Assembly (NCBI RefSeq): GCF_030684315.1
Contig: NC_081396.1
Location: 4,836,001 to 4,900,000 of the forward strand
Direction: 5' to 3'
DNA from: Stegostoma tigrinum
Taxonomy: Eukaryota
Length of the DNA stretch: 64,000 nucleotides
The notes under the pieces are model-generated. The model had not been told where the DNA came from, made no database searches, and saw only the letters and a list, made by a program, of their open reading frames with translations. How positions within the stretch are numbered: position 1 is the stretch's first letter; each line of letters opens with the position of its first letter. Shown piece by piece: positions 1-64,000 of this stretch. Position numbers and translations under genes: made by a program.

Positions 1-245
1 CTTGTCGACCATTGTCACTTTCCATAGATCGGTAATAGCTGATAGAATTGCATTCACTTGAAAGAAAATTCTCTCCAAATGACCGCCCTTCTATCTCTCC
101 ATGACTGTTTCGTCATCCAGGAAACACTCCCGGCATTTTTCTGTAAAGCTATTTACTCTCAACTAATTTCTGGAATGAACCAAATAATCACTCAACCCAT
201 CGAGAGTTAGAGATGGTTCACAAATTCTTGTTATGTCAGTGACAT
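1..245 (-). pseudogene. Degenerate TCR alpha/delta-like V segment, cut by the window start
   Basis: The minus strand reads LYRKMPGVFP (WYRQxPG-like), RNSHGEIEGRSFGENF and, across frameshifts, AITDLW..SDNG (FR3-like). Stops and frameshifts are present; the YYC motif and RSS would lie outside the window. Confidence 0.4.
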
Positions 246-3200
246 CTACGTCGGATGAAAACATTTCTTAAAAGCAGTTGATTTTCCAAATACACAGGCA
301 GAACTTATCGGTATTTGGCCTTATACCATAATGTACCTTCCAGATTCCCTTTCATTTCGTAATGCAATTGGTATTAATACAGTTAACTGCAATATAAAAT
401 ACAAAGACAGATTTAAAAACAAACGAGAGTGCCAGTTATATCTAGCTCATCACTAATGTTATCAAATACAAGTAATTGCAATCAACCCCAACTATTCGAA
501 ACTATAATGCTGTTCAGCCATTTAGTTCACTTCCCCGAAGCTATCTAATAATCGTTCATTGTGTCGTTTGACAAGAATGGATCTGCCACAGCCTTGAAAA
601 AAGGTATTAACAAATTCTGCACCAATGATTTTTGATCAATAGAGTTTCAAAGACTACAAGCGAGTTGATATCCATACTTCTGCGTTCAATGGGCATTTAC
701 TGATTTCTCAACTGTGGCCAGTAATTGCAAAAGAGGTGAAGTGTTTTCCCCATTTATTATGGCTGGATGATTAACGTTCATACATGTTTGAATGAGCAAC
801 CCAACACCTGTTCAAATTCAAGACTGTGAAAGCCAATCCTGTCCAAATAGGGCTCTTTACTAGTCTCATAAATATCCCCAAACTTTTACAAATGAAATTC
901 CAGCATTCCTTCAATAACGATCATCCATCTACATGACTGCTGATCTGGCTTCATTCAACACATTGCACACATGTATCATGATCTTTGTATGTTTGTTTTC
1001 AACTCCATTTGCACAAAACCGTAACAGTCTGTTAGTTTTCCGAGGGCATTGTAGTTCCTGTATTCTCACATTTTACGATTTTTGCACGAGGAAATTCTGA
1101 TGCTTCTGCATCTCTGTTTCCACTTTACTCTTGCTGAAATAAAACACATTTAGACAGCATGGTCTGTTTGGTACATCTTTACCAATTCATTTAACATTAT
1201 CTGTCTACTACAACTTCCTCGTGTCCTCTTCACAGCTCACAATCCTACTTATCAATGTGTGTTCGCATTTTATCAAGCACTCTTTTCGCGCATTCAATCA
1301 AGTCATTTAGAACTATAAAGCCTTGAGGCAACATTACTGATCATTTGCCACAGGATTAATTGAATCTTGGAAATCAGAAAAGCACTAAATTATGTTTGCT
1401 GTTTAGTCCAAATAGGCTAGCGAATAGTTGATCTGTTCCAAGGAAACACCACTTCATTATGAACTTTTATATTCTGCAACAAACTTTGATGTGACACTTT
1501 ATTCAATGTACTTTCAGAACACAGATGGAAAATTAGTCATTTGAACATAGCATTGTGAATACAAGAGGGTTGAAACCATTTTTAAAATTGTGTAAGAGCT
1601 TGCTTCTCCTGCAACTGATGGACAGTCTGCAGTCACAGTCACCTTATCTCATTTCAGACAGGTCGTGCTTCAAAACTTTAACAGACTTTGATCAGCAATT
1701 ATCGTATTAATTCACACATCAAGATCAGTGATAAGAAATGACCTTGTCTTGGACTCTATTTTCGTAGGTGCCTATGACTTCTAGATATCTATGTGCTGTT
1801 GCTCCTGTATGAACTGCGTAAGTTTATAAGTCAAAATTCGACAATGAACAGCAGGCATGATTTTCCCATTCCGAAGTAATATTGATTCCACCTAATACTT
1901 TCTAAGTTCTCTGGTATTATTTCCGAAATAATAGCTCCTAGCATATTGCTTGTGCCAGATCTTAAGTTAACTGAGAAGCAGTTTTCTGCTTTCTGTATCT
2001 CCTCCTTTTAGTAAATAACTTAAATTCATGATCTTCTAATCTGCTGGAGCATTCGCTGAATCTCAGGAATTTTGGAAAATAAAAACTAATGAATGAAATA
2101 TTTATCGATTCACTTCTATTCAGATCTCAGCATAGGGCTCATGCAACAAAGAGTTCCAGAAATTTGCTCAGGAACACTTCAATAACGCTTGTAATGTTAT
2201 TGCTACTTTAACCTTATTTTTATTTTCCTGATTTATCCATTATTTCTGATGTGCCACTGATATCTTCGATCAGAGGGATTGTAGTAGAATCCCTGCTCAA
2301 TTAACTCTCCTTCTCCTCATTTTTAGCGGTTTTACTGACTCATTTTCAGCGGGAGAAACATCCATATTGTTGACTCTATTTTTAAGGTAAATGAATATTA
2401 CCTCTGTATGCTTAATCTTCTGAGTTAATTTTCATTCTTTTTAAGTCTGATACGTTCCTCTTTATTTAATTTTTCCTCTTCGAGTTTTCCATATTCTTCC
2501 CAAACATGTGATCTATCACTTCTGCAACAATATAGATTTTCGTTTAGTTTGGTGTAGTTGTTTTATTTTCAAAGGCCGATTGCGACTCTTTCCTTTTTTT
2601 CACTTTACAGAAATTATCTGCGTGCTATATTACGCAATATGCTCTTAAAAGTCTGTTTTTGCTCCTTTGTTGACAATTCTTCCTCATGATTTACCAGCTC
2701 AATGCAATTAGATCTGTTATCGTGTAATCACAGTTGTCTTTATTTAATTTGGTAATACCCGCCTTAAGCCCATTATTTAAGACCTCAGAACACATACAAA
2801 ATTCATGAGATGTTCGGTGCTACCTAAGGTATTACTTAATATAATTTTGTGGCATGCAACCAGATCCAGGAACTCTTTCCTCTTTCTGTCAGAAAGTTAC
2901 CTAATACACTCAGTCAAATAGACAATGTCTCTTACAACTCAAAAGCAACAGTATCTTGCTTCTGCTTGAAATCATACATGAAGAGAAAGAAAAAACACCA
3001 AAATATTACCAGAGGAGATCAGCGGCAGAAAGATCTGTTCACTGATACAACCTCTCCTTACTTTTTACCTGACATAGCGCCGAACTTCCTTTAAGTTTTA
3101 GATTTTCATTCTGAGGTTTTTGAGCGAAACTTATTATCATTTAGCCCTTTGAACATGGCCAACACTCAGTTTTTATTTGGTTTTTCTCTCACAGTTAACA

Positions 3201-3940
3201 TTATGTAGTTCAAGTACTCTAATGTGTTTTACGTTGTACTGTTTTAAAAAAAAGGGAATGGAATAGAATACAGCGTTGAAACCAACAGCAATTTGCACAT
3301 TTGCTCCGAAAGGCTGACAGTGTGCATTCTCCCTCACAAGCAGGAAGTTTGTTTGCGCTGATAATATGAAAGTAACTCCCGTTGTCTCACTCCCATCTGG
3401 CACACAATGTCCTGTTTCTCTGTGCCGTTGCCAAGCCACACATGTCACTTCTGATTAGAAAATTAATCTTAAGAACAATCTGGAGGAAACATCTGCCAAG
3501 GTGGCCTATATCTGGACAGAGAGTGGGCAGCCATCGATCACACTGAAGTGACAAATACAAATTGAAGTGTTGTGGTCTGTTTAAAGTTTGATTCCAGAAT
3601 GTCGTTGGGTGAGTCTCAGGACCATGTACTAAACGCATTCTATTCTCTAAATTCTGAAACACATAGATTGCACCGTTAATGTTTTGATCATTTATTTTTG
3701 TTACTTTTTTGATGATTCCATGTTCCTTTCATCAGTTTCAGATTCGTATCCATCATGTTCCCATCCAGATACATTCTGTTTGATGTCATTCCGAGAATTT
3801 AATGAATATTCTTTGCACAGACAGCTGTGTCGGTGCATCCGATAACAGAATTAATACACATAGAGAGCCCCTTTTCTTTACCCACTGTGAGCATCATTGT
3901 ATTCAAACAAAAGCCTCTGCGGAGGGTCAGTGACTCAATG

Positions 3941-4235
3941 ATTAGCACTGCCAGTGGTGCTAGGCACCCACATTCGATTCCATCTTCAGTCGCCTGAGAG
4001 TGGGGAGTCTGCACGTTTTTGCCATTTCTGACAGCTGCTCCAGTTTCATCCCACAGTTCAAAGATATGCACGTTAGGTGGATCAGTCATTCTAAATAGCC
4101 TATAGTGTCCAGGGTTGTGTAGATTATCTGTGTTAGCCAAGGGAATAGTCAGGGTGAGGCACCTTTTGGACAGTTGCTATGGGTTCGATGGGCCAAATAG
4201 CCTGATCCCATGCTGTAAGGATAATACTGTATTCT
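3941..4235 (+). mobile_element. tRNA-derived shark SINE (HE1-like), degenerate
   Basis: Similar to the better-preserved copies at 15321 and 26008 (ttagcactg...ttcgattcc head; gatatgcacgttaggtggat core). Confidence 0.7.
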
Positions 4236-4589
4236 AATTTCATAATTTGGAAATCCTCTCTCTCTTTGACCGAATTTGTTCTCAAGGTTGCTTATTGTCT
4301 GAATTCTTTTGAAAAGCCATAACTACTTAAAAATCCGTACTTTGAACAACGTCTCAAATGTTATTAAAATTTGTGGTAATGACATTTCCTTTGGTGGGAT
4401 TCTGGTGTTTAATCTTTCTATGCATCATGTGCTTCTAGCCAAAGATTAAAACACTGATATCTCCGAGTTACCTGCTGTGGCCCTTGAGTGTCTCTAAAAA
4501 TTGCAAGGTGTTGATAAGCACCAGAAGGAACAGATTGTTTTTGGTTCCTATGTCGTTAGTTCGTTGTTTTTTTCGATTTTGTTTTTGGA

Positions 4590-6050
4590 AATAACCGACT
4601 CTGTTTGGCCAGCAATACTGCCCAATCTTAGTTGCCCTTGAGAAGGTGATGGTGAGTTACCCTTTTATACCACTGCAGTCCAAATTGCCATAAATGAGGG
4701 TTTGCCAGTATATTGACCCACTGGCATCAGATGAACTGTAATATATTTACAAGTCATGATGGCAAGTGGCTTGGTGGGGAAATTGAAGGTTGTGGTGTTC
4801 CTGCTCTTGCCTTTCTTGATGGAAATGGTCGAGGGTTTGGAAGGTGGTGTATGGGGATTTTTGGTGAATGTTTGCAGTTCGACTTGTAGATAATACATAC
4901 TGCTGCGAATTAGGCTCAATGGTAGTGGGAATGGATGTTCGTGAATACCAATCAAGTGTGCTGGATGGTGTAAAACTTCTTGAGTGTTGTTGAGGCTGCA
5001 CTCGTCCAGGCAAATGGGGAGCATTCCAAAAACCTCTTCAATTGAGCCTTATAAACATTGGACAGGCTTTGAGGAGAAGGGAAGTTACTCCCGACAGTAT
5101 TCCCATCTTCTCACTTGTCTTTGTAATTACTGTGTTTCTATGGTAAGTTCAGATGTAATTTCTGGTCAATGATAAGCCTCAGGATGTCGATGTGAGGGAT
5201 TTAATGATGGTCTCACCGTTGAATGCCAGGGGCCAGTGGTTAGATCGTGTTTTATTCGTGATAATCATAACTTAATATTTGTTTGGTGCAAATGCTACTT
5301 GGCCCTCGTCAGCACACAACTGTATATATTTCAAATCTTGTTGCATTTGAAATGATATGCCTCAGTGTCTCAAGATTCCCGAATGGAACTGAACATTGTG
5401 CATTAATCGTTGAACATCCCCACTTCTGACTTTATGATGGAGAGAAGGCCATTGATGAAGCTGATGAAGATGCTTGTGTTTCAGATATTATCGTGAGGAA
5501 CTCCCGCAGAGATATCATGGAGCTGAGATGACTGATCTCCAACAACCGTGACTATCTTCCAAATTGTCAGGTGGGAATCCAACCACCAGAAATTTAACCC
5601 ACACATATGTATTGATTTCAGTTTTGCCAGGGCTCTTTGGTGCCAAATTCTGTTGAAAGCTGCTTTGACGTTCAGGATGGTCGTTATCACCTCACCTCTG
5701 GAATTCAGTTCTTTTGTCCATATTTGGACCAATGCTGCAATGAGTTCAGGAGCTGAGTGGCCCAGGCTGAACCCAAACTGGGCATCACTATGAAGTTCAC
5801 GACTGAGCAGGTGGCGCTTGATAGCATTGTCGATGTCACCTTACACCACTTTACTGATGGTAGACTGTAGACTCATGGGGCTGTTATAGGCCAGATTGGA
5901 TTTAGCCCGCTTTTATGTGCATGACATACTTTCGCAATTTACCCCATTTTTTTGATAGATATCAGTGTTGTAACTGCATTGGAACAAGTTGGCTCAGAGA
6001 GCAGCAAGTTTTGTAGCACAAATCTTTAGTTCTAATGCCGAAATGTTATC
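4590..6050 (-). mobile_element. CR1/L2-clade LINE reverse transcriptase fragment
   Basis: ORF 5481-5732(-) reads WTKELNSRGEV..LNVKAAFNRIWHQ...SAGVPH, matching decayed RT motifs (D.xKAFDRVWH, GVPQGS). Confidence 0.8.
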
Positions 6051-8329
6051 ACATGGAGACTAGGAAAAGATGATGATGGAAGATTTCCTTTCCTGAAGGA
6101 CATTAGTCAACCAGATTGTTTTATTTTCAACAATGAGCAATGAATTCACAGTTATCAGCAGACTCTTCAATCCAGAATGTTTTAAATTCAATTCAATTTC
6201 TACCATCTTTTGGGGAGGGATATATCCTCAGATTTTGTAAACTCCAAGACGACTCTATGTCTGTTCTCCAGTTGTGGGGTAAAACACAATTGTGATGCAG
6301 ATTGTGTCAGTTCTAACCACGTCAGTATTGAGGCTCTCACTCAACTTGGGCCATTTTAATGGACCTCTGATTATCACTGTAATAATGTGCTCTGCCTTAA
6401 ACTGTCAAAGCCTTCTTGCCCTTTAATTTCCTTTTAAATTCGGATGTATATTATGTTCACTGCTTACTAGATGAAATATCAGTGATAATTATTGTCATTC
6501 CAGGTGCATTTGCATACTTCCTTGGGACGTACAGATTCCTTCCACATCTCCACTGAGAGAAATAATATTTTCTGAAGTAACGGGCTGGTATTTTAAATCT
6601 TCTATGATCCATAGGAAACCATACTCTTTTCGAAATGGACAAGCTACAAAGAGAAGACCTGTCTTTCATTCCTTTCACCTTTTCTCACTGTGAAAGAAAA
6701 TGCAAAACAAATCAAATCAGAATTCAATATATTATACCCTTCCAACGTGAAAGTTTACCCACAATGTACAATCAACTGAATAATAAGCCTCTTGCATGAC
6801 AATGCATCCAAATTCTCGAATACGGTCTGACCGTTTCCAGTTTTTAATGCCCGACTATCTCGTACAGCTGTTGGAAAAGTGAAATGTCAGAAACATATTT
6901 TTAAATTCAGTGACGCCAATTTTGATGAAGTGTCAGTGCTTTGTTTCCTTCAGAGATGAGACGTGACCTGCAGATATAATAATAATATTTTCTCTTTTTC
7001 TTATTTTCTGGTATGAGGGGCATTAGGAGTGTTATTGAATTTAAAAAACTTCAATTCATTAATGTTGAAACAGTATTTGTTTGTGTTAAATGGAGCATGG
7101 AAAGAATATATTAATGGGCTTTGACTTTCGCACATAATTATATCAGGCAGAAACTTGACTTTATTGCATGAAACACTGACTTTGTCATCATCAAACTATA
7201 CTCGGCGCAATGTTAAGTAATGCATTGAAGATTCTCTCTCTGATATTTCAACAGCAAATATTATGTTTGTTCCAATCAACTTCACTGTTGCATGTGTCCA
7301 CTCTTATTGTGTCAGAATCTATCACAGTAACTTCAAAACTTCCATTCAAATGTGACAGCAAATTATTATTACTAATTCTGCAATCTTTGTCCTTGTCAAA
7401 TTTTAACAGGCAAGGAGTTTGAGGCAAAGATCAAATTTAACTCTACTTCTTTTTCTCCTCCCCAAAGACATGCTTCAGATGTAATTTTACACAATATGTC
7501 TTCAATTATCAGTGCACAACGACTTCTTCATTCCAAGTGTATATTTGACTCTTGGTCTATTATTTCTGGTGGGGACTTCTCTTTTTTTTTCTTTTCTGCA
7601 GCTGTAATTTCATGACATTGATGAACATATCTGTAAATATCTGTGGTTAATCAACATTAAATCCTGCCGTTGCTCTTATTGTCGTAGTCAGCATCTATTT
7701 TTATATTACCCAAGATTCCTTCCCTTTGAATACAGAATTTGCCTTTGTCATCCTTTATATCACACCAGATCCTATTGTTGTTGTGAGCGTGTTGGAAAGC
7801 CTTTCTGCTCATATTACGCCAGAGCCAGACCTGTTTAACCAACGATTGCACAGAACAGACAAGAACAGTTGAGTCAATCATGAAAACGAACGTGGAATAC
7901 CTCTAGTTGACATTCCGAATACTTGGATCATAATAACATAAATGGTGCAGTGTAATGTGAAATCTGCCAAAAAAGCAACAATAAGAACAATAACTGAAGT
8001 AGATCCTCTTGTAAAAGAGTGTGATGGATATGATTCACAAAAGGCAGGGGGTTGTTTTAAATTTTCATTTTGGAACCTTAAAGTTTAGTATTAGCCACGA
8101 CATGATTCAGCAAAGTCTTACAGAAGGACGGTAAATCAAATATAAAGAGGATTTTAGTTCAATGTTGTATGAACTGAGACTGAGCTTTTAACAGAAACAA
8201 CTGAGAAATGACCTGCTTTGACATGATCAAAGTCAAGGTTTGGTGGAATGCATTGTTGCTGCCAATGCTGTTAAAAACATCCATATTAGTTATATCATGT
8301 GGCATTTGAGTTGCATGAATAGAATTACA

Positions 8330-8700
8330 GGGTGTTTTTGAACACATTATGCACCGTTCGACCCTTCTTGTCTCCTTTAATCCTCTGAAAAGCCAATCAC
8401 TTTGATTTTTTCTTAGATAATGATCGAATTGCTTCTTGATATATACAGTTTCTGTTGCCGGTGCTATACTCTCGATCAGTATTTTCCAGAACCGAGCTGC
8501 GTATTGTCTTCTGAGGCTTGTCTTCTTCATATTTGCTTTTGCTCTTTTGACAATTACTTTATTTCGGTGCCTTGTACGTCCCGATCTTTTCAGAAAGGGG
8601 AACATTTCCCATTTAACTCTTCGGGCAAGCCCCTCATTATTTTGAACATATCTAGCAATCGTTTCTCATAGATTTCTCAACCAAAGGAAACTGCCCCAAT
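8330..8700 (-). mobile_element. CR1 LINE 3' end fragment
   Basis: ORF 8159-8605(-) contains RTRHRNK...RQYAARFWKIL...ETVYIKKQFDHYL, a decayed CR1 ORF2 C-terminus. Confidence 0.6.
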
Positions 8701-11029
8701 TTCTACAGCATGCCATTTAATTGAAGCCCCTTGAGTTGATGGGCACATTTGAATCTTGAAGGCATGCTTGATATCATGCCTTGAATTTCTGCCCAAAACT
8801 GATCCCTGGGCCCAAGTGAGGCCGCACGAGTGTTCCATATAGATTTTAAATATATTCCTCCCTTTTACGTGATATTTCATGTATATTTGTGTTCATTCTT
8901 CTGTATTGTATCACCAAGCTCTTCCTCCCTAAATTAATCAAGGGAAAAGCCTCTGCACGAAATTTCATGTGTCGCCTGTTGGCCCAATCCACTCAATAGA
9001 TCCTTGTGAAATTTCGAACTATCTTCCTTCAGTTCAGAATTGTTGTGACATTCTTGTTATAGCAAATTGTGAAGTAATGCACTGGATGCAATACCTTAGT
9101 CAAAAACATAAATGAAACCAGTCACAGGTCGAAGCATTGTCACCTCCGGAATAGCGCTATGAACTCCTCTTGAATCCATAACACACTCAACTGCCCATTA
9201 TGATCCATGATTTCTTGAATTTGCGCGAATGTTCAATTAAACTTTGAAGTACATATGGACCACAGCAATTAGATTAGGGCAACAACTAGTGTGTTAATCC
9301 CCAATAAGAAGCAAACAAATTTGTTCACATGAGAAATCCATCAACGATAATTTGAAAAAAATCATTTCCAATGATATGAGGGCTCATCTATCTTCTGTGC
9401 AGAGTTTTGAAACTTAAGTTATGTTTAATTGCTGATGAACCGAGCTTATTTGTGTCAAAGTAAGTTGAATGCTGTTAACTTTGTTAATTCTATGTGCTGA
9501 CCTGCGCTGAATAAAGAGATGTTTCCATGGGTATCACATGGGGAGATTCAGATCATTATATTGCTGAACAGTCATAGTGTAATTTTGTTGAAATGTGATA
9601 TGACTTAAATGAAAGGTAGGGACATTTCCGATATAAATCAGGTGAACTGGAGCCTCTAACCTTGACAAGCATAGATTTAGAGTTACAGAAAATGTCGCCA
9701 CAGCGAGAAATCGCTTCTCCCATTGGGTCTGTGCAATCTGAAAACAGAAATTTCAAGCTTAGGCATACTGTGTAGCGTATTGTCCAAAATACTGGAGATT
9801 ATAGCACTTGAAGCACATCTTCAAACACATTTGACTGTTCCTGCCTTCAACATTCTTTTAGGAACTGAACTTCTTAAATCTTCCCTGTCACTTCGTGGCC
9901 AATCACGTATATCTAAACACATTATTAACTGAGCTATCCCCGATGTTATGAGGTTTCTCTCATATATTTCATCCAGCATGACATATGCGTACTTCTCAAG
10001 AAAAATTCCTCTAAAATACCCGTGTTCAACCACGACCAAATCCAACGAAACTAAAATTTCCTCTTTGTTTCTTTCTTTTTCCCAATCTCAGCATAACCTT
10101 CCTAATCTCGCTAAAAAAAATTATATTCTTGCCATAATGATCTGTACGTCTGTGTATATGTTCGTACGATGTCTGTGCTGGTGTGTTAATTTATTTTAAT
10201 TGTTATTGTTCCTTCTTGTTCTCGTGAACATTAATTGATAGCTCATTGACTAATCCTACAACAGGAATGGTGGAAATGATTCGTTATTCCCGAGTATATT
10301 TGTCAAAATATTGCACACATCCAGAATGATAAATTGGACTTTATTCATAGTAACTTAAATGTAGCCGAATGGCACACATGATTGTTCACTGCTGTTTGTA
10401 AATCTTCATCTCAAAAATACAAATAGGGGACTTGCCTGGATTCAGAAGGAATCACACCAAAATTTCGAACATGTGGTTCCACCATATACAACACAACATT
10501 CAACATATATTCATCCACTTTACTTTTCACAGCAAAAATAGTGCACATCTTTAGAACGATGCCTGATATGCTTGTACTGTGTTACTGTGGCATGTGAGTG
10601 AACAAATTGCCTCTTCTCACGCAGTTTCCCTTCTGTTTTGAGATCTTTTGATTGTAGCGCGCCTGGTATGTTAGTGGGGTATGCCTCAAACAATGTATCA
10701 ACATGAAAATATTGAGGAATAACCTGTTCAGAAGATTCAAGTTTAATTTCATTGAAAACAGTCCATCCTTTGGAATGTTTCAGGGTTAAGAAATATAAAC
10801 AGTTTTTATTAATCAGAGATTTCTGAAGTGTTTTCTTTTAGGGGCGAGAACAGAAGATAACAGACTGACACATTTTTTAATGATTGACCTGCCTCAAGTA
10901 GTGAAGCCAGCAAACAAAAAAATGGAATTTTGAAGACCATTTATTTTTCAGGTATCCATAAATCATTCGATCTATCCATTCATGCATCCACTCATTCCGT
11001 TTGTCTGTATCAAATTCTATTCATCTATC

Positions 11030-11770
11030 TAGATCACATGGCATTCAGGATGAGCTTGCCAATTGGATGTACAATTGAGTAAATGGCAAGAGACAGCCAG
11101 TGGTGGTGGAGGGTTCTTTTTTCAACTGGTGGCTTGTTTCCATTGATGTTCCACAGGGATCGGTGTTGGGTGAACTTTTGTTTAACATTTATGTGAAAGT
11201 TTTCGATGAGAAACTCGAAGACATGGTTAACGTTTTGATGGTTGAGGTCAGAATTGCTGAGATAATGGACAATGAAGAACGTGATTTAAGATTACAAAGT
11301 GATCTTGATCAATTGGATCAATGGGCTGAGGAGTGCAGATGGAGATCAATAGAACAGATAGACGTAGTGGTTCGGGATCATATTAATTTGGCATTGGCAT
11401 CGTAGTATGGTTAAGAAGGTGTGTAGCAGGCTCGCCTTCATTGATATTTTTATTGAGTATAGGAGTTCACAAGTAATGTACAGGAAGTTGTGGTGGCCTC
11501 TTCTAAACTAATGCATCCAGTTCTGGCCTACTTGTTGTGGGAAAAATAATATTTACTTAGAGAATGTTGAGAAACTATTCCCCAGGAGTATGCTTGGAAT
11601 GGAGGGCTTGGGTTATTAGGAGCGACTTATGCATAAGAGCATAAATCAGAAAAGTTTTTTAAGGCTATGGGCTAAGCACAGGCAGATGGATCTAGGTCAG
11701 TTTGAGATTACAGTCAGCATGGACTGGTTAGACTGAAGTATCTGTTCCTGTGTCCTTTGAAACACTGAAT
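11030..11770 (+). mobile_element. CR1 LINE RT fragment
   Basis: ORF 11100-11405 reads VVVEG..DVPQGSVLGELLFNIYV...LQSDLDQLDQWAEE. Confidence 0.85.
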
Positions 11771-13389
11771 GTCTATCCATCTATCTACCTACTGATATAT
11801 CTCAAAATGATAATGAGCTGTAGCGATCCTCCAGTGAATTCATATTTCCATCGTGCCGAAGCTCTGCAAATGCTTCCTTTCGTGAGAAATCCACACAACT
11901 GAAAAATAAACTTTTCTCCGATAGTATTGCTGGTATATTTGTTTATGCAGAGGTAATGGGTATATTTTGAAGCTGTTTTGAAGCCAAGCGGTCAACAGTG
12001 GTGAAAAATATCTTTGAGTTACTGCTGAAGCTTCAAGTGCTTCCAATACATAAATCTTCAAACTCTAGGATATTTTCTGCAGTTGGCTTGATGGCTGCTG
12101 GACATTGTGGCTGACAGATTAAATTCATATGAATCAATTAAAATGAAACTACTCCAAATTTACTTTATTTCTTTTCCAATTGGACACAAAGGATATACAT
12201 CACTTGGCATGTCTTCCGTGAAAGAGTTCACTGAGTACAGCGTTCACTGTGTGACTTTGAAAAAAACTGTAAATTTACTGTGTACCAGTAATTTCTGTTA
12301 CTTCGAAATAGAAGTCATTCTAGTTCGCTGTTTATAAGCTAGTTAGCTGTTTATTGAGATTTTAAAGCTCTGGAATGTGAAGTCAATGTATCCAAATTCG
12401 CATTGCAATGGCATTCGTTATCATCTCAAACGAAACTATATATTTTTTTCAAATTCACATAGATTGCTGAACCATACGCTGATCGTTTAAACTGAGTCAG
12501 CAATTTATAAATGTTTGGCGCCGATTTCGTGTAATGCTTAATTTCTGCCCCGGTGTCTATTATTTAACAGTGCCTGTCAGAGCTACCAATGAACAGAGAT
12601 CCGACCTGTTTTTAACCTGCATCAGTGGCAATCATTGTAATACTCTCGAACTGACCATACACTCATGATGTATCTACACAGTTACCTGCAATTATTTGGT
12701 TGCTGGGGCGGTTTTGTATTTTTTTAACTTATAGACCAGCTTGTTTTGATTCCTTAGATTATCTTTCAAAAGATTACCTGAGTGTTATGTTTTATTGACA
12801 ATTTGCCGTTTATTTATGAAGGTTTCCATGCCTGTGTATTTTCAAATGATTATGTTGGACCATAGCAATTTGAAAAATATTAAAGGAGAGGCATTCTTCA
12901 ATGTAAGGATCATTTTTCTAATCGCTGAATTTAGACTGTTTCGTCACGTACAGCTGTATTCTAGACATAATCATTTTGGACATGTTCCGTACTAAGTTGC
13001 CGAATTTGAATTCAGAAACGTCTGTTGTGAATTATGCTTTTTTCCTGTGTCTGACAGAGACTTGGAGTGACTACAAAAAGTAATTTTATTGGATGGTAAT
13101 ATTATTTAACATTTTAAACGATTAATCTACTTGTCAATGAAGTTCAAGAAATAAAGTGAATTCATTCCGAAGTGGAAATTTTACTGTCTTAAGTAAAATA
13201 ATGAAAAACGTTACCTGAACAGTACCTCATGCTGTTTAAGTATACTTTCACCACTAAAACTATGGAAATACGTCCAATTAATATGTACACCAAAACAAAA
13301 ATCCCAGGATGGAAAAATGTCCATGTTAAAGAGTAACCTCAGGTAAATATATTAGCCCATCTGTGGGGGCTGTAGAAGGTTGTACGACA

Positions 13390-13465
13390 ATTCAGTCACA
13401 GCCTCCAGCAGTGATCCAATGGGCGGAACCTGTGTACCTGCCCCCTTTGATGGGCATATAAATTC
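13390..13465 (+). promoter_or_regulatory. VH promoter
   Basis: Contains tcagtca (~13392), agtgatccaa overlapping CCAAT (13416-13420), a GC box gggcgg (13421-13426) and TATAAA (13457-13462), ~95 bp upstream of the leader ATG. No exact ATGCAAAT octamer is seen in the proximal region. Confidence 0.6.
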
Positions 13466-13554
13466 TGGTCCCTGGACCGTAATTCAATACTCCTCGATCA
13501 GGGGTTTGTTTAGAAAGGTCTTGGCAGAAACACCTCACCCAAGCTATCAGAAAG

Positions 13555-13600
13555 ATGATAACGACATTTTTTCTGAGTTTGTTCCTGACTTTCTTATCAC
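13555..13600 (+). CDS. IgH V leader exon (MITTFFLSLFLTFLS)
   Basis: ATG at 13555, hydrophobic 15-aa peptide, phase-1 donor gtgagc at 13601 and a 124-nt intron. Confidence 0.93.
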
Positions 13601-13724
13601 GTGAGCGCTTATGCATCAAGTTTTTGTTTGTTACTGTCCCAGCATCAGTCTCCCTCTGCAATGTAAAAATTCAGGAATCAGCTCTTCAGTAAAATTGATC
13701 ATGATTTTTGCTTTATTTCTGAAG

Positions 13725-14046
13725 GTGTTCAGTCAGATGTTACTTTGGTTCAACCAGAGGCAGAGAGTGGCCATCCTGGTGAATCCTTGAGGCTGATCTG
13801 TAAAACCAGTGGATTCGATCATGGCAGCGCCTACATGTACTGGATCCGACAGGTTCCTGGACAGGGGCTGGAGTGGATAGTTTACTTCTATAGTTCATCG
13901 AGCAATAACTACGTACCAGCGATTAAAGATCGATTTACTGCTTCCAAAAACACTTCACACAACATCTTCACATTGGACATGAACGGCCTGAAGATCGAAG
14001 ACACCGCTATCTATTATTGTGCAAGAGACTACAGCGGTGGGTATAG
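13725..14046 (+). CDS. IGHV: IgM VH exon germline-joined to D (VD or VDD)
   Basis: After acceptor ttctgaag it reads (R)[30 protein letters not shown]...[14 protein letters not shown]...RFTASK...[13 protein letters not shown] then DYSGGY. Both canonical Cys and the Trp are intact, and a 12-RSS follows directly. Confidence 0.92.
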
Positions 14047-14074
14047 CACTGCAATTATGATCAATATAAAAGCC
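14047..14074 (+). other. 12-bp-spacer recombination signal sequence 3' of VD
   Basis: CACTGCA + attatgatcaat (12 nt) + ATAAAAGCC. CAC is intact and the nonamer matches consensus at 7/9. Confidence 0.8.
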
Positions 14075-14406
14075 CGTTCAGCTCTAATTGCTCGAAACTG
14101 GATCAGTGTTTACTTTTAAAAATCTTCTAAACGTGCAGTGCGGTATTATTTCTGTGGAGTATTACTTAATTGTCACGGATAATTTGTAAAAACAAGATAA
14201 TTATCGATAACCAGGTGGTGATTTTGTCAATCAGTTCATGTATTATTCTGTGAAGTGTAAAACATTACAATCATTTATCAAAAATGAGCAGAATCCACTT
14301 GCACAATTTGAATGTAATGAAAGTTTGTTTGATTTTATTTTGCCATTGGTTATGAATACGTAAAATAATGACAGGGTTTTTTTTATTATTTGTTTTGAGC
14401 AGAGCC

Positions 14407-14445
14407 ACTTATTGCATAACCACATCCAGGGAATGTAACGTTGTG
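14407..14445 (-). other. 23-bp-spacer RSS of JH (degenerate)
   Basis: The + strand reads acttattgc - 23 nt - cgttgtg abutting J; on the - strand this is CACAACG (5/7) and GCAATAAGT (5/9). Confidence 0.7.
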
Positions 14446-14493
14446 ACTCTTTTGCTGACTGGGGACAGGGAACCATGGTGACCGTGAATTTAG
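14446..14493 (+). CDS. IGHJ: JH segment (SFADWGQGTMVTVNL)
   Basis: WGQG motif and phase-1 donor gtaag at 14494. Confidence 0.93.
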
Positions 14494-14929
14494 GTAAGAA
14501 GCCTGAACGTTCTTAGCAACCTGTAGATTTGTTTTAACCATCAACTGACTTGAGTAATTCATGAGTTAAATGAAACTCGGATTCTGGGCTGTGTTTAGTT
14601 TGGTTCCGATTGACTTTTCTGCAAAGTGATGACATTTGTATTAAACAGCCAAACAGTCTCTTCAATAATATGACGATCACACAATGTTTAATGCCAGTGA
14701 CACCCAATATCTGCGAGATAGTATCGACAACAAAGGTTAAGAATTTAAAGACATTAAAATATTACCAAACATTGACAAAATATGCTAAAATATTATTAAC
14801 AATTTCTTGAAAATAATCCACCTGCACATTATGTTCTTGCCATAATTGCATTTTGTGTTTCAGTTTGTTACTTTTGTTGATGACAAGAATGCTCGAATCT
14901 GTATTGAATTTTCCTTGTGGTGCCGCAGT

Positions 14930-15250
14930 TCATTCTGTTGATTTGAGGTGATTGGTTTGATTAACTGAAAGGATTCTCAATCATTTCAATCTGTTGCTTC
15001 AAGCTGACTGGATTCTGAGTTTGTTTTACTTGATTCTGTTGAATTAAGTTGTTTGGATTCTGTTTCTTGTTCATTTGAATCTGTTCTTTTGAGTAGATAG
15101 GATTCCAATTTTTCTTGACTTGACTCTGTTGAATTGAGTTGTTTGGATTTTCATCAACTTTGTCGAATCTAGTTGTGTTTTAATTGGGTTTCATGCTTTC
15201 TGGAATTCGTATTCTTTTTTTTACTTCTCTGTTGGTGAGGCTGTCGATCT
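14930..15250. repeat. Degenerate 45-bp tandem repeat (T/G-rich on +)
   Basis: The tctgtt anchor recurs at 14990, 15035, 15080 and 15125, each followed by a ggatt motif; alternate units are more alike (90-bp higher order). Confidence 0.75.
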
Positions 15251-15320
15251 GGATTATGGTTAATTATTAATATTTATTATTAAAGTTAATTATTAGTATT
15301 TGTAATTATTCATAAAATTT

Positions 15321-15640
15321 GGTGGCACGGTGGTTCAGTGGTTAGCACTGCAGCCTCACAGCACCAGGGACCGGCGTTCGATTCCAGCCTAGGGTCACTG
15401 TCTTTGTAGAATTTGTACATTCTCCCTGTGTCTGTGTGGGTTTCCTCCAGATGCTCTGGTTTCCTCCCACAGTCCAAAGATGTGCAGACTAGATGGATTG
15501 GCCATGCTAAATTGCCCATAGTGTTCAGGGGTGTGTGGGTTATAGGGGGATGGGTCTGGGTGGGATGCTTCAAGGGGAGGTGTGGACTTGTTAGGCCGAA
15601 GGACCTGTTTCCACATTGTAGGGAATCTAATCTAATCTAA
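15321..15640 (+). mobile_element. Shark tRNA-derived SINE (HE1-like), near full length
   Basis: ggtggcacggtggttcagtggttagc A box, gttcgattcc B box and an (aatct)n tail. Confidence 0.9.
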
Positions 15641-18600
15641 AAAAAATTTTGAAGTTCTTTGATTTCCCTGCATCGTTTCTGCATTTGTTGAACTCGATTG
15701 GCGACATTCAGTTTTCTGTTTTATTGAATACATTATATCTGTTTGCCATTGTCTGAAAACTGGCTTAAGGCAGAAATACGAAAGGTTTGAGGAATAAAAC
15801 AAAAAGCATTTGAGTGCATTGATTTTAATTTTTAAAAAGTTCATTCTAATAACAAAATAAGTAAAGTCTGTTCTTACTAGCCCCATTCAAAATACAAGTT
15901 GGGACTACCATCTCAAAATGCCTGTACGATCAGATTTCATAATGTACAAATATAATGTGGTAGAATGTGGAAAGTGAACTAATTTCGTTTTCACATGAAA
16001 GTGATGAATCAATATGTGAATCTGATTGATCGACTGTACATTGCTCACAATTGGCATTAACAGGAAAGATGTACAGGTTGGAAATAAATTGAATTGCTGC
16101 CAAAAGCGTGCTAAGATGTATGTGTTGTTAAATAAGTTACCTTTCAAATAAGTCTGCTGTTATGACTTCTTTTTTCTACATAATTTAATCATTAGCTTGT
16201 TTGATGGTGAGTAGTTTTGATGAATTCCTGTCCCTCAATGTTGTGACTTGGTGATTTTTGCTCTAGTGAGAAGAGAATACGTTTGGTGGGGGGGCATCAA
16301 AGTCGTCATATTTTTGAAGCAGTTTCTGGTTTCTACAACGTTTTAGCTCTGTTAACATAGTTGGTCACAGTTAAATGTTCTAGTTTTCTAATTGAATGCA
16401 AACAACATGCGAGTTGAAGTTTCCTAGAGCCTCATATTAGGAGAAAGGCACAGAGCAAAGGTTTGGAAATTAAGGGAAAACAGATAACCAAAAGAACAAT
16501 GTTTAACTATATGTAATAGTTGCTGATTAAACTTAATGTGAGACTTGCAATCAACTCTTTCAATCACAACATCTTTCTTTGTATAGTTAACAATTCACCG
16601 AGGAATATGAGTAGAATTTCAACAATATAATGTTCTAATTGTTCTTAATATTGAGCAAAAAAGCCACAACAGTGACCAAGAATCACCTTTCCACTCCATC
16701 ATATGTTTCAAACAAGTTTTCTGGATAGGAAATATCATTGTCAAAGGCTAATTAACAATTCTTCCGAAATACTTAGATGAAGAACAGACCTATTTCACTG
16801 CATTGATCAGTTTCACAAGTAACTTGAATTCATTAAATGTTATATCCTTGATTAAACTAGATTAGTGGGAAAAAAACTTTAACTGAGTGATTTATTCTGC
16901 ACAGTGTTCTATGTTTACTAGTCCATATGATTAAATGCATAGAATTTCACTTTACAACGTCACAGCAACTCAAATGTCACTCATTCGGAATCAACTGATG
17001 TAGTAGATTATGTGACCAAGGCTAGAGTTTGTATTAATTACAATTATCCAAGCGTGAACTCAGCATGTGAAAGCTTGCTGCCAATGCAGAAAATACCTTG
17101 TATGTAAATGTGTTCAGACATATGCAGAGTTTACAATTTTACAGAAGCACTAACTGGAAATGTTTCGAACATATTGCTTAGTTCAAACAATAAAATTGAG
17201 TAATATTTACTTTAATTAATGTATTTGACCAATTGTTGCAACTTGCCCATCTAAAGGATATTGTTCACATTAGTTCAATGTAACGATCATTTATTTCGTC
17301 ATCAGGTAAAGTAGACAACTCCTCGCAGAAACATGTTTTCAACTCATACATTTTAAAAATTTATCCTTCACTGAAAAACATCTCATAAGAAAATTAACTG
17401 GACATTGCAAAGCAACCCTAACAGTAAATACTTAGCCTCATTTATTCAACAGAAATTACTTTCTGGGCGTAATGCAAATTGGTTTTGTACAATTCGTGAA
17501 AAATCTCCAAATTTTTTTTAAAAACTGTTTTAAGACTATGCAAACTTAATTTCGACAATTATCCATTTCCTCTTGACCTTTGCTTAAATTGGTGAAATGT
17601 CCCACCTCAATCATTTAGTTTATCATAATGGCTGATGAAGTGTCTTACAGAAGTAGGTAGTCTCTGTTCAATGTGAAAGCATTCCCTTTCTCGTTCATAC
17701 TTATTCACTGACCAGTTTCTTTTTTTGAAAGTTAAATGAGAGTGAATCTGTAACATTTGATGTGACAGATTGAATAGATTTATTAACGAGAATCAAGACT
17801 GTCTCCCAGTTTGTGCCTGTGTTATTTCGGACTGCCTTGTCAACTGGTCTTAATCTTTGTAAATCATCCTGTTCGGTCTCCCGTGTCTGAAGCAGTTCGA
17901 TTTCACCTGGTGCTTCAAATATTCTTCCATCTGCCATTAATATAATATTTATTTTGCTCCTCAGAAACGAAAACCCTGACCAAATCGCTAAAATCAGAAT
18001 GAACAATTCAGAAATGAAAGGCAGACTGCAGATGTTTTGAAATCAGTTGTTAGCAATAATGCATCTGCCTTGGGAGTTTTTTCTTTGATTGAGTGAGACA
18101 GTGGAAATAGCATATTGTTTATTTTATTCCTCCCTCCGTTTTCCATGACATGTTTGGTGACACAATGTAGAATCAGAATTTATTGTTCATCTTAACATTG
18201 GAGAACCTGCCGTTGGCTGTTCATGTTACTGGTAAAGGTTAAATTATATTTCAAAAGATTTTACTGCATTTGCATTCTCGCGGATATTCTGCTGCAGCAA
18301 CACGCATGATTCTTTTGGAAAGGGACTTCCCCAGGCTTGAAATCGAATGACACCGATTTTATCGCCATAGAATTCCTAGTTTTATTCCATAGTAGTTCCT
18401 ATACAGTGTGCATACTTCAGGAGGACTATCAAAATGCGTTTGGATAATTCTTGAAATGTTCCTTCCACCGTGAAAAGACTCTGTAACTATCCTTGGTTGC
18501 TGAAAGGTGTTAATAGTTAACATGATTTATGTACTGTCAAATGTGTGTGCTGCATTGTCCTAGATAGTGTTGACCTGACGGTATTCTGGTCTCTTGTGGT

Positions 18601-19120
18601 GCAGTCATATTGTCCCTGACTTTGAGATATGTGGCCCATGTTCAATTCCAATGTGTGACAGAGGTGAATAAAACCATCTAAAAACAGGTTAATTGGAAAG
18701 AAAAAAAACTTCACTTTCTGTGGGTGTTGTTGGCATTCCAAAAATAGATGTCTGATTCAATAGCTAACTTAGAGAGTAGATGGAATTTGGTTGGGGGGAG
18801 TGAGAGGATTGGGCAGTTAGTTTTATTTTAAATACTAACAATGTTTGGTCATAGGATTTGGGCATCCGTTGTGGGGTTAATTCGGTTATGCCCCACAGAA
18901 ACTCCAGTTTTTGACTTGCTCTTCTATCAATAGCATGAATAACAATCCTCGTATTAATCGTCACTAAAGAATACTTCAGGTGACAATACTGAGCTTGTTT
19001 TATTTTATATCAAACGAGCATTGTGCCTGTTCAGGAGAGTTTGCTTCTTCAGGAAGATGAGGTTTCCACTGAATCCAACGCTTGCAGCAAATGGTGGCAG
19101 AAATTCAGTTATTCTTGAGT

Positions 19121-19940
19121 TTTATTTAAAAAATAAAGTCTTGTTGATTATTTGGAACAGTAGCATCGAAAACCTCCATTTAAGTGGCCAAGATAACGCC
19201 TACCCAATTACAGCAGCCACTACACTCTGGAGTGTTATTGTTACTTTTTGATATTATTTCTTCCGAAACTACAGCTCCGGGTTAGTTTAATAACTTTCAA
19301 TGATGACCTGATGTTAAGTATCACAGAATATTCTTAGTTTATTGTAACACATTTTCTCTATGAAAAACTCATATTGTTTCACTGACAACAGAGAATGCTC
19401 AGTTCAGCCAGTACCGACCCGAAGAACACTTTTTCCAGCAGAAGCCAAGCCAACACAATCAGAGTTGAACTCAATCAGTGTGAGTTTCCATGCCAGGAAA
19501 AATGAAAATAATTTGCTGAAGCGAGGTGTACTGGGCTCAAAAATCTTTCTTTGCATTCTCTCCTCAGGAGCTTCTGGACCTGCAGAGTGTCTTCAGAAAA
19601 TCGTTGTTTTTTTTTTTGCTTCAGCAGCCTTGCATTCACAGTTTGATTTTTTTTTCATTAAAAGCATTCTCTGTTGTCAGTGAAACAATATGAGTTTTTC
19701 ATAGAGAAAATGTGCTACAATAAACTAAGAATATTCTGTGATACTTAACATCAGGTCATCATTGAAAGTAATTAAACTAACCCGGAGCTGTAGTTTCAGG
19801 AGAAATAATATCAAAAAGTAACACTAACACTCCACAGTGTAGTGGCTGCTGTAATTGGGTAGGCGTTATCTTGGCCATTTAAATGGAGATTTTCAATGCT
19901 ACTGTTCCAAATAATCAACAAGACATTATTTTTAAACAAA
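19121..19940. repeat. Long inverted repeat: ~279-bp arms (19121-19399 / 19663-19940) around a 263-bp spacer
   Basis: The arms are reverse complements with only scattered mismatches, e.g. atattgtttcactgacaacagagaatgct vs agcattctctgttgtcagtgaaacaatat. Confidence 0.95.
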
Positions 19941-20919
19941 ATGTTTTGTAGCATTATTTCTTTGAAATATTTTAACAAAACTTATTACTGTCAATGATAA
20001 CCTAACGTACGACACAATGACAGGAGGACAGCGACAGATGTAGGGCAAACAAACCCTCGAACTCTTCCACCATTTGAGCAGATCTTGTTGGACCTATGTT
20101 CTAACTCCATATGCCTGTGTTTTGCCAAAAATCTTTATTCCTTTATTTCTTTATTCCAGGCAACAATAATATATGGTTACAATGCCAGAAATGAAGAAAC
20201 CTTCATCTCCATTAAAGAATGAAGAAACCGTTCCGTTAATTCTAATGAAGACATAGTGAAACCACACAGAAGGAAACTATTTAGTGCTTCATCCCTGAAA
20301 GGGGATTCAACAAGTCCCTCAAATATGTTTCAATCCTTACAATGGGTATTTGTGTCTCTAGGTAGACGTGGAAATATCAGAACTCTTACATCCCCTTGAG
20401 AAGTTTGTAGTCAGCAGCCTACTTGAATTGCTGCACGTCGTGTATCAATAGTACATCCGCAGCGCTGTTAGAAAGTGACCTCAATAACTGTGATTCTGAA
20501 ATAGGGAAGTATCAGAGAAATAGTTGCAAGTTAAATCAAGTGTGATTTAAAGGTAAACGTTCGGGTTAGGCACTTACTTGTGCGCCCTTGTCCTTAAAGG
20601 CAGAAGTTTTGAGATGTTCTGCCAAAAGAAGATGTGAGGATACTAATTAGGAGCCAATGAAGGCCTCTTGGCCGCTCTAGAATTCTATTCCATTCATGAG
20701 GTCATGATACTTCTTGTGCTCAACAGTCTTTCTAACTCCCTGTAAAATTTAAAATTGTTTATCGTTCGACAATAGCGTGGTGAACATCTGAAACTTTTCG
20801 CCACAGAAAGTGTTTGAGGCAAAAACATGAAATACTTTCAAGAAGGACTTTTTTTAAGAGACTAAGGAAACAGTGAGAATGAGCAAAGTGCAATATTCAA
20901 TAATGAAACTTGAAAACAT

Positions 20920-21840
20920 TGAACGGTGAGCAAGTTTGGGATGACAGCAAAATTAGTCATAAAGTGGACAGTGAAGAATATTTTCTAAAAGTTCAACGAG
21001 ATCTTTATCAGCAGCATCAATAGGCTGAAGAATGGCAGGCAGAAATTAACTTAGATGAATGTGTGGTGTTGTATTTTGATGAGACAAACCACCACATAAA
21101 TAATACAGTTAATAGTGGGGCACTGAGGACTGTTGTCGAACAGCAGCACCTAGGGGTTCAGGTATATCGTTCCTTGAAAGTGGTGCCACCAATGGAGTGG
21201 TGATGATGGTGCTTGACACGCTTGTGTTCATTGGTTAGAGTGTTGAGAATGAGAGTCGAAACATCAAGTTCCTGTGGTACCCGACATTCGTGAGGCCACT
21301 TTTGGAGTTCTGCGATTAAGTCTTGTTGCCCTGCTGCACGAAAAAAAAACTGTTATTTAAGAAAGCATACAGAAAAGATTTGCTGAATGTTACTTGAGGT
21401 TTTGAGTGATGGGAAGAAGTTGTTCACTCCGGACGTTTCATTTAATCCCTTGATTTTAGAAGAATAATTTGTGAGGTTATAGAGGTTTGTATAATCATGA
21501 GGGAAACAGACAAGTGTAAGAGCAAAGGTTTTCATTTTCTCCTATTGCAGAGAAGCTCAAAATGAGATGCCATAGTTTTAAGTAGGGAGAGAAAGTTTTA
21601 AAAGGGACCTGCAGGAAAGTTTTTCACGCAGAGGATGGTGAGCATATGGAAGGTACTGGCAGTGGAAGTGATAGATAAAGGTACAGTTACAACACTGAAA
21701 AAGCATCTCGACAAGTGCCTGAACAGCTTCAGAGACACAAGCATCAAATGCATGCAAATTGAATTACTTTAATTTGTGAATGCTCTCGGCATTGGTGACT
21801 TGGACTCGGTTTGTAAAATGTATGACTCTATAACTCTGTG
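20920..21840 (+). mobile_element. CR1 LINE 3' fragment
   Basis: Decayed RT C-terminus and 3' UTR, similar to 11030-11770 (caacgagatctttatcag..ggctgaagaatggcag; ttttcacgcagaggatggtg). Confidence 0.75.
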
Positions 21841-22899
21841 ACCCAATTGTGGAACTTGCTCTAAATTCGAAAGTGGTGAGCCACTGAAGGGATAGAGTGT
21901 GAGCTGATAGGTTTGAATGTGTTGAGTCGCTGCTGGATGAGCTGACACGCACGTAGGTTGGCAGTTTAGAATCCAGGCAAACGATTATGGTTACTAGAAA
22001 CTAGTTTGGTTCAGTAGCGGAAATCTTGTGGGTGTGCAAAGTGCCAGGCGGGTTAGTTGACAGGTCAGCAGAATGTGGGACTGTTTCAGTGGTAGATATT
22101 CAGAGGGGTGTTGTAGCAGTGGGCATCATGCACACTGCAAAGCTCGCAGTTTGACAAAGTGGCAGGTGGCAAACAACGGATGAGAAGAGAGATAGGATGC
22201 AATGTTCGCAGCTTGATTGTGTAAGATGAGAGTTAAATGATCGAGACCTTGAGATCATGCGTGGAGGAGTCGTGTCCTCACTATAGTAACAGGTACTGTC
22301 AGGGCCATTTACAAATGGACCATGCACAGAGTACCACGAGTGGAATTGATTGTAAGGAATCGACAGTACATGTCCAGCTGGAATAACGATTCTGTTGGAA
22401 TGCATGGTATTGTCATGTGAAGGAGTTCATGCATTCCGGAGTGAGAGGATGGGTCACAATGTGGGGTTTTTCAATGTCAGCGGAGGTTCAGGGCAGAGTG
22501 AGAGAGTGTGGTGACCAAACTGTGAAATTAAGAGATTTTGCGGTCAATTGGGTGTCAATTTGATAGTTCAAGCGCACTTTTTAACTACTTGAATCATTCC
22601 TGGGTAACTGTTGAGCAGTTAACCATAGTTCACCAAAGGCTCTGATCCTCAATGGAGGAACACATATTTTCAGAAGCCTCCAGAATTCAGATAATTGCCC
22701 ATTATCAGTTTGAACCTCGAGACAATTGGCATTCGGTCAACTGTGACACGGATTCTCACAGTTCTCATCCTCCACTCCTCTCTGCGCTGCTGCAGCGACC
22801 TTCTTCTGGGAGAAAAATATTCTGACTTGCATTGACAATGCAAAGTAAGTTTCACAGCGCACTTGTGCCAAATACATTCCGTCTGCCAGAAGACTGACT

Positions 22900-23600
22900 T
22901 TAAATATCTCTCTTCAGAATGTTATTATCATTGCTAAATGCTGTATCAACAAAATACTACAGTCTGTCATTTAAAAGAAATGAACATGAGTTACCATGCA
23001 AATGCTATGGCGACAAGAGCAAAACATATGCCAGGCATTTTCGTCAAGTAGTTCACTTGCTGTCTCCAAATGCCTGCTGGCCATCTACAGGGCAGTGGAT
23101 AGCAGCGTGATGGGATACTGTCCACTTACCTGGATGAGTGAAACTTCAATAACCCTGAATAAACTTGGCACCATTCAGCACAAAGGAATGCCCTCGTTTG
23201 GTATCCCATTTATCACGTGCAATACTCAATCCATTACTTCTGATGCAGTGGGACCATTGTGGGATCTCTGCAAGTTAGACAGTACAAACTCAGCTGGTTT
23301 TCTTCCCCAGCAGATTTTGAACCCACGACCTCTACCACCGTGAAGTATGAGGCAGCAAATGAAAGACAGCACAACCAACTGTACCTTGTTCTCTATGTTC
23401 AACGATATTGGTGCTTCTTCTCAGCTGGTCGCCCAAACATTCTATCACTCCCGTTCAGGCAATACTATTAGTATCTGATTTATAAGGTCTATAATGGTGG
23501 AAGAAAGCAACTCTCCTGCACGTGCCCATGGATAAATTGAAATGTGCAAAGAATGTGACTCTAGACAGCAACGCCGACATCACATGTACGAATGTAATCA
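22900..23600 (+). mobile_element. CR1/L2-clade LINE 3' fragment
   Basis: ORF 22996-23343 reads LLAIYRAVDSSVMGYCPLTWMS..TLNKLGTIQHK; same family as 4590-6050. Confidence 0.65.
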
Positions 23601-23896
23601 AGGAATGTCTGGGCCATTTTTTTTCCAAACTTGGCAGTTATTTGTCCTTCGTAGCTTGTTTTGTGATGCACATTGAAGTCACTACCCCGGGGGCAGATAC
23701 TGCCAACATTATATTCTCTACCTATTCCACCTGGCGTTCAAATTGGAAGAATATTGCATTATCAGTCAAGATTCTGTGACATGGCAGCATCAGACAACAG
23801 GAAGGCTGCTGCCTCATCCATTAACTTCCTTAATCCAAGACACTTAATGGAGTCAGGAGTCAATGTTGATCACTGTCATGTAACTCTACCCCAACT

Positions 23897-24635
23897 GGAT
23901 GTGAGTTTGCTCGCTGAGCAGGAAGGTTAGTTTTTAGACGTTTCGTCACCATTCTAGGTAACATCATCAGTGAGCCTCCGACGAAGCGCTGGTGTTATGT
24001 CCTGCTTTCTATTTATCTGGTTAGGTTTCCTTGGGTTGGTGACGTCATTTCCTGTTCTTTTTCTCAGGGGATGGTAGATTGGCTCCAAGTCAATGTGGTT
24101 GTTGATGGAATTCCGGTTGGAGTGCCATGCTTCTAGGAATCCTCGTGCATGTCTCTGTTTGGCTTGTCCTAGGATGGATGTGTTGTCCCAATCAAAGTGG
24201 TGTCCTTCCTTATCTGTATGTAAGGATATGAGTGATAGTGGGTCATGACATGACCCACTATCACTCATATCCTTACATACAGATAAGGAAGGACACCACT
24301 TTGATTGGGACAACACATCCATCCTAGGACAAGCCAAACAGAGACATGCACGAGAATTCCTTTAAGCATGGTATTCCGACCGGAATTCCATCAACAAACA
24401 CATTGACTTGGAGCCAATCTACCATCCCCTGAGAAAAAGAACAGGAAATGACATCACCAACCCAAGGAAACCTAACCAGATAAATAGAAAGCGGGACATA
24501 ACACCAGCGCTTCGTCGGCGGCTCACTGATGATGTTACCTAGAATGGTGACGAAACGTCTGAAAACTAACCTTCCAGCTCAGCGAGCAAACTCACATCCA
24601 GAACCTCAACCTGAGCTACAAATCTTCTCAAAACT
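23897..24635. mobile_element. Penelope-like element, truncated and inverted, forming a ~350-bp near-perfect palindrome
   Basis: Arms ~23897-24247 / 24249-24601 with a 1-nt centre. They encode GHHFDWDNTSILGQAKQRHAR..LEAWHS (GIY-YIG C-terminus). A 13-bp direct repeat ctctaccccaact flanks it (23884-23896, 24636-24648). Confidence 0.88.
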
Positions 24636-25069
24636 CTCTACCCCAACTATCCAGCAATCTCCTGCTACTTCAGATGGATCTGTGTGGCAGATGGAACAGG
24701 TTATCTTTTTTTAAAAAATGGTGAAACAAATAGATTTGCAAACATCTAATTTCCTTTCAGACAAATCACTTTTCTGTCATGTTAGAGTGGAATTAGTCAG
24801 AAAGCATTCAGTCCGAGTCTCACAATGCAGAAAGTCATAAAAGTGGCTTCATATTCTTACATAATATGTTTTTCTTTTATGATTGTTTCATTGTAATCTT
24901 GTAATAGGGATTACAGAGTCACTTTTCAAGTTTTGTCAATTTAAAAATCTTTGGGCGCGTGGGGAATCTGCTGTCGTATGAGATGGCAGTGGTCACTTAT
25001 AGTGAATCCGCTTACACAAGCACAGTCATAGAAAGGACAAGACCATTTATCTTTTACAGAGCTCTCTTG

Positions 25070-25236
25070 NNNNNNNNNNNNNNNNNNNNNNNNNNNNNNN
25101 NNNNNNNNNNNNNNNNNNNNNNNNNNNNNNNNNNNNNNNNNNNNNNNNNNNNNNNNNNNNNNNNNNNNNNNNNNNNNNNNNNNNNNNNNNNNNNNNNNNN
25201 NNNNNNNNNNNNNNNNNNNNNNNNNNNNNNNNNNNN
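25070..25236. other. Assembly gap (N run)
   Basis: Run of n. Confidence 1.
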
Positions 25237-25249
25237 GTGCAAGCGCGCG

Positions 25250-25250
25250 C

Positions 25251-25320
<70 letters not shown>
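25250..25320. repeat. (CA)n microsatellite
   Basis: Directly visible, adjacent to the gap. Confidence 0.98.
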
Positions 25321-25323
<3 letters not shown>

Positions 25324-25691
25324 TGTACAGTAATCAGAGTTCGGAGGAAGAATCGCGGGACTATAAAATTGAAGATATGTCTCCCTGGATGTTGCAAGAC
25401 CGGCTGAGTTTTTTTGAGACATTTCCCTTTTTGCTTTTCATTTCCAGTACCTGTCATGTTTTGGGTGTTATTTAATTGAACTCCCCCTCTATTCAGTTGT
25501 CATCCAACTGACATGTCGTTTTTGTTGTTGGAATAATCTCTTAAAACTGAATGTTCATGGGATCAGCGTGTTCTTATTCCTCAGTTATAACATAATAGTC
25601 AAAATATAAGGCGTGTTCCTGAAGATGAAAAAAAAAACAGATCATGATCAACAAATGATATAAACAAAAATAAGCTGAATTTATGCAGTTC

Positions 25692-26311
25692 AAGGGACCC
25701 AGTATCTCTTTCATCCTTGGGTGACTGTCTGTGCAGAATTTGCACATTCTCCCCGTGTATGTGTGTGTTTCTGTCGGGTGTTCCCATTTCCTCCCATAGC
25801 CCAAAATCTCCAGGTTAGCTGGAATGGCCATTCAATATTGCCCACTGTGCAAAGGGGTATGTATGTTCGATGGTTTAGCCATAAGAAATTCAGTGTTAAT
25901 GGGGAAGGGAATAGTTCCAGATGTGATAGTGTTCGGAGTGGCAGTGCGAACATGTTGGGCTGAACGCACTGTTTGCACACTATAAGGATTCTATGAATTA
26001 ACAGAATGGGCGGCACGGAGGCTCATGGTTAGCACTGCAGCCTCACAGCGCCAGGGACCCAGGTTCGATTCCAGCCTCGGGCAACTGTCTGTGTATTCTC
26101 CCTGTGTCCACATGGGTTTCCTCCGGGTGCGCCCGTTTCCTCCCACAGTGCAAACATGTGCAGGCTAGGTGGATTGAGCATGCTAAATTGCCTGTAGTGT
26201 TCAGGGGTGTGTGGGTTATACGGGGATGGGTCTGGGTGGGATGCGCCATAGGGCAGTGTGGACTTGTCTGGCTGAAGGACCTGTTTCCACAATGTAGGGA
26301 ATCTAAACTAA
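25692..26311 (+). mobile_element. Two tandem shark SINEs (old ~25692-25997, younger ~26008-26311) immediately 5' of Cmu1
   Basis: The second copy is close to 15321-15640 and its tail gggaatctaaactaa ends ~27 nt before the Cmu1 exon. Confidence 0.88.
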
Positions 26312-26338
26312 CTTGCTTAATGTGGCATTCTTTCCCAG

Positions 26339-26638
26339 TGACACCGTCTTCCCCGACACTTTACGGTCTATTCTCCTCCTGTCAGCAACACAACACTGAC
26401 GGCTCTGTGATTTTTGGTTGTTTGGTGATGGACTATTCCCCTGACGTCACCACTGTGACATGGAAGAAAGATGAGAAGCAGATCGCCACTGGATTTAAGA
26501 CATACCCATCAGTGAGAAACAAGAAGGGAACTTACACCCTGAACAGCCAGTTAGCCCTGACAAGATCAGATGCACATTGCGGAAAAGTCTACTGTGAGGT
26601 TCGACACAACGGGTCTGAAAAGAGCATTGGAATGCAAT
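26339..26638 (+). CDS. IGHM: IgM Cmu1 exon
   Basis: tttcccag acceptor and gtaagt donor, 300 nt. Reads [42 protein letters not shown], a C1-set domain with the putative L-chain-binding Cys. Confidence 0.95.
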
Positions 26639-28023
26639 GTAAGTGTTGTGGGAATGGGGCAAACAGATATGTGTGCTTTATGTAAATACGGCCTTATTCG
26701 TAAGAATTTTCACAGAATTATAGATCTGTACAGCAGAGAAAATGGTACTGTGGCGCTTCTAGTACATACAAATCAAAGAAAACTACCCAACTGTTCGAGT
26801 TCAATTTGTCAACAATTGCCTTGTTGATTTGACATTGCAAGTCTCGGCCTCAATACTTCTGACATATTGTGAGGGCTTCAGCTTCAATAAGACTCGCAGG
26901 CACTCAGCTCCAATTCCAACATTGTCTGGACGATTTATTCCACTCAAAACACCCTGCCCTTGTCTGAAAACTATGTACCTTATTGCAAGGTTTGGGTTAT
27001 TTAAGTTTCAGGGAAAGGCTGAATAAGATGCAATTAATTTCCAGAGAGAGTCAAAGTCTGGAGACCTGACAGAAGTATATCAAATCATTAGGAATATGGA
27101 CAGAGTGAACAGTGAATATTTTCGGGACAACTGAGCTGAGTTTGACTGTCTTCTGGTTCCATGGTTTGTTCTTTGTTCCCTCTTGACCCATGGTACATGC
27201 ATTTGGGATATCCCCTGTGGCCAAAGAGGAATTCAAAATTATTGCCATCACCTCAACCACTTCCTCCTGTTCCTCACTCAACAGCCCTGGATACATTTCA
27301 TCCATCCCGTAATACAACAATGAGCTTCCACTCATCTAATACATGTTTCTTAAAGCAAATCACAAACCTTCTCCATGACTCCTGTACCCGCATTGTCTGA
27401 AAATTTGCTGATGTAGCTGCTCTCTTATATATCTCGGACCTGTAAAGGGGGCAATCGTGCTCTCCCAGCAGACTTTATTTTGTTTTACTTTGGTTTTTCA
27501 GTTCTTTTTATTTGCCTTCATTTGTGGAGATGTCTATGATTTCATTCCTCGTTGCTGCTGAAAATGGCCTGCTCAATATTGCAAAAGACACTGCACCCCC
27601 ACCCCCACTCCATTTTATTACTCACCGTGTCTCGCCTGAAGGCTCTATATCCTGGAATAATGTGCCCTGCCCCTCTCTCAACATATCTCCATTATTTCAA
27701 TTATTTAATTTCCTCATTTATGTCTTCAACTCTTCGGACTCCTTTCATTAGAAAGTGTCCTGTCCAACATTATTATTTCGCTTTTGATTTGACTGATGTA
27801 TAATTTCTGTACCATATTTACTACTTGCTGTTTCTTCCAATTTTAGCATTTGATATCAACCTGCTAATCTTTCTGCTTCAATGCCAGCTTTTGCAGTATT
27901 CTGCATAATTAGGATCATTGCAATGTATAGGCCAGTATCTACTGACCACAAAGAAGCTTGATAGCTAAGAATTGACTGCATTTGTTCTCAAATCAGATAA
28001 TTTACATGATCTGTTTTCTTCAG

Positions 28024-28338
28024 GTTCATCACGTCATGTCACTCCGACTGTTCTCCTAACTGTGAGTTCCAGTGAAGAAATCGAGAGCAGAAGATTTGCA
28101 ACCATTGTCTGTTCAATCATTAACTTTAATCCAAAGTCAGTCTCCGTGATTTGGCTGAAGAATGGAAGACGCGTGCATTCTGGCATCTTCACTTCTCCTG
28201 TGTGTGAAGCGAATGGAAACTTCTCAACGACCAGTCGCCTCAGAGTCCCTGATGTTGAATGGTTCGACAAAGCAGTCTACACATGCCAGGTCTATCATGA
28301 AGGATTCATTCAAAGTCAGAACATCAGCGGACCTCAGG
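28024..28338 (+). CDS. IGHM: IgM Cmu2 exon
   Basis: ttcttcag acceptor and gtaag donor, 315 nt. Reads [23 protein letters not shown]...[14 protein letters not shown]. Confidence 0.95.
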
Positions 28339-29097
28339 GTAAGACATGCAGACCTACAGAAGGGATAATCATTCTGACCACTGATGTAAATCATACACAA
28401 ATTTATCAGACTTCATGAACAGTATTGAACAAAAATCTAATTTGAGATCATGCACCGTGTATCTCATTTCTTTTTGAGTTTTATGGCTGCATTGCTCATA
28501 ATTCAAATCAGAGAAACATGCTTCCTTCTGTACTGAAGACATGTGACAGTTAACTGGATTCATTACTGTTTGACAATAGTTTGAGAGGGAGTAGGAATGC
28601 AGGATCCATTGCTGATAGCGGCTTCTAGGATAAGGAGGTTGAATGGGCGAGCCATCAATGAGAGATCTCGTTGAAATTAGAAAACACTGAGAGACCAAGA
28701 TAGCGTGGAAGTGGAGGAGATGTTTTCACGAGTAGGTTGACTATGTCCTGACCCACAACCTCAGAGTCAAAGGGAGTAACATATAAACCTGGACCAAAGA
28801 GGAATATCTTCAGCCAGGGAGAGATGAATCTGTGGCTATCACTGGCCCGGAGGGCTGTGAGGTCAAGTCATTGAGCATTTCAGATAGAGATAGATTGGCT
28901 GGTGCTTAGTACGGGGAGAAGGCGGGAGAATGGGGTTGAGAAACATCTCAATCACGATCAAATGGCAGAGCAGACTTGATTGACTGAATAGTCTGATTCT
29001 GTTCCTAGCTCTTTCGATTTTGTGGTCAGAAGATGGCATTGTAAGATCTGAAGTGACCAATATTTGAAAATAACATAAAATGCTTTCAATGATAAAA

Positions 29098-29313
29098 GAT
29101 AATGGGAACTGCAGATGCTAGAGAATCCGAGATAACGAAGTGTGGAGCTGGATGAACACAGCAGGCCAGCAGCATCTTAGGAGCACAAAGGCTGACGTTT
29201 TGGGCCTAGACCATTCATCAGAGACTGGGGCTCTAGGTCCAAAACGTCAGCTTTTGTGCTCCTAAGATGCTGCTTGGACTGCTGTGTTCATTCAGCTCCA
29301 CACTTTGTTATCT
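29098..29313. mobile_element. Non-coding hairpin remnant of Penelope-type terminal repeat
   Basis: Inverted arms (gctggatgaacacagcag / ctgctgtgttcattcagc) of the same family as the termini of 31996-33365; an imperfect taaaatgc.ttca.tg direct repeat flanks it. Confidence 0.7.
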
Positions 29314-30522
29314 AAAATGCATTCACTGTTTCATTCCAAACTCAGGAATTATTTGTTGACTTTGAGCATTTTTTGCCATTTTTTAACATGTTACGGGGGC
29401 TCTTTTTCTTCAATCATGACACCGAAACAGAGACCAAATGAGAATGACATTTGATTAACAAGGACAAGCATGATCTAATCGAGCCCATTTTTTGACGATT
29501 TCTGTAATTAGTGGATGTGGCAGGACATAAAAGAAAATCGGGTGGGAAAGCCACAATTGAAATGAATGAAATAGGTATTAGAGCCTGCATCTTTTAGCGT
29601 GGTTTCAGGATGGATATGTTTACACAGTCAGTAGTGGAAGACTGAAATTTACCAATGCAAATGTCAGGTGAGTTTGCACATCAATATACAACTCTCACTG
29701 TTGGATTAATTTTTGTTCTGTGAAGAACTTAAAAATTGCAGTTTGCTAAATAAGGTGAAAGGAAATCTCATTCATTTACACACTGAATATGGCGTGTTGG
29801 GGTGAAGTCTTCAGGTGGCGAGCGTCCTACTATATTTCTGATGCTGTATTCAGTGCCCCATTCCCAGGTCTACTCCAAATTTGGCACACGATGAATAATA
29901 TTTCATGAGCTATTTTAGAGAGCAATCTCACAACAATAATGCAAGTTATTTTCCAATTCATTAAATCACATTGAACAGAATTTCCGTGGAAGTTCACCAC
30001 TCCTGTAACATATTAAAATCTCTATAGTTGCACTATAAATAAGAGAGTAACTACTTTTGATTATAGTTTTTCTGAAATTAGGATTTGATTTGGTAATCAG
30101 CGTAACCAACAACATTTGCACGCATGTTTCTTGAATGCAAATTTAATTCATTATGGAGATTGGAGATTAGTTTTGCCAAAGGCATCAATAGTTGGTCTCA
30201 AGTGAAAGAAGAACTCTGAAAAGAAGGTTACTCCATGCGTTAAATCATGGTACCATTGCTGATTTTATTTTGTTACATGGGATTCACTTGTTCGAATGCT
30301 AGCTTTCTTTGGGACTAAATGCACAGAGCATTTTATAGGTAATCAAGAATCTTTTTTTCACAAATCAAAATATATGAACAAAAGTGAGTATCATTTCAGG
30401 AATAATTGGAAGTTGTCATCTCGAAGGTGATTTCATTCTATTTTGACTAAATAGACTGAACACTGGTGTTTCGTTTCTCAAAAGGTATTTTTCCATGGAT
30501 TCTGTTTTCTGCTTCATTGCAG

Positions 30523-30828
30523 TTTCAGCGTGCCGTGATTACACAGCTAAAATACTACCGCCACCAGTTGAACAGGTCTTACTGGACGCGACAGTGACGT
30601 TAACCTGCATTGTGTGCAATCTTCATTTTGAAGCCAACTTCACCTGGATAAACAACAAGAAGACTCTGAAATCAGAGACTGTTGAACAGTCCAGACAGAA
30701 TTCTGAAGGTGTGATCAGCAAATTAGATATTTCTACTGAAGCCTGGCTGAGAGGGGATAATTTTGAATGCGTGGTGAACCATCAGTTTCTGCCGACTCCA
30801 CTGAGAGACTCCATCCACAAGGAGAAAT
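30523..30828 (+). CDS. IGHM: IgM Cmu3 exon
   Basis: cattgcag acceptor and gtgag donor, 306 nt. Reads ILPPPVEQVLLDATVTLTCIV...FTW...EAWLRGDNFECVVNHQFLPTP. Confidence 0.95.
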
Positions 30829-31278
30829 GTGAGTTGCAGAATGAAAGCACAAAGCATGAGTAATTTAGACCTAATTACAACGACGGCATGGTTTGATTGG
30901 TAATAAAGTAACACCATTGGAAGCATTAATGATGCATTTCCTGGTAAAAAAAAAACTAAATAACAGATTAAGAAAGTAAACGGATTCACGGATATTCTGA
31001 TATGATTATGTCAAAAAAAAGGAAGAAAAATTAAGTTTTGTGGTATAAACACCAGTGACGACAAATTGACGAAATTTCCTGGCTCTGGGCTGTGAACATG
31101 GAGATGGCTTTTGAACTTTATTTTGTAGTGAATAAAATGGATATCTTTCTGCTCCTTAAAAAAAAATGAAGTGAATGAATCCCAAATTAAACTAGACTAG
31201 TTGAATATTGGGTGAAATCCCAAGATTGTTTCTTAATTTTTTTAAAAATAATTTATATTTGTTTCAAATATTTTGCAG

Positions 31279-31670
31279 TGATATATCCACTGGAGCCATC
31301 GGTGTCCGTCCTCCTGCCAACGACAGAAGAAGTCTCCACACAGCGGTTTGTTTCACTCACCTGTTTAGTGAGAGGTTTCAGGCCCAGAGAGATCTTCGTC
31401 AAGTGGACAGCCAATGACAAGCCCATTCATCCCAGTAACTACAAGAACACCGAGGTGACGGCAGAGAGCAACAACACCTCATTCTTCCTGTACAGCCTAT
31501 TATCCATTGCAGCGGAGGAGTGGGCCAGCGGTGCTTCTTACTCCTGTGTGGTGGGACATGAAGCGATTCCATTCAAGATCATCAATAGAACGGTTGATAA
31601 ATCCAGCGGTAAACCGAGTTTTGTGAATATTTCACTTGCATTGATGGACACCATTAATTCATGCCAATGA
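31279..31670 (+). CDS. IGHM: IgM Cmu4 exon plus secretory tailpiece
   Basis: Reads [26 protein letters not shown]...[38 protein letters not shown]. The tailpiece has the NIS sequon and penultimate Cys; an internal donor (g|gtaaac, 31609) serves the membrane form. Confidence 0.96.
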
Positions 31671-31697
31671 AAATTTCAAGGTTACACGTAAGAATTC

Positions 31698-31703
31698 AAT
31701 AAA
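31698..31703 (+). terminator. Polyadenylation signal of secreted mu mRNA
   Basis: AATAAA ~28 nt after the stop codon, followed by GT/T-rich sequence. Confidence 0.8.
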
Positions 31704-31995
31704 AGAAATGAAGTGGTTTCTTTCTTCCAATTTTTATTTAAATAGACAATTGTTTAAGTTGTTGTATTTCCCACTTGTAATCATATTCTGTCCTTCCAGT
31801 TAAAGTCAATAGTAAGCAGGACTAGGACTCTTGTCTTGTGCACTTAATGCTCCCAGCTCAGAATCATTCTGGTTCAGTGATAGACTAAAATTCATTCATT
31901 GCAGGGCTCTGCAAAGTACCTTCTCCATTTTAAATCATGCTGTGATGAAAATTGACAATTTCCATTTTATGACAAATGAACACCATGAATTTTGA

Positions 31996-33365
31996 GATAA
32001 TGGGAACTGCAGATGCTGGAGAATCCAAGATCATAAATGTGAGGCTGGATGAACACAGCAGGCCAAGCAGCATCTCAGGAGCACAAAAGCTGATGTTTCA
32101 TTGTGGCACTGCAGGAGGCCCATGATGGACACCTCCGCCGCATCTGCTCCCACGATGAGACATTCCACTCCCGCACATCCCAGATGTCCAAGTTCTTCAA
32201 GGACCGCAACTTTCCCCTCACAGTGGTCGGGAACGCCCTTGACCGCGTCTCCCGTATTTCCCGCACCACATCCCTCACACCCCGCCCCCGCCACAACCAC
32301 CCAAAGAGGATCCCCCTCGTTCTCACACACCACCCCACCAACCTCCGGATACAACGCATCATTCTCTGACACTTCCGCCACGTACAATCCGACCCCACCA
32401 CCCAAGACATTTTTCCATCCCCACCCCTGTCTGCTTTCCGGAGAGACCACTCTCTCCGTGACTCCCTTGTTCACTCCACACTGCCCTCCAACCCCACCAC
32501 ACCCGGCACCTTGCCCTGCAACCGCAGGAAATGCTACACTTGCCCCCACACCTCCTCCCTCACCCCTATCCCAGGCCCCAAGATGACATTCCACATTAAG
32601 CAGAGGTTCACCTGCACATCTGCCAATGTGGTATACTGCATCCACTGTACTCGGTGTGGCTTCCTCTACATTGGTGAAATCAAGCGGAGGCTTGGGGACC
32701 GCTTTGCAGAATACCTCCGCTCAGTTCGCAACAAACAACTGCACCTCCCAGTCGCAAACCACTTCCACTCCCCCTCCCATTCTTTAGATGACATGTCCAT
32801 CATGGGCCTCCTGCAGTGCCACAATGATGCCACCCGAAGGTTGCAGGAACAGCAACTCATATTCCGCCTGGGAACCTTGCAGCCTAATGGTATCAATGTG
32901 GACTTCACCAGTTTCAAAATCCCCCCTTCCCCCACCGCATCCCTAAACCAGCCCTATTCGTCCCCTCCCCCCACTGCACCACACAACCAGCCCAGCTCTT
33001 CCCCTCCCGCCACTGCATCCCAAAACCAGTCCAACCTGTCTCTGCCTCCCTAACCTGTTCTTCCTCTCAGCCATCCCTTCCTCCCACTCCAAGCCTCACC
33101 CCCATCTACCTACTAACCTCATCCCAACTCCTTGACCTGTCCGTCTTCCCTGGACTGACCTATCCCCTCCCTACCTCCCCACCTATACTCTCTCCACCTA
33201 TCTTCTTTTCTCTCCATCTTCGGTCCGCCTCCCCCCCCTCCCTATTTTTTCCAGAACCCTCACCCCATCCCCCTCTCTGATGAAGGGTCTAGGCCAGAAA
33301 CGTCAGTTTTTGTGCTCCTGAGATGCTGCTTGGCCTGCTGTGTTCATCCAGCCTCACATTTTATT
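31996..33365 (+). mobile_element. Penelope-like retroelement (second family), 5'-truncated, with inverted terminal repeat
   Basis: ORF 32511-33053 has FTCTSANVVYCIHCTRCGFLYIGEIKRRLGDRFAE (GIY-YIG). The ends are inverted (~32035-32099 vs ~33297-33362), and a 14-bp target duplication accatgaattttga lies at 31982-31995 and 33366-33379. Confidence 0.92.
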
Positions 33366-35617
33366 ACCATGAATTTTGATCTTGGTTCCTTTGATTCCAC
33401 AATCACTCATGTCTAGAAATTTCAGGCCAGCTTTTAACAGCCCCGTTTCAGCAGCTGGGAATATAACCTTTAATGACATTTAGGATTAATTTTGATTGGG
33501 ACACACCAACAAGAAAATATTGCTTTGGGTACCAATCATATAGAGTTCACAGTAACTTGAATTTATCCTTTTATCGGTGGTATGCCAGAGATCTCACACC
33601 AGTGCATCGGTTGTCAGAATATACCTTCACTTCCACAACAAAGAGAACAGAAAGAAATATTGTTATTATTCTAGTTTATGTTCCATTGTCTTGACTTAAA
33701 ATCCTGGAAACCGTGGGATCAGATTTAGCATACAAACACTGGGCATTATTTTCCTTCACTTGCCTTGTGCATGTTTTACATACAACATACTCAGAAATGT
33801 TGTTATACATCTCTGGCACGGTGGGGATTTGGCCTTAGGCCCTTCACCTCGAAGACAGAAATTCTGTCTTGCAACAAGAGCCATTCGCAGAGCGCTTATA
33901 TCTCCACAATGGCGAGAAAATGTTCCCAACACCATCAGGGTCAGAACTAATCATTGGCCATCGACTAAAATTGCAAAGCAATAAAACAAGTGTGGTATAA
34001 AAGCAGAAACAAACACAGATGGAGGCAAACACTCACAAACGCTCTAAAGACACACAGATACAAGCTCTCACCTAAAGGGGCATAATTATGTGCAAACACA
34101 AATACGCACACAGCTAAGCCGTCACACACAAAAACATGTACAGAAGCACATTTGGTTATGATACATGAGCTTTCATATAAGCCCTCACAAAATGACCAGT
34201 GCATTGAAAGAAACACATACAAATAAACAGGCATAACCGCACGAAATCATGAAAAAACATAGACACATGGTAGCATTCAAATGCTCATGAATGCATATAT
34301 ATTCATACACCATAATATGTACAGAAATGCATGTATAAACACAAGCATAAATACCGGAGATATATCCTCCCATATGTGCACCCATACAGACACATGTGAG
34401 CGCAGAGATAAACTTTAATTTCATTATTATCCAACTTGCAGAAATATAGACATCTGATGAAGGAGGCAGCTTAGTTACTTATTTGATACACATTCGCGCA
34501 TAAACACAATTTATAAGTGTCATATGCAGGCACAGAAGTACATTGATCAGTACACAGTGGGATATTTGCACAAAAGGGGAATGGCACAACATCAATAAAC
34601 ATTCAGACGCAGTAGCACAAAAAAATCGTATAAGGAGATGGCTTAGGGTGCATTGACATGGATATCATATCATCATATAAATATAAACATCAATCAATAC
34701 ATGAAGTTACATCCGAACATAACATATTTATGGAGTACAAACATGAAAATAATTTAAGTCTGGTAGAGTCTGAAATTGAGACATAAACACACAATTCCAA
34801 TAGCAATATGCAAAAAAATCACAATGTCATGAAAAAGTAAACATAAGTATCGATGAATGAAGTGTCATATTAACTTGATGATGCTTACACATTTCGAAAT
34901 GAACATAAATTACCTAAAAAAAACACAAAGATGTGAATGAATACACAATCACCAAAGCAACATGAATATGTTCAGTCATGCATAAGCTCCAATGTGGAAA
35001 AATCTGAAGGAAGAGACACTCATAACCACAAACCCAAACAAGAAAGGAAAAACCTACACACCAAGCGAGAGACAAGAATAAACTAAGGGACAGATCGCAA
35101 AAAATGTCTTCGTGCAAGTAGATAATGCAAACAAATATATGGAACAATGATCTTACTCTGGATACAATTTATGCTCATGACTTATCAAGCAATTAATCAC
35201 ATATAAATAAAGAAAACAAGTAATCACATTTGAGCTCATATTCAATGACCACAATTTTCAACGTAACAGCTGTCACTGCCAATATTGGAAATAAAATGAT
35301 ATAATTAATTTAATCGTTCACCATCAGTATACATGGAATGATAATAATTATTATATTCTCCAAGAACAGTCTAAATGATGAAATGCGTCAAAATGTTCAG
35401 ATATGGATAACAAAGGAAGAACATGTGCAAATAGTGTTAGCAAGTCATTGCTGACAGTAACTAACACGGCAATACATAGAGTTCAATAGACAAATCTGAG
35501 AGCAACCTGACTTTTTAAAGAGGATGCAATGGTCCCTGATTGTATTATTTAGATAAAGATATATTAGACTGGATGAATGAACAATCTAAACTCATTGTCT
35601 CGGCCATATATTCATAG

Positions 35618-35745
35618 ATTCGAGAGATCATGATTGGATTGAAGACGTTGACGATGATAACAGCCACATCAGGACAACTGCTTCTACATTCATTACCTTG
35701 TTCTCCCTGAGCATCTTCTACAGTGCTGCTGTCACGTTCGTGAAG
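35618..35745 (+). CDS. IGHM: IgM TM1 exon
   Basis: ttcatag acceptor. Reads DSRDHDWIEDVDDDNSHIRTTASTFITLFSLSIFYSAAVTFVK (acidic spacer plus conserved antigen-receptor TM motif), followed by a gtaag donor. Confidence 0.93.
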
Positions 35746-35886
35746 GTAAGAATACTGAAATCATTCACAATTCAAACAGACAATTGTGGTTTGTGAAATC
35801 TGGACGTGAGTCATTGAATTACAATTAAAACCTGAATGCCCAGATCATAAATATCTAAATTGTTACCTTATCACTCTTTTTTTCAG

Positions 35887-35895
35887 GTTAAGTGA
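35887..35895 (+). CDS. IGHM: IgM TM2 exon (VK-stop)
   Basis: ttttttcag|GTT AAG TGA completes the KVK cytoplasmic tail. Confidence 0.92.
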   Translation, partial: VK

Positions 35896-37514
35896 ATGAA
35901 TTTTGGACCCCGTAGAATTTCCTCTTTTTTTTCAAGACCGTTGAATTCCAACTGTACAACCAGTTCTGTTGTTGAAACTAGCAGTGAGATAAATTCAGTT
36001 TATGAGTGATTAACTGTGAAAATAATTGGTGGGTTTTCAATTTACCTTGTTTGGTATCGTCAAGATAGTTATTGTTGTAATAATTTGTAGCTTCCCAATT
36101 ATTTGAAGTTAATTTGTGCTGTTGTCGTTGTTATTCCTTATTCAGAATTGTTGTTTGTCTTTTATTTTGAGCCCATATTTTATTTTTTTTCTGATGATTG
36201 TTACCAATGAGCATAAAATTCAGAGCTCAGACAGCATGTGTTATCATCTGAATGTGGCATCAAGTTATTATGTTAATGTTTGGTAATTGGGTAATATAAA
36301 TCCTTTCTGACAACAGCTGTTTCAAAACACCAATTAAGATTTTCCTTGGCCAGATCTGATGCATTGGTCTGCCTGGAGCACCAAAGGCTAAGTAATTATG
36401 TCAATTTCAATTTCTCAATTTAAAATTTAATCCTTAAACGTGAATGTTATACCAAGAGACTAATGATCAACTTAAATGCATGCAACCATTACACATTGTG
36501 CAAATTCACAAAATTAAAATGAATTGCTCACTGAATTAAATTGGATACACACAGAGATTCTTCCAAACTATTGGAGCAAGAATCGCATACTTTCGCTGCT
36601 GCTGGAATTGTTAAACGTGCAAAGTGTCTGAAAGAAATACACAGGCAGATTTACAGTGTGAAAATCGAAATAACAAAAGACATTGATAGTGTACAAAATA
36701 TTATGTACATACTGACCATAGAAGCAGTGATGATAAATGTGGGAGATGTTCGGACAGATTTCCGTGGTTACTCTGTGACAGACAGTGAAGTCGTTCATGA
36801 TCCATCGCAACATTTCTTTCAAAGCATCTCACCAGGCTCATATACTTTTGAATGTCCCGAATAATCCAAAGTTCACAGCACAGTTTACAGGAGATTTAAT
36901 TGTTTGAAACATTCACTGCTTTCAAATAAGCTTCACTTTGTCCAATTTTGAGTTGTTTCAATTGCCAATTATATTTGACCAGCGTCTGAATGTTTCCAAT
37001 TCTTTCTCAGTGGAAGCAGTTTTTTTTCGTTCCCCTGTCCAACTCTGCTAACATCTGTCAGGATTTTAAGAAATTCAAACAAATTGAAAATTGTAGTTCA
37101 ACAAAGGAGAATTTCCCAACTTTGCAACATCAGTGAGGTGCATCATCCCAGGAAAGGTGTTGTGATTTAGCGATGCCACAGTCTCCTGACTTCGTATTCT
37201 TCAAAAAAAAGGGACATCTCAAACTGGGCACAGTTTTCCAGGGGAGATGAGCGGCTGTTTTATTTAAGTTTAACATAATTCCTTCCCTTTGTTCCATTCA
37301 GCGGTATTAATGAAGAAATGTGTTTTCTCCTCTTCCCCCAACACGTCATGGTACTTTCCCTGATTTCTGCACACTTTCAGAGAGGATCCTTAGCAGATTG
37401 GATGACTGAGCAAATCATTCCCATTCGCTGAGCAATTGAATGGCTTCTTCCCAGTATCAAGTCATTGAATGTAATGAATTTACATAGCTGCCTGCACATC
37501 CTTCCACAGGCACG

Positions 37515-37803
37515 GGGCAGCACGATGGCTCAGTGGTTAGCACTGCAGCCTCACAGCACCAGGGACCCGGGTTCGATTCCCGCCTCGGGTGACTGTCTGC
37601 GTGGAGTTTGCACATTCTCCTCGTGTCTGCGTGAGGTTCCTCCGTGTGCTCCGGTTTACTCCCACAATCCAAAGATGTGCAGGTTAGGCGGATCGGCCAT
37701 GATAAATTTCCCGTAGTGTTGAGGGGTGCGTGGGTTCTGGGTGGGATGTTTCAAGGGGTGGTATGGACTTGTTGGGCCAAAGGGTCTGTTTCCACACTGT
37801 AGA
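37515..37803 (+). mobile_element. Shark SINE (HE1-like)
   Basis: A/B boxes and core match the copy at 15321. Confidence 0.88.
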
Positions 37804-40800
37804 GAATATAACCTAAAAATATAATATAATCATTACAGTACAATGGCTTCTCTTCATTGTGAGTCCAAACGTATGACAGGAGGATAGTGGACTTAATTAA
37901 TTCTGTCCCACACAAGAGGCAAGTAAACGACTTCACCCTCATATCGCTGTTCTGATGATTTCCCAGGAAGAAAGGACAATCGAGTTCTTGACTGCAGTGC
38001 CCCCATATCCATGGACATTCTGTTGTGCTGGCCTCCTTATGAGTGTGGTCATGTTTTGCAAGCCTGGGTTAATAAATAAATATAATCCCACAATTCTTAC
38101 ATCACCACAGCTTCTCCATTTTGCCAGTGTTCTCTTGTCTCTGTAGTTTGACTGATCAGTTGAAGTCTCCTTTATGCAACGAACACTTAGTTTCCTGTGA
38201 ATGCAGTTATTTAAATATATATAGTCAATTAAAGCCCTTTCCAATTTCAGTGAGGTAGAAATCTCTCACTTAAATGCATGTGTGCCTCATAGAGTTTGCT
38301 GTCACATTGATCTTTGAAGTGTTATCGCACAGACAGAGCAGGCAAATATTTAACATCTATTTATAGATCAAGGATATTCAGGTCCAGATAACTCAGGCTA
38401 TTGTCAAATTTTGACTCATTGTTTGGGTTGCATTTCCCATCTGGAACTTGCACAGTCTACAAGATGAGTTTAAAAAAGACATCAATATAAGTACAGGATT
38501 TAACAAACAAGTCTTTTGAGACAATACTAGTTTTTGTGGGTTGAGATCCAAACTCATTATTTTTTTCACCAGGTCACTGACCACTTGAATGTTTCTTCTC
38601 TAGCTCTACGAATTGACAGATTCGTTTGGGTAAATTCACAAAATGCCTTGGTATTTTTTCTGGATTTCTCTCTCACTCCCTGCTCATGTTCTCATGGCAC
38701 ATCGCCTAAACTCAGAGTCAGGTATCTCAGAGTAATGTTAGGAAACTGTTGCTGACACAAAGGCTTCCACAAAGCAGTAGTTCTGTCACAGAAATGACGT
38801 TTGAAGGTGTTCTCACTAAGATAGCCGCCAGTTAGCCCCATGGGTGATACACATGACCCGAGAGGCTCTTATTCTGGGCCTTAGGCCTCACCCAAGAGTT
38901 TCCAGTCCTACTAACTTTGAAAAACTCCTCAACTGGAGGCAGTGTTATCTTCTCTTTCAGGTCTGGCCTCATTCTTCCACCACATGATCTGCAACCCGCT
39001 GCGCATGCTCCAGATAACTGTGGGGCTTGCATGAATGATGGCAGCTCCATGCAAATGGGAATACCTAAGCAGGAAGAGGGCTGTGAGCCAGAAGTGTTTT
39101 TCAGACCAATTGGGTGCATGATGGGTGAGGCTTATCTCGTGTGTCGCTCATTCATTGAAATTTTCCCTCATTTGGAAACCTAATTTGCCTGACACTCCGT
39201 GATAAAACTGGATCTTTCTGTTGGTGGGTTTAAAAAGATGAATGCCTGTGAGGATGAAGCAAGCGTTTCCACATACGTTACTGAAATGAGGGAACATAGT
39301 GAAGTAATTTATAAAGAACTGGAGCACTGCCTAAAAGAAATAAACACAGAGAGAGTAGTGTTATATATCATTCCAACAAAAGTCAAAAATTCAGAAGTAG
39401 AAATTGACTTAGAAACTGAGCAGGTCTGATTTCATCTTTGGAAAGAAATCAATCTCAATATTTTAGGCCCAGTGACGCTTCTTCAGAACTAACGCCAGCT
39501 GGAAATAGACTTCTGTATGCTAAAGGAAGAACGATGTGCAGTGGATGTACATGGTTCCATTTGGTAGGATAGAGGTAGGTAGCGAAAGAAATCAAAGTGA
39601 ACGCAGATGAGCATAATGGTGAGCCGAGGAGCAAAACAACATGATAATAGGGACCATTTCGTGAAAGAAAATGGGTTGTCAGTGATGAAAGAATCTCGTG
39701 TGGTGACAGGGCCAGGGTTTTGGTAGTAGGTATAGAATATGAAATGAATTGATCAGGCTCCAAAGCTATGCAACTCAATATTAAATCATGAAAGTTGCCA
39801 GAACGCCATTGGCCAATCAATAAACAATTCTGAAATTATCTCAGCATCCTCATCCACGTTTCAACCCTGCCTTTGTTAGGTAGAAACAATAAATTGGGCG
39901 CCATCATCCACCACCTTCATGGCTTCATACAATTGGTTGTTTCCTGGGACACATCTCATTGTGTGTCACAGGCAAAGCACCCAATGCTTCGTTATGATTT
40001 TGACCCCTGCTATCTCCTGTTCAAAAATGTGTATCTCAAGCATTCAGAGCGGCATAAGTTTCTGCTTTAAAGATACATTGAATTTCATCACTGTTATTCG
40101 CATGGCACAGTAACAAACTGTAGTAACAGTGAGCTACAGACACAAGATCGATGAAGTGAGGATTTTCGTTCTGATTTCAAGCGCTGCAGAAGAAAGGGCT
40201 TTTGCACAATTTGTTTTATCTTAATTATCACTGATATATTTTATCAGTGTAAACTTGCTGATAACAATGTGAACAATCGATGTTTCATGCGTTGTCATTG
40301 ATACAATATGAAGTAATTGTTTTTCCTTCTTGCTTAACTTTTGAGCACAGGAGTGGTGTGACAGAATCAAGGCTCAGACCTGAAAAACATGTTTTAATAG
40401 TTTAGACATGGCCATTTTAACAAGACAGGTATGTTTTTTTTAGTTAAAGAAGTTTTTTAAAAATCGAATCGGGATGCCAATTATCTGTCAGAAATGATGC
40501 AAAAACAAATTTCCCAGTGCAGCTGTGACACCATTCAGTGTTGTGCTGTATTTGAGACATCGTGATATGCAAGTGTCAGTGCCAGTCGAGGAAAAATAAT
40601 TCAGAAGTTGAATAAGAATTAGAAACTTAATACGAGTGTTTAACTTTGCATGAGTGCTGACTGTGCCAGCTCTAGAATGTCTACTCTGACAAGTGAATGT
40701 TGTTTTTTTATTAATTTTCTACTTCAACTAATGGAACAATGGATGTTGTTTGTCTATTTCAACGCAAACTGGTCATGATCATTGGTGGCATCAATTATTG

Positions 40801-43669
40801 ATAGGCCAGATAAATCCATGGAGGTCAATTATCTTCAAGCATGGAAATGAACAAACCATCACACCAGCTCTCCTGCCACACTCCAATCAACAGGCCAACT
40901 ACAAGAGAGATATTTAACATTTTGAACAAAAACAGTGTACAATACCGAACTTACACCTAGCATGTTACTGGCATGAGCGATCACAGTTGATTAGTGAAAT
41001 TTATCTCACTGTTCTTCTACTATCTAAACTATGTCTTTATGTCTGAAATCAATTAAATGATTCTTTACTCTTCTTTGTTCTCTGGTCGTGTTTCATAACT
41101 ATCGAGATAGTCATACCATCAGTGAACAGTTAAAGCCAAATTGAAATTTTTCATAAATTATCTCTTACCAGCTGCTGTTAATGTCAGTCGGGAAAATGCA
41201 TTAAAATTTGTAAACTTGAGCGATTCATTGTTCATTTCAGATCGCAGATTACGCTGAATAGTCACGATCCACTTAACATCCTGTCTTAGAAATATATCAC
41301 CTTCCTTCATTATTATTGGGTTTAAATCCTGGAAACCCCTCTTGAATAGCATAGACGATCTAATTACATTTGGCTGACAGCTGTCGAAAAAGGTAGTTGG
41401 GACAATCATCCAAAGAAGCAAATGTAGATGGGCAATTAATATTGACCCTGGCAGCTGCATCTACCTTCCAAGATTGCATTGACAAAAAATAAATAAAAAG
41501 TGCTCTGATGACAGAGAATTGTTGGAAGTTGTACACAAAACAAAATTGTGACAGAATCATGAGGACACTTGAAATGTGTCACATTTTGATCATTGCCGAG
41601 TGGAGAGAATGGGAAAAATAGCAATGGGATGTTCGAATACTTACCATCATGTAATTTAAGTGCAATGAATTAATTGTCATACCAATGGGAGGAACAATTC
41701 TGAATATTGATTTGGGAGCTTTGCGATATAATTATTGAATATGGTAAACAGAGATAATGTGAGTGAGCTCAGTTTGGGGAAGAAAAATCGCCTTATCAAA
41801 TGGGGGAGCTCTAAGGCCTCCATCTGCACATAAAGAATGATGTATAGTTTCTAATTATAGAGGTAGAGTGGAAAAAACATCGAAATGTATGAATGAAGGG
41901 ACAGATACAAAAAAAACAAGACAGACCGGGAGGGAGAGAGAGGCAGAGAGAGAGAAAGAGAGAGCGAAGGATAGAGAAACAGTATTTAATTTATTTCCTC
42001 AGCAAGAAATGAGATGAATTTGTTCAAAAATTTTAAACCTTGCAGGAATTTAACGCTGTTCTCTGGCAGTCTCTGATATTATTGTATGAAAAACATTGAA
42101 ATTAGAAAGAATAAGCTTTCCATAGTTTAACAGAACAGAACATATGGGAGAAGTATTTGGCCATTCAGTACGTCGAGTCGGCTCCACCATTCGGTAATGG
42201 TCTAAAATGAAACACTCCAACAATTTTCGTTTGTCTCAGTGATGTTGTGATCAGTTACAGCGACCCCTCGAAAGTGGAAAAAATCCTTTGCAAAGTATAG
42301 ACCACGTCCTTGTTACTGCTCCACGAGTCTCTTGAGCAATTTGTAACATCAGATACAGGCAAGTGAAATAGGAATCTGAGTATGACTCATTCAATCACTC
42401 TAGCCTGGTCTGCCATTCTGTCAGATTATTGACCTAACTGAAACATAAACTCCACAGGTCCAACTACCTCTGATAACCACTGACTGTCTTACACCTGAGC
42501 CAGTCTCGTTCAGCAAAGTATTGACACAGACATGGTTTAACCCAGAAACTGCTTCTTCAGTTATTGAAGTCGTTGAGAAAGTGAAAAACGGATATCTCGA
42601 CCTCTACGTTTAAATTCACAACTGCTAATGGCTTCAGGGTTGGTATTGAGACAGAATTATAAGTGAAGTGAGCTCAGACGGTTGTGGAATTTAACCGATG
42701 ACCGTGGGAGGAATACATCATTACTTTAAAATGGTGATACATAAGATCTCAACTACTTCCATTATCCTTTCTATGTCAGGATATGTTTTGTAATATCTCT
42801 TAAAGAAAGGTTTTGGTTGTAAACATTAATATCTCATCAATGCTTTCTGGTCAAATTTACTTCGTAAAACATTCTAAAAGTAGTGTCCTCCAACAAGCGC
42901 AGTGCAGGAACTAAAGATACAACCAAACTCTTTGCAGCATTGTGACTGGATCTAATTTAAAATCTAACTGATATAAGTTCATTCATGGTGATTCATATTT
43001 CAGCAATCTAATATGGTTATTTTCTTTACAATCGTACCGCATAATATATGAAATAATATCTTTTAATGCTCCATAAAACAAATGGAAATAATGTTTGATT
43101 ATTTGTCACAGTGCCACCTAACATCTCATAATACAACTATATATATATATATATATGCTGAATTGAAATTTCTTACACTCATTGAGTACCAAATGTTTGA
43201 AAAAAAAATCAGACTGAGCATAAAAGTGGAGAAAATGAATTCATTAAGATATATAAATTGAACATAAAATAACTGGTTTGAGATGTATTACTGACTTGGT
43301 TCATAAATTAAGGCAAGAACGGGATTTTTAAAAAAGTGAAATAAAAGCCAGTTGGATGAATCATGCATCTTTTCTTTAAATTGCAGAAACAGAAGCAATT
43401 TGAAACTGAAAATCTTAGTTCTCTGATATATCTAAATCGTTCATTGTTCCAAATGAGACTCACCAGAGGTATTATTCAGATACAGCAGGCATATTCAGCA
43501 AGCAAACAGAAAAATTCACATTTTCTTAGCTTTCATTTCTAAGGTTCATATGGTGAATGTTAAATTGTACATATGTGCAGCGAACTGATAACTGCGAGGT
43601 TGGCATTTTTCCCATTCTAACAAAATGCTGCATTTCTGTCTCTATCATATGGGGCAGCTAATTGTTGTC

Positions 43670-43958
43670 GATCACAGAATCCCTACAGTGTGGAAACAGG
43701 CCCTTGGATCCAATATGTCCATACCGACCCTCAAAGCATTTCACACTGAAGCATCACCCTGCAACTCACCGAATCTACACATCCCTCAGCATTATGGTCA
43801 ATTTAACATGGCCAATCCACATAGCCTGCACATCGCTGGACTGGGGGAGAAAACCAGAGGACAGAGATGAAACCCACACAGACACGGGGAGAATGTGCAG
43901 ACTCCACACAGACAGTGGCCCGTGGGTAGAATTGAACTGGGTCCATGGCACAGTGAGG
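43670..43958 (-). mobile_element. Shark SINE (HE1-like)
   Basis: Reverse complement of the SINE core (gggagaatgtgcagactccacacagacagt). Confidence 0.82.
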
Positions 43959-46604
43959 TTTAAGAGCCCTTGGGCGAATGAGACAAAATTCTATCTCTCA
44001 TATAAAACTGTTTCATTTTACCAAGGAGAATAGGAAGATAGAAACTGGGGTGGGTTATTCATTATGTCGAACCTGTTCCAAATTTCAATGAGATCACTTC
44101 TGATTTGTGGCATAACTCCATATACCTGACTTTGACCTAAAACCCTTAATTTTTTGACTTAACAAAAATACATCATTTTTCGGATTTAAAATTAATGGCT
44201 AATCGTATGTCAAACCCCGTTTGTGGAAGAGATTTCCAAACATTATCACTTTTGAGTGTAGATGAGCTTCCTCACATTTCTCCTAAAAGCTCTGGTCTTA
44301 ACTGCCACACTATGACACCCATGTTAGAACTCACAAGCAGATAGCTTGGTTTATCTTTATATAACCCGTTTATTCCTGTTAATATATTGAAAATTTAAGG
44401 ATTTATATTATAGACAAAACAGTTCAATTTTTACAATATACCTTCATAAATTAACCCAGGAGGAGGTCCGGTATCCTTTTTTTCTAAAATCACGTTGTAC
44501 TCCGTTGAAGGCCAATATATACTGCCTATGATTTAGTGCCCGTATCTGCTCATAATATTGCAAATGGGGTCCACTATGGAATTAAAGAACTTCAGCATAA
44601 GAACTGTATCCTTGTACCACAGTCCTCTTATGTATTAAGGCTAACAGTTCATCAGTTTTCTTGATTGTTTTTCTGCAATTTTAATGATCTCTGCACCTGA
44701 GGCCGTAATGCTCATTGGGCATTCACTGTTTTTAATTTCGTACCATTTAGAACATGCCCTGAAAGGTTATCGTTAAGGACTCTGCAATGTGCTCTTCTGT
44801 TTTCTTTAACACAATAGGAATAGGATCCATCCAGTTCTGTTGAATTGACAGTCTTCCAATAATTTCTTTATTTCTGATGTTTTTGTTACCTTCATTTTAT
44901 TCAGTGTCTGTTCCCAATCAACTAGCTATTTCCTCAGGAATTCCAGCAAACCAGCCCCGTTTTCCATTGGAGACTTTGGGACAAAATAATTATTGAACAT
45001 GTCTAACATTTCCACACAGTTATTGACAATGCCACCACTTCCAGTTTTAATGAGCTAATGTTGCTCCTGATCACTCCTTTCTCTTCATGTAAGTGTAAAA
45101 TTATGCACTTCAGTTCAAACAATTGCTGTCTAATCGTATATCTCGCAATACTCTGTTTGCTTATTTTAATTTCCAAGAATTAACTAAAGAATGAAGCACT
45201 TGAAGAATAACATGAAACACTGAAGATACTGTCGGGGATGGAAATGTTCCGTCATGGCCTTGTGGTTGAACTACTGAGCAAGAGAGTTCTGAGGAAGGGT
45301 TAACAGGCCCAAAACGTTAATTCTGTTTCTTTTTCTTTACAGATGTTGCCAGATTGCTGACCTTACCCAGCAACATTGCTGTTGGGCCAGAATAATCTTC
45401 TGGGGACACAACAGCTGATGGAACATAAATTCAATTCACAAGTAATCTTGCATTAGCTAGACCCGAGTTTCACAAAGACACATTGTTTTCCCTGTCATGT
45501 GGGATGGAAATCTGGCATTCCTATCTGACCTACGTTTCACTTAACTACTGAGCGGGAGCCCTTTAAAATGACTGAGCAAATCACTCTGACAAAGGGCTCT
45601 CAGGGGCCTTTCCAGTAATATCCACATGCGGTGAGGAATAGAAAGAAAAGAATGGTATAATAACCCACAGATTCTAATTATTTAGCTTTTTAATCTTCTG
45701 AGTTCTTAAGGAAAAGGAAATGAAGCCAGACCAATAATCTTCAGTGTCTGCAGCTACTTGCTGCGAACAATAGAACAGTCACTGTTCTGTTTTGTTTTTC
45801 TTATTTGATTTTGTGCAGATTCTGACACACAAATATATTCCCAGGAACCAAAGCAGTGCTAATGAAGTTTTCATTTTTTGTGCTGACGTTCCATTCGTTT
45901 TCAGAAAGATATTTAAAACTCTAAGGAAATGCTAAAAGCCCGAATTTCTAAATGTAATTGTTTCAATGAGCACTGGACTCCGGGTATAATGCACCTGAGC
46001 TGTGTGAACTCATTTTGGGCTTGTTTTGCCCAAAATCAAAAGCGACACAAGGCTTACAAAAATAGTTATATTCATGATCCTATCATTAAGGGATGGTATA
46101 TTTTGAAACACAGTATACAACAAGGATGTATTATTCCTCAAAAAAACTGATAGAGGTATTTTCATTGATTGCGGCTTTTGGTGGGGTAAACATCCATAGA
46201 ATGTTTCGGACTGGGAAAGATTCCAAAATCTACCATTCATAAGAGTAGGAGTCAGAACGTAAAATGCATTCAAAATTTTCTGGGAACCCTGTTCCTGCTT
46301 TAGAATACAGAACTCACTGTTTTAAGGAGAGTTGGAATCAAATTCATAGATTTATGAAGGAGACTTCAGTTATAGAGTTGAAGAAGAGATGGAAGTATGG
46401 ACATGAGGATAAAAACAGAGGCGAGTGAAAGACAATTCATCTGTGAATTTATACATGGAAAAATACTGCTTTCTCTGATGTCACATTTCTATACAAATTT
46501 CTATTTAATTTCATGTCACACCAAAAGCGATTTTTTGTACTATCAGCTCGATTCACGTTAACTTTAAATCCATCATATCGGCTTTCATTAACCTTGTGTT
46601 CCAG

Positions 46605-46845
46605 ATCTCAAGAATGAAGCCGTCACTCACAAAAAGAGGAAGGAGATTTCACTTTGAAGTGCACCTACGCTGACAAAGCGTATTCCTTCCTTAAGCCAAG
46701 TCAGTGCCCAGGCAGACAGCCGAGTTTGCAGTCTTGAAGTGCAAGAACGACGATGCTGAACTGAAGGTGCATTTCGCTCATAACGTTTTTTTTTTAAATA
46801 GTCCAGCAGTCAGACAATTTGTGCCAATTGTCCATCTCCGGAAAC
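46605..46845 (+). pseudogene. TCR Valpha-like pseudogene fragment, no RSS
   Basis: After acceptor gtgttccag it reads DLKNEAVT../EEGDFTLKCTYADKAYSFL..QCPGRQP/EFAVLKCKNDDAELKVHFA../VQQSDNLCQLSISG across frameshifts, and is truncated before YYC. Confidence 0.65.
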
Positions 46846-47122
46846 CTTGGACAATAGTTGCTGGTTTTTCTGTGTCACAGAATTATCCCATCACTTATTG
46901 CATTTTATTAAATATTAAATCAATATAAAGTGAGGTGAGGAAAGCTTTCCCACTGCTGCACCTGCTGGTCTTGGTTTGTAAATGATATTAGTTCATTTGA
47001 AATCAGCACATTTGGTATGATGTGAGAAAATAATTGTTACTTTCTACTCTACGAACTCTTTTGTACTTTGTTATATTGGGACAATGTATTTTCCGAGGCT
47101 CAGTCTGGTCCCTGTGACTGTG

Positions 47123-47409
47123 TCTCTCAGCCCACAGAAATACACTGCAAAGAATTTTAGCCACAGATCTGCAATGGTGAATTTCCCCTTATTTTTCGAA
47201 CTATCCACAGATGCAGATCATTGAGCCACAACTCCTTCTGCTCTCATCACTTTACCACATGAAGTACATCAAGAATGTCTGACATTTACCAGGTCGCCGA
47301 CGGTACAATTGCAAAGTATGCATATTAATTCTAGTCGAAGAGCTGAAATAAATGATCACCAAATCTCCTTCAAACCACATCACTGTAATCGGCTTCTGTG
47401 ACATGGCAT
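47123..47409 (-). pseudogene. TCR Valpha/delta-like pseudogene
   Basis: After acceptor tttgtgcag it reads DAMSQKPITVMWFEGDLVIIYF..QLYRRRPGK../AEGVVAQ*SASVDSSKNKGKFTIADL...AVYFCGLR. The first Cys has become Phe and the Trp Leu, with a frameshift and a stop. Heptamer CACAGTC follows (47122-47116) with a weak nonamer. Confidence 0.8.
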
Positions 47410-48330
47410 CTGCACAAATGTGGAAAGAAAACGACATTAAAATGACTTTAATCAATGTTACCAATTTAAAGCGTATGCTGTATTACAGAGAAACATGGAC
47501 AAATGAAATATTGCAATAGAAATAATCCTTAGAAGAAAATATTATACAACTGAGGAATTTACCAGATTTTTTAAAAAGTTGCAGCTGTGAGAAATTAGCA
47601 AGTTACAAGCACTTACACGTTTGCAGACTGGATGGTGGGTTTGAACAAAGGAAATTGAAATCGAATTGTTTCAGTTCAGGGACACTTATGTGATACATCC
47701 GCCTCGCTGCCCAAAGGCTCATTTCAGTCAGTCACCAGGTTTCACCCAAGCAGCTTAAAGCTTCTTTGATTTCAAGTATATGACGTCAAAGTGTTGGCCG
47801 TAAGAACACAGAATGGGAGCTGGAGGAGGCTATTTAAACAGTCGAAACTGCTCCACCAGTGAATAAAATTACGGTTAATCCACCTCACTTCCAACATCCA
47901 GCAGAATATCCAAATCACTTCGTTTTTTTTTAAATTACCCATTAATCTATCGACATCAGTTGGAAATGTAATCAATGCCTGGGCAACCTGTGATTACTGA
48001 ATACTCTATGATTACTGAATAATGCTGAAACGAATACGAACATCAATTTTGTTCTTTACCAAAGTCAGCCTAGGTTACTGATGGATAATAATTAACATAG
48101 GTGTGACAGCAGTACCATAGGCCATCATGAAGATCGCGGCCCACTGATCATGTAAATTCGTGTAGCAATATAAAGAGAGAGTTTTTTTGCAGAAAAGCAG
48201 ACAATGTGAACGGCAGAAATAGGTCTTTGTCGTTTCGTTTTTGATGCATTAGTGTCTATCAAACCTGCTCACGGATCAGATTGTAATTTGTTGGGTGAGG
48301 GTGTGATGGGGATGAAGTTAGCGTCTTGGT

Positions 48331-48369
48331 AGTGTTTGTATTGGCTGACAGAACCATTGTGTCACTGTG
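48331..48369 (-). other. Near-consensus 23-RSS
   Basis: CACAGTG (7/7) + 23 nt + ACAAACACT (7/9). Confidence 0.9.
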
Positions 48370-48812
48370 GCGTCTCTGTATAAAGTGATAGATGGCGGAG
48401 TCAGAGAAATGAGCAGCGGCATATTTTGAGGAACTGTTTTCTTTTCATTGTCCAGGGGAGCATAAACCCTTTTGGCCAAATCCGGAGATGTATCTCCCTA
48501 TTCCTTGCCAAATCCTCTCAGTAGTTTTGTCGGAGCATTCACGGGATATTGGATGCACCAGAAGAGAGTTGGAGCAGTGGACAATGCTGTGTGATTACAG
48601 TTGAGGATTACATGCGATCCATCATGAAGCGTTTTGTTAATGCGAATCTTGGTCACTTGTTCCTGCAAATGACATGTAGAAGTCGTCAATATTTGTGGGT
48701 TTAGCGGCTTTTGCTCAGACTCACAGAATTCACAAACATTATTGTCAATAAAGCACATACGTAGAGCAAGTTGTCAGCATGATCACAGTAAACAACGCAC
48801 TCTTTAAAACAT
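48370..48812 (-). pseudogene. TCR Valpha/delta-like pseudogene with leader relic
   Basis: Broken leader at 48812-48761 (LKSALFTVIMLTTCS, gtatgt donor). The V exon from 48662 reads GTSDQDS../LHDGSHVILNCNHTALSTAPTLFWCIQYPVNAPTKLL..*..LDNEKKTVP/AAHFSDSAIYHF, with frameshifts, a stop and the second Cys lost. Confidence 0.85.
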
Positions 48813-51800
48813 GTTGACGGTTCTAATCTTAAGTCAGGCAATAAACCAGATCAGGCAAGCCTTCGGTAATTAAGAGGTGTTCCCTTGTTCCGATTGGCTG
48901 GTTTCTCAGATTTCTTGTCAACAATGGACCAATAGCACTTAATATAACACTGAATACAGCTGGCTCTTTGCAATTTCTTCTCTGGATATTTTTGTACCTT
49001 TGTTACCACCTCTTGGCATGTCTCACACCTTGAGACATTATGTTTCTTCCGCTGTTTCATTCAATTTCACTCTATGACTGACAATCCACTCCTCAGACAG
49101 GGAGGTCCACTCTGTCGTTAAGCTTAAAGATGAATAGTTTAAAATCGTTGTCATGATCGGCACTCAATTAACGTGTACAGTAAAAGTCTACAATTTTTTT
49201 TAGCGTGTAAAGCTCAGGAAGGGAATGATAAGTCATCACCCGTCTGTAAATTAAATAATCGGACTTGTGGGGTCATCTTTTTCAGCAAAGTTGGAAATGT
49301 CTGTCAGTAACTGTTCTTACATCGTGGATGGTAAAATGTTAACTGCATTATGGTCCTCTGAGCTCGCTGCCCAGATTTCAGATGAGATCAATTTTGAAAG
49401 ATTGTGCTGAATAAGTAGGCACCAGATCGGGAACTTTTAGAAGTAAAAATGGATCAATTTACTCACCCAGGCCATCTTCAAAATTAATGCTGGAATAATA
49501 ATGCAAACAGGCTATTCAAAACCATATACACAAGCACACATGTATGAAAACGCATGCGACAGAAACACAAATACGAAGAATCACACATACCCAAGCAGAA
49601 CCTGAAGTATAAGCATAAAGTTTATCAACTACCTTGCATCATTTTTAAGTTGCACACTATCTGTCGCCTGCACTTCTCCCCCAAATTTGTCAATTTCCAC
49701 TTCCCTGCAAGCACCATGATAAGGAATAGATTTCTTCTTCCGTGCAAGGAGATTTCTGAAATTGCTTGTGTCGTTTAGGGCAGACTCCATTTCAGAGAGA
49801 TATCTGATGGTGTGTCTGTGTATGTGAGAGAGAGAAAAGAGCGAGCGAGAGAAAGGGACAGAAGGAAAGTGAATGCTGAAGCATCCCAGTTAAGGAATAT
49901 AATGTATTAAGTTGCAACAATTGCTCTTCCTATTGGTATATTGCACACATTAAAATAAATATTCGTATTGTAACAGTCCAAAGAAGCACACAGTTTCAAG
50001 TCACAAACCAGAATTTAGAATGAATGTAGAGATGGTTCTCTTGATTCACTAAGAGCGATCATAGTGTAGAATAAAACTTCAGGTAAACTGCGGAAGGGAA
50101 ATACACAAATATCGTTGGTTGCTGCAGTTAAAAGTAAAATGCAGAGTTCTATTATCCAGGGAAGGAGGGCATATCCCTTCCTTCTCCTCACTGTGATCTG
50201 ACGCCAGCTTCCTGAAGTCATTTATGGGCGAACAAAGGGTCTGTAAGTTTATTGGGTCCCGCCCAGAGAGTCTATCTGAAATGAACTAGTCAGCAAGACG
50301 CCAGATGTGAGTTTTTACTCAAACGAACCATCAGTTCTGAGCTGCAATAGCTGAGCTTTATCTCCCTCTGCTTAAAGCCACCATTAGCTCTGTGTGGGCC
50401 GACAGGCACAATGACAAGGACCAGGTCAAACCTTGCTTCAAAGTGGCAATACGAAAGTCATAAAAAGTTTAGAAGCAAGATAAGTTGAATAACAGCTCTT
50501 AATAAGCGATCACCTTCAGACAAGTTCTCTACATGAAATATCCATTTAACGCTCAGTAGAAGAGTGAGATTTAAACTATCATTCCCTCCACATTCAGGAA
50601 TTGTCTGAAGAAACACAGAGCAATTTATTAAAAATGCTTTGTAATGCACGTTAAATAGTTGGGATTCTTTGCTGATTGGCAGCTTCGGCCACCACAGCTC
50701 TGTATGCACAGTACAAACGCTCACCAATTCTCCCACTCACCCATTCCCCTGCTACCAATGCTTTGCCACACCCCACACTATTTGGATTTTTCAAATTGGT
50801 AATCTCTAGTGCCCCGCGTAGAAAGTTGATCAAAATTCACCCTGTCTGCAAATTCATTCTCTTTAGTGGCAGTGAATGAAAGGAATTTCTCAATCTATTT
50901 CAACAACGGTAATTCCTTTATTGAGATACCTGATTTTAGATCAGTGAACGACCAAATCATGTGTAAGACCAGTTAGACATGTTCATTTTCCGAACACTGA
51001 GTGACCAAAATTTTCTTGGGTCAATTAAAGACAAGCTGGCTATGTTTACTTATTCCAAACAATAGTGAGAAACTTTAATGGCTTTCTTCTCTGACATAAA
51101 CGGAGAGACACTTTCATGGCTTTCTGCTCTGTTATAAACAAACTTGTGGTTATCGACGTTGTCAGGACATCAGATCAAAATCCGCATAATTTGCAGGATG
51201 TGACATCAAATCGAAGTCAGTCCAAACTGTCATTTTTTTTTCTGGATGAGCTGTAGATTTTAGAGGTGCAGAAATATCCCTCAAATACTGTAACACCAGT
51301 GTTGATTGTTCTGTCTAAGCAATAGATAATTTCCATTGTTGGTTAGGCATTTATAGTTTAAAAGAGTGTTTAAAAAGTCAAGGAATAAATTTACGAAAGA
51401 GAATCAAATGTTCGATAAATATCGGAGCTGGATTAGAGCACACGTGGTAATGTGTGGAATTCTGGTCTCTCTTCTTCAGAGAATGCAGGGATGTAAAGAA
51501 CAACATTTTAAAAAGTATAATGCAGATGTTACTAGAATTGAGAGATTATAACTCCCAGAAAGAAAGGTGTAGACTTGTGTTCCTTTGTCTGCTAATGAGA
51601 TGAGTAATGAGTAACGGGACTGATGTTTTTACAATGGTACAATGATCTTATGTTGCAGAGATAGAGGAGAATATTGCACTTGAGGATTCATAGATCACTA
51701 TTCACAGATCACATCACTCAATAACGGTTAAATAACAGCATACATGGACTCAAAATTTCCCCAGTTCTCTTCATCAGTATCTGTCTTGACGGTACTTTTT

Positions 51801-52099
51801 CAATATGTTCCCTAAAGTACTAATTTTTTGAAAGGTTGTATTATTGAGCAGTAGCAACCTCCACAAGCAATTACGTCTCTCTGAGCTGCACTGCCCATGG
51901 TATAAAATAAAACAGCTGTAACAAATTAGAGTTCTTTTATCAAGCTTTACCTTCAGCTTATGCTTCCCGTTTTTCTTTCCCTGAGCCGTCGTTATGTCAT
52001 CATTTTGTGCTGTTTTAATTTAGCTCACTATCGTTTTAAAGTCCATTTCTCTATGAATTATGTCTCAGTGCCTTAAAGCTCGAACCATGTTTTTTTGTG

Positions 52100-52469
52100 C
52101 TCTTCAAGACCACAGTAGTCCTTTTCTCAAGTAGGTTTAAATGCCTGAGACCTGTTCTTCAATGAATCCTTCTGTGCCACGCATTCTCTCATGTTTGATA
52201 CCTCCGAGGTAACAATCATTTTTACATACTTAAATCGGTAAACCAAAAACCACACAACACACTCTTGACTCTTATATGATTTTATCAAAAGATCGATGAG
52301 ATTTTAGTTATCTCTCCATGTACAGTTCCTATGCTTCAGGTAGTGGCTCGATCAACACATTTGGTCCCTGAAAAGGAAAGGCACAGGCATAAATATCACC
52401 GAGGTAAAGCTATCAGTTTAGTACTTTCACCTGAATTTTGCACTCACTAAAATGCATTTTGGCCTCCAT
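52100..52469 (-). pseudogene. Highly degenerate V segment relic
   Basis: Short leader-like exon (52469-52431), acceptor ctttccttttcag, then GTKCVD...VHGEITKIS...KDSLKNRS...DYCGLEE followed by cac. Many stops and deletions. Confidence 0.4.
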
Positions 52470-53664
52470 TGCCGTTTCAACTCATTTCTATTATCTTTTT
52501 GTCTTCTGCAATCAACCTCCACCCTTAATTACATCGTCTCACCCAATTTTGCAATTTAACTTTTTCCATCATACTTAATTCCAGAACTCTGCAAAAATTA
52601 GTACTCCATGGAACATAATCTTTTCATAAAAAAACCAAAGAACTGCAGAGGGTGTAAATCAGGAGCACGGGCCGAAGTTGTTCGAAGCACTCAGGAGATC
52701 TGGCAGCAACTGTGAAGAAAAGAAAATCAGAGTTAAATTTCGGGTCTGGTGACCCTTCAAAATGTTCGATCTGACTTTTTTTTCTTCATAGATGTCACCA
52801 GATCCGCTGCATTTTTCCAGCAACTTTTCTTCGTGTTCAAAATCTTATCACAAATTTTAAGACAGAAGTCAAAAAAAGTATGTTTGTTTTATGCAAAACC
52901 TACTTTGTTTGTTATTTCTACAACATGACTCCTCTTTTTTAACTTAATTGATAGTTCATTTTAGTTTTAGGTGTATCTCTATGTATATCTGTCCAAGTTC
53001 AATATTTCATTTAACCCCCCCCCCCGCCCAAAATCATGAAAGTTTTTTAAGCACTGAAACCACTGAGATTGTGTGCATGCACTTCATCGTTTTCCAGAAA
53101 CATGTTAAATTTTCAGGTAAAAATTCCGTTTAAATGCTTTAGAATTCCAGGCCATGTTGATCAAAATATATTTTGTTTTACGATGATATTCATAAATGCA
53201 ATCATGGTTAATGGTTTCGACATTCCTGATATCCAATACATTTAATGTTTTCACAGCAGTCCTCGAATGCTGAGATGCATTGTTCACGAATAGCTTGATG
53301 GGTTGAGGATGCCTCATCCATCCCTGTGTTGCTATGCTGAAAGTGCTGAGATATTTTCAGAAGTTTGAAACAATTGACAAATCCTTCAGTATCATCAATT
53401 CGTTGGAAAAAAAACAGCATCTATCCATTTCACTTCAAGGAGAATGGGCTAATTACTATTGGTTTACTGTTGGTTTAAAGGGTTGGAGTGAAAATTCGTG
53501 GACGTAATGACGTCTGTCTTCTCTTACTCCTGTACAGAAATAAGTGTGTTATAATTCACAAACGTACAGGCCTTCTTCTTTGTTAGATTCTCCTTTTCAA
53601 GGAAAAGCTCATTGATATGCATTTCCTCAAAGTACAGAGCATATCATCAGATAATTTTCATATC

Positions 53665-54090
53665 AGAGAATCTTGAAAGTGTTGAAACGGGCCCTTTGAC
53701 TGAACAAGTGCATATTGACCGCCAGATCCATTCCCCTATAAACTATTTACACATCCCTGGACACGATGGATAATTTAGCATGACCAATCCACTTTCCCTG
53801 CACATCTTTGGACTGTGGGAGGAAGCCCATGCAAACAGGGGGAGAACATGCAAACTCCACACAAACAGTCACCCGAGGGTGGAATCACGCCCATGCCCCG
53901 GCACTGTGAGGCAGCTTTCCAGCCACTGAGCCACCGTGCTACCACAGTGATTATGTTAAATTGTCCATAGTGTTCAAGGATATGTAGATTAGGTGGGTTA
54001 TAGGGGAATGGATCTGGGTGGGAGCTCTCAGGTTTGTGTGGACTTGTTGGGCCAAAGGGCCTGTCTTCACAATGAAGGGATTCTATGATC
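53665..54090. mobile_element. Shark SINE on - strand joined to an inverted 3' half-copy
   Basis: Minus-strand SINE ends at gagccaccgtgct (~53940), followed by a + strand taaattgtccatagtgttc...gggattctatg. Confidence 0.75.
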
Positions 54091-54420
54091 TACGAATTTT
54101 GCTCAAGGACAGTTTTGCATTATCAATATTCCAATACCTGTATTACTTTCACATCAAAATACATTTACGCCGAGTAAATCTCATCACCGGAATTAAAGAG
54201 TCACTCAAGTGTTAAAACAGTATTTGGAAGTCGGCTCTGGTCAGAAAATAATATTACAAGCATAATAGTTTAAACATCCTTGAAGGGATGTCACATTAAC
54301 CAAACGGTTTCCACACTAATAATTCAAAGAATTCCCAGATCTTGAGCTCATGGGAATGAAAAAGGAAATATTAAATGAGACAACATTTGAAAACCAATGA
54401 ATAAAGGTGCTTTCAAACCA

Positions 54421-54422
<2 letters not shown>

Positions 54423-54473
<51 letters not shown>
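54423..54473. repeat. (CT)n microsatellite
   Basis: Directly visible. Confidence 0.98.
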
Positions 54474-54477
<4 letters not shown>

Positions 54478-54624
54478 GGAGATTTTCCGAATAGAATTGA
54501 TTTACTCTTATGTATTCCAGCCACGAACCTAATACTTTCTCTGTTAATGATGTTACCAATTCTTTACAGGTTTTTATTTTTTCGTTTTCAGTAATCAACT
54601 TTTGCAATTCAAATTCTGTTTTGA

Positions 54625-54920
54625 CACAGTGAATCAGTGGTTAGCACTGCTGCCTCTCAGCGCCAGGGACGTACATTCAATCCATGCATGGGCAACCGTC
54701 TGCATGGAGTTTGCAATTCTTTCTGTGCCTCCAACTACTTCAGTTTCCTCCCACAGTTCAGAGACGTGCAGTTTACAAGGATTGCCATGGTAAATTGCCC
54801 AGAGTGTTTAGGGATGTGTAGATTAGGTGGGTTATAGGGGGATGGGTCAAGGTGGGTTGCTCCAAGGGTTGGTGTGGACTTGTTGGGCCGAGGAGCCGAT
54901 TTCCACACTGTAGGAATTCT
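54625..54920 (+). mobile_element. Shark SINE (HE1-like)
   Basis: cagtggttagcactgctgcctctcagcgccagggac head and SINE 3' end. Confidence 0.82.
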
Positions 54921-55128
54921 GTGAATTCTAATCTGAGATTCCTCACAAACTGCCTTCAGTTGGTTTTTGGTACGGGTGAAAACTCATTGGTTCTGGGAAA
55001 GGTCATGCCATCACTCCGCTTCCTGCTGTGTCTGTTGAGAACCGGGAGCCACCTCCATTTTTCACTTTCCTTCATACGGGACTTTTCTCTCCCCAGACCT
55101 TTTAAATGACGACCAGCGACCACTTCCA

Positions 55129-55171
55129 GTGGAGCTACCATACTTTTGTCTGATCTTGATACAGGCCTTGG
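55129..55171 (+). pseudogene. Orphan antigen-receptor-type leader exon with GTG start
   Basis: GTG GAG CTA CCA TAC TTT TGT CTG ATC TTG ATA CAG GCC TTG G|gtaagt encodes (V)ELPYFCLILIQAL. A 77-nt intron leads to ttgcag|TC TCC GCT GAT (VSADIRAL*QS); the downstream exon is decayed. Confidence 0.45.
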
Positions 55172-57649
55172 GTAAGTAAAATTGTTGTTCTCAATTTACC
55201 ATTCTAACAGTTCTTCATGGGTCTTCAGTCTCTTTGAGCTAATTGCAGTCTCCGCTGATATCAGAGCTTTGTAACAGAGCCGGGAGCAATCTACCTCTTG
55301 AACAGTTTTGAGGCGGTGTGAAGGAAAGACTGAATCTGGACAATTGACTGAGGGCTTTTATGGAAGATGAATTCTTACCTCCATAAGTGCCAATGTAAGT
55401 CTTTTGTCCACAAAGTAATCTAGAGTCCCTCCAGCGATCCTGCTCACATCACCAAGTTGTTAGATCTCTTAGCTTTCAATGAACCTCAGTGTCCGGTGAT
55501 AGGTTCAGCTCACCTTCATTGTGATTTATAGGTTCAGATTTTCATAGCAAATAGATGCACAAGAAGTTTCTAAGTAGTTTATTTTGTACAGTTTAAGGTC
55601 AAATCACAGCACTGCCCCCCGCCCCACTTTGTTTACTATTGGTCACCAACGTTGAGTTGTGAACTTGTAACTGGGCTGTTTTCTCGATCCTCCAGAGGAA
55701 GTATGGCCTCACTCAGCAATTTCAATGTAAACACTGTAGTCAAATACATTCTTTCCCACGCATTTACCAGCTGCACAATGTTAACAGCCAACTCATGGGA
55801 TACTTACCTATCAGATAGGGACCTTTTAAATTCCTTAATAAGCTAATTTCAGGAAACACAAAACAATATTGATGCTTATGAATTGTTATAATTCCATTCC
55901 AAAAGATTATGTAGTTTCATCAAATGATCAAATGACAGGATTCTGTAGCTGAAAAGTTGTGAATGTATTGATTGAATAGGTCAAGAGAGATGAGGTGATG
56001 TGTTCTTATCTATGTTTCATGCTTCCAAAACTGCAGTTGACATTGAGTCTACAGAGCTATTATTGTTCTACTTGTGAAGACTACATTATGCAGGTCTCTT
56101 CCTAAACTCTTCAATTACTGTCAGCCACTTTCTGCTGCATTAGCCATGGGCCACCATTGGCCATTTTCTGCTGTTCATTCATAGGCAGCGCGATAAACCT
56201 GAAACAATGAGTTTTCGTATGGAACAGGAGATCCAACTGTCTGTTCAAAGACGTAAATTGCTCTCCAGAGGAAACGAATCAGTTTCTGCAGAAAACTGAT
56301 TTCGCAATGATCCAGACTGGCTCCAGTCCAACATCCACTCTCCACTAACACAAGAAACTGTTCAAAAGAGAAGTTGCCAAAAGCTACAGAGACAAGCAGC
56401 TACCCCTCATTATCCATCAGCTATCCTATGGGATCAATAAACCATTCTCGCCTGTCAAGACTCTTAGGCTTGTTGTATCTGTTTAGCTCATGCCTCAGTT
56501 TTGAATTGTTCCTTCTCATTAAATTACTTTAATATCACTGGAGCTTGAACATATTTTAGTTAATCTATGACGTCAGGAGGCTAAATCCTACAATTGTGGT
56601 TCGGAGTAAGATCACAGCCATTGAGTTCATCGTCTCATAAAACATTAGGTTTGTTTAAACATAAATCGAAAAGGTCTGGAATAAAATCTACTGTATACAA
56701 TTGCATTGAAATATCACAGGATGCAACTGATAGCCTGAATTTTAAAGTAGGCAAGTAGGAGCGAGAGAGATCCTGGGAAAAATAGCAGATTGTGACAAGT
56801 ATTGCAAATTATTTCTACTGAGTTTCTAAGCACAGTGAAAAAGCAAATATATTTGGAACAGTTTCCTAGAAAGGTATAATTTGGATCAAATGAGGATCAG
56901 GCTATTTAGATACCAATATGAGAAATGTGGCAGGTTTATAAATGATCTCTAGAAAATGTCCACTGGAAAAAAAATCACCATAACATGGTAGAATTTCGTA
57001 TTCAATCTGATAGAAAGAAATTGGAGTCTGACAGAATTGTGCAAAAGTGAAACAAGACAGTTACAAATGTTTGAGGACAGAGTTGTCTGGAGTGCACTGG
57101 GAAAAGTGTTTGGCATAGAAGACAGTTGATGGACCACGACAGATATAGAACAGAAATAATGATGCATATTATTGAAATATCCATTTGAGGAAGGACGAAT
57201 CTGGAAATGGGCAAATCAACCATAATTAACTAGGCAAGCTCAGGATTGCATCATATTGAAAGGTAAAAGATATATCGTGGCGAAGATTGGTGGTGAACTA
57301 AAGGAATGGGAAAGGTTTAAAGCTACCAAAATCTGAGCAAAAATATAATAAAGTTGAAAATAAACTCTGAAGATAAATATATAAAAAAGGAGGATCGAGC
57401 CAGAGTGAACAAAATGTTTAATGGATTTGAACAGATGTCCTTGTTCTTTCACCATTACTGGCTGAAAACACTTGAACTCTTTACCCAATAGTATTGATGT
57501 TTTCTGGTTTATTCATTCATGGGATGTGAGCATAACAGCCCGGTCATCCTTTATTGTCCATCCATATTTGCGCCTCAGACGGATGGTGGTGATCAGCCTT
57601 CTTCAACTGCTGCAGTCTTTGGAGTGCAGGGACACTCTCTATGAATTAT

Positions 57650-57965
57650 AGAACCTCTACAATGTAGAAATGGGGTACTTAGCCCCTTGAAATTTCACTA
57701 AATCTACAAAGATCATTCCAGCCAAGCCCAATAAGCTCACATCCACCATAGTAAAACCAGCTAACATGTATATCACTGGGCGATATGGTCAATTTATCTT
57801 GGCCAATCCATCTAACTGCACAGCTTTGAACTGTGGGAGGAACATGTCGCACCCAATGGAAAAACCATAGCCACAGAGAGGACGTGCAAGTTCAACGCAA
57901 AAAGTCACCTGAAGCTGAATCAAACCCAGGTTCCCACACTGTGGAGCAACATTACTAACTACTAT
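57650..57965 (-). mobile_element. Shark SINE, degenerate
   Basis: Reverse-complement SINE core (ggccaatccatctaactgcacagctttgaactgtgggagg). Confidence 0.7.
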
Positions 57966-58244
57966 GCAAACATTAAAGTTAGGGAGGAATTGCAGGATTT
58001 TATACAGGCGACATTGAAAGAAAATTAGACCGGAATTATCAGACTTCTTGAGATGATGGTTAAACTGCGGCCACAGGTGGTTGTGAGAACGGATTATGGT
58101 GAAGAAACTAAATTTGGGAAAGGGTCGTGGTGCTGGGTAGAGAGCACAGACAGAGTAAGCGTGGCAGAGAGAGGGGTTGGTTGATATTTGGACCAGAAGT
58201 GAGGCCAGATCATAGAGAAGTCCAGGACAGGTCATCTGTATCAA

Positions 58245-58585
58245 CACCATTTCCCCAATTTACAGAATTCCACTATCCCGCCAGGATTTCTCCCACTAAC
58301 TCATATACACTGCCCGTCGCCATTTGCCCATTTACAGACATTCCATCCCATTACCATTTTCCTCATTTTGAGACTTCCCTTGACCCCGCACCATCTCCCT
58401 CATTTATAGGCAATCCCTTTCCATCATCATTGTCCACATTTACAGCCATCCCTTCTCCCTTTAACATTTCCCCATTTAAAGAAGTTTCCTCATTATTTCT
58501 CCCACTTACAGACATCCCCTGTCCCATCACCCTTTCTTCCATTTACAGATGATCCCTACCCAACCCCAGTTCCCCATTGTCAGAC
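58245..58585. repeat. Degenerate C-rich ~35-bp minisatellite
   Basis: A cccatttacagacatccc-like core recurs about 9-10 times. Confidence 0.7.
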
Positions 58586-58589
58586 CCTG

Positions 58590-59110
58590 TGTATAATAGC
58601 TGGGATGTCCTGTTGCAACTGTGTAAGAAACTGATGAGGTCACCGCTGGAGTTTGTGCACAGTACTGGCCATCACATTTACAGAAAGGACATTATTGTCA
58701 GAGACAGTACAGAGGGTTTTGACAGATTTGCTGACAAGACTTGAAAATTGTAGCAATGAGGGAAGGTGACATTGGCTTGGGGCTTTTTTTACTCTGGAAT
58801 AGAGGAGGCTGCGGGTAGAATTGAGGTGTGCAAACCAATAAGGGACTATGATCGTGTAGACAAGAAAGACCTTTCTCCACTTGTGGAAAGATTAATTTCC
58901 AAGGGCCACAGATTTCAGACGACTGTTGAGGGTTTGGAGGGGATAAAAGGAAAAACCTTTTCACCCAGAGAACGATCGGATTCTCGGACTCGCTGCCAAG
59001 TTTGACGATTGAGCCAGAAAACTGCAATTCACTGAATAGGAATTTGGAACTGCTCTTCTGGACCTGCAAAAGGCTACAGGCTGATTACAGATTCTCTTGT
59101 ATGTCTGCAC
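58590..59110 (+). mobile_element. CR1 LINE 3' fragment
   Basis: gaggtcaccgctggagttt..tggccatcacatttacagaaaggacatt and ttcacccagaga motifs of the CR1 ORF2 end. Confidence 0.7.
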
Positions 59111-59319
59111 CCATAAGTTTCCAGCTCAGAGAGGATCTGAATCCCTTCACTTAATCTCCATATTTCCATGTGCACAGGGTTTTTGTTTTTCATATTAAAC
59201 AGTCAACGATACGGGTGTTATGATAAATTGTGTCACAGTGTGATGTAGTACATATTTCTTTTGCTGCCTGACGGCAAACCAGTTCCCTCAAAGACCCTGT
59301 AGAATACATTTGAAACAGT

Positions 59320-60168
59320 GAGTTTTGAGAAGATTTGTAGCTCAGGTTGATGTTCTGGATGTGAGTTTGCTCGCTGAGCTGGAAGGTTAGTTTTCAGACG
59401 TTTCGTCACCATTCTAGGTAACGTCATCAGTGAGCCTCCGACGAAGCGCTGGTGTTATGTCCCGCTTTCTATTTATCTGGTTAGGTTTCCTTGGGTTGGT
59501 GATGTCATTTCCTGTTCTTTTTCTCAGGGGATGGTAGATTGGCTCCAAATCAATGTGTTTGTTGATGAAATTCCAGTTGGAATGCCATGCTTCTAGGAAT
59601 TTTCGTGCATGTCTCTGTTTGGCTTGTCCTAGGATGGATGTGTTGTCTCAATCAAAGTGGTGTCCTTCCTCATCTGTATGTGAGGATACGAGTGATAGTG
59701 GGTCATGTCGTTTTGTGGCTAGTTGATGTTCATGTATCCTGGTGGCTAGCTTCCTGCCAGTTTGTCCAATGTAGTGCTTGTCACAGTTCTTGCAAGGTAT
59801 TTTGTAGATGACGTTCGTTTTATTTGTTGTCTGTATCCTTACTTGCAGATAAGGAAGGACACCACTTTGATTGGGACAACACATCCATCCTAGGACAAGC
59901 CAAACAGAGACATGCACGAGAATTCCTAGAAGAATGGCATTCCAACCGGAATTCCATCAACAAACACATTGACTTGGAGCCAATCTATCATCCCCTGAGA
60001 AAAAGAACAGGAAATGACATCACCAACCCAAGGAAACCTAACCAGATAAATAGAAAGCGGGACATAACACCAGCGCTTCGTCGGAGGCTCACTGATGATG
60101 TTACCTAGAATGGGGACGAAACGTCTGAAAACTAACCTTCCAGCTCAGCGAGCTAACTCACATCCAGA
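59320..60168 (-). mobile_element. Penelope-like element with inverted arm (same family as 23897-24635)
   Basis: ORF 59648-59917(-) has NVIYKIPCKNCDKHYIGQTGRKLATRIHEH (GIY-YIG). The inverted copy starts ~59830-59850, and a 14-bp target duplication acatttgaaacagt lies at 59306-59319 and 60169-60182. Confidence 0.92.
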
Positions 60169-61149
60169 ACATTTGAAACAGTTGTAGTTCGTCGTGTGCA
60201 GAATAATTTACATGGAATATTAAACAGCACAGAATCTGACTGTCATTGGCCTCAGATGTGGATGAGAAATGGACTGCAGCACAGGAGAAAGTAAATCTCA
60301 ATTTAGAAAAAGCCTGTGGGGATGTCACGTTGGTAAATCAGCAAGGTCAAGGGATAGGCAACAATACACGTCTGGCCAATAAACATTAAATATGGATATT
60401 GTAGCCCCACTCTGAGAGAAAGAGCGGGTTGAAAATGTCAGACAGTTGATCAGGGATGACAGAGGTGAGATTGCAATGGATAGACATGGATACAGATTCA
60501 CAGAGAAGCGGGAGGGGTGGGGTGGTGATGGGGTTGTGTTACACCAGCAACAGAACCATTGATTCTCTCTTTCAAAATAGTGCACAACACTCAAAGCCCG
60601 ACATTGCACATGAATGGTTAGAAGTGCTCATCTCTGAATAAACTGCGATAGTTCATATTCAGATCCCCACCGACGCACCCCCCGCCTCCCCGCCCCAGAG
60701 CCCACATTTGGGAAAAGATCAGAGACACTGGAGTCAGGATTAAGTCTTGAGTTGAGGAAATACCAGGGAGAGGATGGTGTCATCGATCAACGGGTGGGGC
60801 GTGATGCTGTCACAAACTGCAGCTGCCTCCATATTGGTGATTGGTGGCTGCTTCTGTCTACTAAGAGGGGCTGGCAGTTCCATTCGACCATCTCGGGACG
60901 CCGGTCCTCCAACTCAGTTGAGTGAATGAAGGGTGGGCTCCAAACAATTCGTGTGAATGAGTGGTGGCTCCAAACAATTGGAGCGAATGAGGTAAATACA
61001 GAAGAAAAAAAATACAGAAATTGCTGAAGATACTCAGGTTCTGGCAGAGTCTGTGGAGAGAGAAACAGGATTAATGTTTCGAGGTTAGTGACTCTTTTTT
61101 CAGTCGCTGCCAGGCCTGCTGATTTTCTCCAATGATAATCACTGGAAGA

Positions 61150-62020
61150 ACTTCACATCAATGGTCCCCATCTTTGACTTTCTATCTGAATAAAATGTCC
61201 ATCGGAGCTTCATTCAAAGTCACCCATTTGTCTCATGGAGCTTATGAAGGCCAAAGTGACTGGAGATAACTGGCACAAATCACATTCCTGCAATACTCAG
61301 ATTGGCCAGATTCCTGGCTTTGAGCACCCTCTAGCCTTTGACAAACAGTGGGATTTATGCTGTTCACCAACAAGTGCAACATGATCATCAAAACACGGAG
61401 CACGTATGCTTGTCAAAGTATAGGCGGCTTGCGGCCTGGAAGTAAAGGTGCCCAAGAAACAAAAAGTCTTGGGAACACTCCTGCCTTTGGGAGCTACACG
61501 CCAAGGGTTTAGGGACTTCTTCAAATGACTTCCCCCATTTTTCCTGGCAAGTGCTTCACACCCAAGGGGACTAAACCTGAACACGGACCGCATCTTGTCC
61601 AGATCAGGTGTTGGTTTCCTCTCCAAAAGGCCCAGATCCAGTCGAGCAGCAATGCTCTTCAGGAATTGACGAGCTTGGGCTTTGACTGATATCAGTGGGC
61701 CACTTGCGCTGGTGGGCATTGAAACCCTGAAACCAGAATATGTTCTACACCCTTGTCACTCTGAGTGACACCTCAAAATGCTATTCAACACGGAAGAGCA
61801 CTTCCTCATTGGAAGTTGGTGGTGGGGGTCGTGCCGGCATGTCGGAAGGGTCATTGGAGCTGGTAATCTGTATAATTTTTTCTCCGATTGTTTGACCTGG
61901 TTAGATGAAACTTCAAAGGATGAACATACTCACTGAGTGTTTTGCAAAATGTCGGGTGAAGGGTCATTCTTTTACAGGAATGTTGATGGTGGATTAATTG
62001 GAGAGAGGGACAGAACGAGT
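61150..62020 (-). mobile_element. L1/Tx1-like LINE endonuclease relic
   Basis: The minus strand shows TINI.., ILQNT (LQETH-like) and SLNPWRVAPKGR (D.WR..P-like) in the expected order. Confidence 0.45.
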
Positions 62021-62160
62021 AGATATGGAACAGTTAGCAATATCAGAAACACGGGGTTCCTCAGCAGTTTAGTTGTAATGGAGTTGAGGGTCTAGAGTTG
62101 GGTGTCATGGACAGGAGCTCTCTCAGGGTGAACTCACCATCAGTCCTCTCTATCTTTCCC

Positions 62161-62319
62161 NNNNNNNNNNNNNNNNNNNNNNNNNNNNNNNNNNNNNNNN
62201 NNNNNNNNNNNNNNNNNNNNNNNNNNNNNNNNNNNNNNNNNNNNNNNNNNNNNNNNNNNNNNNNNNNNNNNNNNNNNNNNNNNNNNNNNNNNNNNNNNNN
62301 NNNNNNNNNNNNNNNNNNN
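62161..62319. other. Assembly gap (N run)
   Basis: Run of n. Confidence 1.
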
Positions 62320-62569
62320 TCTCTGTTTCGGTGGGTTTATGATGACTGCATTTCCGGGGAGAGGGACAGAATTTTGAAAAGTATGAATTTGTGTAAGAAC
62401 TATTAAAATGACCTGCCACTGTAAGTGTAACTCCAAGCTGAGTGATATCATTTTTATCCAGAATATTAAACTTCTGCTTTCAGATCTAGGTGTGGTAAAC
62501 ATCAAAGTCTAATCGTTCTTGATATAACGTGAGCTATGTTCTGATGAGTGAGTGAATCACTTACCTCAT

Positions 62570-63290
62570 GCAGAGCAAGTAAATGTTCGCCCTCGGTGTC
62601 GTCTTTCTGTTGTACCAAAACAATGATTGAGTGAGTTGACTGATTTCATCGCACAGGTTAGGTAAATGGTTTCTCCCCAGTATGAACCTGCCTGTAACCA
62701 GTCCCACAGAGAGACAACCTGAACAATCTCTCCACGATACGAAATGATTAGTGGGACATAAGTTTCCTGGAAATTTTGTAGCATTTCTCACAGTCTAGAT
62801 ATTTAAAAGGTCACTCATTATTATGAACATGCTGTTGGTGCATGAAGTCCCTGGGATTTTAATAGCGCACACCACAGTTGGGGTATTTGAAACGCCTCTC
62901 CTCCGTGTGAGCACGTTGATAGTTCGTCAGGTCCCCAGATGTTATATAGCATTTGCTACAGTCTGGACATTTAAAACGTCTCCAATTAATTTGAGCTGGT
63001 AAAGGGATGTCAAGTTTGGACATTTGAAAGGCTGTTCCACAGGGTGAATACTTTGATGGCACAGCTGACCGACGGAGTTTTTATGGCACTTCACGCAGTC
63101 CAGATTTTGAAACGGTCTCTTGTCAGTGTGAATGAGCAGATGTTGCAGCAGGTTAGATGACCGAAGGAATCCTTTCCCAACCCCTGAGTAGGCTATGGCC
63201 TTTTACTGGTATTACTGTGTGAGTGAATTCCCAGCTGAGCAGGCAAATGAATTCATCTCCACAATCCAACATTTCCATTGTTTCTGCCCA
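62570..63290 (-). pseudogene. C2H2 zinc-finger array pseudogene
   Basis: Reads RRFKCPDCSKCYITSGDLTNYQRAHTEERRFKYPNCG, GKGFLRSSNLLQHLLIHTDKRPF and VHTGEKPFT in different frames, with many lost Cys/His residues and stops. Confidence 0.8.
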
Positions 63291-64000
63291 ATTTGACTGT
63301 CCACAAACGTAGTCAAACTGGGCAGAATCTATGGAAATGTGGGGATTGTGGGGAGGAATTTATTTCTCTGTCACAGCTCGGAAATCAATGACACAGTAAT
63401 GCCAGTAAATCCTTAGTCAAACACAACACATATACTTTGTCTCCACGTTAATTAGGGCCTTTTCCTTCCATGTTCACAATCTAGTGATGTTATGTTTGTA
63501 ATAAATTTGGTGACTCCATCAGATGAATGTGGCAAAGTGGGTTTGTCAGTCTTCTCCTGCTAATAAACTGTGAAATCAATATCTAACAAAAACGAACAAA
63601 AAAATACTAGCAAGTGAGAGGGAATCTCCTACAAGACTCTGGCTTCGATGTGAAGGCAGAGAGAGCCAAAGGCAGGGACTGAACAAGAGGCATTCTGGAC
63701 ATCAAAAACATAACCAGAACTTTTTCGGAATCATCCAAACTTGCAGCCTCCACCAATGAGAAGGAGACATAGCAGATGGATATGCACATGAGCACCTCCA
63801 AGTTTCCATTAAGTAGATAAACAGCAGCCGTTATCATGAGCTGATAGGAAATAGACATAGATTTAAGCTCTTGGGCAAACTGGCAGAGGTAAGAAAGTAA
63901 CCTTACGATACTTCTCTTTTCTTCAAAACTTATACTCAAAGGACAACAACATCAAATGTTGATTGAATAATGAGCTGTGACACTCTCAGATCTTTATGAA

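Follow-up and report, generated by a model that had tools for sequence, protein, structure and literature searches.

The DNA analysed here, 64,000 nucleotides from Stegostoma tigrinum (the window), contains an IgM gene close to decayed V segments resembling those of T-cell receptors (TCR). This raises the question of whether the gene is an intact V-D-D-J-C cluster inside an active mixed B/T receptor locus, as the original prediction held, or an IgM gene of another kind that happens to lie beside dead TCR segments.

An open IgM gene with VH fused to D

The IgM gene is real: the leader, VH, JH, CH1 to CH4, the secretory tail and two membrane exons are open and spliced in frame (Table 1). With one leader-VH, one JH, four CH exons, a secretory tail and TM exons, it has the composition of an elasmobranch IgM minicluster. 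Its secretory form (J-CH1-CH4-secretory tail) comprises 452 codons up to the stop, the membrane form 477 codons. The VH matched a Chiloscyllium punctatum VH at 72% and fell inside the VH clade of our tree with support of 100/100, and a PDB search placed CH4 with its tail closest to IgM C-mu4, Ig heavy constant mu occupying ranks 3-8. JH is the sole J motif in the 64 kb window. An atlas search returned generic C1-set names only. Although the non-coding DNA of paralogous contigs differs by about 15% (35/226, 37/230), no coding exon or splice site of the IgM gene is broken, which points to selection until recently, or still.

The locus retains one D-to-J join and is not an intact V-D-D-J cluster. 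The predicted intactness thus held for the exons, which are in phase, but not for the V-D region: VH is joined directly to D-like sequence, an RSS scan found no 23-spacer signal at the VH 3' end, and a lenient scan between 14075 and 14406 found no convincing separate D, only three weak matches with six mismatches each. In an unjoined minicluster, VH, D1 and D2 each have their own RSS; here, V is fused to D in genomic DNA and JH is separate, as in partly germline-joined IgH genes, with ~415 nt between the V end and JH. The junction measures only ~16 nt and fits VD or VDD, i.e., one D or two, and two reports describe both VD- and VDD-joined germline genes in sharks (PMC2193156, PMC5192425). The post-D heptamer lies 399 nt from JH. 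According to PMC2435157, two-join products in nurse shark measure 809-832 bp and three-join products ~433 bp; the distance observed here matches this gap of 376-399 nt, which supports the fusion.

Table 1. Features of the IgM gene and of the TCR V relics in the window (RSS, recombination signal; mismatches are counted against the consensus)
Feature	Position	Strand	Basis or match
Leader exon of the IgM VH (split leader, phase 1)	13555..13600	+	sequence; leader+V open
VH exon, open, without a 23-spacer RSS at its 3' end	13725..14030	+	RSS scan, homology, tree
Fused D or D1-D2 junction, ~16 nt, boundaries approximate	14031..14046	+	sequence; identical 427-nt X1 contig across
Post-D 12-spacer RSS; heptamer 3, nonamer 2 mismatches	14047..14074	+	homologous read-through in P0007, P0010
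JH 23-spacer RSS; heptamer 2, nonamer 4 mismatches, 3 more than paralogous contigs	14407..14445	-	
JH, WGQG motif, GT donor	14446..14493	+	motif and splice site
CH1 exon, open	26339..26638	+	
CH2 exon, open	28024..28338	+	
CH3 exon, open	30523..30828	+	
CH4 exon and secretory tail, penultimate Cys; membrane-form internal donor after 31608	31279..31670	+	
TM1 exon, open	35618..35745	+	
TM2 exon with stop	35887..35895	+	
TCR alpha/delta V relic, new relative to the original prediction; 1 frameshift, 2 stops, 23-spacer RSS with broken CAC	40057..40379	-	33/90 identical to P0134
TCR alpha/delta V relic; 3 frameshifts, RSS unrecognisable	46605..46873	+	34/83 identical to P0164
TCR alpha/delta V relic, family without first Cys; one frameshift and one stop, 23-spacer RSS decayed	47084..47409	-	44/96 identical to P0185
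TCR alpha/delta V relic; one stop and one frameshift, 23-spacer RSS at 48369 near consensus	48331..48662	-	43/93 identical to P0026

Judged by the depth and assembly of one sample, the V-D fusion is likely inherited, not somatic. The X1 contig across the junction spans 13841-14267 with 0 differences at a depth of 8.4, similar to the neighbouring identical X1 contigs (11.1, 9.5 and 6.5). Run X1 possibly comes from the same sample as the window assembly. All four runs containing the stretch are from one sample; the bisulfite runs of other samples, X5 and X6, yielded 16 and 9 reads at the locus, none across the junction. It is extremely improbable that a somatic rearrangement of lymphoid cells was caught in the assembly. 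The single sample would fit such an event, as would the frequent occurrence of VDD-J as a somatic intermediate in thymocytes of nurse shark (PMC2435157); against it, the contig across the junction matches its single-copy neighbours in depth, somatic junctions, being diverse, would not yield a single majority sequence on assembly, and C. punctatum gene models carry similar fusions. Two of the five C. punctatum VH gene models (P0007 and P0010) run into the same post-D signal, with differing junctions.

Both remaining signals are farther from consensus than those of their homologues, while each retains the critical CAC. The post-D signal deviates from its homologues at nonamer position 7, and the residues of P0007 across this signal allow a consensus nonamer; on motif alone it is weak, as 31 sites in the window match equally well. 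At position 14440 of the JH heptamer, six paralogous contigs differ from the window, and two contigs have a nonamer nearer consensus. An 18-nt insertion splitting the JH heptamer was considered and rejected, since the paralogous contigs are collinear there.

TCR alpha/delta V relics downstream

Allowing for frameshifts, we scanned the whole window with 218 V domains; the highest control scores were 60 for the reversed window and 56 for the shuffled one. The TCR-like V relics predicted at 46605(+), 47409(-) and 48662(-) were borne out, scoring 107, 183 (vs P0185) and 185, respectively, and a fourth was found at 40379-40096(-) with a score of 88. From their sequences, we classify all four as TCR alpha/delta-type V pseudogenes. 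The references that match them best are V domains of sharks, spliced to a C region that also occurs on P0124 and P0125, two chains of the two-V NAR-TCR type; this C region is therefore C-delta. The nearest shark V family is different for each relic, and a 23-spacer 3' RSS accompanies three of the four, near consensus at 48662, decayed at 47409 and 40379, and absent at 46605.

The relics differ in how readily they were detected. A single-frame HMM search gave a clear result for the 48662 relic only (38 bits vs 3.3), all 42 PDB matches of which are TCR alpha or cytotoxic-TCR chains; a word-index search returned no candidate for it. When only an initial set of 28 references was used, 46605 and 40379 stayed at background (53 and 47 vs 52-54), and they rose above it only after shark C-delta-linked V domains had been added. 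Four NAR-TCR-type V queries gave no match in the window. When its first 52 residues were searched against the PDB, the 47409 relic matched mostly light chains, albeit weakly (best E 4e-4); a light-chain identity was rejected, as P0185 aligned over 96 residues at 46%, and the two have the missing first Cys and the LQLYR motif in common. The phylogeny called for by the prediction was run with a reference set free of light-chain V: none of the four relics fell in the VH clade, and starred support was obtained for two of them, the 47409 relic pairing at 100/99 and the clade of the 48662 relic reaching 100/97, while 40379 and 46605 formed long branches without it.

Other proposed V remnants scored as background in the 218-domain scan and in a repeat scan with 19 queries (controls 49-58): 1-245(-) reached 46 and 32, respectively, 52367(-) reached 41 and 31, and the exon behind the 55129(+) leader 45 and 40. 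By eye, the 55129 stretch reads as a phase-1 leader exon, but with GTG in place of ATG. Further weak matches at 10141-10215(+), 21601-21972(-), 27060(-), 57775-57909(-) and 62565-62715(-) were rejected, being within or 1-2 points above the control maxima. Upstream of the IgM gene (1-13400), there was no clear excess over controls, with a best score of 61 vs 60 for 218 domains and of 50 for 19 queries; the match scoring 61 has 12/24 identities in a Cys-rich stretch. The idea that relics bracket the IgM gene was therefore abandoned, as all four supported relics lie downstream. What stands of the mixed B/T receptor locus is the presence of TCR V relics beside an open IgM gene, in keeping with the antigen-receptor complex known from sharks; two-sided flanking is not supported by the window.

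Alternative readings of the locus

Our preferred reading, to which we assign a probability of roughly 0.6, is an open-frame IgM minicluster with a VH-D fusion that likely goes back to an old germline RAG event, and which lies just upstream of four broken TCR alpha/delta Vs, likely in an antigen-receptor complex. Expression would require one further RAG join, of the post-D 12-spacer signal to the JH 23-spacer signal, which would remove ~400 nt and restrict diversity to a single junction. Given the drift of both signals, RAG would likely perform this join inefficiently, and the cluster is probably little used or at an early stage of decay; the intact exons and splice sites and the CAC retained in both signals speak against this. 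Since TCR D and J segments carry 12-spacer signals, a VH that now ends in a 12-spacer signal would be barred by the 12/23 rule from TCR-delta D and J, and would not take part in the IgHV-TCRdelta joining invoked in the prediction. The TCR V relics would be stranded members of a long V array that decayed independently and would be functionally unconnected with the IgM gene.

An intact V-D-D-J-C cluster inside an active mixed locus, its VH lendable to TCR-delta, is highly improbable. The four relics do lie only 4-13 kb from TM2, and trans-rearrangements are common in sharks (PMC12227049), but VH lacks a 23-spacer signal, no upstream relic exceeds background, and the 64 kb window holds neither a TCR C match better than E 0.06 nor a TCR J motif. 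A working one-step IgM gene is a possibility that we regard as doubtful, though not negligible: pre-joined V-D(D) and a single D-J join would be expressed, perhaps mainly in pups, and the C exons could also serve the V regions of other clusters. The open, in-phase exons and the CAC kept in both signals favour this, as do reports that genes joined in the germline show early expression (PMC4279169, PMC2193156) and that IgM clusters switch among themselves (PMC6795676). The drift of both signals, which in the post-D nonamer affects position 7, speaks against it, and so do six of seven VH differences from paralogues that alter the residue (unpolarised, and among the matches listed, 40 of 199), although this is a weak point; in addition, joined H genes of horn shark went undetected as transcripts (PMC2193156). 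In the RNA-like run X8, with contigs on V and J exons only, none of 30 contigs was at least 95% identical to this gene, a count of contigs that cannot show absence and that we weigh neither for nor against expression.

It is unlikely, though compatible with our preferred reading, that the V relics and the IgM cluster together form a duplicated block moved away from the TCR alpha/delta region, so that the Vs died for want of a reachable D, J or C. All four TCR Vs in the window are broken, and IgM clusters of the bamboo shark lie on seven chromosomes (PMC8692893); however, IgM/TCR V interleaving over ~9 Mb in the great white shark makes a transposition unnecessary (PMC12227049). Very unlikely, finally, is a selected role for germline V-D joining as a fence for IgM clusters inside the TCR alpha/delta V array, in which swapping the 23-spacer for a 12-spacer signal would bar VH from TCR-delta D/J and tie it to its own JH. 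Such joining would have been repeated in carpet sharks (three junctions: this gene, P0007 and P0010), with joined clusters enriched near TCR Vs. The present locus raises the question of whether pre-joined clusters are over-represented beside TCR V segments genome-wide; if so, germline RAG activity would help separate B- and T-cell repertoires.

Comparison with known shark receptor loci

The locus is an ordinary new example, since both IgM/TCR V mixing and half-joined genes have already been described in sharks. It does correct the annotation of an IgM that gene models would call intact, its V and D being pre-joined and its signals drifted. In great white shark, catshark and stingray, TCR alpha/delta V genes and pseudogenes are known to be interleaved with IgM clusters (PMC12227049, text and Table S1; Flajnik et al. 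2025). Over the ~9 Mb of the great white shark, the interleaved TCR V genes include pseudogenes and the same chromosome carries TCR alpha C; on its chr 27, the 70 kb after an entry 'IgM pseudo?' contain one TCR V plus two pseudogenes of TCR V, and a three-V group occurs within 3.5 kb; for catshark, an 'IgM (gj)' is listed on the same linkage group (PMC12227049). The elasmobranch AgRC is further characterised by linkage to TCR alpha/delta D, J and C, PSMB5, UrIg2 and other IgH isotypes (PMC12227049); of these, the 64 kb window contains no TCR D, J or C, no PSMB5 and no other IgH isotype. Our locus resembles it as an IgM minicluster beside TCR alpha/delta Vs in mixed orientation with pseudogenes. 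That table consists of NCBI gene models, whereas the present analysis adds RSS anatomy.

With partly germline-joined shark IgH (VD-J, VDD-J, VD-DJ), as described in PMC2193156, PMC5192425, PMC4279169 and PMC6795676, the gene shares a genomic V-D fusion, a separate J and a full C region. These papers describe such clusters mainly from horn shark, and as canonical IgM they are reportedly absent in nurse shark (PMC5192425); the present one adjoins TCR V relics.

An IgH-type V near TCR alpha/delta V segments also recalls the IgHV-TCR-delta donors and TAILV of nurse shark. A TAILV or IgHV donor is an IgH-like V with a free 23-spacer RSS and without its own IgH J-C. Those of nurse shark are said to join D-delta by this free signal, in work attributed to Criscitiello 2010, Deiss 2019 and Ott 2021. 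In contrast, the VH studied here is D-fused, has lost the 23-spacer signal and has kept its own JH and C-mu. Germline joining in an IgM is likewise seen in nurse shark IgM1gj, which is fully VDJ-joined and lacks C-mu2 according to PMC4279169, whereas here JH is separate and four CH exons are present.

The IgM gene and its V-D fusion

All statements on the locus are confined to the 64-kb window. As originally predicted, the coding frames of the IgM gene are open: an unbroken frame of 452 codons runs from J to the secretory stop, and the open frame of the membrane form comprises 477 codons. The C exons have AG acceptors and the internal exons GT donors, each CH domain keeps its Cys pair, and CH4 with its tail shows closest likeness to C-mu4. 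The VH was matched best by a Chiloscyllium punctatum gene model (72% identity), and homology with the model P0007 from this species reaches from ~1 kb 5' of the leader to beyond D. At the former distance, 12558-12629(+) aligns at 62% with exon 1 as predicted for P0007 (24 residues); it probably represents non-coding sequence conserved as part of the cluster unit. No octamer was found near the VH leader.

Coordinates of the IgM exons and of the additional TCR alpha/delta V relic
Feature	Position	Strand	Remark
IgM leader exon	13555-13600	+	
VH exon	starts 13725	+	
JH	14446-14493	+	
CH1	26339-26638	+	
CH2	28024-28338	+	
CH3	30523-30828	+	
CH4 + secretory tail	31279-31670	+	
TM1	35618-35745	+	
TM2	35887-35895	+	
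V relic 40379	40057-40379	-	Fourth relic, not in the original prediction; 4.2 kb behind TM2

The cluster had also been described as intact, which is contradicted at the VH 3' end: an RSS scan found no signal there, and ~16 nt of D-like sequence (one D or two) directly continue the VH, followed by a 12-spacer signal (14047-14074). Thus, the IgM gene is not an unjoined cluster. With three heptamer and two nonamer mismatches from consensus, this post-D signal is weak as a motif (31 equal or better sites within the window) and was identified by homology. Two of the five C. punctatum VH models, P0007 and P0010, continue into the same post-D sequence, each after a different junction, and the P0007 residues over the signal are, by back-translation, compatible with a consensus nonamer. 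One paralogous contig starts precisely at 14047. The distance from the post-D signal to JH, 399 nt, is as expected for one intersegment, judging from the nurse shark products in PMC2435157 (809-832 bp after two joins vs ~433 bp after three).

The fusion is likely inherited. A 427-nt contig from sequencing run X1 (13841-14267) covers the junction with no difference at a depth of 8.4, next to identical contigs with depths of 11.1, 9.5, and 6.5; a somatic junction, being one among many, would not assemble in this way. This coverage comes from the X1 sample only, possibly the window's own (all four runs containing the stretch derive from one sample); reads of two runs from other samples fell outside the junction. 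P0007 and P0010 appear V-D(D)-joined with differing junctions, and P0008, from the whale shark, has a complete V-D-J join; judging from these gene models, germline joining seems to be recurrent in carpet sharks. In the region 13450-14750, the intervals 14029-14552, 14034-14330, and 14141-14330 are each missing from a single paralogous X1 contig, a hint of more joined or deleted clusters in Stegostoma tigrinum.

Several repeats were observed as well. The J-CH1 intron holds a 280-bp inverted repeat (19120-19399/19663-19941, 96% identity), likely a non-autonomous DNA transposon. Young copies, 95-97% alike, form inverted pairs at 23895-24639 and 59317-60172, and the intron between CH4 and TM1 contains an insertion (31990-33370) that carries long open frames; we regard these as candidate Penelope-type retroelement ends.

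State and use of the remaining D-J join

RAG would have fused V to D in a germ cell, a mechanism stated for sharks in PMC2193156, and left D-J open, such that completing the IgM gene in a lymphocyte would take a single 12/23 join. The JH signal (14407-14445) carries two heptamer and four nonamer mismatches from consensus. Six paralogous contigs depart from the window at 14440, in the consensus direction, and the loose-end consensus of two contigs gives a JH nonamer with two mismatches; overall, the signals have thus drifted from their homologues at ~5 of 32 positions, near the non-coding divergence among paralogues of ~15% (35/226, 37/230). CAC is retained in both signals. Six of the seven VH differences from paralogues listed (among 40 of 199 rows, unpolarised) alter the residue, a weak sign. 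We consider it probable, at roughly 0.6, that the cluster is little used or was only recently released. The main rival, a working one-step IgM gene, would fit the ~1850 coding bases without stop or frameshift, which count against decay; we regard it as rather unlikely.

Since the spacer is 12 nt long in the signals 5' of TCR D and in those of TCR J, the fused VH would be lost as a donor to TCR-delta chimeras. That germline V-D joining acts as a fence of IgM clusters against TCR-delta is, in our view, highly improbable. The TCR V relics are probably members of the long alpha/delta V array running between IgH clusters and would have decayed independently, their fate not being tied to IgM.

TCR alpha/delta V relics behind the IgM gene

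When 218 V domains were locally aligned to both strands with frameshifts allowed, four peaks stood out besides VH: 48662(-) with a score of 185, 46605(+) with 107, 40379(-) with 88, and 47409(-) with 87 (control maxima: reversed window 60, shuffle 56). The 47409 relic reached 183 with P0185, initially excluded by the domain filter as its first Cys is missing. The TCR-like relics predicted at 46605, 47409, and 48662 are thus well above the controls. The weaker candidates 1-245(-), 52367(-), and 55129(+) scored at background (46, 41, and 45; 32, 31, and 40 in a second scan). All four relics lie on one side of the IgM gene, 4-13 kb behind TM2, and do not bracket it as had been proposed.

Identity was 43/93 for 48662 with P0026, 34/83 for 46605 with P0164, 33/90 for 40379 with P0134, and 44/96 for 47409 with P0185; each relic bears 1-3 frameshifts and 0-2 stops, and three retain a 23-spacer signal. 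These database proteins are unnamed V-J-C chains sharing their C start with the two-V chains P0124 and P0125; because NAR-TCR is a TCR-delta chain according to PMC12227049, we take their C as C-delta. All 42 PDB matches of the 48662 relic were TCR alpha or cytotoxic-TCR chains. In a 45-row tree, from which light-chain V were absent, the relics fell into four separate TCR V groups and none among VH; two were starred (100/99, 100/97), and the other two formed long branches. Neither a TCR C (best E 0.06) nor J motifs besides JH were found in the 64-kb window. The predicted mixed locus is partly supported, its underlying observation partly confirmed.

The post-D 12-spacer signal (14047-14074, +) and the near-consensus 23-spacer signal of the 48662 relic (48331-48369, -) face each other; were they joined by 12/23 deletion, JH and the entire C region would be lost and the product would be unproductive. 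CRE-like words precede the relics 46605 and 47409 (at 46476 and 47781). A leader-like phase-1 exon (55129-55171, +) starts with GTG and has an acceptor ~80 nt on; no V exon above background follows.

Comparison with other shark loci

Partly joined clusters are stated in PMC2193156, PMC5192425, PMC4279169, and PMC6795676. Our literature search, mainly of non-subscription papers, found none that describes carpet shark V-D(D)-J clusters joined in the germline and neighbouring TCR V relics. TCR alpha/delta-type V exons between IgH clusters were described by Flajnik et al. 2025 (PMC12227049). According to its Table S1, IgM genes alternate with TCR V and pseudogenes of these on great white shark chr 27 (8.6-17.1 Mb), IgM lies among TCR V in the stingray, and in the catshark TCR V lie near IgM, of which one is marked '(gj)'. 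The arrangement of IgM plus TCR V is hence already known, and this locus adds one more case.
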